Below are positions 1 through 64,000 of a DNA stretch of 64,000 bases, piece by piece (the first letter of the stretch is position 1; the number at the start of each line of letters is the position of its first letter). Under the pieces are notes generated by a model. That model did not search any database, was not told the DNA's origin, and worked only from the letters and a program-made list of their open reading frames with translations. The DNA comes from Octopus sinensis. Taxonomy: Eukaryota. Location of the stretch: positions 1 through 64,000 of the forward strand of contig NW_021832612.1 in the NCBI RefSeq assembly GCF_006345805.1, given 5' to 3'. A program made the translations under genes and the position numbers.

Positions 1-400
1 CATCGTGTTCTTGTGATATAGCTCTTCGCATTACTTTTGCTTCATTTGCTGATAAGGCATCTACATTTACACATCGCTCTACTTCTTCACTGCCGTCTTT
101 CATTTTTCTCTTCTCACTGGGCACGTTATCTGTTGATGAAGTATTATTTCTATATTCTACTTTTCGTTTTATCACTTCTCTTTCCATGTCTGTTAACCAC
201 CCTTTTACGCTTATTGCTCTTGCCTGGCCGGCTAACCATTGCTCACTTGTTTCGAAGGGTCCTATCTCATTACATTTTGCTTTCATTCGTCGTCGGAATC
301 CCCTTCTACTGGGTTCATTCCTGATCCAGCATACAATTACCATTCTGTTTGCCTCATAATCCCACTTTCTCTGCCTCGCGGTTTATGTACAAGCAGTCTC
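1..400 (-). mobile_element. N-terminal coding end of an R4/Dong-type non-LTR retrotransposon; frame runs off the left window edge
   Basis: Manual minus-strand translation, open to position 1 and therefore absent from the ORF track: RQRKWDYEANRMVIVCWIRNEPSRRGFRRRMKAKCNEIGPFETSEQWLAGQARAISVKGWLTDMEREVIKR. It matches the KW...LA...LT..E...I N-terminal motif seen in the other elements of this window. Confidence 0.7.
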
Positions 401-419
401 TGGATGACCACTGGTTTTA

Positions 420-3100
420 GCATGGGTTTTCGTACACTTAGTTTTTATGTGCTTGTTTCCAGTTCGTCTAATTCTGGGATTGTTGTATTTGGAATTCACT
501 TAGATATACCTTTGCCTGTTTTGTTACTGAGTATGACGCTTTCTTGTTTCCGTGCTTTAAGACAAGTTTTAACATCTAGTCATCAGAGTTTTTCTAACTC
601 TTTTATGACATTCTGCCGGTCAAGGTTAACGTTAGATGTTTCTGTCATTTTTCCTTTGATAAATGTAGCTTTTGCACATTTATCGAGGCCAAATTGCATT
701 CTGATGTTATCACTGAATTGTTTAACAATCGTTAGTAAGCCCTTCAGTTGTTGGTCATTTTTTGCAAAGAGCTTTAAATCATCCATGTAAATGAGATGAT
801 TTATATCTTTATAAAACATTTTATATCCGTACTGTGGGTCATTGAGCAATTTTGAGAGAGGTATTATGGCTAAACAAAAGAGGAGTGGTGATAGCGAGTC
901 ACCCTGGAAAATGCCCTATGAAATTTTTACATCACCAGCAATTAGATATTCATCGTCACTGTTCAAAGTTAGTGTGGTTCTCCATGACCTCATACTTACA
1001 GACAAAAAGTTTCGCAGAGTAGGCAATATTTTATACATTTCCAGGCATTTCTTCATCCAGCTATGTGGTAGGCTATCAAAAACCTTTTTATAGTCTATCC
1101 AGGTTATTGACAATCTTCTAACATCATCTTATTGATGTGTAGTTGATCTTTACAACCATAGGATCCACGTTTACATCCTTTCTGTCCATTAGGGAATATG
1201 CTGCTGTCTGTAAAAAACTATAGGTATATTCAGTCAGGACAGATGTTAGCGTTTTATACATAGCTGTTAAGCAAGTTATGGGTCTATAGTTTTTTGGTTC
1301 ATTTCTTTCTTCACTTTTTGGAAGCAGGAATGTTAAACCATTAACTAGCCTAGAAGGCATCCTACTAGGGTGTTGCAAAACATCGTTGTAAAGTTCTATT
1401 AGCAGTTCATGGCTCTCTGGGAAGGCATTCAACCAGAAGTTAAGAATTTTATCCCTTCCTGGAGACTTCTATTTGCTTGACCTGCTGAAAGTAGATCTTA
1501 TATCTTCTACCTTGACACCCTCTCACTTTTGCTCCTCTAAGGAGTCCAAGTCTGTAGATATTCTATCAATCTAGGGGGCCTTTTCGTTGTGTGTTTTTTC
1601 TTCTGCCCAAATTTTATTCCAAAATCACTGCACTTCTTCTTTTGATGGTACAGATTTTACAGTAACTGATGTTTTCCCTATCTTCCTGTAAAAATTCTTG
1701 GGGTTATTTTTGAACATGTTGTTGTCCTTGAAGAATCTAACGAGCTTTTCATTCATCGCTATGCGGGCAACTTTAGCACATACCTTTTGCTTGATGGTTT
1801 CTATGGTGGCATCAATATCAAGTATAGTTTGCATATTATATTTTTATCTTTAATTTTGGGGTGTTTTTAGGTTGGTAGTCTTGTCAACCTTGAGGTTTTT
1901 CAAACTTTCAATGTCAGACCTAAGTAGTTTAATTTGTTGTTGGATACGCTCTTGCCAAGAAGGCTTTTTGTGGGAATGTTACCGTTTTCTAATATTTTCT
2001 CCACATAGAATCGTTGAGATTTTCGCGGATGCATAGGACAGGTGGTTGAGATCTGTGATATCAACATCATTAGCTGAAATTATATCCTTAAGTGCAAGGC
2101 GGATTTTACCAATTATTTTCATGTTTTTGTTAGAGTTGCGGATTTTAGGGAGTGTATCGCGTTCATCTATACTGGTTTCTTTAATTTTCAGCCATTCAAT
2201 AGTGATTTGATTTTTTTAGCTCATGTAGTTTTGTTGGGTCAATATTTGTGTGACTTTCTTCATCTATTTGATGTTCATCTGTCTTAGTGTTTATGGTTGG
2301 TTCAGGGAGTATTTCACATTGCCTATCAATTATACTAACTCTTTCAATCCTTACTACGTTTTTATCAGCCCTGAGCTGGTCTATAATTATTTCCTCTGTA
2401 TTATCTTCTTTAACTACGGCTTCGTTGTTTTTATCCTTTACTGCTTGTCTAATTTGGTCAATCTCTACTTCAGTCAGTAATTTTTTTTTTATAATGTTTC
2501 TTCTGACATTGGCAAGTTTGTTACTGTCTATGTAGGGTCTTACTTCAGGATGTTTCTGTCTCCAGTTTAAGTATGCTTGTACAGTATTAGATTTGTCTGT
2601 GGGGAAATATATGGCATGGTAGTAGGCCGCAAGAACTTCTTTATTATCATCCCTAGACCATTTTTCATTCTTTTTCTTTTGGATATTTGATGACGGGTAT
2701 GGATGGCGATCTGTTGGAATATTCCGGTTGTGAGTTACGTCCAGCTCCTGTGTGTCGGGAAGATTTGAACCGGTAGCTGATTTTTCAACTCGAATCTGGT
2801 TCAATATTCGGGTATGTGGTCTTTTGTAAACCGATTGATGACCATTGCGGTTTGTAATTTGTTTTGCTAACTGTAAGGCATGACGAGCTTCGACGCTTAC
2901 ATTAGGAGGCGGATCTGTCAGTTTAGGGTCAACTTTTTGCGACAACACTGACTTCGTGTTCTCTGCATGTAAACATTGTTCGTAGCGTAGCTTCTTAAGG
3001 CTAGCAGATCCGTATTCGTTTGTTACTTTTTTTATAGATTTATCTCCGAACATAGTTTTTTTTTGTTGTGTTTTTTAAACTTATGAAAGGTTCACTCTGT
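420..3100 (-). mobile_element. Degenerate R4/Dong-type non-LTR retrotransposon (family 1), with internal deletion and no 3' end
   Basis: ORF 2196-3053 has KWSRDDNKEVLAAYY...LANVRRNIIKKKLLTEVEI. RT fragments: NYRPITCL (1124-1432), WIDYKKVFDSLPH (916-1113), YMDDLKLF...FGLDKC (583-849). Many stops and frameshifts. Confidence 0.85.
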
Positions 3101-3413
3101 CTGTGTTAGTTCGAAAAAATGAAAATAAAATAAGAAAAACAATGCAAGTTGGCTTTGTTTTTGCATGGTTTGTGACACGTTCTTTCGTGTACGTGAGTGT
3201 GTATCCTGTAAATTTCACTTAGTGCGTACAATAACTTTGGGATGTATGTGTAGTCCTAAGGGTATCAAAATGTATATATGTTTGTATAGACATTCGAGTG
3301 TATGCGTAATTACTCAATTTATGTACTATTTTCGTCCGTTTATATTTTATAATTTGTAAACTTTCCGGTGTTGATATCGCGTGTGTTTCGCACATGTTTC
3401 ATTGAGACACCCT

Positions 3414-3441
3414 TATTATTATAATTATTATTATTATTATT

Positions 3442-3503
<62 letters not shown>

Positions 3504-3548
3504 TGTTGCTGTTGCTATTATTACTATCATCATCATCATCATCATCAT
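3414..3548. repeat. Compound trinucleotide microsatellite (TAT)n(TGT)n(CGT)n(CAT)n upstream of the PAN exon
   Basis: Directly visible. A TTA-rich repeat occupies the same position before each of the three paralogous exons. Confidence 0.95.
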
Positions 3549-3688
3549 CTCTTTACACAATATTGATATCTATTAATTATTACTCGTTAATCTAAATTAA
3601 TAAAACCATTCACCGTGAAATAGTCCCACCACCATTACGAAAAACTCCAAAAAACAACATTGATTTATCTATTTTCTTCTTCTTACAG

Positions 3689-3919
3689 GAAGATGTCCTT
3701 TGGATTTGATTTACAAAACTGTTCTAAGTTCAAACAATCAGTTGGGTGTCTTTAATGTTTCTAATTACAAACAATGTCTGCATAAATGCAAAGTAAAACC
3801 AAATTGCCGGTCGTTTGACTATTACTTTAATAAGAAAAGATGCCAGTTGTCAACTAAAGATCATACAATATTTCAGTTGCGTTTTCAAAAGGATTACATT
3901 TACACCGAAATAAACAGAG
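3689..3919 (+). CDS. Internal coding exon (phase 1-1, 231 nt), PAN/Apple-like domain; paralog 1 of a secreted PAN-domain gene whose upstream exons lie outside the window
   Basis: Acceptor ttttcttcttcttacag and donor AG|gtaagg. Translation RCPLDLIYKTVLSSNNQLGVFNVSNYKQCLHKCKVKPNCRSFDYYFNKKRCQLSTKDHTIFQLRFQKDYIYTEINR shows the C-x3-C-x5-C-x-SF-x-Y-x6-C-x-L PAN pattern. Paralogous exons at 24060 and 52050. Confidence 0.85.
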
Positions 3920-4071
3920 GTAAGGGCGTCATTTTCTTGTTTTTATTTATTTATTTTGTTGGAATTATACACAGTCAGTTGGACGAGATTAGGCACCACC
4001 TTCAAAAATATATCGATTGGTTAAGTCTAACTTCATATAAAGGTACGGACACATTACCAAATTAGATTCAC

Positions 4072-4395
<324 letters not shown>

Positions 4396-4409
4396 CATAC
4401 GTACAGATA

Positions 4410-5060
4410 ACTACTAAATAATCGATGAGCAATAGGGACGAAGATAGCACCAAACCTCCATGCTGTGATGGAAAATGTCGGCTCTGCTATACCAGTGTGA
4501 AAGATGTCACCCACATCATCAGCAGTTGCGACAAAATGCCTACGAGATTCTACGTGCCCCTGAGGCATGATATAGTTGCAAAGACTATTTACGATGCTAC
4601 CCATAGGAAGGACTGCTCGGACGTATAGATCAAAGCCATGTTAGAACCAGCAAGTAATCAGACCTTTTGAAAGCAAGGAATACTGGTGGAACTCCCCACC
4701 CCCTAAAAACATCAGTTCGGTGCAAATATAGCAGACCTGATATTGTTCTGTGGTTCAGGGGAAAAAAGTCATGCACTATTGCAGGGGTCAGCTGACCAGC
4801 GGATGTGTATGTACAATCAAAAGTCTTAGGAAGATAGAACATTTAAGGCAAACTTACAGCTCTTGTACCCTGACCATAAAGTCTCGTTTGCACCTTTCAT
4901 CAGAAATGCATTAGATTATGTAGCAGAAATTTTGCACATTTGCAGAAAAACCTATAAATACTCGGTTTCACAGAGAAAGAGCAAAAGAAAAACTGACGCG
5001 GATTGTCCAAATCCAATGTTTTAGTGGCACAGTGAAGATTTGTAAAACATTCCCAAACTA
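4410..5060 (+). mobile_element. 3' fragment of a REL-endonuclease non-LTR retrotransposon (CCHC knuckle plus endonuclease remnant)
   Basis: CRLCYTSVKDVTHIISSC...RHD knuckle followed by a degenerate RPDIVLW. Duplicated at 52650-53300; a related family lies at 62550-63760. Confidence 0.7.
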
Positions 5061-5069
5061 CTCCATCTG

Positions 5070-5930
5070 TGATTCTTATGTGAATAGATGCACACGATTG
5101 AGTATGCATCGACAGTCCCACCAACTCAACCACATAATTGCAATCACCGGGAACTCACTCATCTCAAAAACTCTTGTCCCTTTCTTACCGACTGTATGAT
5201 TATTGCATTCAGATGGCGGGAATTTTCTCCATTCGCTTCTTGCGTTGAAAGACAATTTGAAACAGCGAAGTGTGTACAGACACAAAAGTATGCTTCAAAC
5301 TGCTGACAGACCAATTCTTTTAATAGAACCTGTCTTGAAGTTCGAGAACCAAGTCAAATGTTGTGCCCGGGGAGATGGTATTTCTTTTACGACCCTGTCT
5401 CTTTGAATCATCCTCAAAACCCAGCAGCAACCGGGGATCTTTATTGAAGAGTGGTGGCGTGAAACGATCTTGTGCCAGACTTACCTAGAGAAAGGGAATT
5501 CATCATCTTTAAAGTACTGCCTGAATCCCTCAACAATGATGACGTTGGCTGCCAAGGAAAATCAATGTTACATTTACTGATGCTCTGCAAGACAGTACAT
5601 GGATTCCTCGGTAATGATAGTAAGAAGCCGTTTTAGGGACTCTGATGGATCGGCAAGAACGACGGAGGGAATTACTTTTCTACAGGAACCGAAAGTTGTA
5701 AATGTCTTGCTTCTATTTATTCCAATTGACACAAATTTTGGACATGGTGCCAATTGAAAATATTTTTTCAGAAACATAGACATGTCCAGTATCATAGTTG
5801 AAGACACCTCTTTTCCACAGCTCATGTGTGTATGGCGGAGATCTAGCCTCTGTTCGTCTTCCTCTGTGAACATTCTGTCTATTCTGTGCAGCCTATTTGC
5901 CGGAATTCCCTTGGAGTTGCGTTCTTCACC
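5070..5930 (-). mobile_element. Degenerate Helitron Rep N-terminal fragment
   Basis: Minus strand gives KVIPSVVLADPSESLKRLLT. The duplicate at 53310-53830 gives KYKIAFQMTSFA, resembling the Helitron GKVxLP..PPEPL..LL and YNSAFQMTSFGA motifs. Confidence 0.55.
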
Positions 5931-6207
5931 AGACAACTCCAGTTATCTGTGAACAACCTGTTTGGAAGTGTTCTGTTTATGGTGATAATCGTTCCATGAC
6001 ATGGCTAAGCTCTCTTTATTATTATTATCATTATTATTATTATTATTATCATTGTCATTTACTTTTAATCTGCATGTTTGATGCAATCACCTGCCGGGGC
6101 ACACCCAGCGCCCTAGGGCAAGTGAAGGTTAAGAGTTGTTGAAATATAGCTGAAAGCTTGGGGAGGGGAAGTAGAGAAATATCTCCATGTAATACAAACA
6201 CAAACAT

Positions 6208-6920
6208 TTACATTGATAGGGTTTTTCTAAGGATGTGGGCAGTACTTGTTAGCACAATCTTTTGGATTTCCTTGAGACATGGTTTTCCAGGGATATTGTC
6301 TAGGTGTTTCTGACATCCCTTTTTTATCATACCTAGGGCACCTACAATAACAGGAACAGTTTTTGTTTTAAGATTCCACATCCTCTGTATTTCGATTTCC
6401 AGGTCCTTATATTTACTAAGTTTGTCAAATTCCTTGACAGATACATTTTTATCAGTGGGGACGCTTACTTCTATTAGTCTGCAGGTATTTTCTTCCCTGT
6501 CTTTAACAATTATGTCTGGTCGATTAGCCTTGATCGTTCTGTCAGTGTTGACTGGAAAATCCCAGAGGATGGTGACATCTTTACCTTCAACAACTGGCTG
6601 AGGGTGGTGTTCATACCAGTTAGCAGGAGTGTCGGATTTGTAGTGTTTACATATCTTCCAATGTATATACTGTCCTACCCTATCGTGGCGATTTTTGTAT
6701 TCGTTTGGTGTCAGCACAGGACATCCCGAAACGAGATGGTCTATTGTTTCGTCAAATGTGTCACAGAATCTGCATTTAGGGTCAGTACCGTTTCGGAGAA
6801 CGTTAGCCTGGTAATTTCTGGTAAACAAGCTTTGATCTTGTGCTGCCATTATGAAGCCTTCAGTCTCTGCTTTCAATCCAGAACTCTTCAGCCACTGATG
6901 GGTTGTTGCTTGGTCTTTGG
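6208..6920 (-). CDS. Retrotransposon C-terminal zinc knuckle and REL endonuclease (frameshifted from the upstream ORF)
   Basis: HQWLKSSGLKAETEGFIMAAQDQSL...CRFCDTFDETIDHLVSGC...RHD...ANRPDII...KLSKYKDL...GALG. Confidence 0.9.
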
Positions 6921-9697
6921 CTTCGGAGAATGTATTGTCCATGCAGAGGCTTCTGGCTCCACCGCCTCTCAATTTGATTCTGCCCGTTCTTTTTTGCAGT
7001 CTGCCTGATTCGCTTTGCTTGCTTGGTAGCAGTGGTTTCTGGCTCTTCACCTGATTCAAGGTTAATACCTAGTTCCCTTTCGAACTTATAAGCTTCCTTG
7101 ACAATAGAATGCAGCTTTTTGCTGCTTTCGTGTTCACACACAAGTCGCAGCATCCAGTCTTTTGTACTAGATAGGTACCTGTTCATTCCTACAGTAGAGG
7201 TCTTATAGCACAGCTCTAATTGCATCATTCCTCTCCCCCCGCTGCTTCTAGGTAGGTACAAGCGGTCTACATCTGCCTTAGGGTGGTGCATGCTCCTGGA
7301 TGTCAGTAACTTTCTTGTCTTCCTGTCCAAGCGTTGGAGTTCCGTAAGGTTCCAGTTAATGATGTTAAAACTGTACTGGACTACTGGAAGTGCCAGGGTG
7401 TTAATGGCCTCAATGCAATTTTTGGAGTTGAGTTCAGTCTTCAGTACAAGCCTTATTCTCCTATAGTACTCCTTTCTTATTTTTTCCTTCATAGTAGCAT
7501 GATGTATACCATCTCCTTCGTTGATTCCTAGGTATTTGTAACTTTCTTGTGGGTCAAGTTCCTTGATGGTAGTGTCAATATCTAATTTAACAGAAGCTGT
7601 TTGCCTGAGCTTGCCTCTTACAAAAGTTGCTTTAGCACACTTATCAAGGCCAAAATCCATTCCGATATCATTGCTAAACTCTTTAACAGTTGTTAGCAGC
7701 CCTTCTAGCTCTTGGTCATTCTTGGCAAACAGCTTTAGATCGTCCATATAAAAAAGGTGGTTTATTAACTTGCTAAAAACTTTGTACCCATATCTGGCAC
7801 TATCCAATTCGTTTGAGAGTGGGATCAGTGCCATGCAAAAAAGTAATGGAGAGAGGGAGTCACCTTGAAAGATGCCTCGTTTGATGTTGATGCTGTTGGA
7901 CTGGCTCATCCCATTACTATGGCTTAGAAAGAGACGTGTGTTCCACATGGTCATGCTATTCTCTAAGAATTTTGAGACGACAGGGGAGATCTTGTATATC
8001 TCAAGGGCCTTGAGTATCCATTTATGTGGGACACTGTCATACGCTTTCCTGTAGTCTATCCATGCCATACTCAGGTTTTTGTTTTTGCTCCGGCAATTCT
8101 CTACAATCATTCTGTTTATGAGCAATTGGTCTTTGCACCCATAAGAGTTTCTTTTACAACCTTTTTGAGCTTGTGGAAGGATAGAATTTTGTTCAAGGAA
8201 AGCGTACATTCTCTCCGTTATTATGGATGTGAGGATTTTGTAGGTGGTGTTGAGACATGTTATTGGCCGGTAATTCTTTGGGTTTTTTGTGTCTTCGGTT
8301 TTAGGTAATAGGTAGGTGGTTCCTTCAGTCAGCCAAGCAGGTATTTGCTCTGGGTTCTGAATGACATCAGACAGAGATGCAGCGAGATGTTCGTGTACCT
8401 CTGTCAAACAATTCAGCCAGAAGTTAGGGATCCGATCCAGTCCTGGGGTTTTCCATTTGTGAGCCTTCCTAAGGACACACCTTAGCTCCTCTATTCCTAT
8501 TGCTTCCCATTTCTGTTCTTCAAGTTCATCCAGTCTCTCTTTCTCACGTTCTATCCAGTCAGCCTCAGCATTAAACTCTTTTTCGTTGCTCCATACCTTC
8601 TTCCAGAACTCCTCCACTTCCTCAATCTTAGGTGGATCTTCTATGTGTATTTTATTTTTGCCAATTTCCCTATAAAATGTCTTTGCATCTGTCTTAAAAA
8701 ATTTATTTTGTCGATAAAATTTGTTTCTTTTGTCATACCTTCTAAGCCGTTGAGCTTTCAACTGTATCCGTTGTTTCAACAGTTCCTTAGTTGCAGGGAG
8801 GTTTATGAGATCTTTGATTTTATATTTTTGCTTGATTTTTCTAGCTTTTCTCGGCTTAATATTCACTCCTCTAGCAAGCTCATCGAGAACTGAAACATCC
8901 GCCCGCAGAGATTCAATCTCTTTTTGTATCGCTACTTTCCACTTAGGAGGTTCATTGACATGCCTGGCCTTTTTCTTTGTCATCTTAATACCTAGTTGGG
9001 TAGTTACTACTTTAGCAGTGGAATAAATGAGATTATTTAAGGTTGTCAAATCATTCCCCTTATTTCTTAAGATCTGTCCTAGGGCAACGTTATATGTCAT
9101 GATTGTGTTGTTATTTCTTGTGCCATTTGAAAACTTTGGTAGTGGTTCTCTATTAACCATGTCAGTGAGCTCAATCTTGCCGAGTTCTCTCTTAATGTCC
9201 ACATTTGCTTCCATAATCTTTTCTCTATTATTCACCTCAAATTCTATGTCATATCTATTTTGGTTTTCTTGAGGAAGGTCTACGTTCTCCTCTTTTTTCA
9301 AATCTCTCGTCTTCGCTATTCTTTGTTTAACTTCCCCATTGGGAAGTTGATTTGCCGCTTGTACACTGGCTTCTGTGCTACTGTTACCTATTTCGTCTAC
9401 ATTGTTGCTGTTTTCTTTTGGTCTACCATGAGCTATTAGTGTCCTAATTTTGTCAATTTCAGCGTCAGTTAGTCTTTTGTTTTTAATTATATCTCTGCGT
9501 ACATTACTTAATTTATTTGCGTCTATATATCTACGTACGTCATCGCCTACTGAATTTCTCCATGAGATGTATGTTTGTACACTGAGGTTATTGTTTGGGT
9601 TTAGTTGGGCTGTATAAAAAGCTTTCAACACATCTCTATAGTCCTCTCTGGTCCATTTTATACGTTTTGCTTTAGGTGGTGTTTTTGGTGGTGTCAC
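6860..9697 (-). CDS. Retrotransposon polyprotein, N-terminal and reverse transcriptase part (no ATG; frame open to the 5' junction)
   Basis: ORF track, 945 aa, with a complete set of RT motifs. Confidence 0.9.
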   Translation of the reverse strand: MTPPKTPPKAKRIKWTREDYRDVLKAFYTAQLNPNNNLSVQTYISWRNSVGDDVRRYIDANKLSNVRRDIIKNKRLTDAEIDKIRTLIAHGRPKENSNNVDEIGNSSTEASVQAANQLPNGEVKQRIAKTRDLKKEENVDLPQENQNRYDIEFEVNNREKIMEANVDIKRELGKIELTDMVNREPLPKFSNGTRNNNTIMTYNVALGQILRNKGNDLTTLNNLIYSTAKVVTTQLGIKMTKKKARHVNEPPKWKVAIQKEIESLRADVSVLDELARGVNIKPRKARKIKQKYKIKDLINLPATKELLKQRIQLKAQRLRRYDKRNKFYRQNKFFKTDAKTFYREIGKNKIHIEDPPKIEEVEEFWKKVWSNEKEFNAEADWIEREKERLDELEEQKWEAIGIEELRCVLRKAHKWKTPGLDRIPNFWLNCLTEVHEHLAASLSDVIQNPEQIPAWLTEGTTYLLPKTEDTKNPKNYRPITCLNTTYKILTSIITERMYAFLEQNSILPQAQKGCKRNSYGCKDQLLINRMIVENCRSKNKNLSMAWIDYRKAYDSVPHKWILKALEIYKISPVVSKFLENSMTMWNTRLFLSHSNGMSQSNSINIKRGIFQGDSLSPLLFCMALIPLSNELDSARYGYKVFSKLINHLFYMDDLKLFAKNDQELEGLLTTVKEFSNDIGMDFGLDKCAKATFVRGKLRQTASVKLDIDTTIKELDPQESYKYLGINEGDGIHHATMKEKIRKEYYRRIRLVLKTELNSKNCIEAINTLALPVVQYSFNIINWNLTELQRLDRKTRKLLTSRSMHHPKADVDRLYLPRSSGGRGMMQLELCYKTSTVGMNRYLSSTKDWMLRLVCEHESSKKLHSIVKEAYKFERELGINLESGEEPETTATKQAKRIRQTAKKNGQNQIERRWSQKPLHGQYILRSQRPSNNPSVAEEFWIESRD

Positions 9698-9813
9698 TAC
9701 AAGTCCAGAGTTAGAAGTATTCTGGTTCTGGTCACCTGGTAGATCGTCTTTTTGAGAGTTTGTTCCAGCAGCAAACTTTTCGACCCCAGTCTGGTTCCCT
9801 ACTGGGTAACGCG

Positions 9814-9815
<2 letters not shown>

Positions 9816-9885
<70 letters not shown>

Positions 9886-9916
9886 GTTATTATTATTATT
9901 ATTATCATTATTATCA
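9816..9916. repeat. (TTA)n microsatellite at the 5' junction of the element
   Basis: Directly visible. Confidence 0.95.
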
Positions 9917-10059
9917 TTTTTCTCTTTCTTCAAATTTTCTTCCGTTTCTCGCCGAGTGTTTTCCGTACACCTTGGGCAGAGAAGCTCATTGTATGCATTC
10001 CCAGATTACACACGCAAATTCACAGGTAAAATATATATTTAAAAAATTAATAAATAAAT

Positions 10060-12430
10060 AAATTCATGAATAGATGTTGTTTTCACAGCGATAATGCCCT
10101 TCTCGGTACATGAGCCGTTCCAGTTAACACGATTTTTTGCACTTCATGTAGGAATGGTAAGCCTGGTATCATTTTCAAATAGGTTTCAGTACCTTTTTTT
10201 ATCATTCCTAGAGATCCTACAATCTGGTACTGTAGTCGCCTTGAGATGCCACATTTTTTCAATTTCTATTAGCAAGTCTTTATATTTACTGATCTTGTCA
10301 GATTCTTTCGCCGCTATATTGTGATCGCAAGGAATACTCATATCAATTAATAAACACGCCTTTTTCGTCTAATCTTTTATAATAATATCCGGTTTATTAG
10401 CTTATATATATTATATATATTAGCTTAGCTTATATATTCTGCACCCTGAGATTAGGTGGTCTATTGTTTCAATCTTATCGTTACAGAATCGGCATTTTGG
10501 GTCAGCTCCATTTTTCATCACATTGGCTTGGTAGTTCCGGGTTAATAAGCTTTGGTCTTGAGCAGCTAATACGAAACCTTCACTCTCTGCTTTTAGCCCT
10601 GAGCTTCGTAACCATTGATGCGTATGTTTCTGGTCGACATCAGCTTGTTTGTTACAGGTCACATACTTGCCATGCAGAGGTTTCTGTTCCCATCTGCTAG
10701 CTAATTTTTCATGTGCTTTTGTCTTTGCAAGTAATTTTATTTTCTTTGCAGCAGCAGTTGGCGCATTTCCTTCAGCCTGATCAATCTTGTAGGTATCTAA
10801 GAGATCAGTAGCGAATTTTTTGCTCTCTTTGAAAATAGAGTGATGTTTTTTCGGTCTTTCATGTTTTCCAACAAGTTTTAGCATCCAATCGTTGGTTGCT
10901 TCATGGTATTTGACCAGTCCGATTGTGGTGGCTTTGTACGTAAGTTCAAGCTGGTTCAAATCTCGACCTTCCTGAGCTCTGGGAAGGTAAAGGCGATCCA
11001 CGTCTGCCTTTGGATGGTGCATCTTATTACAAGTCAGTAGCTTGCGGATTTTTCTGTCAATTTTCATTATTTCACTGGTATTCCAGTTTAGCACATTGAA
11101 GCTATAAAGAACAACTGGTACTGCAAAGGGATTTATAGCTTACACCTTATTATATGCATTCAGCTCAGACTTCAGGAATGCTCGAACTCTTCTAAAACAT
11201 TCCTTCCTAACCTTCTCTTTCATGCTTGCATGCTGGATACTAGAGCCTTCATTTATTCCTAGGTATTTATAGGTTTGTTCCTGCTCAAGTTCCTTTATTA
11301 CTGTTTCGACATCTAATTCGATTGAACTTAACTTTATCAATTTCCCTTTCTTAAAAGTGGCTTTGGCACACTTTTCAATGCCGAACTCCATCCCAATATC
11401 ATCACTGAATCCTTTCACGGTATGTAGTAGTCCTTCAAGCTCTTCATCATCTTTGCCATATAGATTTAAATCATCCATATAAAAATAATTGGCTTATTTT
11501 CTTGTTGTCAATTTTGTAGCCATATCCTATTCTATTCAGTTCACTTGAGAGTGGTATTAGTGCTATGCAGAAAATTAGTGGCGAAATGAGTCATCTTGGA
11601 AAATGCCACAGTTTATGCTAATGTTGTTTGAGCGCAATACTCCATTAGAATGATATAATTGAAGCTTTGTGTTCCATAGTTCCATAGGTCGGCGATTGAG
11701 ATGTCTTCCTATATCCGTTCTTGTAGATTTTTGTAGGCATCTTGGGTGCGTTTGATCCACTCTGCATTTTCATTGCATGGTTTCTCATCACTCCAGATCC
11801 CTTTCCAAAAGTTTTCAACTTCTTCTATTAGGGGTGGATTTTCAATGGTTACTTTTTCGTTCCTTAATTCCCTGTAAAATGATTTGACATTGGATTTTAA
11901 CATTATATTTTGCTTGTAGTATTTGATTCTTTTCTCAAATCTGCGTATTCTCTGAGCTTTTGCTTGAACTTTTTGTTTAAGTGTTTCTTTCGCTGACCTT
12001 CTCTTGTTGAGTGTCCATATTTTCTCAAAATCTTCCTGCCTTTTCTTGATCTTACATCATTTCCAAAGATTATCTCAGTTAATATTGATATCTCCCTTCG
12101 CAATGATTCAATTTCAGTTTCAATTCTACTCCTCCTGTTTGATTTTCTTTTCCAATTTGGTATTGTTGGCTTTTGGGGTGTTAAACAGAGTCTTTCGATT
12201 ACCTTAGCAACAGTGTAAATAATTTCATTTAACTTATTATTAAGCTTGGGTTTATTTGTTGTATGATTTCTTGTGTAACGCAGTTGCCAATTTTTATCTG
12301 TGTTTTATGTTGGTGTGCATTTGAGAGTTTATGAAGTGGTTCTCTATCATTCATATTTGTATGCCCTATAACTGCAAGCTCATTCAGAATTTCCTGCTTC
12401 ATTTCAGTGATAGATACGCTGCTTCTTACT
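10060..12430 (-). mobile_element. Degenerate R4/Dong-type element (family 2), copy 1, with internal deletions
   Basis: ORFs 10420-11094 (MHHPKADVDRLYL, CRFC...H...GC) and 11140-11478 (MDDL, FGIEKC). Highly similar to 20850-23030 but lacks about 0.5 kb of the RT 5' half at about 11690. Confidence 0.88.
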
Positions 12431-12914
12431 GCAAATTCCCTTCCAAAATTTCTTTGTTTGTTAGGTGATGCAACAGAAGGGATTCAGCATGGAAGATTTA
12501 ATCCACGCACACACAGCATACACACACATACCGCACACACACACGCACACACACACACACACACATAGCTCTCACATATACACATGCATTGTTTGCGGCT
12601 GATGCACCAGCAAGCACAAGAACTCGAGAATCCGCTGAAGCCACAAACTTCCAGTCCAACAGGAAGTTAGAAGGAAATCTCACGTGCCATTAATGGTAAC
12701 CAGTGTGACATATTTTCTTCCTCTTATCGAAAGTCCTGCAATCTTTCATGGTTGTTAATTCTTCTCATTTGATTAAGTTTTAAAAAAGAAAATTAACATA
12801 GACATAATAACACAATCTACACGCTCTCTCACCCCTCCACCCCCTTCTTTAAATAAAAATCATGAAAATGAATCCTCTGGGTTTTTTTCTCTGATATACA
12901 TTGCATGCAATGCA

Positions 12915-13130
12915 TTGGTTTCAAACTTTGGCACAAGGCCAGCAATTTCAGGGGTGGTGTTAACAGATTACATCGGCCTCAGTATCCAACTGCTACCTGG
13001 TTTATCGGCCCCGAATGGATGAAAGACAAAGTCGACCTCGACGGTATTTGAACTCGGAACGTAAAGACGGTCGAAATGCTGCTAAGCATTTCGTCCGGCA
13101 TGCTAACGATTCGGTCAGTCCGCCGCTTTA
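12915..13130 (-). mobile_element. tRNA-derived SINE
   Basis: Core ggatgaaagacaaagtcgacctcgacggtatttgaactc contains a reverse B box (GAGTTCAAAT). The same core is tandemly repeated at 46312-47170. Confidence 0.7.
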
Positions 13131-14678
13131 GCATTGCAGATAACATATTAAAATTAATTCCGATCTATTCTACAGGCTTCTCTGAACTGTTCCAGAAAAA
13201 AAATCATTTTTCCTACTCCAATGCGGACTAATTATATTTGTAAGACATATACACCGGACTCCTTACCAAGAATCGAAACCTCGATCTTCACGCTTGTTTA
13301 TATTGTTCTCGCCGTTTATGTTTAGAATTCATTCGTTTTACCTATTTAAATCGCCACCATTTTAGATGAGACAGGGTTTAATCTTGTTAACCCAATCCGG
13401 TCTATTGTCAATGGTCTAACTTGACTTTAGTACTGCAATAAATTCGAGATACCAAGAGAAAAATATTCTCTTTCCTCTGCAACTTCCAAACAGTTAACTA
13501 TGACACCTTCTCGGGAGCTTCGCCCCATTTATCCCCCTCAAGTTAGGGATCACTATTAACAACTGCCATGGTAATAGATTATCCATCAAAACTAACTAAA
13601 TTTTGTGTTTACTTCCCACTCGTCGCAGTTGCAGAACCGCGTAAGTAAAATCTACAGCAGTTCTTTGCAGTGCATCCAGAAATATTATCTAAGCAATGCA
13701 CAGTCTTTCGCCAACTTGTCACATCTCTACGTGTTACAAGCAACTTGCTACATCGTGCCTGTTACGCCTTTCCCGTTACAATTATACCGTTATACATACA
13801 AAGACATGTTTGAAGTACATTTCGAAAGAAGCTAGAATCTTTATAAACGTCAGTCCCTTCATACCTGGGGCCTTGAGTTATTACTAGAAATAAAGGATAG
13901 TAAATAAAACTCAACATATATTAAAGAAGTAATGATTTCTTATATAAAATTGTCTTATATATAAATAGGGAAGTCGATTGCATTAAAGAGATTAGGATTT
14001 CTTGATTAATATTAAAGAAATCACGAAAGATATTAAGACCATCAGAAGAATAAGAAACTATTTTGATTCCATTTCAGAACTTTGGAATGATTTCAAACAG
14101 TCAAATACACTGGACAAGATTAACTCTGTGGGATGTGGTATAAGAGTTTTCGACTCTTATTATTTCGTTGACAGTAAGACCTATTTTTGCTTATTTTTTT
14201 GTGTGCTTTTTTTTTCTTTTTCTTGTTTCTCATCTTTAATTCATTGATCTTCTGTCTCCAGTTCTTGTCGAAAAAATAAGAGAAATTAATGTCGCTCTCT
14301 TCTTCATCGCATTATTTCTTCTACTTACAGTCCTAATTCTTAGTTAAATATATTAGCAGTAAATTTATAATTCCTCTCCCCGAGATACCCAGCCACATGC
14401 CACTTCTCCTTCTCCCGTCATACATGCTATTACACCAACCAGATCACATCCTGCATCAATTATTATCCCCAATCTTTCATTTCTAGATTATACAACATTC
14501 AGGATCTCACTCCATACTCGCACTACTCTAAAGATGTCCAAACGGAACATTAATAAAATCGATCTATCGAATCAATAGACCATATCCATTCGTTTCCCTT
14601 GTACCTTCCAACGAAGTGAAACAGATTCATTTATGTTGTTATATTTCTTGTTTTCTCTTGCTTTTTTTTCTACTGCAG

Positions 14679-14875
14679 AAAAAGATATTAAGGATTTGAC
14701 AACTTATTCAACATTTTCCTTCAAACAAAATCCATATCACAACCTTATTACCAAGGCCCAAATGGATGCTCACTCGGTTCTGGATTGTTCACGTTTATGT
14801 ATGATATCTTCTACATGTACCGCCTTTTCATATACTGACACTAAGTGTTTACTAAAGAAACTTGTTGACCTTTAA
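14679..14875 (+). CDS. Terminal coding exon (phase 1), PAN/Apple-like domain, paralog 1
   Basis: Acceptor ttttttttctactgcag, phase-compatible with the donor at 3919. Translation EKDIKDLTTYSTFSFKQNPYHNLITKAQMDAHSVLDCSRLCMISSTCTAFSYTDTKCLLKKLVDL*. AATAAA follows at 14984. Confidence 0.8.
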
Positions 14876-14983
14876 TGGAATTCACCCCAAAATTATTTAC
14901 TTCTCAATGAAATGTGAGCAAGACTTCAACGGATCACGTTTGCTAATAATAATTATATAAGATAAAATGTGTATTTCTTCATA

Positions 14984-14989
14984 AATAAA
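14984..14989 (+). terminator. Candidate polyadenylation signal AATAAA of paralog 1
   Basis: About 110 nt after the stop codon and followed by T-rich sequence. Confidence 0.5.
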
Positions 14990-16139
14990 ATCAATTTAAT
15001 TCAGTTATTTCTTTTGTTAATTTATTTTTATTGCTAACGTTTTTCCTTTTTAGTCTTCTCTTAGAAATCCATTCACACTTTGGATGATTTATAAGATTAT
15101 TAAATTTACCCGAGTACCAATAGAACACTTGGGTATTATTTTATCAACCTTCAAAGAAAGAAACAAAAAATTAACAATAATAAGCAATAATAATCTCATG
15201 GCTTCTGATCGTAACTGACTGGAAGTGTCATCTTGTACATTGTTTTGTCCAGGTATAAAAAGATGGGCTACAGCAAATATTCTGCTCAATATCACAGATT
15301 TGCTTGTCGGTTGTTTGATCTTAAACAGTTGAGCATGTCATTTAATGGCTGACAATATGGGCACCTCTTGAAAGATGTGTGTTTTATTCATCATTCTTAA
15401 ACAAACCTTATTCAGGGACCTTTTATATCTGCTTCCGTTGTTTTGTTTTATTGATTATGCGGTAATCCACCCCCACCCCACTGGCCTTATCCTTGTCCTC
15501 ATCCCCATCATCATCACCATCATCATCACCACCACCACCATAATCACCATCATCATCTTCGTACCTGTGTGAATCACCATCGTCTTCATAGTAGTTAGGA
15601 TACTGCTGCAGCTGTTCCTACTACTATAACTACCACTACAACTAATGATGATGATGATGATGATGATGACGATGATGATGATGATGATGATGAGGCCCTC
15701 CTCCCCACCAATGACGCAATACAAATATCCTTCAGACCAATATAAAACAGACGGCGATGTCGAGAAAATATATTTTTACAATTTCCTCTCAGGCACTCGA
15801 CACTCAACGGTTCGCTCTGCAGTTTCAAGACTTTCAACGTTTCAAAATGCTCAAACTATTTCGCAGGTTGTCCACAATTTTTGGTAAGCTGAATATTCTT
15901 ACATTTCTCTCCACACATTTCCAGTTTTCTTTTAAAATCAAACTCAATGGCAGTTTTAATGTGTTCCATAATAATATTTAGTGATTGTGTATAAATACGA
16001 TGTTTTCTCTATAAAATGATTCTGTAGAAAACTAGCGCTACACGAAGAAATTTCACAATCATTTCCAAAATGATAAAATTGTTGGAATCCTGTAAGAAAA
16101 CCGCAAAAATAAGGAATTTCTTTGGAAATTATTTCTTCT

Positions 16140-16290
16140 TTTTATCATTTACTTGTTTCATTCATTAAAGTGTGGCCATGCTGGGGCACCACCTTAGAGA
16201 GCTTTAGTCGAATGAATCGGCCCCAGTTCTTATTGTTTTATAAGCCTGGTACTTATTGTATCGGTTCCTTACTGTCGGACTGCTATGTTA
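16140..16290 (-). mobile_element. SINE 3' fragment
   Basis: Reverse complement resembles the SINE tail at 18440-18545 (ccagcatggc...gaaacaagtaaa). Confidence 0.6.
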
Positions 16291-16356
16291 CAGGGATATA
16301 AATATGCCAATACTGCTTGTCACATAACGATGAGGGATAAACAGACACACGCACAC

Positions 16357-16357
<1 letters not shown>

Positions 16358-16431
<74 letters not shown>

Positions 16432-16485
16432 TGTGTGTGTGTGTGTGTGTATATATATGTGTGTGTGTGTGTGTGTGCATGTATG

Positions 16486-16515
<30 letters not shown>
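16358..16515. repeat. Compound (TA)n/(TG)n/(TATG)n microsatellite
   Basis: Directly visible. Confidence 0.95.
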
Positions 16516-16516
<1 letters not shown>

Positions 16517-17288
16517 TTGTTTTGCAAGGTTCTTGATGTGAATTCGTTTGTTGAAACAGATGTTGTATTTGGGGATGTCATATTGTCAGTTTAGCCAATG
16601 AAAATACGTGCACTATATATTTGGTGCTCGCTTACTTCAGCTTTATTTCATATTAATCGTATTTCGGCCAGAGTTCTTTCGTCACACTTCTGTCACCTCA
16701 TCAGTGATCCTTTGCTTTCTTCTTTTCTTTTTTGTGTCTCTCCTTCCTAACGATCTGCTATTTTGTATTCCTGTTGTATGTGTCTTTATTTGCGCATGTG
16801 TATATCCCTGTGTGTGTGTCTATGTTTTGTAAGTGTGTGTATGGTAACTGCATTATTCATTATCAGTATCCCCTGTTTATTCACGTTCGTTTAATTAAAT
16901 TTTATTTTACTTTATTCATTTGTTTTTATCAGTTCGAGGGATTTCATGAAATCGATTTTATGCATTGAAATTTCTTTTTTCTACAAAAAATGTTATGTAT
17001 GTTTGTTCCTTAAACTTGAGTGTGATAGTATAGATCTATACATTTTTATGAATATGGTTCTATAAGGAGACTTATGATATATGTTACCGGCGTCGCTGAG
17101 GTAAGGAAAAACATTATAAACGACACCACTAATTGACACGTTATTAATTAGCGTAATAGCAGCATAGCCTTCAAAAAACATGGATTACATGCAAAATATG
17201 TGAGCAAGAGAAATAATATTCTTAATTTAAATTCAAAATACATTGAAAGTCAACAATGTTTGGTTTAGAAGCGATGAGAGGAACTGAA

Positions 17289-17850
17289 AGATACGGAAAT
17301 AATTTTATTCTCAAACGCAGGTTAATGCTAATAACATAGCACGAATAGGATAAACTATCCATATTTCTTTAGAAAAATCTGTCGTTGGCCAGCCATGAGA
17401 CTCGAACTCACATCCCTGCGATTACCATTAAGTTAAACTGCCCAGCGACGAATTATTTTGCAATTTTAGGATGTATAAATCTAGCTTTAAAAGACGCTAT
17501 CGTACGTATTATACAAAATAAGTTGAAAGTCAAGAAACAGAATATGGCTAATTTCTCCAGTTCATGCTATATTATTAGCATCACCATGCGTTTGAGAATA
17601 AGATTATTTCTTCATCTGTATGATAGCGTCTTATAAAGCTAGAAGTAAATATCCGAAAATTGGAGAAGAACTTGTCGCTCGGCAGTTTAGCTTAATGGTA
17701 AAGCCCTTACCGCGTAGTCATAGGTATGTAAGTTCGAGTCTCATGGCTGGTCGCCAACAGATTTTTCTACAAAATATGGATAGTTTATCCTACTAATGCT
17801 ATGTTGTTAGCATTATCCTACGTTTGAGAATACAATTATTTCTTTATCTC
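17289..17850. repeat. Long imperfect inverted repeat (arms about 17289-17503 and 17621-17850) made of two opposed tRNA-like elements
   Basis: gaaataattttattctcaaacgcagg pairs with cctacgtttgagaatacaattatttc, and ataggataaactatccatatt with aatatggatagtttatcctac. The right arm has an A box TAGCTTAATGG and a B box GTTCGAGTC. Confidence 0.85.
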
Positions 17851-18087
17851 TATTTTTCAATATCCTTAAGATTATAAACTTGAAAAATTACAGGACAAGT
17901 TATTACACTTGGAAAAGTTCAAGACAACTTATTATATATGGTAAAATGCATAAAAAAATTACTTAAAATATTGCAGCTAAGGATAAAATGTGAATATTAA
18001 AATTTATTTGATTTTGATAAAAAAAAAGGTACTATCATTTTGTTAAAATATTGATACACATGAATACAGAGAAACAGAAGTCCCAAT

Positions 18088-18267
18088 AGGCGCAGGAGTG
18101 GCTGTGTGGTAAGTAGCTAGCTTACGAATCACATGGTTCCGGGTTCAGTCCCACTGCGTGGCATCTTGGGCAAGTGTCTTCTGCTATAGCCCCGGGCCGA
18201 CCAATGCCTTGTGAGTGGATTTGGTAGACGGAAACTGAAAGAAGCCTGTCGTATATATGTATATATA

Positions 18268-18313
<46 letters not shown>

Positions 18314-18550
18314 TATATATATATGTACGTGTGTGTGTGTTTTTGTGTCTGTGTTTGTCCTCCTAGCATTGCTTGACAACCGATGCTGGTGTGTTTACGT
18401 CCCCGTCACTTAGCGATTCGGCAAAATATACCGATAGAATAAGTACTGGGCTTACAAAGAATAAGTCCCGGGGTCGATTTGCTCGACTAAAGGCAGTGCT
18501 CCAGCATGGCTGCAGTCAAAATGACTGAAACAAGTAAAAGAGTAAAAGAG
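18088..18550 (+). mobile_element. tRNA-derived SINE with an internal (TA)n tract
   Basis: Head ggcgcaggagtggctgtgtggtaag...gggttcagtccc with A/B-box-like motifs, a cttgggcaagtg core, and a tail gaaacaagtaaaagagtaaaagag. Confidence 0.8.
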
Positions 18551-19039
18551 AGAGTATATAACTAAAGCTTTATACAAAATAAAATAGTATACATGGTAGG
18601 CAAATTCCTCATGTGAAAAATAGGCATCAAGACTAAAAATGGGAAGACTTGGCAATAACTCAGGCAATAACTCCAGCAAATTTTACTGTGGATTTGTAGT
18701 TATAGGTAGATTTTACAGCAATATATAACTAATTTTGTATTGTTCTATTTATTGTACTAATTATATTCTACTATTTTCAACATTCTAATTATTAATTAAT
18801 AATTTAAAAAATGAATATGTTTTAAAGTGCAAAAAATATTTTGAGTTATTTTTAATTTTTCATATAAGTAACACGCACACACAAATAGAAGTAATAACCT
18901 GTAATGAAATTTTTAGTTTTAATAAAAGCTAATATTTTCTAAATCCAAATATTTTCATGTCTAATAACTTTTCCTGTAATTTTCCAGGTTTATAATCTTA
19001 AGAATATTATTTCTCTTGCTCGCATTTTCAATATAAATA

Positions 19040-19063
19040 TGTATGCATTTATGTTTGTATGTG

Positions 19064-19112
<49 letters not shown>

Positions 19113-19455
19113 ATATGCGCATACATGTATTTAGGTATGTATGTGTATGTATGTCCGTCTGTATGTATGCATGCGAGTATATATGTATGTATTCGTATGT
19201 ATGTATGTTTGTATATGTTTGTGTATGTGTGTGCAGATTTGTATATTTTATGTATGTATTCTCATGCATATAGCTGCATATCTATACATGCTCATATATG
19301 TTTAAATGATAAATTTCTGGCCAGTTTTACAGATTTTTACAGTTCCAGTGATGAACTGGATCTGTTGTCTCTCCATTAGCTTTCTCCTTTCTGGTTTTGA
19401 GAAGCCTAATTTCTGCTAATTGCTATTTAGGCGGTGTGTTACATATCTTGCATAA

Positions 19456-19486
<31 letters not shown>

Positions 19487-19527
19487 TGTATGTATGTATG
19501 TATGTATGTATGTATGTATGTATGTAT
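19040..19527. repeat. (TA)n/(TATG)n microsatellite blocks
   Basis: Directly visible. Confidence 0.9.
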
Positions 19528-20439
19528 AATAATTCCATTCATATTTAGGGTTCTTTGAAGGAATACTAAACTGACTTGGAGGAAGAATGAAAGGTGAATC
19601 TAATTTGAGTGCGAAAAGAACTTAGGATGGTAAGCTTCGCGACTAAATACCGGATGCAATTTTGTCACGTTTTATTGATTCTTCCAATCGTCGACTTATA
19701 TCGAACATCTTTCCCTCGAAATCATTAAACTGAAATACGATCGTTAGAAGAGAAGGAAAATCCCTTCCAATTTGCATGTTAACACGACATAAGCCAATAG
19801 ATTTATTTTTATATTCGTTTTAAGTCTAAGGATTTCCAGCGTTGACTCAAGGACACGTATTTGTATATCGGAAAGTGAAAGTGAAAGTGTTTCAAACACC
19901 GTAGTAACAGAGGAGTTTGTCAGATGGTTCAGTGACAAAAACCAGTTGAATAAGGTTTAGCAGATAACAAATGAATACAAACATGTTCATACAGGCTACA
20001 CTCAGAAATAAAAACTGTGAATACAGAATATGGTTTCAAATAATTAAATGTCTGCTTGAGAAGCAGTAAAATCAATGACGGAATCGATATAATGTTGATG
20101 AAAAAGTACAGAACAAGTTTTTTACAGCTGGGAAAAGCGCGGGACAAGCATATTTGTATTTAAAATATTGCAGCTGAAATTAAAATTTTAAAATACTTAG
20201 ATTTATAAAAACTGAAAATAATAGCTTTTATTAGCTACTCTATAATTAAAAACTTAACTCAAATAAAAACTGTTAGCAAAAACTAAAACAATTTTTATAG
20301 CCCCATTAAAAAGGATTTTTTTTCAATTATAAGTATTTAAGAACTTCAATAAGTTTTTAAATAGTTTTCAGTTAAAATTCCTATTTTGCTCATCTTTTTG
20401 ATAAAAAGTGTCACACTGCAATTCACTGATAAAAATATC

Positions 20440-20840
20440 ATAAGGATGGTCTTTTGGAAATTTCAAAAAAGTCTACGGTATGGTTGTCGCAGTGTCTCGA
20501 AATAAAGCGAAGGAGAATGCAAGAAACCTGTGCAATGGCACTACCAGAAGAAACAGAGGCACGGAAAAATGTGTACCAATTGAGAACAAAGAAAAGCCGT
20601 GCAATGGAAACACCACAAGAAACAGAAACACGGACAAATACTGATCGGCTGAAGAAACAGGACTCCAGGGAAAACACGACGCTGCCACAAATTCAGCAGC
20701 GACAAGCAAACAAACAACTAGGTACGATAGCAATGGAGAGTTGGTCAGCAAAGAACTGGCAATGAGAGAATGGCTACGGAAGATGATGTGGCAGATTTTC
20801 ATGAGAAAGAACGAAACCCAAGCCTTATGTTGCACTATCC
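20440..20840 (+). mobile_element. Probable Helitron 5' coding fragment
   Basis: Charged repeats (LPEETEARK..., ETPQETETRTNTDRLK) followed by KNETQALCC, resembling the N-terminal repeats and CC motif of animal Helitron Rep. Confidence 0.45.
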
Positions 20841-20849
20841 ATCCCGATA

Positions 20850-23640
20850 TCATCACTTCAGCCTGCTCAATCTGATGGGTATCTAAGAGATCAGCAGTGA
20901 ATTTTTTGCTCTCTTTGAGAATAGAGTGATGTTTTTTTGGTCTTTCATGTTTTTTCAACAAGTTTTAGCATCCAATCGTTGGTTGCTTCGAGGTATTTGG
21001 CCAGTCCGATTGTGGTGGTTTTGTATGTAAGTTCAAGCTGGATCAAACCTCGACCTCCCTGAGCTCTGGGAAGGTAAAGGCGATCTTATTGGTGCATCTT
21101 ATTGCAAGTCAGTAGCTTGCAGATTTTTCTGTCAATTTTCATTATTTCACTGGTATTCCAGTTAAGCATATGGAAACTATAAAGAACAACTGGTACTGCT
21201 AAGGAATTTATGGCTAACACCTAATTATATGCATTCAGCTCAGACTTCAGGACTGCTCGAACTCTTCTATAACATACTTTCCTAACCTTCTCTTTCATGC
21301 TTGTATGCTGGATACTAGAGCCTTCATTTATTCCTAGGTATTTATAGATTTGTTCCTGCTCAAGTTCCTTTATTACTATTTCGACATCTAATTCAATTGA
21401 ACTAGACTTTACCAATTTCCCTTTCTTAAAACTGGCTTTGGCACACTTTTCAAGGCCGAACTCCATTCCGATATCATCACTGAATCCTTTCACAGTATTG
21501 TAATAATCCTTCAAGCTCTTCATCATCTTTGCCATATAGCTTTAAGTCATCCATATAAAATAGATGGCTTTTTTTCCTGTTGTCAATTTTGTAGCCATAT
21601 CCTGTTCTATTCAGTTCACTTGAGAGTGGTATTAGTGCTATGCAGAAAATTAGTGGTGAAAGTGAGTCACCTTGGAAAATTCCGCAGTTGATGCTAATGT
21701 TGTTTGAGTGCAATACTCCATTAGAATGATATAATTGGAGCTTCGTGTTCCATAGTGACATATTATACTTTAAAATATCTGAAATCACAGGAGAAATTTT
21801 GAAAATGTTCAGTGATTTCAGAATCCACGAATGTGGTATTGTCAAAGGCTTTTTTATAATCAATCCATGAAGAGCTGAGATTTCTGCGCTTGTTATGGCA
21901 GTTCTCAAGTATCATGCGATTAATTAGGAGCTGATCTTTGCATCCGTATGAGCCTCCTCGGCATCCTTTTTGTTCAGTGGGAAAGAGGTTATTCTCTACC
22001 ATAAACGTATATGTTTTCTCTACTAGAATAGATGTCAAAATCTTACAGGTAGTAGATAAACATGTTATAGGCCGGTGGTTTTTTGGGTCTTTCGTTTTGT
22101 TATTTTGGGGGAGGAGGTAAGTAATACCATTTACCATCCAATGTGGTGTTTTTTCCGGGTCTTTCATGATACTATTAAATAGTATTACTAACATTTTGTG
22201 TGCGGACGAGAGTGATGAGAGCCAGAAATTTGGTAGTCTATCAATACCAGGGGATTTCCACTTATGAGCCTTCGTTAGTGCCCTCCTTATGTCGGCGATT
22301 GAGATGTCTTCCCATACCTGTTCTTGTAGATTTTTTTAGGCATCTTGGGTGCGTTTGATCCACTCTGCATTTTCATTGTATGGTTTCTCATCACTCCAGA
22401 TCCCCTTCCAAAGGTTTTCAATTTCTTCCATTAGGGGTGAATTTTCAATGGTTACTTTTTCGTTCCTTATTTCCCTGTAAAATGATTTGGCATTGGATTT
22501 GAACATATTTTGTTTGTAGAATTTGATTCTTTTCTCAAATCTGCGTATTCTCTGAGCTTTTGCTTGAACTTTTTGTTTAAGTGTTTCTTTCGCTGACATT
22601 AGTTCTTCTCTTGTTGAGTGTCCATATTTTCTCACAATCTTCCTGCCTTTTCTTGATCTTACATCATTTACAGAGATTAGCTCAGTTAATATTGATATCT
22701 CCCTTCGCAATGATTCAATTTCAGTTTCAATTCTACTCCTCCAGTTTGATTTTCTTTTCGAATTTGGTATTATTGGCTTTTGGGGTATTAAACAACGTCT
22801 TTCGATTACCTTAGCGACAGAGTAAATAATTTCATTGAATTTATTAAGATCGGGTTTTAGTTGTTGTATGATTTCTTGTGTAACGCAGTTGCCAATTTTT
22901 ATTTGTGTTTTATGTTGGTGTGCATTTGAGAGTTTATGGAGTGGTTCCCTATCATTCATAGTTGCATGGCCTACAACTGCAAGCTCATTCAGAACTTCTT
23001 GCTTCATTTCAATGATAGATTTTCTGTGTTGTTCAACAAATATGTGGTCTTCAAATTCTGTTTCGACATCATTTTCCGGGCTGTTTTTCTAGGGTCATTA
23101 TATTTTCCTTCTTCTTCAGGATCTTGAGTCGTTTCGGCAGATGGTCGCCTTTCAGTCAATGCTTGTGGCCCAACATGCCTCTTCTCAGCTTCGTTATTTC
23201 TTTCCTGACTTACATTTAAGTCATTCTCTACCACGTTTTTAATAGAGGTTAATTCTGCATCTGTGAGTCTGGCATTTCTGAAGATATCTCTTCTAACATT
23301 TGCTAATCTGTTTTCATCCAGGTTTGGTCTGCTAGCTGGATTCCGGCTCTTCCAAATTCTGTAGGAGTTTGCGGTGTGTTTTTCTTCGGTTGGCCTGCTT
23401 AATGCAAAGTAATAAGCATATGTTACTTCTTTATATTCTTCCCGGTTCCATTTAGTTCTTTTACTTTTTTGATTTTCTGGTCGTTGTGGTGGTGAACTTT
23501 AGGGGCTTAATTTGGGACAAATCCCGTTTAAGTGACCTTCCAGGTTCAAATTCGGGGAAGATATTCTGCCATTTGAAATTTTTTTGCCATCAGGCTGGCA
23601 GCTTCCTTTATAACCATTGGACAAGCGATTCGGTGTACTG
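20850..23640 (-). mobile_element. Degenerate R4/Dong-type element (family 2), copy 2, with N-terminus and RT but no 3' end
   Basis: KWNREEYKEV...LANVRRDI at about 23290-23460; HRPITCL, EQKGC, WIDYKKAFD, QGDSLSP and YMDDLKLY in ORFs 21221-23007; frameshifted. Confidence 0.9.
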
Positions 23641-24059
23641 TTAAAAATTTTCTTTTCAAGTAAAGTTAAATTATTAAGTATTCATTAAAAAAATAAATAA
23701 AATAAATAAAATAAAATACGAATAAAAGATTTATTGCTGCTGCTACAACTACTGGGGCTGCTACTGTTGCTAATGATGATAAAAGAGGCCCTCTATATGA
23801 AAATTAGTGGTTAAATCTTATTACTATCATTATTATTATTATTATTATTATATTATTATTATTATTATTATTATTATCCTCTCTTTTAGCACCACAATAT
23901 TATCACAATATTCATGTCTATTAAAGAGTAAAAAATTTATCTATTTATTATTTCTCATTATTCATAAATAATAAAACTATACAACGTGAAACAGTTCCAC
24001 AACCATTACGAAAAACTACAAAAGACAACATTGATTTATCTATTTTCTTCTTCTTACAG

Positions 24060-24225
24060 GAAGATGTCCTTTAGATTTTATTGACAAAGCTAGTATACCT
24101 TCGAGTACCTTTGATAGCTTGAGTTACTTTACTGACATCAGTTACACGAAATGTCTGCTTCGAAGATCATAGAACTGCTGAATTGCGTTTTTACAAGGAT
24201 TGGACTTACACCGAAATAAACAGAG
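24060..24225 (+). pseudogene. Orphan PAN exon (third paralog) with an internal deletion of about 71 nt, frameshift and premature stop
   Basis: Same acceptor and donor as 3689 and 52050. Reads RCPLDFIDKASIPSSTFDSLSYFTDISYTKCLL, then jumps out of frame to DHRTAELRFYKDWTYTEINR. Length 166 nt is not a multiple of 3. Confidence 0.85.
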
Positions 24226-24413
24226 GTAAGGGCGTCATTTTCTTGTTTTTATTTATTTATTTTGTTGGAATTATACACAGTCAGTTGGACAAGACTAAGG
24301 CACCACCTTCAAAAATGTGTTAGTCTGTTATATTGAGGTCAGGACTTTGATTTACTTGGCTCTATCATTGGTTAAGTCCAACGTCATATAAAGGTACGGA
24401 CTCAATACCAAAT

Positions 24414-24448
24414 TAGATAGATAGATAGATAGATATATAGATAGATAT

Positions 24449-24489
<41 letters not shown>

Positions 24490-24574
24490 CAGACAGATAG
24501 ACAGTTAGATAGCTAGGTAGATAGATAGGCTGACTGACAGACAGATTGACAGAGAGACAGACAGACAGACAGAC

Positions 24575-24631
<57 letters not shown>

Positions 24632-24830
24632 CATACATACATACATACATACATACATACATACATACATACATAGATAAACAGATGCATACATACATAC
24701 ATTCACGGATGCATGCATGCATACATACATACGTAGATACATACATACATACATACATACATACATACTTGCATTCATACATATATAGATGCATGCATGC
24801 ATACATACATAATACATGTACACGCACACA
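24414..24830. repeat. (GATA)n/(GACA)n/(CATA)n microsatellite
   Basis: Directly visible. Confidence 0.95.
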
Positions 24831-24929
24831 CTCATGCGAAGAGTTAACTACTAAATACTCGATGAACAAGAGGGATAAAGATAGCCCCAAACCTCCATGC
24901 TGTGATGAAAAATGTCGGCTCTGTGGAAG

Positions 24930-25910
24930 ATATCAGTCCTAAGCAATGCTGATTTTTGTAGGTGTTCTATATTCACACTTGCAGCAGTCTTTTTCAGCCA
25001 TGTTGGCAGTTCAGTGTTGATATTTCCAAGTGCACCAATTATAATTGCTATCAATTCTCCTCTCTTCATTGGCCCCAACCTTCGTATTTCTCACTTCAAA
25101 TGGTCTTCACCTTGATCCTGTTGTCACCGGGCATGCTGTTCCCATTTTTATACATGTTCTTCCATATAAAAATTCACCATAACGATGTCTGGTTTCTGAT
25201 ATCTGGTCAGGTGATTTCCATGGATCATTGCATCTGACAGGATTTTGCAATTCTCATTTTCGATGACTCCTTCAGGCGTTTGCTCAACGTCTTTGCTCTT
25301 TGTAGGCCGTGATTTCCACAGAACTCCTAATGGGTTATTCGTGCCACATCGTCATGGCATCTTTTGTATAAGCGTTGTGTCAATTTTGGGCATATTAGTG
25401 CTTCTGTCTCTATCTTCAGGTCACTCCTCCTCATTCATAACCACCGGTCCTCTCTTATATGTCTTGGCGTTCACATCTCTTGCAAAATGACCGTACATTT
25501 TCTTTACCTTCGATGCTTTTTCTTTTTTCGTTCATTTTTTTGCTTTAAGTTCTCTTTAGTTACACAATTTTCAGTGTCGATGATGCCATCTTTCCTGTGT
25601 TTCAAGAATGGTTTCACAACATTTTGTATATTCCACCCTAGGCTGTTTTTTTTTTCTGCTTCGATACAGTCCTAGTACCTGATCAAGCCACTCCCACACT
25701 TTCTTCGGGACAAGTGTCACTTTTAGGGTGGAAAGCTCTGTGCGCTGTCAAAATGTTTCTGGTCTTGGTATTCTTCATTTCTCTCCTTTGCCATTTTATA
25801 ATTCCCACTCCATACCGAAGTGATGCTATCGCCCACGTATCGACTGCTTGGATTTTATTCTATCCAGTCAATTTTGAGCGCAACACCAACCTCAGTCGTC
25901 TGACATACTA
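24930..25910 (-). mobile_element. 3' fragment of another R4/Dong-type family
   Basis: IIIGALGNINTELPTWLKK...IEHLQKSALL at the C-terminus, RPDI upstream, and KTRNILT.HRAFHPKSD. Related pieces at 41990-42130 and 53830-54170. Confidence 0.7.
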
Positions 25911-28425
25911 GGGCCCCTAGTCTGTCTATGAAGATAGCTTCCTCATAGACAGACTAGGACCCCAAATTAACAACATGCTGGTTATTTTCAGCCAGTATAT
26001 TATTCAGCTACATCTGGGTGCGTGTATAGCGGTATGGCTACCAAGTTTCTCTTATGTTATATTTTATAGCATATATTTTCTAGTTAGTTTGTTTACAGTT
26101 AATGCAACGCTACTTATTATGTTTCCTATTTGGAAATAGATAAAATTATTTAGCTTTTAAAGTAGGGATATATAATGATAAGACCGTCACTTATAACTTA
26201 AGTGTTATCATTATACGCAGTCCTAACTACAGCTATATAAATGCCGTAGAGAAATATACTTTCTGGAACGCTAACGAACATTAGCGGGCATGTATATTAA
26301 ATATATTTTCGTGTTCTTTTGACTGCTATAAAAAGTACAGTTTAATAATTACAGAAATACATTTCATATATAGTTTAAGAACTTCCTGCATGGATGGTAG
26401 TCCAGGGATCATTCTCAAATTATCTTCAGTTCATTTTTTTATCGTCCCAAGTGCTTCTACAATCACTGGTATTGTAACCGTCTCGTGATGCCATCTTTGC
26501 TCCTACTACTGTGTGGAATTATTAAATATTGTTTAGTTTCGACTTTTGTCTTGTACTTGAGATTATCAAAAATATGTGAGGGCTGGAGGTGATTGTAGGA
26601 GAAAGAGGAGTAGCTTAGGGGTGGGGCGGATTTTTTTGAATTTTCCTTTCCTTTCTTTTAGGTTTCGCGAGTCGGACATCTTTACAGAAGTTTCCTCATT
26701 TAAACTTGCAGTTTTGATACAACCATTTGGTTTATTTTTGTCTTGTTTTTTCTTAATCTTAAATCTATTATTCAAGAAGGATATTGTCATTTTAAGAACA
26801 CAAGTGTTTGGAACTGAATTGGAACTGGTTATATGATAAAGAGCGTGGTTGGATAGCTTAGAAATTCCTCTCAAAATCGCGTGACCCTAAAACACAGTAT
26901 TTTCGGCTAGTACATTTTACCATCATCTCAAGTCGACCAAAGCTTTGTAAGTGAAATTACAGAGAAACTGTGTAGAATCCTGTCCAGTTGGTAACAGTTG
27001 TAATTTAAAGGTGAAACCGTGTCGCATTGTCTCAATCTGATTCTATCTGAGAATGTTCTGTGACTTGTACACTAATTCAATGAGTAAGTTGTCCTGAGGA
27101 TCGAATTCATCGTCGAAATCAACGGAGATCCACGTAATCATCATATCAAATGTATTTTCATAATTCTTCTCAAATTCTTATCGTCAGTTCTATGTTAGTA
27201 AGATTTCTACTTTGTAATTAACCTTGTTAATTTCTGAGAGTGTGCAAGAGATCGTGAAATTGTTTAAATTGCTGATATCATCATTTACCGTTGATTACCA
27301 ATATGTTAGAATGCTGAACATCCTTTGCTACACTGCTTATAGTGTCCCTTCGTTCGGATCTTCTATTGATTTCTGTATACGTTCTAAAATCTCGTCAGCT
27401 TAATAGGAATTTATCCGACTGATACAGCAACAGAAAAAAGAATAATATTCCTCACGGTCATTAGATGTGTGTGTGTGTGTGTGTGTGTGTCCACATCCAT
27501 TTTATTTAGAATTCTCTTTTGAATTTTGTTTGTTTGGAATTATATTTCTCCCAAATTTCGCGACAAAAGTTTGCAGTAATACTCATACCAAAGCACCTCA
27601 AATTCCAGCCCTTAAAAACCGTTCTCTGCCCCTCACTCTATTTTATATACTTCCCCTTTCGCTAATTGACCCCCACTTCATTTATCGTTACATACATACA
27701 CGTTGCACACATACACGCCACACACACACGCGCGCGCGCGCGCGACCGCACACAAATTCACACAGGCATACACGTGAATACGTGGACGATAATCTTCTCA
27801 ACAGAAGTGTTACAACCATTTCCGGTTGTTTATATGCGTCAACCCTGTGTATGTCTATTGCTGGTATATTATTGTCACGTAATACAGCCTGGAATGAAAT
27901 GGAGAATAGCGAGGAGACTCCGGAAAGGAGATACAGAAAAGGAGATTAAGGAGAGAAAGACAAAGAGAACAGAGATCAGATTTCGGTGAGGAACAACTGG
28001 AAGCTACACAGAAAGCAGATTGTGGCTATTGGTTAAACCGAAGAGGAAGAACATGCACGCTAAGAAGTAAGGCCTCTGACGATCGTAAATATTGCTTGTA
28101 ACAGAGATTGCAGTGCCGGCAGGAGAAGACATAGATTACCAGCTGTCAATGAAATTTCTATATTTTCGAGACATTCCCATGGACAGGCTCCATTCAATAA
28201 AGATTTTCGAGTTTATCCACAAAAATAATGATGTGTCACTGATTAATCTAAACGTTTTCAAGTCGAAATTGAGCCCGAAGACATACTTTGTTTTTCTCCT
28301 TTCCGTGAACCAGGATGGCAACAAAAAATGGTAGAACTATTCCATATTTTAGTGATGAGGAATTCTGTACATTGGTTATATTATTAGGAAGGATATGTGT
28401 CCTCGGGCATATATATATATATATA

Positions 28426-28498
28426 GCCACGGGAATATAGCGTAATGGTTAAGGGCGCGGGCTACTATCCTCAAGATTCCAAGTTCAATTCCAGGCTG
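28426..28498 (+). mobile_element. Isolated tRNA-like SINE head followed by (TAA)n
   Basis: tagcgtaatggttaagggcgcggg...aagttcaattccagg has A- and B-box-like motifs; no convincing acceptor stem. Confidence 0.55.
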
Positions 28499-28502
28499 TA
28501 TA

Positions 28503-28574
<72 letters not shown>

Positions 28575-28581
<7 letters not shown>

Positions 28582-28929
28582 GATATGGCATGCCCTGTTG
28601 ACAAACTATGCAATAAAGAATAAAGAAATGTCGATAGATATGACAGGTTAACTAGGGAGCTTAAGTAGTTGTTTTCGATGAAAATGGTGGTAGTAGTACC
28701 AGTAATTGTCGGGGTCCTGGGAACAGTGAGTAAAAATCTTGAGAAGTCCATGGAACAAATAGAGGCGGCAATAAAGGAGGAGAACTTGCATAAAACAGCA
28801 CTACTTGGAATTGTTAGAATACTCTGGATGGTGAGTGAAAAATAAGAGGTGTTACCTTAGTTCACTGGTAATGAACAGCTAACACCGTAATAGATTTCCA
28901 GCGTGAGAAGCTGTGCAAAGACAATAATT

Positions 28930-28965
<36 letters not shown>

Positions 28966-29312
28966 GATATGGCATGCCCTGTTGACAACTATGCAATAAA
29001 GAATAAAGAAATGTCGATAGATATGACAGGTTAACTAGGGAGCTTAAGTAGTTGTTTTCGATGAAAATGGTGGTAGTAGTACCAGTAATTGTCGGGGTCC
29101 TGGGAACAGTGAGTAAAAATCTTGAGAAGTCCATGGAACAAATAGAGGCGGCAATAAAGGAGGAGAACTTGCATAAAACAGCACTACTTGGAATTGTTAG
29201 AATACTCTGGATGGTGAGTGAAAAATAAGAGGTGTTACCTTAGTTCACTGGTAATGAACAGCTAACACCGTAATAGATTTCCAGCGTGAGAAGCTGTGCA
29301 AAGACAATAATT

Positions 29313-29330
<18 letters not shown>
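28575..29330 (+). repeat. Two tandem, nearly identical copies (about 383 bp) of a Dong-type 3' end, separated and flanked by (TAA)n
   Basis: Units start agatatggcatgccctgttgac at 28581 and about 28965 and encode a degenerate IDMACP...VVPVIVGVLG...LHKTALLG. The only difference seen is one nucleotide (gacaaac versus gacaac). Confidence 0.9.
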
Positions 29331-29394
<64 letters not shown>

Positions 29395-30137
29395 ATAATA
29401 ATAATAATAAAACTATAATAATAATAATAACAACAACACCAGCAAAAATACCTGAGGAAGGCTGGAGAGTAAATCAACCGAAGCGTTATGGTAATAATAA
29501 ACAAGATGTGGCCTCATATCCGTCCATGTAAATAATGAATAAATGGTAGGAAATATTCTCAATCGATGGAACATCACATTGTTGCCGCAGAGTAGTCAAA
29601 CATGAGTAGATCAATCCCATTATTCAAGGGTGGGGGGGGGGGGATCTTCCAGCATTGCGCGGTAGACTTCTGCTTACAAGTGGAAGCCAATAACCTGGAT
29701 TTTATCATGAAACAACAACAAATATTGAACGTGGAACTTTACAAAAGCTCAGATGATCATCTAAATAAGGTTGCGCATAATACTGGTTTTCGGGCTGGAC
29801 ACACACATACACTTATTCATCCGTCTTCATTCCAAGAATTTCCAAGAAACATGCAAGAATGGTATTACGAGGCAATGGCTTTAGTAAGGCAACATGGCTC
29901 GCCTGATATTTTCATTTTATAACATTTAATCCAATTGACAAGAAATTAAGGATAACTTATTTCATGAACAAAATCCCTCAAACAGAACAGATTTTGGAAC
30001 ATAGTGTTTCAAACTGAAAGAAATATAACTTTTGAATGACGTTAAAATAAAACACATTTTCTATAGAGTTGTTTGCTCGTTTGCTCACCATTGAGTATCG
30101 GAAGAAACGATTGCCATGTGGCCATACCTTAGTAATA

Positions 30138-32543
30138 TGATGTGGAAGGATTCCGACCATCCTACCAAGTGACTAAAGGTGGGTTGACTCATTGTTATAA
30201 AACAAAAGAACTGTGAGCGATTGGTAGTTTGGGTTGGCAAGCAGTTCACTGTGAGCCGTGATTGAGTGCATTGAATCTCGTGTAACAGTAATAGTAGTGC
30301 ATCGTGTAAATACTTTATTTGCCCCAGGATATAAAAGTAGCGATGAGTTGTTCGAAGCTTGCGTTGGACGTTTGAATTTTTTTTTTTAAGGAAACCAAAG
30401 AAATAATCGTTTTAGCATGGACGACTTATTGTCCTCTGTGATGCAGTTGCAACAGCAGCAGCAGCGATAACAACAGAAACTAAAGCAGAAACTACAGCAG
30501 CAACTGCAGCAGCAGAAGCAAGTACAACAGCAACAACAGTGGAGGCGCAATGGCCCAGTGGTTAGGGCAGCAGGCTCGCTGTCGGAGGATCGCGGTTTCG
30601 ATTCCCAGACCGGGCGTTGTGTGTGTTTATTGAGCGAAAATACCTAAAGCTTGTACTCTTTCTCTCCAACTTTCTCTCACTCTTTCTTCCTGTTTCTTAT
30701 TCCGACTTCCTACGCAACCGCTGAGCCTGGATGTACAATCATCCATCTGTCGATGATTTCTGTGTCAGGGGTTGACCTGCTTTCTCTTCTGCGGGTCTTA
30801 CGAATAGCAAAGGACCACGTTTCGGACTTCTCCCACTCTGGGACAAAGACCGCTTGGCTCAACAAACAAACAAACAAACAGCAACAACAACAAAACTAAC
30901 AGTTACTGAAACTAATATTGAAGAATTCCGAAAATACTTCAGGTTCGTTCTCGCCAGACAGCGTAACAAGCTCAATTGAACAATTTAATTACAATCCAGA
31001 AGGGATTATCTTCTCTGCATATTTTCGAAGATACGAGGAAATCTTCAAAGAAGAAAACAAAAGTTGGTGCGACGATAAAAAAAAATACAAATGCGTTTAA
31101 GAATGCTATCTCTAGCCGAATACGAGAAATATGGTAATTGTTTTCTGCCGAAGAAACCTGGTGATATTTGTTTCGACGAAGCAATATTTTATCGAAAATT
31201 TTCAATGAAAGAAGTTTCCTCTTCAATACTCGCTGGCAATGTTTAAATTGGGTCAGAAACGCTGCTGAAGATTTCGTCACCTATGTCGGAGAGTTTAACA
31301 GAGAGTGTGAGAAATTAAAATTGAATGGGTTGACCCCGGACGTGTTCAAGTGTTTAGTTTTTTGTTCAAAGGTTTTCTACAAACAACGATGCAGATATAC
31401 GCTCCCAGATATTGAAAAGTTAGAAAGCAGAAGTATATCAGAGGATTATAAATCTACGACACAACGCAGATAAACTTGAAGCAAAAGATTAATCTCATGT
31501 TTAAGCGAATCTACCGGTAACAGATAAGAAAAAAGAGAAAAATATATAAAGACCGAAAACATGTTGTGGGTGATGTGGTCTACGTTTTAAAAGTAACTGT
31601 CCGTTTAAAAATATTAAATGTTTCAAGTGTGGCCGAATAGGTTATAAAAAATCACACTGTAAAACAAAACGTCGTAAATGGTTCAACAGAAAAATAACGT
31701 CAACCGGTTATCGGTGACAAGACATACGAAAGTGCTCCAAAGGAAATTTTTGTACGTAAAAAGTAATAACACAAACGTAAAGTTACGCTTGGATGCGGAC
31801 AGCGATATCTCGATAATTAACACAGATACATGATTAAATGAAACTTCAAACATTGCCCGTGGTGTTTCATGCAAAAAATTATATTTTAAGGGCGAATTTA
31901 TAAGAGACACTACGTTTCGTTAAAAAACCTTAAAAGCCAAAGTTTTTGTGTTAAATAATACGACAAATTTAATCGGAACTGACCGGATGGAATTATTTAG
32001 CTTATGGGACCTTCTTACAGATCTTTTCTCCAAGACTGTGAGTGGTTTTATTTCCCATAGCACAATAAGTCGTTAGTAGAACTGAAAATAATTTTTTTTT
32101 AAATTAAACAGTAGCAAGATTTTTTCTAAATTGGATCTCTCTGACGCGTACCTACAAATTAGAGTATACGATGAATGCTCTAAATACATAACAATTAACA
32201 CACAGGAAAGACTGTATAAATACAACAGGTTACAATTTGGCTTAAAAGTCACACCAGCGATTTTTCAAGAGATTTTGGATGCAATATTAGCGGACTGTGA
32301 ATTTTTGACTCCATACCTGGATAATATACTCATTAAAAAAACGAATCCAGGGATGAACACGTAGAGCACGTAAAATATGTACTCGAAAAAATTAGATTAT
32401 TACGTCCTTAATTGAGTGTATCGATTGGCAGTTCAAGTTGGCAAGCAGTTCACTGTGAGCCGTGATTGAGAGCGTTGAGACTCAGGTAATAGTAATAGTA
32501 GTGAGAAGTTGTTAAATTATATATCGAACACAAGGATATAAAA
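30138..32543 (+). mobile_element. Degenerate Ty3/Gypsy LTR retrotransposon with LTRs, PBS and 5-bp TSD
   Basis: 5' LTR 30138-30336 and partial 3' LTR about 32420-32543 share ttggcaagcagttcactgtgagccgtgattgag and the end ggatataaaa. PBS-like gtagcgatgag at 30337. TSD TAATA at 30133-30137 and 32544-32548. Gag (FSAYFRRYEEIF), knuckle CFKCGRIGYKKSHC, protease LDADSDISII, RT DLSDAYLQI...YLDNILI. Confidence 0.9.
30540..30880 (+). mobile_element. tRNA-derived SINE inserted into the CAG/CAA poly-Gln tract of the Gypsy gag
   Basis: Head ggaggcgcaatggcccagtggttagggc...ggtttcgattccc (A/B boxes) and an (AAAC)n tail. CAG/CAA repeats lie on both sides. Confidence 0.8.
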
Positions 32544-33800
32544 TAATATTACATGCAGATGACTCGTTGCAAATAGATCAGATTGTTTGCAGCAGCGAAG
32601 TTTCTGTCGTAGAAACTGAGCATTTGTTTCATGATATTCTAAAACAACACGCATGAAACATGGGCCTGAGAGTGAAAGACACCTGAGAGGATGTTGCATG
32701 GTGAACGGACACTGTCAAAGAAGATTCCTAGCGAATATCTTGAAGAAACATGAGCAAACGACAATGGTTATCCATGCTACAGGTGACGCCAAGGAGGGAC
32801 GATACAAGTTACTAAAGTTAATAATAGGTGTGTAATCCTCAATAGAAAGGACCAATGTCGTACTTTCAAAGCGCATGTAAATATGCAAATATGTCCGACT
32901 ACCAAGTCAATGAAATACATATTCGAGTAACTCTATAAAGGCTACAAGAACATTAAATTTAATATAAGTAAATGAAAGATGGACGTTGAAGTTGTACATG
33001 ATGAAAATATATAACAGACCCCATGCTATTATACTCGCTGCCAGTGCAACAGCAAGAATCTTTCTTTTACGGAGAAAGTAATGAGAAAGAAGCGTTAGAG
33101 CGAGAGAAGAGAGAAGAGCTGCCCGTCGTAACACGCCTCTACCATCATGGTTTGTCCTTAGTAAATGATACAGAAATACAAGACGCCGGTTGCATATTGA
33201 TATTCCTTATCATTATGTGTGTGACAAAGGGATGACTGTTTGGAAACTACACGAGAGATGAGAAGAGAGAATTATTTCAAGACTTTAGTTTCCAAGTCCA
33301 AAGCAAAAAGAAATATTTTATCTGAGATTGTTATTGTTACCTGTTGAAGGAGCTCGCATTTTTTGACGATCTTAAAATAGCTGATGGTGTATGATATAAG
33401 TTGGCATGAAATAGCTGTCATCGTTTTAATAACGCAAGTGGAAATATACTTTATAAATGAGTGCGACCCTTTAGTTTCAACTCACAGCGGGAAATGTCAC
33501 ATTTAAGAATTATTGGAATTTTTAAAAGAATGAAAAACGGCAAAGTCTTTAGATACGAAATTTATCAATGGTTGCTTTAATTGTTTTTGATAAAGTTGTT
33601 GGTATTTTTGTATAGTAGTATAAACATGCATACGCATACACATGCAAAAGCACACACACATACACACACGTACATGCACATGCATTCACACAGACCGGCA
33701 CGCACACACACATACACACACATATATATTTATATGTATCATCTGGTGATCTTATGCCCTCTCAATCGTTAAGTCAATACCTTTTCACCCGGAGTATCTT

Positions 33801-33837
33801 TATAAAGTGTATTGAATAGATACAAACACTCCAGTTG
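33801..33837 (+). promoter_or_regulatory. Candidate core promoter of the PAN gene: TATAAA plus initiator-like CCAGTT
   Basis: TATAAA at 33801-33806 lies about 30 nt before ctccAgtt (33833) and about 165 nt before the ATG. Alternatively, the acceptor-like ttttcgacag at 33943 could mark an upstream non-coding exon. Confidence 0.4.
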
Positions 33838-33969
33838 TGGAATACAATGCCAGCTAATAGTGATAAATCGATACGAAGTTCATATAATGATTATCTTTCA
33901 TTAAGAGGATAAATTCAAGCAAGTTACATCTCGTTTTCGACAGCCATTTCTACCTAGAAAACAGACAGG

Positions 33970-34000
33970 ATGTTGAGGAGGAATTATATTCGAATTATTT
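33970..34000 (+). CDS. Coding exon 1 of the complete PAN gene (start of signal peptide)
   Basis: aggATG context; MLRRNYIRII plus 1 nt, then donor gtaagt. Joins in phase to 37234 to give MLRRNYIRIIFLFYISLTFGNG. Confidence 0.7.
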
Positions 34001-34089
34001 GTAAGTAAATGTTTTATTGTATAATTAATATGCTTTTAATTTTTTAAGAATTTAGCCATCACGACTGAGACCCCACAAGAACACATTTT

Positions 34090-34109
34090 GTATATATATG
34101 TATATATAT

Positions 34110-34203
<94 letters not shown>
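34090..34203. repeat. (TA)n microsatellite
   Basis: Directly visible. Confidence 0.95.
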
Positions 34204-34206
<3 letters not shown>

Positions 34207-34368
34207 TTCAGCAAAAATATGGTACTTAAGTTGAGGGACCAGAATTTAGTACGGTATTATCCATACAATTTCAAATTAATGTGATTAAAATCAAAATAAG
34301 CAACAAGGATATTCAAAAATAATGCAATTTTCTCCTCTCTCTCTATTGTGGTAAAACTTTGGTATATA

Positions 34369-34889
34369 ACGTAAATCCTCGAGTATAATCCGCATTTTTT
34401 CCTAAAATCTAAAGATCAACATACCTAGTGCGTACTATATACGAGGTTAAAAATGAAAATTATTTTCTAAGCTATGTACGAGTCTCTATTTGCTCTCTGG
34501 CTATGTTTATTCAGACGCATTTTGTGATGTCGGGCGTGAAAATACCTTAAGCTAAACCTGAAAGCAATGAAGTCATAAAAGAATCATCCATAACTTGCAG
34601 TAAGCAACATTTCTTAAACGTTATTACTCTTATCTCTTTATTTTCTGCAAACAAAATGCACAAAAATACTACACGTTCCCACTATGTTATATATACAATA
34701 ATAATAAAGGACGTTACCATATACATTTTTACAAACAAAGGATGTTATATAGACCTCCTTGACTCAAGTTAGAGAAGGAGTGCATATTATACACAAGGTT
34801 TAGGTTTTTCAGAGGTACACCCCCCCCCAAAAAAAAAGAAAATCCCTGCATGTTATACTCAAGGGCGGACTATACTCGAGGATTTACGG
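34369..34889. mobile_element. Non-autonomous DNA transposon (MITE, pogo/Tigger-like) with about 25-bp TIRs and TA flanks
   Basis: Left end TA|acgtaaatcctcgagtataatccgc; right end gcggactatactcgaggatttacgg|TA, its reverse complement with 2 mismatches. Confidence 0.8.
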
Positions 34890-35859
34890 TACTCCAAATA
34901 TTCAAAGAAGTTTTATTCTTATGTTAAAATTTCATTCTTAATAATCTTCTTGATTACCCTAAATTTTAACTTTACACAATAAGACAATATCGTTTGAAAA
35001 GATCTTTAGAAATTACTTGATTTATCTCTTTCTTAAATGGCTCTACCCTCCGGATCTTAGTATTGACAAGGGCCTTTATATAAATAACCCTTCTAAACAA
35101 GTACAACTAAGAAACTATAAATATCATGTAGGGAGTAACAATATTAACTTCTTAAATCTATGATATAACACTTAATCAAAAAAAAAGATTAGTGTAAAAT
35201 ATGATTGTTCCATAACTTAAATATTCCTTTAGCTGACATCAAACATCAGTCTTCAATTCATATTAGCTAAATAAGTAAATATATAATTTTTAGTCTAATA
35301 TATTTTGAATTATTATATTTTTTCTAAAAATCATTTCTATTGGTGTTAATAAGCTACATATGATTTACCATAGTATTGGTAATTAAGCTATTTTATTTCC
35401 TTTTCTATGGTGTTCTGCCCTACATGATCATTTTATTGTATTTCTTTATTATTTTATAGCCTTTATTTATAAAATTAATTCTAATTTTTGTATCTCTATA
35501 AATTCATACTATACTGGTATATTCACTACTTATAAAAAAAACCCGCTTAGATTATAATTTTGTTTATATATAATTAACATGTTCCTTTGCTTCAATACTC
35601 CTTTATTAATACCAGTTTATACCAATTAATCAATATTTTATTCACCACTGAGTATCACAAGGAACGATTGTCATGTGACTATATCTTAATAATGTTACAT
35701 GCAGACGACCCGTTGACACAACAATATTTCTCTGAAGAGAAACGTTTGCGTAACCAAATTCTTGCCAAAATGAAAGACTACGGTGCGTGGAAACAATTTT
35801 AGGGTTTACAAATAAATGTTCCTTCGTATTCCTTCTTTTTGACTCCAACTTATGCAATT

Positions 35860-36021
35860 ATACATGTATGTATATATATGTATGTGTGTTTTTATATGTA
35901 TGCACATATATATACACATGTGTATACATACATTCATACATACATATATACATACATGCATACATGCATATATATATATATATATATATATATACATGCA
36001 TATATATATATATACATACAT

Positions 36022-36099
<78 letters not shown>

Positions 36100-36108
36100 A
36101 TATATTTT

Positions 36109-36140
<32 letters not shown>
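35860..36140. repeat. (TA)n/(CA)n/(CATA)n microsatellite
   Basis: Directly visible. Confidence 0.95.
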
Positions 36141-36144
<4 letters not shown>

Positions 36145-37233
36145 AATATTAGGGAATAAATCCAAATTTACAGGGAAAATCAGATTTAAGATTGAATCCA
36201 ATTTTATAGTAAAATATTATATAATATTAATTAGAGACAAAACCACTATTTTGCAAATCAAACAAAGAAAGACTTAATCCAATACATAAAAAAATTTTAA
36301 TATAAATTAAATAAAATTATATTCGCCACTACAATTGTCTCTTCTCAGGACATTCATCAGGTGGATTTCAGGTCTTCTATTCTATTTTAAGTTAGTGGGT
36401 GAATATTAACAGGACCTAATTCTTCTGAACAATGCCTTTTCCTTGTCCAGTTAGGTGAAAATTAATCAGGGATCGATGGTTGTTACTAGACTCCACAACA
36501 CTCACCCTCAGTGTTCGTTGATTGTCACTCATTTCCACGACACTCACTCTCTTGAGATATTGGCTATTTTTATGCCATCTCTATTACTTAAATCCAACAA
36601 GACTATTTTGAATCGTTGTGTAAAAGTCTGGTAGTTTAATATGGAAGAATTAGTTAATATAAATTTTATGTCGTAACTCTCTACGACAATTTTCTTTGAC
36701 TTCTAAATGTACTGTAAATATTAAATGTAAATAAATAAACTAATTTAGTAAATAATTTCTCTTTCTTCATTTTCTTCAACCTGTTAATGAGATTTATTTC
36801 TGTTTCAATGAAACTGTGGTTAATTCTACGAACAAGTTATACGTAATACTTTCACTAAAGTCTCTGAAGTGTCTAGAATGTTCTCTTCCAAAAAATACTG
36901 ATGCTTCTGATCTCGTTTGAAACAAATAACATTTCTTTTTCTTTCTTCCTCTTTTTCTATTTTTGCTACTCTCTCTTTTTATCTCACCCTCACTCCTCCT
37001 ACCCCTCTCTCTTCTGTTCCCTCTCTTTCTATCCATCACCAAATTATCGCACTCCCTCCTTATTTCAATGGATAATTTTATGGTGATGTAGTGGTGGTCA
37101 TCGCCGTATTTGTTACTGAATTATGCTTGTAGCACTTCTCTTTCTTATTCCTTTCATCTTCATTCTTTGTAAATTAATGTTAAACGTGAATATGAAATAT
37201 GAAATGCTTTTCCAAAATAAATTTTCATTGCAG

Positions 37234-37269
37234 TTCTCTTCTACATCTCACTGACATTTGGAAATGGAC
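37234..37269 (+). CDS. Coding exon 2 (36 nt, phase 1-1), hydrophobic second half of the signal peptide
   Basis: Acceptor ttttcattgcag and donor gtaagt; encodes (F)LFYISLTFGNG(L). Confidence 0.72.
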
Positions 37270-37827
37270 GTAAGTAAATTTATATCAATATATAGATATA
37301 TATCTATGAAAATTATGAAAATCACTACTGAAAACTTTAATTTATAAGTTCAGTGGAGGAAAATATTTTCCTTTTCTAAGTAAATTAGATGAAAAGAAAA
37401 CTCAAGATAAATCTCGTATTATGACGAATTCAATTCTTAACATAATTTCCATTGGTGATAATTCAGTTTTCCGTCAGTTTGTAAGCATTTTGTTAAATAA
37501 AACAAAGGGCTGGTATTAGGGGACATTCTTTACAACCGACAACCGTTAAACATTATAGTATATAACTTGTGAATCATTTAAATAATAGAATTAATTAAAC
37601 AGCATTTAAAACTCATTCGCAGTCATTTTCATTAAACAGATTATATATCCCAAGATGCTTTGTACCTTACAATATGGTAGTAACAACTCTATCACTTATT
37701 CCTGGTAAAAATATCAATGCTGATCCTCAAACATTTAATATTCTCTATCTTTATTATTATCTATTTTCACAATGTTTTATTTTCGTCTTCGTATTTTGGT
37801 TGTTAAATTTGCCTGGCTTTGTTACAG

Positions 37828-38085
37828 TTGAATATCTGAAGTATTTTATGAAAGTACCAAACTGTGCTCTGAAAGACGGTAAAACATTGATGACACTTGA
37901 CCTGGACGCCTTCAACTGTTCGAAGAGTTGTTTTGAAACTTCTGCATGTAAATCCTTCGTGAGCAGAACGATAAGTCCAAGCTGTATTTTATACGAAGAA
38001 GACTCAACAGAGAGGATGCTAATAAGTGAATATAATACCCATTTTTATCAGTTGAGAAGATCTGTGCCGACCAAGTATAGAGACG
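37828..38085 (+). CDS. Coding exon 3 (258 nt, phase 1-1), first PAN/Apple-like domain
   Basis: Acceptor ctttgttacag and donor G|gtaaac. Translation EYLKYFMKVPNCALKDGKTLMTLDLDAFNCSKSCFETSACKSFVSRTISPSCILYEEDSTERMLISEYNTHFYQLRRSVPTKYRD shows the C-x3-C-x5-C-x-SF...C-x-LY pattern. Confidence 0.82.
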
Positions 38086-38699
38086 GTAAACAAATTTGAA
38101 TCTTTTTGTGTTTATTTCATTCCTTGACTTGTATTCTATGTTTTAGTCCAAAGAGAGACAATACGGTTAGCATTTGAAAATTGACTGCGATTTCTCTGGT
38201 CGATGTAGATAAGCGTGAGTTGATAAATAATTGTTTGCAGAGTTTTCATTCCGGAGAGTTAAAGTTCTAATAAAGTTTTGAGTGATGTGTTTAGCAGAAA
38301 ATTTAGAAACGGATTGAGACACAAGATTACCGAGGAGGGAAGAGAAAATGTAAAGTTTTTTAAGACCTTTTTGTCATGTGACTAACAGAGAAGTTTCTCA
38401 ATATATTTGATGATGAAAATAATGCATGTCTGGTGTGTAATATTTGTGTATGGATGACATCAGTTTATGAGGGAGACGAAAAGGGATCTTAAAATAAAAC
38501 AGAATATGATAAGAGTTTTTAAAATTACGCACAATAATTACACAAGATGCTTAACTGAATGTGTAACTCAGATTTTATGTTTTAAAATATAAATCAAAGA
38601 TAATGGGAAAAAAGTAGGGTAACTTACTCACAAATGAGTGAAAACTCTCAAACTGGATCACATCAGAATTACCCACAATCTTGAGTAACACTCTATATT

Positions 38700-38845
38700 T
38701 CTCTCTCTCTCTCTCTCTCTCACTTTTTCTATATATCGTCTTCTCTTTCTCTCTCTCTCTTTCTTTCTCTTTCTCTCTCCCTCATTCATTCTCTCTCCCT
38801 CTCCATTCTCTCTCCCTCTCCATTCTCTCTCTTCTCTTTCTTTTC
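38700..38845. repeat. (CT)n-rich polypyrimidine tract
   Basis: Directly visible. Confidence 0.9.
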
Positions 38846-38864
38846 TATATATGTTATTCATGTC

Positions 38865-39925
38865 CAGAGTGCCCCAGAACGATTTACCCGTGTGTAAAAC
38901 TCTTCCTAAAGAATATCGGTTCAGGTAATATCTACATTTAACGTAAAGATTTGGTTATGTCTTTTGTTCGTGTGTCTATTGTTTCGTTCGTCTAAAATTG
39001 GTTTGCAAACAAACATGGCGTCGAAAGCAAAACATGACGAGATTGTTGCTTTGAGAGCAGCTAGAGTGAGAAGCGATGACATAACAAAACGGTTGAATGT
39101 GTGTTGTAAAACTGCTCAATACCTGGGAACAATATATGGAGTCCGCTACAACTTCTAGCAAGCCAATTCCTGGTAGGAAGCGAACAATTGGAATATTGAA
39201 GCTGTGAAGAAACGAATGGACGGAAATCCCCGCAGTATGCAAGAAAAGCTGCAACAGCTCTTGATATTTCGAAATCGTCAATGAACAGGATTTTTAAAGT
39301 GGATTTAAAACTTGCTGCAAAAAAGAAATAATCCAAGCGGTCAATTTCAGCAACATCCAAGAAGAAACGGCTCGACAGGGGTAAAACTATGTTAGCTGAG
39401 ATGAAGCGTGCCACTAACAAAGTGCTGATATGGTCCGATGAGAAACTATTCACCGTGGAGGCAGTTCCCAATAGAATGACAGGCTTTATGCATATAATGC
39501 AGGGGACTTGCCCGACGGTAACAGGATTCGTATACGCCATCAGAAGACAGCTTCTCTCATAGTGTGGGTTACAGATGCATCAAATGGGTCCAAGCCTCCA
39601 TTGATCTTCATCGATTCTGGGCGTCAAGGATAACAGTGAGGCTTATTTGGAAATGTTGGATGAGATAGTGTTACCCTGGATCACAGAAACCTTTGGTGAC
39701 CGTTACACCTTCACTCTAGACAGGGCTCCGGCCCACACATCCAATTTGGGACAGAGGTGGTTTAAAGAGCATTTCAACGGTTTTGGAGACAAGAAAATAC
39801 GGCCTCTCCTAAGTCTAGATGTCAATCCCATGGACTTTGCAATTTTAGGTATCTGAAAGAGTAATGTTTCTGCACGTTCCTATTCAAATGTGTCAGAATT
39901 CAAGAGAGATCTTCTGTCTTTATGG
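38865..39925 (+). mobile_element. Degenerate Tc1/mariner-superfamily transposon, maT (DD37D) type
   Basis: N-terminus MASKAKHDEIVALRAA; WSDEKLFTVE; DRAPAH...NPMD with 37 residues between the two Asp. Stops and frameshifts; no 3' TIR found. Confidence 0.85.
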
Positions 39926-40059
39926 GTCAATTTTTTAATTGCTTTTTTTTCATTTCTGTACATATCATTATGTCTTCTTGGGCTTCTATATTTATTAACG
40001 TGTCTTGGATTTCATGCAGCCACTCCGCTTCATCATTGAATATTTACCTGATTATTCTG

Positions 40060-40430
40060 GCCTTGCCAAAGACACAAACCTTTTGTTACAGTTCTACTAA
40101 GCCCTTTTTCCAGTGTCTTTTATACCTCTCATGGTGCCTTCTGAAAATGTCCCCAAGGACCCAACAATAATTGGAACTATCTTCACCTTCTGCATTTCCC
40201 ATAACCGAGCTTTTTCGTACTTAACAAGTGTTGTATTTATTTATTTTATCGCCTTCTTTCTTGACTATTCGTGAGTCAAAGGAGTATGCAGCATCAACGA
40301 TATAGCATATGCGGTCCACCACCACTATGTCCGGTCTGTTAGCTCTAGCACTTGATCTGTTTGGATTAAGAAATCCCACGTGATTTTGCTAGTCTCCGAT
40401 TCCACCACTCGAGCAGGAGTTCCAATCTCA
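40060..40430 (-). mobile_element. Old R4/Dong-type 3' fragment
   Basis: RVVESETSKITWDFLIQTD, followed by degenerate PD and VPIIVG.LG. Confidence 0.6.
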
Positions 40431-40539
40431 CACAGAAATGGGTAGAGACGATATTGTCCACGAAAGGTTGGGTGGAAGTGGCGAATGCGTACATAGTTTC
40501 CCTCATCTATTACCACCTGACAATCGTCCATTGCCCTGC

Positions 40540-41758
40540 TTTGTAGCTGACCAAGCTAGAACGGTTAGTATCCCGCCTTCTCTGGAAAAGACGTTTTCCC
40601 CTCGTCATACGGTTTTTTGCTAACAACAGCCACAGAGTGGAGGACCGGGCGTGCCCTGGCTAATGATGTACAGATATACGCTGAGGCTACAACATCTCCA
40701 GCATTTTCTTAACGGTGAACAGATGTGGTCACTGTTTGTCAAGTAGGATTTTCTGCAGCTCATGTCATTATCGGAGTTATAGTACTCAATGAAGCGTAGA
40801 CCCAGAAAGGACGCGTGACACTTGGAGTGTTAGCAAAAGCTCAGAGCCTCCTGTCAGTCGGGCAACGCAGTCAGAGGAAGTTCCACTGCGGAGTTTTATA
40901 GGGGATTAGTAGCGGGTAAGAATCACGTCGTCCTTGTAGAAACTCTGGGCGTCAGAAGAGATCAACTAACTGATCATTTCCGGGGGACTATCAGGCCGAA
41001 TCGTATGAATAAATTCCAAAATTCTATGGCCTGGATGTGCTATCGGGGAGCTCAGCCAGCTCCAAACAATCTCTGCAGACACAAAAGTGCTGTCAGACTG
41101 GTTGGTTAGAGGTGTGCGCAGAACGACGAAACCGTCCTGTACGCACTCATCCAGTGTCCTTGCATTACTGACTTATGGAGCTTTGTCAAACGGTTGTTAT
41201 CGCGTGTAGGACAGATCCGGTTATCATCTGAGTCCATCGTGAAGATCGCCCGGATGCCGCATTCCTTTGACCAGGAAGAAAAGACAGTTTTCCTCTGTCT
41301 GGTAGCTATGGCGAAAGCGGTTGACGAATCTGAGCAGACTGAAGACATATGCTTTCCTCTTGGGCCAAACCCTCATTGACTTTTTCAAGTTCCACTTAAA
41401 AAGGTAAGTGAGGGTAGAAAGGGAAGTTCTGCTCCCCAGTAATTTGATGAAAGGTGGGTGTATGTGATTAGGATGGTCCTAGTAAAGGGGCCTGCTCTGA
41501 ACTTTCGTTTGTAAACCGGAGGAGTTGAGAAGGAGAGAGGTGCCTACTGAGTTGCACTGGCGGTCGGAATAACCAGGTAGTGTGGGGGTCTGTGGTTGTC
41601 CCTGTGAGGAGCTAACCCCTTTTGGGGAATTTTTATTGTTCAATTTTTTTGTTATCTATTTTCTGTTACTGATTGTATATACGGCATTGTTCAACACCCC
41701 ACTTGTCCCTTTGTGTTGTATTGTCCCTATTTTTATAAGAACGGTCCAATATAAGAAA
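40540..41758 (+). mobile_element. L1/Tx1-like LINE 3' fragment
   Basis: Homologous to 49030-50130 (GGLGMPW-like motif, C..C...ET..HAL..C knuckle). T-rich 3' UTR ends at AATATAA before (TTA)n. Confidence 0.65.
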
Positions 41759-41773
41759 GTATTACTATTATTA

Positions 41774-41849
<76 letters not shown>

Positions 41850-42140
41850 CTTTATTATAATTATAAGAAAACTTACAGCTTATTTTGCTGGGTATGATGG
41901 AAAGTGTCAGCTGTCCACAAGCAGCGGACTAAGGTGACACATATTTACTGGTCATGCTTCAAGGACCCTGCGAAGAATTCTTGTAGTTCCAAGCAATGCT
42001 GATTTTTGTAGGCGTTCTACCTTCACACTTGCACCGATCTTTTTCAGCCATGCTGGTAAGTTAGTGCTGATACTTCCAAGTGCATCAATTATCCTGGGTA
42101 TCACGACTACTCTCCTCATTAACCACAACATTATTATTAA

Positions 42141-42171
<31 letters not shown>

Positions 42172-45100
42172 CAGTAGTTTTATTTTTATAGCGTGCTTTC
42201 ACTTCACTACCGAGCGCAGCACTGTATGCCCTGGGTATGTGCTATGATTTGTTGTGATGCTCTGATGGTTATTGTATGGAAAGTGTTCTGCGTAGGATGT
42301 GTGCAGTGCCTAGTAGTGCAATTTTCTGTATGTTATATGTGTTTGTAAGTCCTGGTGTTTTTGTTATGTATTTGTCTGAATATTTTTTTATCATGCCTAA
42401 TGCACCTACTATGATAGGAATTGTTTCCGTTTTCAGATTCCACATTCTAGTTACCTCTATTTCCAGGTCTTTGTATTTTGAGAGTTTCTCCATTTCTTTT
42501 AGAGACACGTTGTCATCTGCCGGTATTGATACATCAATTAGAAAGCATTTTTTTTTCTTCATGATCTCTGACAACTATATCTGGTCTGTTGGCCTTAATT
42601 ATTCTATCTGTGTGTATCGGCATATCCCAGAGTATGGTTGCTTTCTCGTTTTCTGTGACCTTTTCTGGTGTGTGCCTATACCATCTTTTTACTGTTGTTA
42701 TTCTATAATGTTGGCATAGCTTCCAGTGTATGTAGGTTCCAACTCTGTCATGTCTGTGAATATATTCCTTCTTAGCCAGGACTGGGCAGCTAGAGATAAT
42801 ATGATTTATTGTTTCTTGTCCATCTCCACATATTCTGCAGTTACTTGTAATATTTCTTTTCATTACTTGTTTTTGGTAATTTCTGGTGGGGAGGCTTTGG
42901 TCTTGTTTCTGCTTTGAGTCCTGAGCTTCTCAACCATTGCTGGGATTTTTCTTTGTCTATTTCTTTTGCGTTTAGTTTAGTGCAGTATTTACCATGAAGG
43001 GGCTATTCTTGCCATCGTTTTATCATGGTTCGTTGCTGTTCTATTTTTAGTTTGGATTTCATTTGTTTTATAGCTTTTGTTGTTTCTTCATCATCTCCTT
43101 CTTCTTCTTCGTGTTTATTAGGTGGTATGATTTCTTGTTTGTATTTGTCAGCTTCCTTAAATACTGAGAACAGTTTTTTGTTTTGCTCGTGTTTTGCTGC
43201 TATCTGGATCAGTTTTCCTTCCTTCTGAAGTAGGTATTTTTGCAGTCCTATGGTGGTTATTTTATAGTAGTTCTCCAGTTGTATAAGGCCTCTACCACCT
43301 TCTATACGTTGTATATATAGTCTTTCTATGTCAGATTTTGGGTGATGCATCCTAGATCCTGTCAGTATTTTTCTTGTTTTCCTATCTATTTTGGACAGTT
43401 CATTTCGTGTCCAGTTAAGGATATTGTAGCTGTAACTTATAACTGGGACAGCTAAAGTGTTGATACCTATTATCTTGTTTTTAGCATTGAGCTCTGTTTT
43501 TAGTATTGATCTAACTCGCCTATAATATTCTTTTTTTTATTTTCTCTTTCATTTTTGTGTGTTGTGTCTTATCTAGTTCATGGATTCCTAAGTATTTGTA
43601 AGTTTGGCTTTGGTCTAATTCTTTTATTTCATCGGTTTTATCTAGTGTGATGTTGTTACTCTTAACTAGTTTTCCTCTTTTCATGGTTACTTTGGCGCAT
43701 TTTTCTAATCCAAATTTCATATCTATTTCTTTGGTAAATCCATGAACTGTCTTTAATAGTGTTTCCAGCTGTTTGTCATTTGCAGCGTATAGTTTTAGGT
43801 CATCCATATATAAAAGGTGGCTGATCGTTTTGCCGTAACATTTATATCCGCATCCAGTTCTATTTAGCATATCAGATAGAGGTGACAGTGCCAAGCAGAA
43901 AAGGAGTGGAGAGAGTGTGTCTCCTTGGAATATTCCTCTTCTGATGGGGATGTCTTTGGTTTTCATGAGTCCCTCTTTTGTTTGGAGGTGTAGGACTGTT
44001 TGCCATTTATTCATAGAGTGCTCTATGAATTTTATGATTGTTGGTGCTACTTTGTTAATGGCTAGTGTTTCAAGGATCCACGTGTGGAGGATGCTATCAA
44101 ACGCCTTTTTGTAGTCAATCCAGGCCATACTGAGGCCTTTCTTCTTTCTGTGGCTGTCTTCAGTTACGGCTTTATTAATCATTAGTTGATCTTTACAGCC
44201 ATATGAGCCTTTGCGGCATCCTTTCTGCTCTTCTGGGAACAGTTTGCTTTCGTCCAGGTGCTTGTTCAGCCTTTGCGATATCACTGCAGTAAATACCTTG
44301 AACATAGTAGGGAGGCAGGTTATTGGTCTGTAGTTTTCTGGTTTTGCTGTTTCATTTGATTTGGGAATTAAGATGGTTTTCCCCTTCGTGAGCCATTCAG
44401 GCATTGTCTCTGGCTCTGCTAGTATGCTGTTAAAGTTTTCAGCCAGCTTTTTGTGCATTCCTGTTAGATATTTCAACCAGAAGTTGGGGATCTTGTCATG
44501 CCCAGGTGCCTTCCAGTTGCTTAGTCTTTGCAGTGCCTGGGTGACCTCTTCAGTTGTTATGGGGGTCCAAAGTTGTTCACATGCCGAGTTTGTTATTTTG
44601 ATACTCCTTTTTTTGGCCGTTCGTTCGCCGACCATATTTCTCTCCAGAATTCTTCCAATTCTTCTGCCGTTGGTGCTGTAGTGACTTCTATTTTATTTTT
44701 TCCAGATCTTGGTAGAACTTTTTGGGGTTGGTGTTGAACTTTTTGTTCTGTTCAAAGAAGCGTTGGCGTTTCTCGTACCGGCGGATCCTTTGAGCTTTGG
44801 CAAGGATATCTTGCTTCAGCTTTTCTTTTATCTCCGGCAAATCATTTTCTGTGATGTTATATTTGCGGAGCATTTTTGTTCTCTTTTGTTGCTCAGTAGC
44901 GTTGATTGTTTGCTGATTTCGTTAAGAATAGACAGGTCTTTTCTAATTTTTTTTATTTTGTTTGGATGTTATTTATCCACAGGGTTTGTTTGGGTGGTGG
45001 TACTCCTGTTTGGGCGGGTTTGGGTGAGTATTCAGCTTCTTTTGTGGCTGCAGTGGCTGCTGCGTATATCAAGTCATTCAGTTCAGTGATATCACTTTTT

Positions 45101-45217
45101 TTTGTTTCAGTGGCTAGTTCAGTGACGGCTAGGTTTATGCTGTTTATAATTGGTGTTGTTATTTCGTTTATTTTTATCTTGGGAGGTATGGTCGGTGGTC
45201 CATTTTGGGCTTTGTGG

Positions 45218-45219
<2 letters not shown>
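42172..45219 (-). mobile_element. R4/Dong-type element family 3, copy a (about 3.0 kb, 5'-truncated) in (TAA)n
   Basis: RT ORF 43520-44635 (NYRPITCL, QGDTLSP, YMDDLKLY); CRIC...H...C knuckle, RHD, RPDI, EKLSKY; TTA repeats on both sides. Confidence 0.93.
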
Positions 45220-45278
<59 letters not shown>

Positions 45279-45281
<3 letters not shown>

Positions 45282-46064
45282 TAGTTTTATTTTTATAGCG
45301 TGCTTTCACTTCACTACCGAGCGCAGCTCTGTGTGCCTTGGGTATGTGCTGTGATTTGTTGTGATGCTCTGATGGTTATTGTATGGAAAGTGTTCTGCGT
45401 AGGATGTGTGCAGTGCCTAGTAGTGCAATTTTCTGTATGTTATATGTGTTTGTAAGTCCTGGTGTTTTTGTTATGTATTTGTCTGAATATTTTTTTATCA
45501 TGCCTAATGCACCTACTATGATAGGAATTGTTTCCGTTTTCAGATTCCACATTCTAGTTACCTCTATTTCCAGGTCTTTGTATTTTGAGAGTTTCTCCAT
45601 TTCTTTTAGAGACACGTTGTCATCTGCCGGTATTGATACATCAATTAGAAAGCATTTTTTTTTCTTCATGATCTCTGACAACTATATCTGGTCTGTTGGC
45701 TTTAATTTCTCTATCTCTGTGTATCGGCATATCCCAGAGTATGGTTGCTTTCTCGTTTTCTGTGACCTTTTCTGGTGTGTGCCTATACCATCTTTTTTCT
45801 GTTGTTATTCCATAATGTTGGCATAGCTTCCAGTGTATGTAGGTTCCAACTCTGTCATGTCTGTGAATATATTCCTTCTTAGCCAGGACTGGGCAGCTAG
45901 AGATAATATGATTTATTGTTTCTTGTCCATCTCCACATATTCTGCAGTTACTTGTAATATTTCTTTTCATTACATGTTTTTGGTAATTTCTGGTGGGGAG
46001 GCTTTGGTCTTGTGCTGCAATTAAGAATCCCTCTGTTTCTGCTTTGAGTCCTGAGCTTCTCAGC

Positions 46065-46066
<2 letters not shown>
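45279..46066 (-). mobile_element. R4/Dong-type element family 3, copy b (about 0.8 kb, 5'-truncated) in (TAA)n
   Basis: Near-identical to the 3' end of copy a, with the same terminus cagtagttttatttttatagcg; TTA repeats on both sides. Confidence 0.93.
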
Positions 46067-46119
<53 letters not shown>

Positions 46120-46311
46120 GTCGTTGTTGTTGTTGTTGTTCTTCTTCTTGTCGTCGTCGTCGAGGTAAAACGTGTTTTGAACGCTCAGTATGTTTGAATT
46201 GTTTTCTTGTGTATTTTTGAAGGTTGTTGGCTGTTATGTAAGTGTTTTCGTTTTCTAAACCCCTATTGGTGTACAGAAGGGATTCTTTTCCGTTAAGAGT
46301 TCTGTCGGTCA

Positions 46312-47170
46312 GTACCTATTTCTTTAATACCCACAAGCGGCTAAACACAGAGAGGACATACAAACGGATTAAGTCGATTATATCGACCCCAGTGCGTAAC
46401 TGGTATTTAATTTATCTACTCCGAAAGGATGAAAGGCAAAGCCGACCTCGGCGGAATTTGAACTCAGAACGTAACGTTAGACAAAATACCTATTTCTTCA
46501 CTACCCACAAGGGGCTAAACATAGAGGGGACAAACAAGGTCAGACCTATGTATTAAGTCAATTACGTCGACCTCAGTGCGTAACTGGTACTTATTTAATT
46601 GACCCCGAAAGGATGAAAGGCAAAGTCGACCACGGCAGAATTCGAACTCAGAACGTAACCGCAGCCGAAATACCTATTTCTTTACTACCACAAGGGGCTA
46701 AACATAGAGGGACAAAGAAGGACAGACAAACGGATTAAGTCGATTACATCGACCTCAGTGCGTAACTGCTACTTATTTAATTGACTCCGAAAGGATGAAA
46801 GGCAAAGTCGACCACGGCGCAATTTGAACTCAGAACGTAGTGGCAGACGAAATACCGCAAAGCATTTCGCCCGGCGTGCTAACGTTTCTGCCAACTCCCA
46901 GCTTTTCTGACGGTTAGTACCTATTTCTTTATTACCCACAAGGGGCTGAACATAGAGGGGACAAACATGGACAGACATAGGTATTAAGTCGATTATATCG
47001 ACCCCAGTGCTTAACTGGTACTTAATTTATCGACCCCGAAAGGATGAAAGGCAAAGTCGACCTCGGCGGAATTTGAACTCACAACGTAACGGCAGACGAA
47101 ATACCGCGAAGCATTTCGCCCGACGTGCTAGCGTTTCTGCCAACTCCCAGCTTTTCTGACGGTTAGTACC
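46312..47170 (-). repeat. Tandem array of four SINE-derived units (about 175-250 bp)
   Basis: Units start tacctatttc...acaaggggctaaac at about 46313, 46487, 46671 and 46918; each has ggatgaaaggcaaagtcgacc..ggcggaatttgaactc. Confidence 0.85.
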
Positions 47171-47209
47171 TCGACGATTTATCCTCTGAACAGCACAAAG
47201 AACAGTACC

Positions 47210-50132
47210 AACACCACTCACTGCACCTACACAACCATTAACACTGGAAAAGAAAAAAAGTCAAGAAAACGCCGCCAAAGCCACCACCGCTATGAACAAG
47301 AGAAACAACAAAGAAAATACAATCACAAACGCAAATGACAAATCCAATAGACACGGTTTCGCTTCTGCAGCGAAACAAACAAGAGAAACGATAAACGTCA
47401 CATTAGAGGATTTAAAAAATTTCAAGGGGCTTTTAGTGAGACAAGGTAATAATGTCTCTCTAAATACCCCGAAAGAAATTGTTCTAGACACAAACAGAAG
47501 AAGCATTACGTAAAAAATGTATAAACAAACAAAAAAGTCATTGGAACGAGCAACACAAGAATAACTGGAACTAATTCTGAAACCAATTTGGAAGAAGAAA
47601 GCATAAGTGACACGTGGAAAATGGTTCGGTACTGTGGAAGTGCGCTACGGAACGGAAGAAGCAAGAAAACATTCCACAGTGCCACTATTTTCAGAAGACA
47701 TTATCGTCGTGCCGACATGTCTTGGTCGGCACGTCACCAAAATTAATATTGGCCGGGGGGGGGGGGTACCCCTGAAATAAACATATGTTGGCTGATGGCC
47801 TCTGTCTTCTATGATATAGAGGATACGGCCGCGATCCATTCTAAATTTATTTTAACTTGGTGATGCTCAGAATAGTTTTATAGAGGCCAGGGGCCTCGGA
47901 TCACCTTGGAAACAACGTCACCTTTTAAATTACCTGAGGTCACTTACTGTAAATGTTGCAGTCATTAGTGAATCCAGATATCCGACCCACGGAGATTTTC
48001 TATCTCTGTGTCGGCCTGGGTGGTGTAATAGTAAAACTGTGGTGCTTTTCTGGAAGGGTCCGTATTTGAATATAAGGGCAGTCTTCCTGGATTCAGAAGG
48101 TAAGTTGGTGGTCCTAGATGTCAACAGCAGTGACGGCGGGGCTTTCAGACTGGTGGCTCTACAGGGGCAGGGTGGTCTGATTACTTCAAGCGTCTGGAGT
48201 ACGTCTCGAACATTCGTACTAGTAGGGGATTAGAACGCTGTCTTAGATGGATGTTTCGATTGCGTAGGAGATTCTTATAAGAGAGGTGGGGTGCAAAAAC
48301 CTCAAAAATCTACTCAGACATTATCCACTGTCTGCCGGGTACCGATTAGATTATCCGAATGTCCCAATGTGGACTTGAACAAACCGCATCTGGTTATCTA
48401 GATCGTATCTAGATAGAGTATTGTGTAAGCCAGCGGACAAGGATATCATCGGGTGTTCATAATTTCACATGGTCAACTACACAGACCACAAATTTGTGAT
48501 CCGTACAGTCGACTTGGATAGGCTTCATAGACACGGTCCCGGTTACTGGAAGCCGAACACGGCGTGAGGTTGACCTTCGACCAATTTTTCGACGCCAAAC
48601 ACGAAAGCTGCGGAAAGGGAATGATAGCGTAACGATAGGCCCGCGTGACGGAGGTGAAAAGTGACAATAAAGGCACCATTCGGTCTTTGGTGGACCAGGA
48701 AGGATACAAGGTGTTCGAACCGAAAGAGACGGGCCCATTAAATTGCATTGCTCGGAATCTAGTTTGGTCCAGACCTTCAGGTGCATAAAAACTGGGACGA
48801 GGTGACGAGGAAGGTAGCCAACCTAACCCAGACATGGGCCTATAGGGAGCTGCTTCAGAGCGGTCGAGGGGAGGAGGCGAATGTGTACATCGCATTTGTC
48901 ATCTTTTACCACTTGACCGTCGTCCCTTGCCCCGTTTGCTGGTTGACCAACCTGGTGCGTTTACTCTTCCCTCTTCTGTGGAAGGCGCGCGTTCCACCGG
49001 TCAGGAGCTCCATCTACTGTCAACAGTCACTGAATGGAGGGCTTGGCATGCCGTGGTTACTAATTCGCAGACATTCATTGAGTTTGCGGCATCACCAGCG
49101 TTTCCTTGACGGTGAGCAGGTCTGGTCACTGCTTGTCAGGTACATTTTTTCACAGACCGTCCCTTTGACTGAGCTGCAAACCTGGATTATGCGTAGACCG
49201 AAGAGGGGGTGCTTGTCTACGCCCTCCGCCAGGTGAACAATGAGGTCAGTGTAGTTTCACTCTAGCCTTCTATAGAGGGCTAGTGGAAGGATATCGCGAC
49301 GACGTTCTCGGGGAAACTCTAGGCATCGATGAAGATCAACGAAATAGTCTGTTTCGGAGAACTTTCTGGCCTAGGCCTATGAATAAGTTCGAGAAGTCCC
49401 TTGCCTGGCAGTGCCACCGAGGGGCGTTGACTGTTTGAGATAAACTTTACAGGTACGGAAGTGCCGTCAGCCAGGCCTGCTCGAAGTGTGCCCAGAATGA
49501 TGAAACCTTTCTACACGCCCTCATCCAGTGACCGAATATTGCTGACCTCTGTGGGTTTATGTCGAACACCTGCTGTCCCGTGTTGGACGGATCCGCTATC
49601 AGCTGAATCCATAGTGAGGATTACACCACCACCCTCCTTTGGCTGGGAGGAGCAGGCAATTTTTATTTTAGTGGCTGTAGCGAAATCGGTAGTATGGTGG
49701 ACTCGTCTGAAAGGGCTAAAGTCAGAGACTTTCCTCTTTGGCCAAGCCCTCACCAACTCTTTCAAGTTTCATTTGAAATGGAAGTTGGGGGTGGAGAGGG
49801 AAGTGTTGCCTTGTAGTAATTGTGTTGAAAGGAGGGTGAATGTTGGAAGAATGTCCAGTGCAAAAATACCAATTCTGAGCGCGCACCTGTAAACAATAAA
49901 AGGGAATTAAAGAAGGGCTCTTGCCCTATTGATCAGGCACCCGTGGCTTTTGTGGGGTTTTCCACGAGGATCTTAAAGCGCCTCCCCTATTGGAAGTTTT
50001 TTATTTGTTTGATTTACATGTTATTTATTGTTTACACGCCGTAAAACCCATTGTGTCGTCCCGTTTTTGTCTGTTATGTTGTTGCATGTCATTCAATGTT
50101 ATTTTATGTGAGCGATCATGGCTAATAAAATA
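47210..50132 (+). mobile_element. Degenerate L1/Tx1-like LINE (ORF1 remnant, APE endonuclease, RT core deleted, C-terminus, 3' UTR)
   Basis: APE motifs GKLVVLDV, LVGD.NAVLD, YLDRVL and TDHKFV; C-terminal NGGLGMPW; AATAAA at about 50123 followed by TTA repeats. Confidence 0.75.
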
Positions 50133-50166
50133 ATTTATTACTATTATTATTATCATTATTATTATT

Positions 50167-51795
50167 CAGTAGTTTTATTTTTATAGCGTGCTTTCACTTC
50201 ACTACCGAGCGCAGCTCTGTATGCCTTGGGTATGTGCTGTGATTTGTTGTGATGCTCTGATGGTTATTGTATGGAAAGTGTTCTGCGTAGGATGTGTGCA
50301 GTGCCTAGTAGTGCAATTTTCTGTATGTTATATGTGTTTGTAAGTCCTGGGTTTTTGTTATGTATTTGTCTGAATATTTTTTTATCATGCCTAATGCACC
50401 TACTATGATAGGAATTGTTTCCGTTTTCAGATTCCACATTCTAGTTACCTCTATTTCCAGGTCTTTGTATTTTGAGAGTTTCTCCATTTCTTTTAGAGAC
50501 ACGTTGTCATCTGCCGGTATTGATACATCAATTAGAAAGCATTTTTTTTTTCTTCATGATCTCTGACAACTATATCTGGTCTGTTGGCTTTAATTTCTCT
50601 ATCTGTGTGTATCGGCATATCCCAGAGTATGGTTGCTTTCTCGTTTTCTGTGACCTTTTCTGGTGTGTGCCTATACCATCTTTTTTACTGTTGTTATTCC
50701 ATAATGTTGGCATAGCTTCCAGTGTATGTAGGTTCCAACTCTGTCATGTCTGTGAATATATTCCTTCTTAGCCAGGACTGGGCAGCTAGAGATAATATGA
50801 TTTATTGTTTCTTGTCCATCTCCACATATTCTGCAGTTACTTGTAATATTTCTTTTCATTACATGTTTTGGTAATTTCTGGTGGGGAGGCTTTGGTCTTG
50901 TGCTGCAATTAAAAATCCCTCTGTTTCTGCTTTGAGTCCTGAGCTTCTCAACCATTGTTGGGATTTTTCTTTGTCTATTTCTTTTGCGTTTAGTTTAGTG
51001 CAGTATTTACCATGAAGGGGCTTTTCTTGCCATCGTTTTATCATGGTCCGTTGCTGTTCTATTTTTAGTTTGGATTTCATTTGTTTTATAGCTTTTGTTG
51101 TTTCTTCATCATCTCCTTCTTCTTCTTCGTGTTTATTAGGTGGTATGATTTCTTGTTTGTATTTGTCAGCTTCCTTAAATACTGAGAACAGTTTTTGTTT
51201 TGCTCGTGTTTTGCTGCTATCTGGATCAGTTTTCCTTCCTTCTGAAGTAGGTATTTTTGCAGTCCTATGGTGGTTATTTTATAGTAGTTTTCCAGCTGTA
51301 TAAGGCCTCTACCACCTTCTATACGTTGTATATATAGTCTTTCTATGTCAGATTTTGGGTGATGCATCCTAGATCCTGTCAGTATTTTTCTTGTTTTCCT
51401 ATCTATTTTGGACAGTTCATTTCGTGTCCAGTTAAGGATATTGTAGCTGTAACTTATAACTGGGACAGCTAAAGTGTTGATACCTATTATCTTGTTTTTA
51501 GCATTGAGCTCTGTTTTTAGTATTGATCTAACTCGTCTATAATATTCTTTTTTTATTTTCTCTTTCATTTGTGTGTGTTGTGTCTTATCTAGTTCATGGA
51601 TTCCTAAGTATTTGTAAGTTTGGCTTTGGTCTAATTCTTTTATTTCATTGGTTTTATCTAGTGTGATGTTGTTACTCTTAACTAGTTTTCCTCTTTTCAT
51701 GCTTACTTTGGCGCATTTTTCTAATCCAAATTTCATATCTATTTCTTTGGTAAATCCATGAACTGTCTTTAATAGTGTTTCCAGCTGTTTGTCAT
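50167..51795 (-). mobile_element. R4/Dong-type element family 3, copy c (about 1.6 kb, 5'-truncated) in (TAA)n
   Basis: Near-identical to 42172-43780, with the same 3' terminus. Truncated just after the YMDD region and abutting (TTA)n 51795-51872. Confidence 0.93.
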
Positions 51796-52049
51796 ATTAT
51801 TATTATTATTATTATCATTATTATTATAATTATTATTATTATTATTATTATCATTATTATTATTATTATTATCCTCACTTTTATCATCACAATATTATCA
51901 CAATATTGATATTTATTAAAGAGTAGAAAATATATCTATTATTTCTCATTATTCAAAAATAATAAAACTATACAACGTGAAACAGTTCCACCAACATTAC
52001 GAAAAACTACAAACACAACAGTGATTTATTTATTTTCTTCTTCTTACAG

Positions 52050-52280
52050 GAAGATGTCCTTTTGATTTTATTGACCTTGCTGGTATACCTTCAGAGAATG
52101 ATTTGGGTAGATTTAATGACTACAGTTACACGCAATGTCTGCTTCATTGCGAAGCAATGCCAAATTGCCAATCGTTTGACTATAGCTATAATTACAAAAG
52201 ATGCTACTTGTCAACTATAGGTCATAGAACTGCTGAATTGTATTTTTACAAAAATTACATTTACACCGAAATAAACAGAG
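52050..52280 (+). CDS. Coding exon 4 (231 nt, phase 1-1), second and hypervariable PAN/Apple-like domain
   Basis: Acceptor ttttcttcttcttacag and donor AG|gtaagg. Translation RCPFDFIDLAGIPSENDLGRFNDYSYTQCLLHCEAMPNCQSFDYSYNYKRCYLSTIGHRTAELYFYKNYIYTEINR. Confidence 0.87.
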
Positions 52281-52468
52281 GTAAGGGCGTCATTTTCTTG
52301 TTTTTATTTATTTATTTTGTTGGAATTATACACAGGCAGTTAGACAAGACTAAATCACCACCTTCCAAAATGTGTTAGACTGTTATATTGAGGCCAGGAC
52401 TTTGATTTACTTGGCTCTATCATTGGCTAAGTCCAATGTCATATAAAGGTACGGACTCAATACCAAAT

Positions 52469-52506
<38 letters not shown>

Positions 52507-52629
52507 CATACATACATACATACATACATACATACATACAACATACATACATACATACATACATAAATGCATACATACTCGCATACATATATAGATGCAC
52601 GCATACATGCATACATACATGCACGCACA

Positions 52630-53800
52630 CACTCATACGTACAGATAACTACTAAATAATCGATGAATAAAAGGGACAAAGATAGCACCAAACCTCCGTG
52701 CTGCGATGGAAAATGTTGGCTCTGCTATACCAGTGTGGAAGATGTCACCCACATCATCAGTAGTTGCGACAAAATGCCTACGAGATTCTACCTGCCCCTG
52801 AGGCATGATATAGTTGCAAAGACTATTTACGATGCTACCCATAGGAAGGACTGCTCGGACGTATACATCGAAGCCATGTTAGAACCAGCAAGTAATCAGA
52901 CCTTTTGAAAGCAAGGAATACTGGTGGAACTCCCCGCAAAAACAAACATCAATTCGGTACAAATATAGCAGACCTGATATTGTTCTGTGGTACAGGGGAA
53001 AAATTCATGCATTGTTGTAAGGGTCAGCTGCCCAGAGGATGTGAATGTGCAATCAAAAGTCTTAGGAAAATAGAACATTTATGGCAAACTTACAGTTCTT
53101 GTACCCTGACCATAAAGTCTCGTTTGCACCTTTCATCAGAAGTGCATTAGATTATGTACCAACAATTTTGCACATTTGCAGAAAAACCTATAAATACTCG
53201 GTTTCACAGAGAAAGAGCTAAAGAAAAACTGACGCGGATTGTCAAATTCCAATGTTTTAGTGGCACAGTGAAGATGTGTAAAACATTCCCAAACTATTCC
53301 ATCTGTGATTCTTAGGTGAATAGATGCACACGATTGAGTGTATGCATCGACAGTCCCACGAACTCAACCACACATTTGCAATCACCGGGAACTCACTCAT
53401 CTCAAAAACTCTTGTCGCTTTCTTACCGACTGTATGTTTATTGCATTCAGATGGCAGGAATTTTCTCCATTCGCTTCTTGCGTTGAAAGACAATTTGAAA
53501 CAGCGAAGTGTGTACAGACACAAAAGTATGCTTCAAACTGCGGACAGGCCAATTCTTTTAATAGAACCTGTCTTGAAGTCCAAGAACCAAGTCAGATTAT
53601 ATGCCTGGGGAGACGCTATTACCTTTACGACCCTGTCTCTTTAAATTATCATCAAAACCCAGCAGCAACCGGGATTCTTTATTGAGGAGTTGTGGAGTGA
53701 AACGATTTGGTACCAGACTTTCCTAGAGAAAGGGAATTCATCACCTTTAAGGGACTGCCTCAATCCCTCAACAGTGATGATGTTGACTGCAAAGGAAGTC
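52630..53800 (+). repeat. Segmental duplicate of 4390-5550 (REL fragment plus Helitron remnant in the intron after the PAN exon)
   Basis: Collinear, high-identity match visible throughout. Confidence 0.92.
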
Positions 53801-56800
53801 ATTTGGAAAGCAATTTTATATTTACTGATGTAACAATTTTCAGTGTCGATGATCCCTGCCTTTGTGTGTTTCATTTTGTTTTTGTATATTCCACTCTGGG
53901 CTGTTTTTCTCTGTTCGCTACAGTACTGGCAACTGGAAATTGATGAAGCCACTCCCACACTTTCTTCGGGACAAGTATCACTCTTAGGAGGGAAAGCTCT
54001 GTGCACTGTCAAAATTTTTCTGGTCTTGGTATTCTTCATTTCTCTCCTTTGCCATTTTATAATTCCCACTCCATACCGAAGTGATGCTATCGCTCACGTA
54101 TCGACTGCTTGGATTTTATTCTATCCAGTCAATTTTGAGCGCAACACCAACCTCAGTCGTCTGACATACTAGGGCTCTAGTCTGTCTATGAAGATATCTT
54201 CCTCATAGACAGACTAGAACCCCAAATTAACAACATGCTGCATATTTTCAGCCAGTAACGTCGGGATGTGTGTAAGTTCATTTCTGGTAACATGCTCAGG
54301 TATTATAAAAAAAACTACACGTACAATACATAACTTAGAAGCAGCGCTGCAGATATGCCGATACACCCGAGCTCGAGGCAGGGCCGCCCTCACGCACTTC
54401 TCATGAGGAATTCCAGCAGGGGCTTCGTAAGGCCACTGCAGAGACGATTCCGAAAAATTAATCCAGTAACCGTTGGGAAAAACCGATTACAGCAGTAACT
54501 CGATCAATTCCTAGCAATATCTGAAGAAGGAATTTTTATATTCCGAAATATTATTATATCAGACTATGAGTAATTAATTTATAACAGTTATTATAGTCCA
54601 CTCTGCATTGTTCTGCCATTGAAGACACGTTATATTTTGCACTGTATATATTTGTAGGCCTGTAAAATAGTCACACCATATTGTTCGGTTATAAAATCAT
54701 GTGACGGAAAAAAGGAGAAGAAAAACAGAGAAAAAGGAAAAGATGTAAAATATAAAAGTAAACAAAGAAAATAAGGGGCAAAAACAGGAAAGAAAATTCA
54801 CATCGACTCTGCTCTTCTCAATACGTGTGACATGTCGGTTAATACAATCTGTTGATTTCCAACATGAATGGTAATCTAGGGATCATTCTTAAAAAATCTT
54901 CAGTTCAAGTGCTCCTACAATCACTGGTATTGTAACCGTCTTGAGATGCCATCTTTGCTCCTACTACTGTGTGGAATTATCAAATGTTGTTTAGTTTCGA
55001 CTTTTGTCTTGTACATGATATCATCATAAATATGTGAGGGCTGGAGGCGATAGTAGGAGAAAGAGGAGTAGCTTGCTGGTGGGGTGGATATTTTTGAATT
55101 TTCCTTTGCTTTCTGTAGGTTTTTCTGTGTTTTATAGTTTTGGTAATTGTGCAGTTTGTATATATTGGCAGGTGCTTATCTCCTTAATTTTTTTCATTCG
55201 TTTAATTTGTTGCTATAAAAGGTACGTTTACATAACTGAGTAGTCAGGGTGAAAAGAAGGGTAAAATTTTCATAGAAAATTGTAGATATTAAAGTTTTAA
55301 ATTTTCTCAAGATGATCGTTTGTATGTCCGGCCAGAGAAAACTGTAGCGTTCTTGCAATAAAAAGGGTGTTTATATTTTTGAATATTCAGGGATAAAGGA
55401 GAGAGATAGTATTCACAGAAGTTCTAAATATTTTTAAAGATTTTTTAAGATTTTAAAGATGATCGTTTGTGTGTTCGCCCAGAGAAAATTAAAGATATGT
55501 AAGTTTCTAGCCTTATGGGGTGGTGGTGAGATTTTAAAATACTCACAGGAGATGGTAGATGTTCCAATTACCAAAAGTTATATTTCAGTTGTTCTGCCGG
55601 GTTGTGTTAGTGTTTGTGTGTCTTCGGCTACTGACTGGTCAGTGCAGCCGCTGTCAAGGCTAGCGCTCTTTATTATTATTATTATTATTATTATTATATT
55701 ATTATTATTATTATTATATTATTATTATTATTATTATCACCATTATTATTATTGTTATCATTATTATTGATTTTGATATTTTAGAAGGACTAACGAACCT
55801 CTTCACAAATATAAATAGACAATACGAAAAGCATTTCGTCCGGCGTGCTAACGATTCGGCTAGTCCGCCGCTTTAGCATTGCAGACAACATATTAAAATT
55901 AATTCCGATCGATTCTACACGCTTCTCTGAGCTGTTCCAGAAAAAAAATCATTTTTTCCTACTCTAATGCGGACTAATTATATTTGTAAGACATATACAC
56001 CGGACTCCTTACCAAGAATCAAAACCTCGGTCTTCACGCTTGTTTATATTGTTCTCGCCATTTGTGTTTATATTTCATTCGTTTTACCTATTTACTTCGC
56101 CACCATTTTAGATGAGACAGGGTTTAATCTTGTTAACCCATTTCGTTCTATTGTCAATGGTCTGACTTCCCTTTAGCACTGCAATAAATTCGAGATACCA
56201 AGAGAAAAATATTATCTTTCCTCTGCAACTTCCAAACAGTTAACTATGGCACATTCCCGCGAGCTTTGCCCCATTTATCCCCCTCAAGTTAGGGTTCACT
56301 ATTAACAACTACCATGGTAATAGATTATCCATCAAAACTAACTAAATTTTGTGTCTACTTCCCACTCGTCGCAGTTGCAGAACCGCGTAAGTAAAATCTA
56401 CAGTAAGTGTGAAATACCTTTCAGTAGTTCTTTGCAGTGCATCCAGAAGTGTTATCTAAACAATGCACAGTCTTTCGCCAACTTGTCACATCTCTATGTG
56501 TTACAAACAACTTGCTACATCGTGCCTGTAACGCCTTTCCATTTACAATTATACTGTTATACATATAAAGACATGTTTGAAGTACATTTCGAAAGTATCT
56601 AGGATCTTTATAAACGTCTGTCCCTTCATATCTGAGGCCTTGTGTTATTACTAGAAATAACTGAGAGTAAATAAAACTCAACATATATTAAAGAAGTAAT
56701 GATTTCTTGTATAAAATCGTCTTATATAAATAGGGAAGTCGATTGTATTAAGGAGATTAGGATTTCTTGATTAATATTAAAGAAATCACGAAAGATATTA

Positions 56801-57633
56801 AGACCATCAGAAGAATAAGAAACAATTTTTATTCCATTTCAGAACTTTGGAACGATTTCAAACAGTCAAATACACTGGACAAGATTAACTCTGTGGGATG
56901 TGGTATAATATTTTTCGACTCTTATTATTTCCTTGACAGTAAGACCCTCTTTTTGTTCATTTTTTTGTGTTTTTCGTTTCTGTTTCTGATTTCTAATCTT
57001 TATTAACTTGATCTCTAGTTCTTGCCACATTCATTGATCTCTAGTTCTTGCCACAAAAATTAAAAAAATAAATAAATATCGCATTCTCCTACATCAAATG
57101 AGTATTTCTACTTAGAAACTTAATTCTTAATTAAATATATTAACAGTAAATTAATGATTAATATTCATTCAAAAGGATGTTGTAAAACAACCAACAAATA
57201 CATTTAAAATCTGGCAGATGGATTAATATTAATCTCCGTTGTCATTAAAATTCTCAACACGCTTCCTTACTAATCTGCAAAGAAATACCTCAATACATCT
57301 CGCCGGTAATACGAGAACCATTCTCCCTCCGAGATACCCATCAACATACCCCTTCTCATTCTCCCGTCATACATGCTATTACAGCAACCAGATCACATCC
57401 CGCATCAATTATTAATCCCAGTCCTTCCTTTCTAGATTATACAACATTCAGGTACTCACTCCCTACTCACACTAACCTAAAGATGTCTAAACGGAACATG
57501 AATACAATCGATCTATCGAATCAATAGGCCCTATCTATTCGTTTCCTTTGTACTTTGTCAGATTAGAGCAATAATTTAATTTATGCTCTTATATTTATTG
57601 TGTTTCCTCTTTCCATTTTTTTTTCTATTGCAG

Positions 57634-57824
57634 AAAAAGAAACTAATGATTTGACAGCTTATTCAACATTTTCCTTCAAACAAAATCCAAATCTCTACCT
57701 TATAACAGAGGCCCAAATGGATGCTCACTCGGTTCTGGATTGTTCCCGTTTATGTATGATATCTTCTACATGTACTGCCTTTTCATATACTAACACTAAG
57801 TGCCTACTAAAGAAACTGAGCTGA
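57634..57824 (+). CDS. Terminal coding exon, first duplicate (PAN/Apple-like domain 3)
   Basis: Acceptor ttttttttctattgcag, phase 1. Translation EKETNDLTAYSTFSFKQNPNLYLITEAQMDAHSVLDCSRLCMISSTCTAFSYTNTKCLLKKLS*. Confidence 0.78.
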
Positions 57825-58393
57825 ACTTTAATTGAATTCACCCCAAAATTACTTACTTGTCCATGAATTGTGAGCAAGACTTCAACGGATCACGTTTGCT
57901 AACCTATTTTGCTTATTTTTTTGTGTCCTTTTTCCTTTTTCTTGTTTCTCATTTTTAATTCATTGATCTTCTGTCTCCATTTCTTGTCGAAAAAATAAGA
58001 GAAATTAATGTCGCTCTCTTCTTCATCGCATTATTTCTTCTACTTAGAGTCCTAATTCTTAGTTAAATATATTTACAGTAAATTTATAATTCCTCTCCCC
58101 GAGATACTCAGCCACATGCCCCTTCTCCCGTCATACATGCTATTACACCAATCTGATCACATCCCGCATCAATTATTATCCCCAATCCTTCCTTTCTAGA
58201 TTTTACAACACTCAGGATCTAACTCCATACTCGCACTACTCTAAAGATGTCCAAACGGAACATTAATAAAATCGATCTATCGAATCAATAGTCCATATCC
58301 ATTCGTTTCCCTTGTACCTTTCAATGAAGAGCAATAATTTCATTTATGTTGTTATATTTCTTGTGCTTTCTCTTGCTTTTTTTTCTATTGCAG

Positions 58394-58584
58394 AAAAAGT
58401 AATTAATGATTTGACAGCTTATTCAAATTATTCCTTCAAACAAAATCCATATCACAATCTTATTACCAAGGCCCAAATGTATGCTCACTCGGTTCTGGAT
58501 TGTTCCCGTTTATGTTTGATATCTTCTACATGTACCGCCTTTTCATATACTAACACTAAGTGCCTACTAAAGAAACTGATCTGA
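58394..58584 (+). CDS. Terminal coding exon, second duplicate (possible alternative last exon)
   Basis: Acceptor tttttttttctattgcag, phase 1. Translation EKVINDLTAYSNYSFKQNPYHNLITKAQMYAHSVLDCSRLCLISSTCTAFSYTNTKCLLKKLI*. Confidence 0.75.
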
Positions 58585-59539
58585 ACTTTAATGGAATTCA
58601 CCCAAACATTACTTCTCCATAATTGTGAGCAAATCTTCAACGGATCACGTTTGCTAATAATAATTATATAAGATAAAATGTGTGTTTCTTTGTGAACAAA
58701 ATCAATTTAATTAAGTTATTTCTTTTGTTGATTAATTTTAATTGCTAACGATTTTCGTTCTAAATTAGTCTTCTCTTAGAACATGATTGCTAATTTGAGT
58801 TTTAGCTCTGGTCTCTCGGAAACTATTTAAGCCGGCTGATCTAAACTGCTTTTATTAAGGATTATAAAGCGAAATTAAAATAAGAATCTTTTCTTTTTCT
58901 CTTTGGACGAAATTTTGTGTTTCAGCAACTTATAAGTACAGGTTAAACGAAGAATAGGTTAAACCAAAATACGAAATCAATTATACGGAAAACGAAATCT
59001 AATAGAAATTTGATCGTAAACTCAGAAGCCCCACGATTTCTTTCAGGTTATCGAAAAGTTAAAATAGTTTTTTGCTGTGAAAAACATAAATTGCAATGCT
59101 GACCATACATGTCGTAAAATGTTCCTTTTGTTTTCATTTGTTTAGTTTTAGATTAATATTGGATTCTTTGTTTATAGTTTATTGAAAAGGAGAGGTGGCG
59201 GTGGACAATGCGTTTGCAAGTCTTTATGGATTGGTGAGATCGATACGGTTAATGCTTAGTTTGAAGATTTGTGTGTTGACATCTGTTGGGAAAATTGGAT
59301 CAGGGATTGCATTTCAGGCGATTAAAGTTCTGGAGCAGTGGAGACCCAATCGCTGTGTTGTAGCCCAGTCAGCATTAGCTTTTAAAAAGCACGGCCAACA
59401 ATTTTAGATAACTAATAATTTGAGTTTTGATTTAATATATGAAATTTGAAGTCAACTTCTCAAAATGATTGAAAATCACAAATAAATAAAACGTTGGCAC
59501 CGTCTAATATAAGTCATGAAAATACGAACTCCTCGAAAG

Positions 59540-60850
59540 TGATTCTCTTTTCGTTGTTGTGTCGCAAAACGAAGGAAGATGTCTTTAAAATTCAGATTTT
59601 CATCACACCATTTATTCATTATACTTGGGCATAAATTGTCCGGTTTATTGTCTACCACGGATCTCGCCTGATAAGACTTTATCCTCTACAGATTGAGAAA
59701 GTATTCATTCATAGACTGCCGTGTGCTTACAGGCAGTGTTACGTCTTCTTGCAGCAGTTCGATCAGTTCAATCGAGGAATCCGTAGAGAGATTCAAAATC
59801 TCAAGTAAATAGGTGAAATTGATCAAGATGTGTCACTTCCACCCGATGCGTCGCTTTGCAGAGTGGCATTCAGACCACACCAGGGCCTCTAAATTTAGTT
59901 GAAATGTATCTGCTATGAATTTGAGACAAACAATGTTCAGAAACTGGAGCATTTACGGATTGAGATAAGAGAGGTTTATCATGATATCACCATTTTATGC
60001 CGAAAATTGGTGTCGGAACTCTAAGCAACTCTGGTTCAATATAGGGATGACGGTCTCAAGGTGTAAATTGATGAAAGGTGCTCTATTAATTTTCAGCCGA
60101 CTTTAAACATTCTCACTGACCGATGAGACACGCCTGCTGTGGAGATTTTCCCCGTAGATTAGGTATCTACCGAGTCAGTGGGTTGATCTTAATAACTTCA
60201 CTGATGTGTTACTTAATCGGAGGCTACAAAACTTTCTTTTCGTTTGACATGAAGATGTTTAACTGGATATCATTCCCGTTACTGTAGTCACAGCAGTGAA
60301 GATTTGTAATATTTTTGCTAAAGACTTGATTCGTATTAAAACTTGTTTAGAGGAGACGAAAGCGCAAACTTTCATAGACAATCGTAATAGAAGCACTTGT
60401 CTTTAATTTGCCTCTCCCATGACTTGATAACCTCACTGAAATGAGGTAGGATATCCATAATGAAGTAAAGCTCATAATGAACAACATAGCACGGTCCCTG
60501 CTGACAGACCCATCGTGTATAGGAGAAGATTTTCTTCTCTGCTGGTTGTCCTCGTTTTTCTTCCTGTAAGCACTTGTTGTACTGAGGCAGTCTGAATCGA
60601 TCCATAAACAGTTAAAGTTGCTTTTGTATGACTAGAAATTCCCCGATAGCCTTTACATTTTTGTTAAGAAGTTATCTACATCTAGGTTCAGTTGGTGGAA
60701 GCTGACACAAGTTGCAGATGGGGCTGCGACAAGCAATTTCGCTTGAACACCAGCGATTCCTCCGCTCATGACAGTGGCACCATCATAACTATTTGTGAAC
60801 ATCAATACAAAGGGTACCCAAAAGTAAAAGGAACGTTGTCTGTGGGACAT
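59540..60850 (-). mobile_element. Degenerate hAT transposase (ZMYM1-like)
   Basis: SYDGATVMSGGIAGVQAKL...P.A.CV.FHQLNL matches the hAT YDGAxxMSG...GVQ...HxLNL motif. A dimerisation-like remnant (IKSYQARSVVDNK...FLRFA) lies near 59560-59700. Confidence 0.75.
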
Positions 60851-61003
60851 ACCCGCTATAGGTTAGGCTTCTACGGCTAGAAACCACTTGATGCGCCCCT
60901 CGGGCATCCGCCTGTCGACTGGCGCCATTGTCAAGAGTCGTACTGTCACGTGGTGCGTCTTTGTCTTGCAGTATTTCTCCCTTGTTCGTCGATTATTGCG
61001 ATG

Positions 61004-62030
61004 GATGAAACGAGGGGACAGCGTGCTTCCTAGACATTCTGTTTTTTGCTGGGGGAAACCAGCGGCCGGAACAGTTGCCATGCTTCGAACAGCTTACAAG
61101 GATGCTGCAATGAGCAAAACACAATTTTACGAGTAGGATTTCACGCTTTTGGAACGGTCACTTTTCGCATGAAGACCAACCTCTTGGCCACCGTCGACCT
61201 CCTGAACGAATGAAAACATCACGAAAATTCGTGAACTGGTCTTGGAAGACCGTTGCCGAACAATTGATGAACGTGTTGATACAACTGATGTGTTCTGGAG
61301 TTTCTGCCAATGAGTTTTTAGCGAGGAATTGTGAATGAAAGAGTTGCAGCAAAATCTGTGACTCACTTGCTCACGGAAGATCAAAATCAGTCGTGACTAA
61401 GTGCGTGTCGTAAAGTGAAAGAACAGTTGGAAGTTGATCCAAAATTTTTTTTAAGAAGGCCATCACTAGCGACGAAGGCTGGTGCTATATCTACAACCCG
61501 GAAACGATAGGGCACTCAAGTCAATGGAAGCATTAAATATCACCACGCCCTACAAGTCAAGTGCGTCAAGTGAAGGCCAACTTCAAGACGATGCTGATTT
61601 GTTTCATTTATGCGAAATGAATTGTCCGTACAGTATTTGTTCCTCCTGGTCACACTGTTCACCAGACATTTTGCTTGGCAGTTCCGAGGTATTTGCGAGA
61701 CACGGCGAGACGAAAACGTCCCGACCAGTGGCAGAGTGGAGTGTGGTGGTTTCATCACGACAAAGAAATTTCGTACACCGCCTTCAGTGTGAGACAGTTT
61801 TTGACCAAAAATGACATGACCTCGTTTACCTACCCTCCATATTCACCCGGTCTTGCTCCCTGTAATAATTTTTTGTTGCCCCGAAAGAAAAAAGTCCTAA
61901 AAGAAAAATGTTTTGCAAATGTGAAGGATTTGAAGAAAAAAAGACGACGGAGGCGATAAAAGACATCACGAATTGCAGGACTGCTTCGAATAGTGGAAAA
62001 CGCGTCTGGACCGGTGCATTAAATTCAGAA
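61004..62030 (+). mobile_element. Degenerate mariner (Mos1/SETMAR-like) transposase
   Basis: TVAMLRTAYKDAAMSKTQFYE, ITSDEGWCYIYNPET, HHD...SVRQFL and YPPYSPGLAPCN.FL.P; many stops. Confidence 0.85.
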
Positions 62031-62549
62031 GTTACTCAATATCCAAAGAGTTCTTCACAGATAATATTCTCAAATACTCGGTGTAGAAGGCCTTAGAGCA
62101 GTTTAATTTTCGAAATGACTATTATTTCATGCAAAATTAATGTAAATTTTAAGAATTAGACAAGTCTGAAGCTAGTAATTCTTAGATTACTGATGCCATA
62201 ATATAGAGAAACATTTTGTACAAAATATAATGTCGCGTGACACTAACGCACGGACGTAGCAGGAAATGTAGAAACTTAATCACGTGTTCATTCTTTTCAA
62301 ACACTTGACAGAAAACATTCAAAGCATTGATCATTTGGACATATTCAATCAACCGCATCAGCCTTAACTTACGGTGCCAAACATGTCACTTGATCCCAAC
62401 GCACACACGCAGCGGGGAACCTAAAAAACATTCTAAGATATACATATATCCGTTTCTAAGACCAGTCATGTGACTATCCTCTATCAATCAAATCCGATTC
62501 AGAACGTATACTATTTTCAGTCATGAACTCGCCTATAAAACTAGGGCAA

Positions 62550-63760
62550 GCCTCAAACAATAGTCAGTAGCGAAACAGCTGTAGCATATGCCACATCTTT
62601 CTGTTTCGACTTTCTCATGACTGACGCTTGGGCAACGTGCTTTATATATTCTGGTACCGCAATAATTAGGGATATAAATCTGAACTTGTAATCGGGATAG
62701 AGTAACAGTATATTTCTCAATAATTCAGCGTAGTTATTCTTTTTTTCGCAGATATTTATGTTAACATCCGCTGAACAGCTAATTTCCACAACTTTATACA
62801 GTTTCTCTTTTCCATCCCAAATGACTATGTCAGTCCGATTATGCTTAAATTTTATTGAGGTTTTCACCGGGACATTTCATCAGAACTCCTTCTTATTATG
62901 AGTGACTATGGCCTCTACCAAACTGTGGATTATTATTTCTTTGGTGTCATGGTTATCCTTCCGACGGATCTTGTTATACAGTGTCTTAATCACATCATAT
63001 CACATCGGTTGGTAATACCGCGATGACATCTTCGAACAACTGCTTATGATGTGGGTGACAGCATGGTGTTAACTTCAGAAAGTCTGCATCGGTTATCATA
63101 GTTTGGTATTTTATCCGCGTCTTTGAGCCTTTTTTGCATCAAGCATTTGTTTGATACTTCCTATTCTTGGATTGCAAAAGCATAGCGGTCAGTGTGAGTT
63201 TGTAGTCCGGTCGTTGGTCCATGGCTGATTGCTATTATGATCAATGTTACTATCATCCCGAAGCTTTCTGCTAACATATCCATGCATGATCTTCTGCTGA
63301 TATACGCTCATCCTTTCATTTGATGACATGTTGCTGTAGAGTCGTGCGACATTTTGGACATATATTCTAGATTATCAGACAAAGAGTGTTATCTGCCTCG
63401 TGTATGCAAATGTGGCCAAGTGATGCACTTCAATATTTGGTGGTTAAAAGATCTTGCTGAAGGGATTTTAATACGACATTCAAAGTCGGTCTGGATCGAT
63501 GTTAAGTCTCTGCCGCCTTGTTTTCATTGTAGGTAGAGGTGGTCTCCGTTAGGTAGAGGTCAGCCGTCCTGTTGATGTGAATATCTCTTTGAAAATTAAA
63601 GAGAAAGAAGATAACTATGGACAACTGCTCCGAAACCCCCAACTTGTATATCCGGATTACAAATGTACATTTATCCCAATAATAACGGGAGCACTTGATT
63701 TTCGAAAATAAATACTTATCTGTCAGTCTGGATAAGCTTAGATTTTCAGAAAAAGAAACC
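62550..63760 (-). mobile_element. Degenerate REL-type non-LTR retrotransposon 3' part
   Basis: VKTSIKFKHNRTDIVIWD...VVEISCSAD...KKNNYAEL, with a CRL...VTHIISSC remnant upstream; related to 4410-5060. Confidence 0.7.
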
Positions 63761-64000
63761 AACAGATTGATTGACACTTTACAAATACAATCTATAAACG
63801 GAACAGCAAAACTATACAGATTTTCTCAGGTTTAAAATGTGGCATTGCTTTCGTTATCTACATTCCAACATGGAGCTTTGTCTATTTGTTAGAAACAAGT
63901 TCCTTTTTCAGGGGATGAATTTAAATGATTAAATACAGAAAGGACATACATACACACATACGTACCTACATACATATATACATACATACATTCATTCATA

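Follow-up and report, generated by a model that had tools for sequence, protein, structure and literature searches.

FREPs of gastropods diversify somatically and bind pathogens. With CREPs and GREPs they make up the VIgLs, which are defined by a signal peptide, the lack of a membrane anchor, and one or two IgSF domains combined with a fibrinogen, C-lectin, or galectin domain (PMC10875847, in part). According to the same source, VIgLs are multi-copy and secreted, and owe their diversity to duplication, gene conversion, and exon shuffling; the octopus family described here is likewise multi-copy and probably diversified in these ways, and its products are likely secreted, but unlike VIgLs it has PAN modules only. 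A Pfam scan of seven full-length relatives returned PAN families only and no IgSF domain, two sub-threshold Ig_TMEM131L_5 hits (E about 0.04) overlapping PAN segments. There is no Ig fold in the AlphaFold model, and no fibrinogen domain was found, the terminal exon matching PAN families. The octopus PAN family is not a FREP family.

The closest solved sequences to the second module, PAN2, are the apicomplexan apple lectins TgMIC4 and SML-2 (E = 2.3e-7 and 5e-6), which also have tandem apple domains and are secreted, as is likely here. Identity is only about 13-19%, however, and neither lectin is known to belong to a hypervariable tandem family. In SML-2 the third residue beyond the last core Cys is a Lys, at what we take to be the equivalent of MIC4 K469. 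That residue is required for sugar binding by MIC4 (PMC6608980, in part). Across 20 octopus genes the same position is invariably Ser in PAN2, Tyr in PAN1, and Lys in PAN3 (20/20 each), and the Ser in PAN2 argues against a sugar site of the MIC4/SML-2 type there. The HGF/plasminogen N domain, the factor XI/prekallikrein apple domains, LAPP, and saratin share the fold (Z 6-12 per domain), but the octopus proteins have neither a kringle nor a protease domain. Since whole-protein TM-scores are only about 0.25, the three-module arrangement is without a solved match.

In mode of evolution the family resembles CEACAM and MHC class II families, although the proteins of those families have unrelated folds (Ig and MHC) and are membrane-bound. 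In CEACAM32, concerted evolution spares the ligand-contact exons, whereas introns and the remaining exons are converted (PMC7042247, in part); those of avian MHC II are likewise listed as spared, in the same source that finds the hypervariable exon itself largely homogenized between paralogs (PMC10641522, in part). Older octopod three-PAN proteins (for example LOC106868215, LOC106868212, and Argonauta GAB1605676.1), with a cluster at G000:C17 39.15-39.49 Mb, have the same PAN-PAN-link-PAN layout and the same conserved CP and GC motifs. They show 15-47% identity to the family by module, and all are uncharacterized.

Two PAN genes and their exon structure

The window, meaning the whole stretch of 64,000 nucleotides of Octopus sinensis DNA that was analyzed, contains two genes of a tandem family with the layout signal peptide-PAN1-PAN2-link-partial PAN3 (Table 1). 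It is a second copy of G000:C17 21.745-21.813 Mb (at least 99% identity over 67.8 kb), and its contig repeats 18.9 kb at 99.8% further along. PAN1 of gene 1, which a first-pass annotation of the window had expected to lie to its left, was located in the C17 copy, where 81/85 residues are identical to gene 2 PAN1.

The coding sequence of gene 2 is split over six exons (33970, 37234, PAN1 at 37828, PAN2 at 52050, link at 56843, and a terminal exon), the last being present twice, at 57634 (T1, proximal) and 58394 (T2); paralog a11 has the same T1+T2 layout. The exons at 14679 and 58394, which the first-pass annotation had compared, both have AG acceptors and both pass the Pfam PAN_1 cut-off. That annotation took PAN2 for the exon preceding them, but a 96-nt link exon intervenes; in gene 1 the link exon encodes two short predicted helices, an invariant Cys, and one predicted strand. 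Near the orphan PAN2 exon we found no PAN1, link, or PAN3 exons.

Splicing was assessed in public runs, which are assembled contigs of guessed RNA origin that give no tissue or level. The GT..AG joint from 37269 to 37828 (gene 2 exon 2 to PAN1) is present in 4/4 runs. Loose ends of contigs contain the junction of gene 2 exons 1 and 2 (runs X1, X3, and X6) and also PAN1-PAN2 junctions, and the link-to-terminal splice is seen in run X6. In run X1 the first 30 nt of gene 1 PAN2 are apparently spliced after a PAN1 exon. Runs X3, X6, and X8 each show PAN1 followed by two different PAN2 starts, several PAN2 types thus occurring together in single runs.

Table 1. Exons and related features of the two PAN genes in the window
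Feature	Position	Strand	Remarks
Gene 1 PAN2 exon	3689..3919	+	Hypervariable; net charge +9; AG/GT ends; Pfam PAN_1 E 1.5e-10
Gene 1 link exon	14078..14173	+	96 nt; also in annotated relatives
Gene 1 terminal exon (partial PAN3)	14679..14875	+	Contains stop; AATAAA at 14984
Orphan broken PAN2 exon	24060..24225	+	166 nt; internal deletion and frameshift
Gene 2 exon 1	33970..34000	+	ATG; initial part of likely signal peptide
Gene 2 exon 2	37234..37269	+	Hydrophobic remainder of likely signal peptide
Gene 2 PAN1 exon	37828..38085	+	Homogenized between paralogs; some positively selected sites
Gene 2 PAN2 exon	52050..52280	+	Hypervariable; net charge -2
Gene 2 link exon	56843..56938	+	
Gene 2 proximal terminal exon (T1)	57634..57824	+	Absent from first-pass annotation
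Block with intron, distal terminal exon, and 3' flank	57902..59000	+	Junction near 57902
Gene 2 distal terminal exon (T2)	58394..58584	+	Used in first-pass comparison

Family census

Genome searches gave 54 matches to PAN3, 54 to PAN2, and 46 to PAN1, and these are clustered, on C17 and C29 as well as on unplaced contigs. We tabulated 29 rows and analyzed 20 intact genes, so that the family has at least 20 members; matches on unplaced contigs are only partly covered by this set, which may also include alleles or assembly duplicates. The rows dropped were a02p (stop), a12 (frameshift), b18, b19, and c22 (incomplete in the sequence examined), u24b and u26 (near duplicates), together with two T2 exons; part of this dropped set nevertheless entered the close-pair test below.

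Mean amino-acid identity among the 20 genes is 76% for PAN1, 48% for PAN2, 78% for the link, and 81% for PAN3. At an 80% identity threshold PAN2 falls into 16 types and PAN3 into two, and the early description of PAN2 as hypervariable holds well. All 25 PAN2 exons extracted in addition to the broken relic are open, and 24/25 keep the five Cys and the frame. In PAN3, 22/60 columns are invariant.

Named relatives are uncharacterized Octopus proteins, and the named distant relatives of full length found within the top 150 of 221 profile hits are from Argonauta and Octopus. Searching with a PAN2 profile for short relatives yielded one protein, and the ESM Atlas generic PAN clusters only. In the 13-gene cluster an annotated protein was found for a13 only, and since most copies had none in our searches, expression studies may have missed them. 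Literature searches, which covered few subscription journals, found no publication describing the family. Word searches of the main texts of PMC7656900, PMC12607849, PMC9795677, and PMC10138644 gave nothing relevant to it; family gene ids and peptide motifs were unmatched in the parts searched of the supplements of PMC10138644, PMC7693380, PMC9699675, PMC9712504, and PMC13230822, which has no bearing on tissue.

Divergence between the two window genes

The PAN2 exons of the two genes (3689-3919 and 52050-52280) differ by 34 replacement codons and one synonymous codon out of 77, exactly as counted in the first-pass annotation. The terminal exons differ by nine replacement and five synonymous codons out of 62 (53/62 residues identical); the earlier figures of 54/62 and eight replacements are recovered when the count takes in the split first codon and leaves out the last one, and the five synonymous changes are the same in both counts. 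The contrast between PAN2 and the terminal exon that the earlier count implied is significant (P = 0.005, Fisher's test on codon classes), and more so when the exon at 57634 replaces that at 58394 (P = 0.0009).

Because counts of synonymous codons hide multi-hit codons, we also used pairwise maximum likelihood. PAN2 has dN 0.36 and dS 0.22, with an ω of 1.6 that is not significantly >1 (LRT 1.0); the terminal exon has dN 0.06 and dS 0.15, with an ω of 0.41 that does not differ significantly from 1 (LRT 1.8). Base differences between genes 1 and 2 amount to 24% in PAN2, 8% in the terminal exon, and 5-6% in nearby introns. Since the terminal exon diverges no less than the introns, the contrast stems mainly from a fast PAN2 and not from a frozen PAN3. 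For the same reason we reject recent mutual conversion of the two terminal exons, which differ more than their introns. At residue-identical codons synonymous change is found in 1/42 codons of PAN2 and 6/51 of the terminal exon; with so little synonymous change in PAN2, time alone does not explain the contrast in this pair, as the first-pass annotation had argued.

Selection across the family

Codon models were run in our own GY94 implementation (not PAML), which held M0 branch proportions fixed and used naive empirical Bayes. Under M0, ω is 1.47 in PAN1 (CI 1.04-2.11), 1.18 in PAN2 (0.94-1.51), 0.51 in the link (0.30-0.88), and 0.76 in PAN3 (0.53-1.11). The value for PAN2 equals that for PAN1 (P = 0.32), and PAN2 is therefore not the sole selected module. 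Between PAN2 and PAN3 the mean ω differs at only P = 0.05; similar dN/dS in these two exons had been named beforehand as evidence against a variable-plus-constant architecture, and to that extent the exons are similar.

Site models give a sharper picture. For PAN2, M2a is favored over M1a with 2dL = 96.4 (23% of sites at ω 3.8, 12 sites >0.95) and M8 over M8a with 2dL = 88. PAN1 follows with 2dL = 59.4 for M2a vs. M1a and eight sites. For PAN3 the same comparison gives 5.1 (M8 vs. M8a, 5.4; three sites), with about 41% of sites at ω near 0.1, and for the link it gives 0. Recombination is detected by PHI in PAN1 (P = 0.001) and the link (P = 0.04), but not inside PAN2 (P = 0.70) or PAN3 (P = 0.53). 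In null simulations with strong recombination and three trees per exon, the PAN2 LRT reached a maximum of 15.1 in 26 runs, compared with the 96.4 observed; for PAN1, 1/6 runs reached 17.8, compared with 59.4, and the PAN1 selection signal overlaps the recombination within that exon.

Close pairs, selected by hand for each exon, were compared as well. Ten close PAN2 pairs have a pN of 0.083, above both pS (0.049, P = 0.007) and the flanks (0.036, P = 6e-11). In ten close PAN3 pairs pN is 0.047, pS 0.058, and flank divergence 0.065 (pN/flank ratio 0.71, P = 0.017); in close PAN1 pairs the values are 0.040, 0.023, and 0.065. Positive selection is thus strongest in PAN2, with fewer sites in PAN1. 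The evidence for family-wide positive selection on PAN2 is strong, and the data show PAN3 to evolve near neutrality.

Recombination and age of the exons

The first-pass annotation supposed that PAN2 and the terminal exon were duplicated together. This does not hold: in AU tests each exon rejects the trees of the other exons (6/6 comparisons), and the block at 57902-59000 is 95% identical to paralogs a07/a12 and 91% to gene 1, so that the gene 2 exon at 58394 derives from another copy. Homogenization of terminal exons by conversion, a second objection raised in advance, applies in part to the family and not to these two exons specifically.

Individual genes are mosaics. In a10 and a13, PAN2 is 41% different from that of their neighbors, PAN1 and PAN3 only 3-13%. 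Two O. bimaculoides proteins have PAN1 modules that are 88% identical and PAN2 modules that are 43% identical; their PAN1s are species-typical (bootstrap 75), with four residues in common that none of the 20 family PAN1s here has, while the two PAN2s pair with separate paralogs here, both at 76% identity (pairing bootstraps 99 and 34). PAN1 is thus homogenized within species, yet has selected sites. In O. vulgaris proteins PAN2 matches paralogs b20 and b15, either identically (76/76) or at 99%.

Divergence at 4-fold sites is 0.28 in PAN2, 0.15 in PAN3, and 0.05 in PAN1, and tree dS is 3.0, 1.1, and 0.8, respectively. The two flanks diverge by 0.19/0.20 for PAN2, 0.12/0.11 for PAN3, and 0.09/0.12 for PAN1; over all pairs the PAN3 exon itself (0.106) diverges as much as its flanks. 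The PAN2 upstream flank is more diverged than that of PAN3 in 158/184 pairs. Together with the roughly twofold 4-fold-site divergence, this upstream excess indicates that PAN2 is partly older. The evidence for an older cassette is uneven, since in the 10-gene cluster divergence is clearly raised upstream of PAN2 but is no higher downstream of it than in other flanks, and synonymous change is so low in the window pair. We attribute the threefold PAN2 contrast in part to greater age and in part to selection.

Predicted structure

The AlphaFold model of relative P0009, built with 46 aligned sequences, has a pLDDT of 87.7 and a pTM of 0.76. It has an N-terminal hydrophobic helix (3-18) and no second one. 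PAN1 and PAN2 are ordinary PAN/apple folds, above the PF00024 cut-off, with a helix, a five-stranded sheet, and the core Cys. The fold matches of PAN1 include the HGF N domain (Z 12.2, rmsd 2.1, 81 aligned) and two leech salivary PAN-fold proteins, LAPP at Z 8.0 and saratin at Z 6.1; PAN2 matches the kallikrein apple (Z 8.7) and MIC4-A5 (Z 8.3). The third module combines the link-exon strand with the terminal exon and in the model is missing the usual last strand. It passes the PAN_1 cut-off but covers only positions about 15-53 of 76, residues 211-280 have weak, non-PAN fold matches only, and a PDB sequence search with PAN3 gave no hit.

Selected PAN2 sites lie at 20/22, 48/50/52, and 62/64/66, on or beside predicted strands and adjoining conserved positions. 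Because they alternate along the strands, the selected residues likely form one exposed face of the predicted sheet. From what is known of apple domains, a bond is likely between two invariant Cys residues, the N-terminal one of PAN2 and that of the link. Identity to Argonauta is 39% for PAN1, 34% for PAN2, 47% for the link, and 28% for PAN3; with the lowest value, PAN3 is not the module that has been conserved over long periods.

Function and alternative explanations

We favor, as the probable explanation, that this tandem family of likely secreted three-module PAN/apple proteins is a recognition repertoire with PAN2 as the predicted ligand-contact surface, because PAN2 is under selection and old PAN2 variants have been kept while the surrounding exons were reshuffled. 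The reading of the first-pass annotation assigns specificity to PAN2 and makes PAN3 a constant scaffold or effector module under functional constraint. It agrees on PAN2, and several observations suit its second half: the depressed pN of close PAN3 pairs relative to flanks, the two-fifths or so of PAN3 sites at low ω, the invariant columns, the Lys that PAN3 has in common with SML-2, and the low ω of the link, the best conserved part relative to Argonauta. Yet the confidence interval of ω in PAN3 spans 1, its exon diverges like its flanks, its identity to Argonauta is the lowest, its match to PAN_1 is partial and its fold matches weak, and terminal exons have been duplicated and swapped between genes. 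The case for a constant scaffold is weak, and we think this reading unlikely. An absence of any adaptive diversification, with PAN2 merely older or relaxed and conversion acting elsewhere, or with assembly chimeras producing the pattern, would fit the high tree dS of PAN2 and the repeat within the window contig, but it is largely refuted by the site tests. M8 vs. M8a and the pN excess in close PAN2 pairs contradict it, as do the retained Cys and frame, the agreement of the window with C17, and the occurrence of PAN2 types across species; we regard it as highly improbable.

Two other accounts accept diversification and place it elsewhere. Salivary, prey-directed proteins might diversify like venom components, with the active exon outrunning introns, as the PAN2 exon does; LAPP and saratin are among the fold matches of PAN1, but a common fold shows no function, and we give this account a small chance, below that of the constant scaffold. 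Secreted, positively selected, adhesion-type patterns are common in gamete proteins, and the family, being of secreted type, positively selected, and of adhesion-type fold, could comprise reproductive recognition or egg-coat proteins under sexual selection. The matches of O. vulgaris PAN2 to b20 and b15, however, place the diversity among paralogs and not between sister species, and this seems marginally less probable again. For the favored recognition repertoire, variable foreign surfaces (microbes or parasites) are the most likely target, with a little under half of our expectation, prey-directed salivary and reproductive targets taking about a fifth each and others somewhat less. More tentative, and on balance doubtful, is a specific version of it: a germline repertoire of PAN-fold, immune-type recognition proteins with at least 16 PAN2 cassettes, some predating the divergence of Octopus species, that unequal crossing-over moves from one shared PAN1/PAN3 frame to another, which would make the family a cephalopod counterpart of FREPs without common domains.

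Cephalopod recognition of diverse microbes and parasites is poorly known, and the PAN family is a concrete candidate. The candidate proteins are small (about 280 aa) and confidently modeled, and offer at least 16 natural PAN2 variants on near-identical frames, with 12 selected sites. Whatever the tissue, the family clearly exemplifies both a PAN/apple domain serving as a hypervariable module and a single exon, PAN2, that escapes concerted evolution.

As for mechanism, the mosaics suggest that unequal crossing-over and conversion carry DNA between tandem copies, which would keep PAN1, link, and PAN3 alike. Selection would favor new PAN2 surfaces and protect distinct old PAN2 types from being overwritten, the product being a set of likely secreted proteins with different predicted binding faces. 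T2 and the orphan PAN2 exon may be examples of the duplicates and relics that the same exchange leaves behind.

Repeat of the gene 1 region

The gene 1 region (window positions 1-18939) recurs with 99.8% identity farther along the same contig, at G000:C9083:84880-103786, where the second copy is preceded by a frameshifted PAN1 at 74792. A similar order is seen on another contig, C9732. The second gene 1 region on C9083 may be a copy-number variant or an assembly artefact.

Terminal exons and repeats

The terminal exons, which encode the partial PAN3, close with Cys-x-x-Lys-Lys, invariant in 20 of the 20 intact copies (e.g., window 14847-14861). This ending resembles the Lys position of SML-2, an apicomplexan apple-domain galactose lectin. 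The short open frame listed last in the table is possibly a repeat that has been taken up as the last exon, either falsely or as an alternative.

Several of the retrotransposon-like remnants, which are putatively of LINE type, lie in introns belonging to genes of the family; the remnants in the window include one frame of 390 aa that carries a YMDD-type motif.

Minor sequence features of the window
Feature	Position	Strand	Remark
Retrotransposon-like remnants	6211-7068, 10423-11139, 21766-22335, 43523-44692, 45247-46068, 50135-51795	minus	
Intron fragments	25564-26665		behind orphan (broken) PAN2 exon; match gene 2 intron 4, 84%-88%
Exon-1-like match	26418		weak; within the intron-fragment stretch
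Tandem repeat	46300-47171		units roughly 185-250 bp; also matches 12966-13112
Short open frame	60686-60877		resembles unusual C-terminal tail of gene model P0166

PAN clusters elsewhere in the genome

Divergent genes with the PAN-PAN-link-PAN layout of the window family are clustered at G000:C17:39155000-39488000 (23 of 26 matches), in an older cluster. The genome search also returned further PAN clusters, with weaker matches, on contigs C3, C9, and C13.
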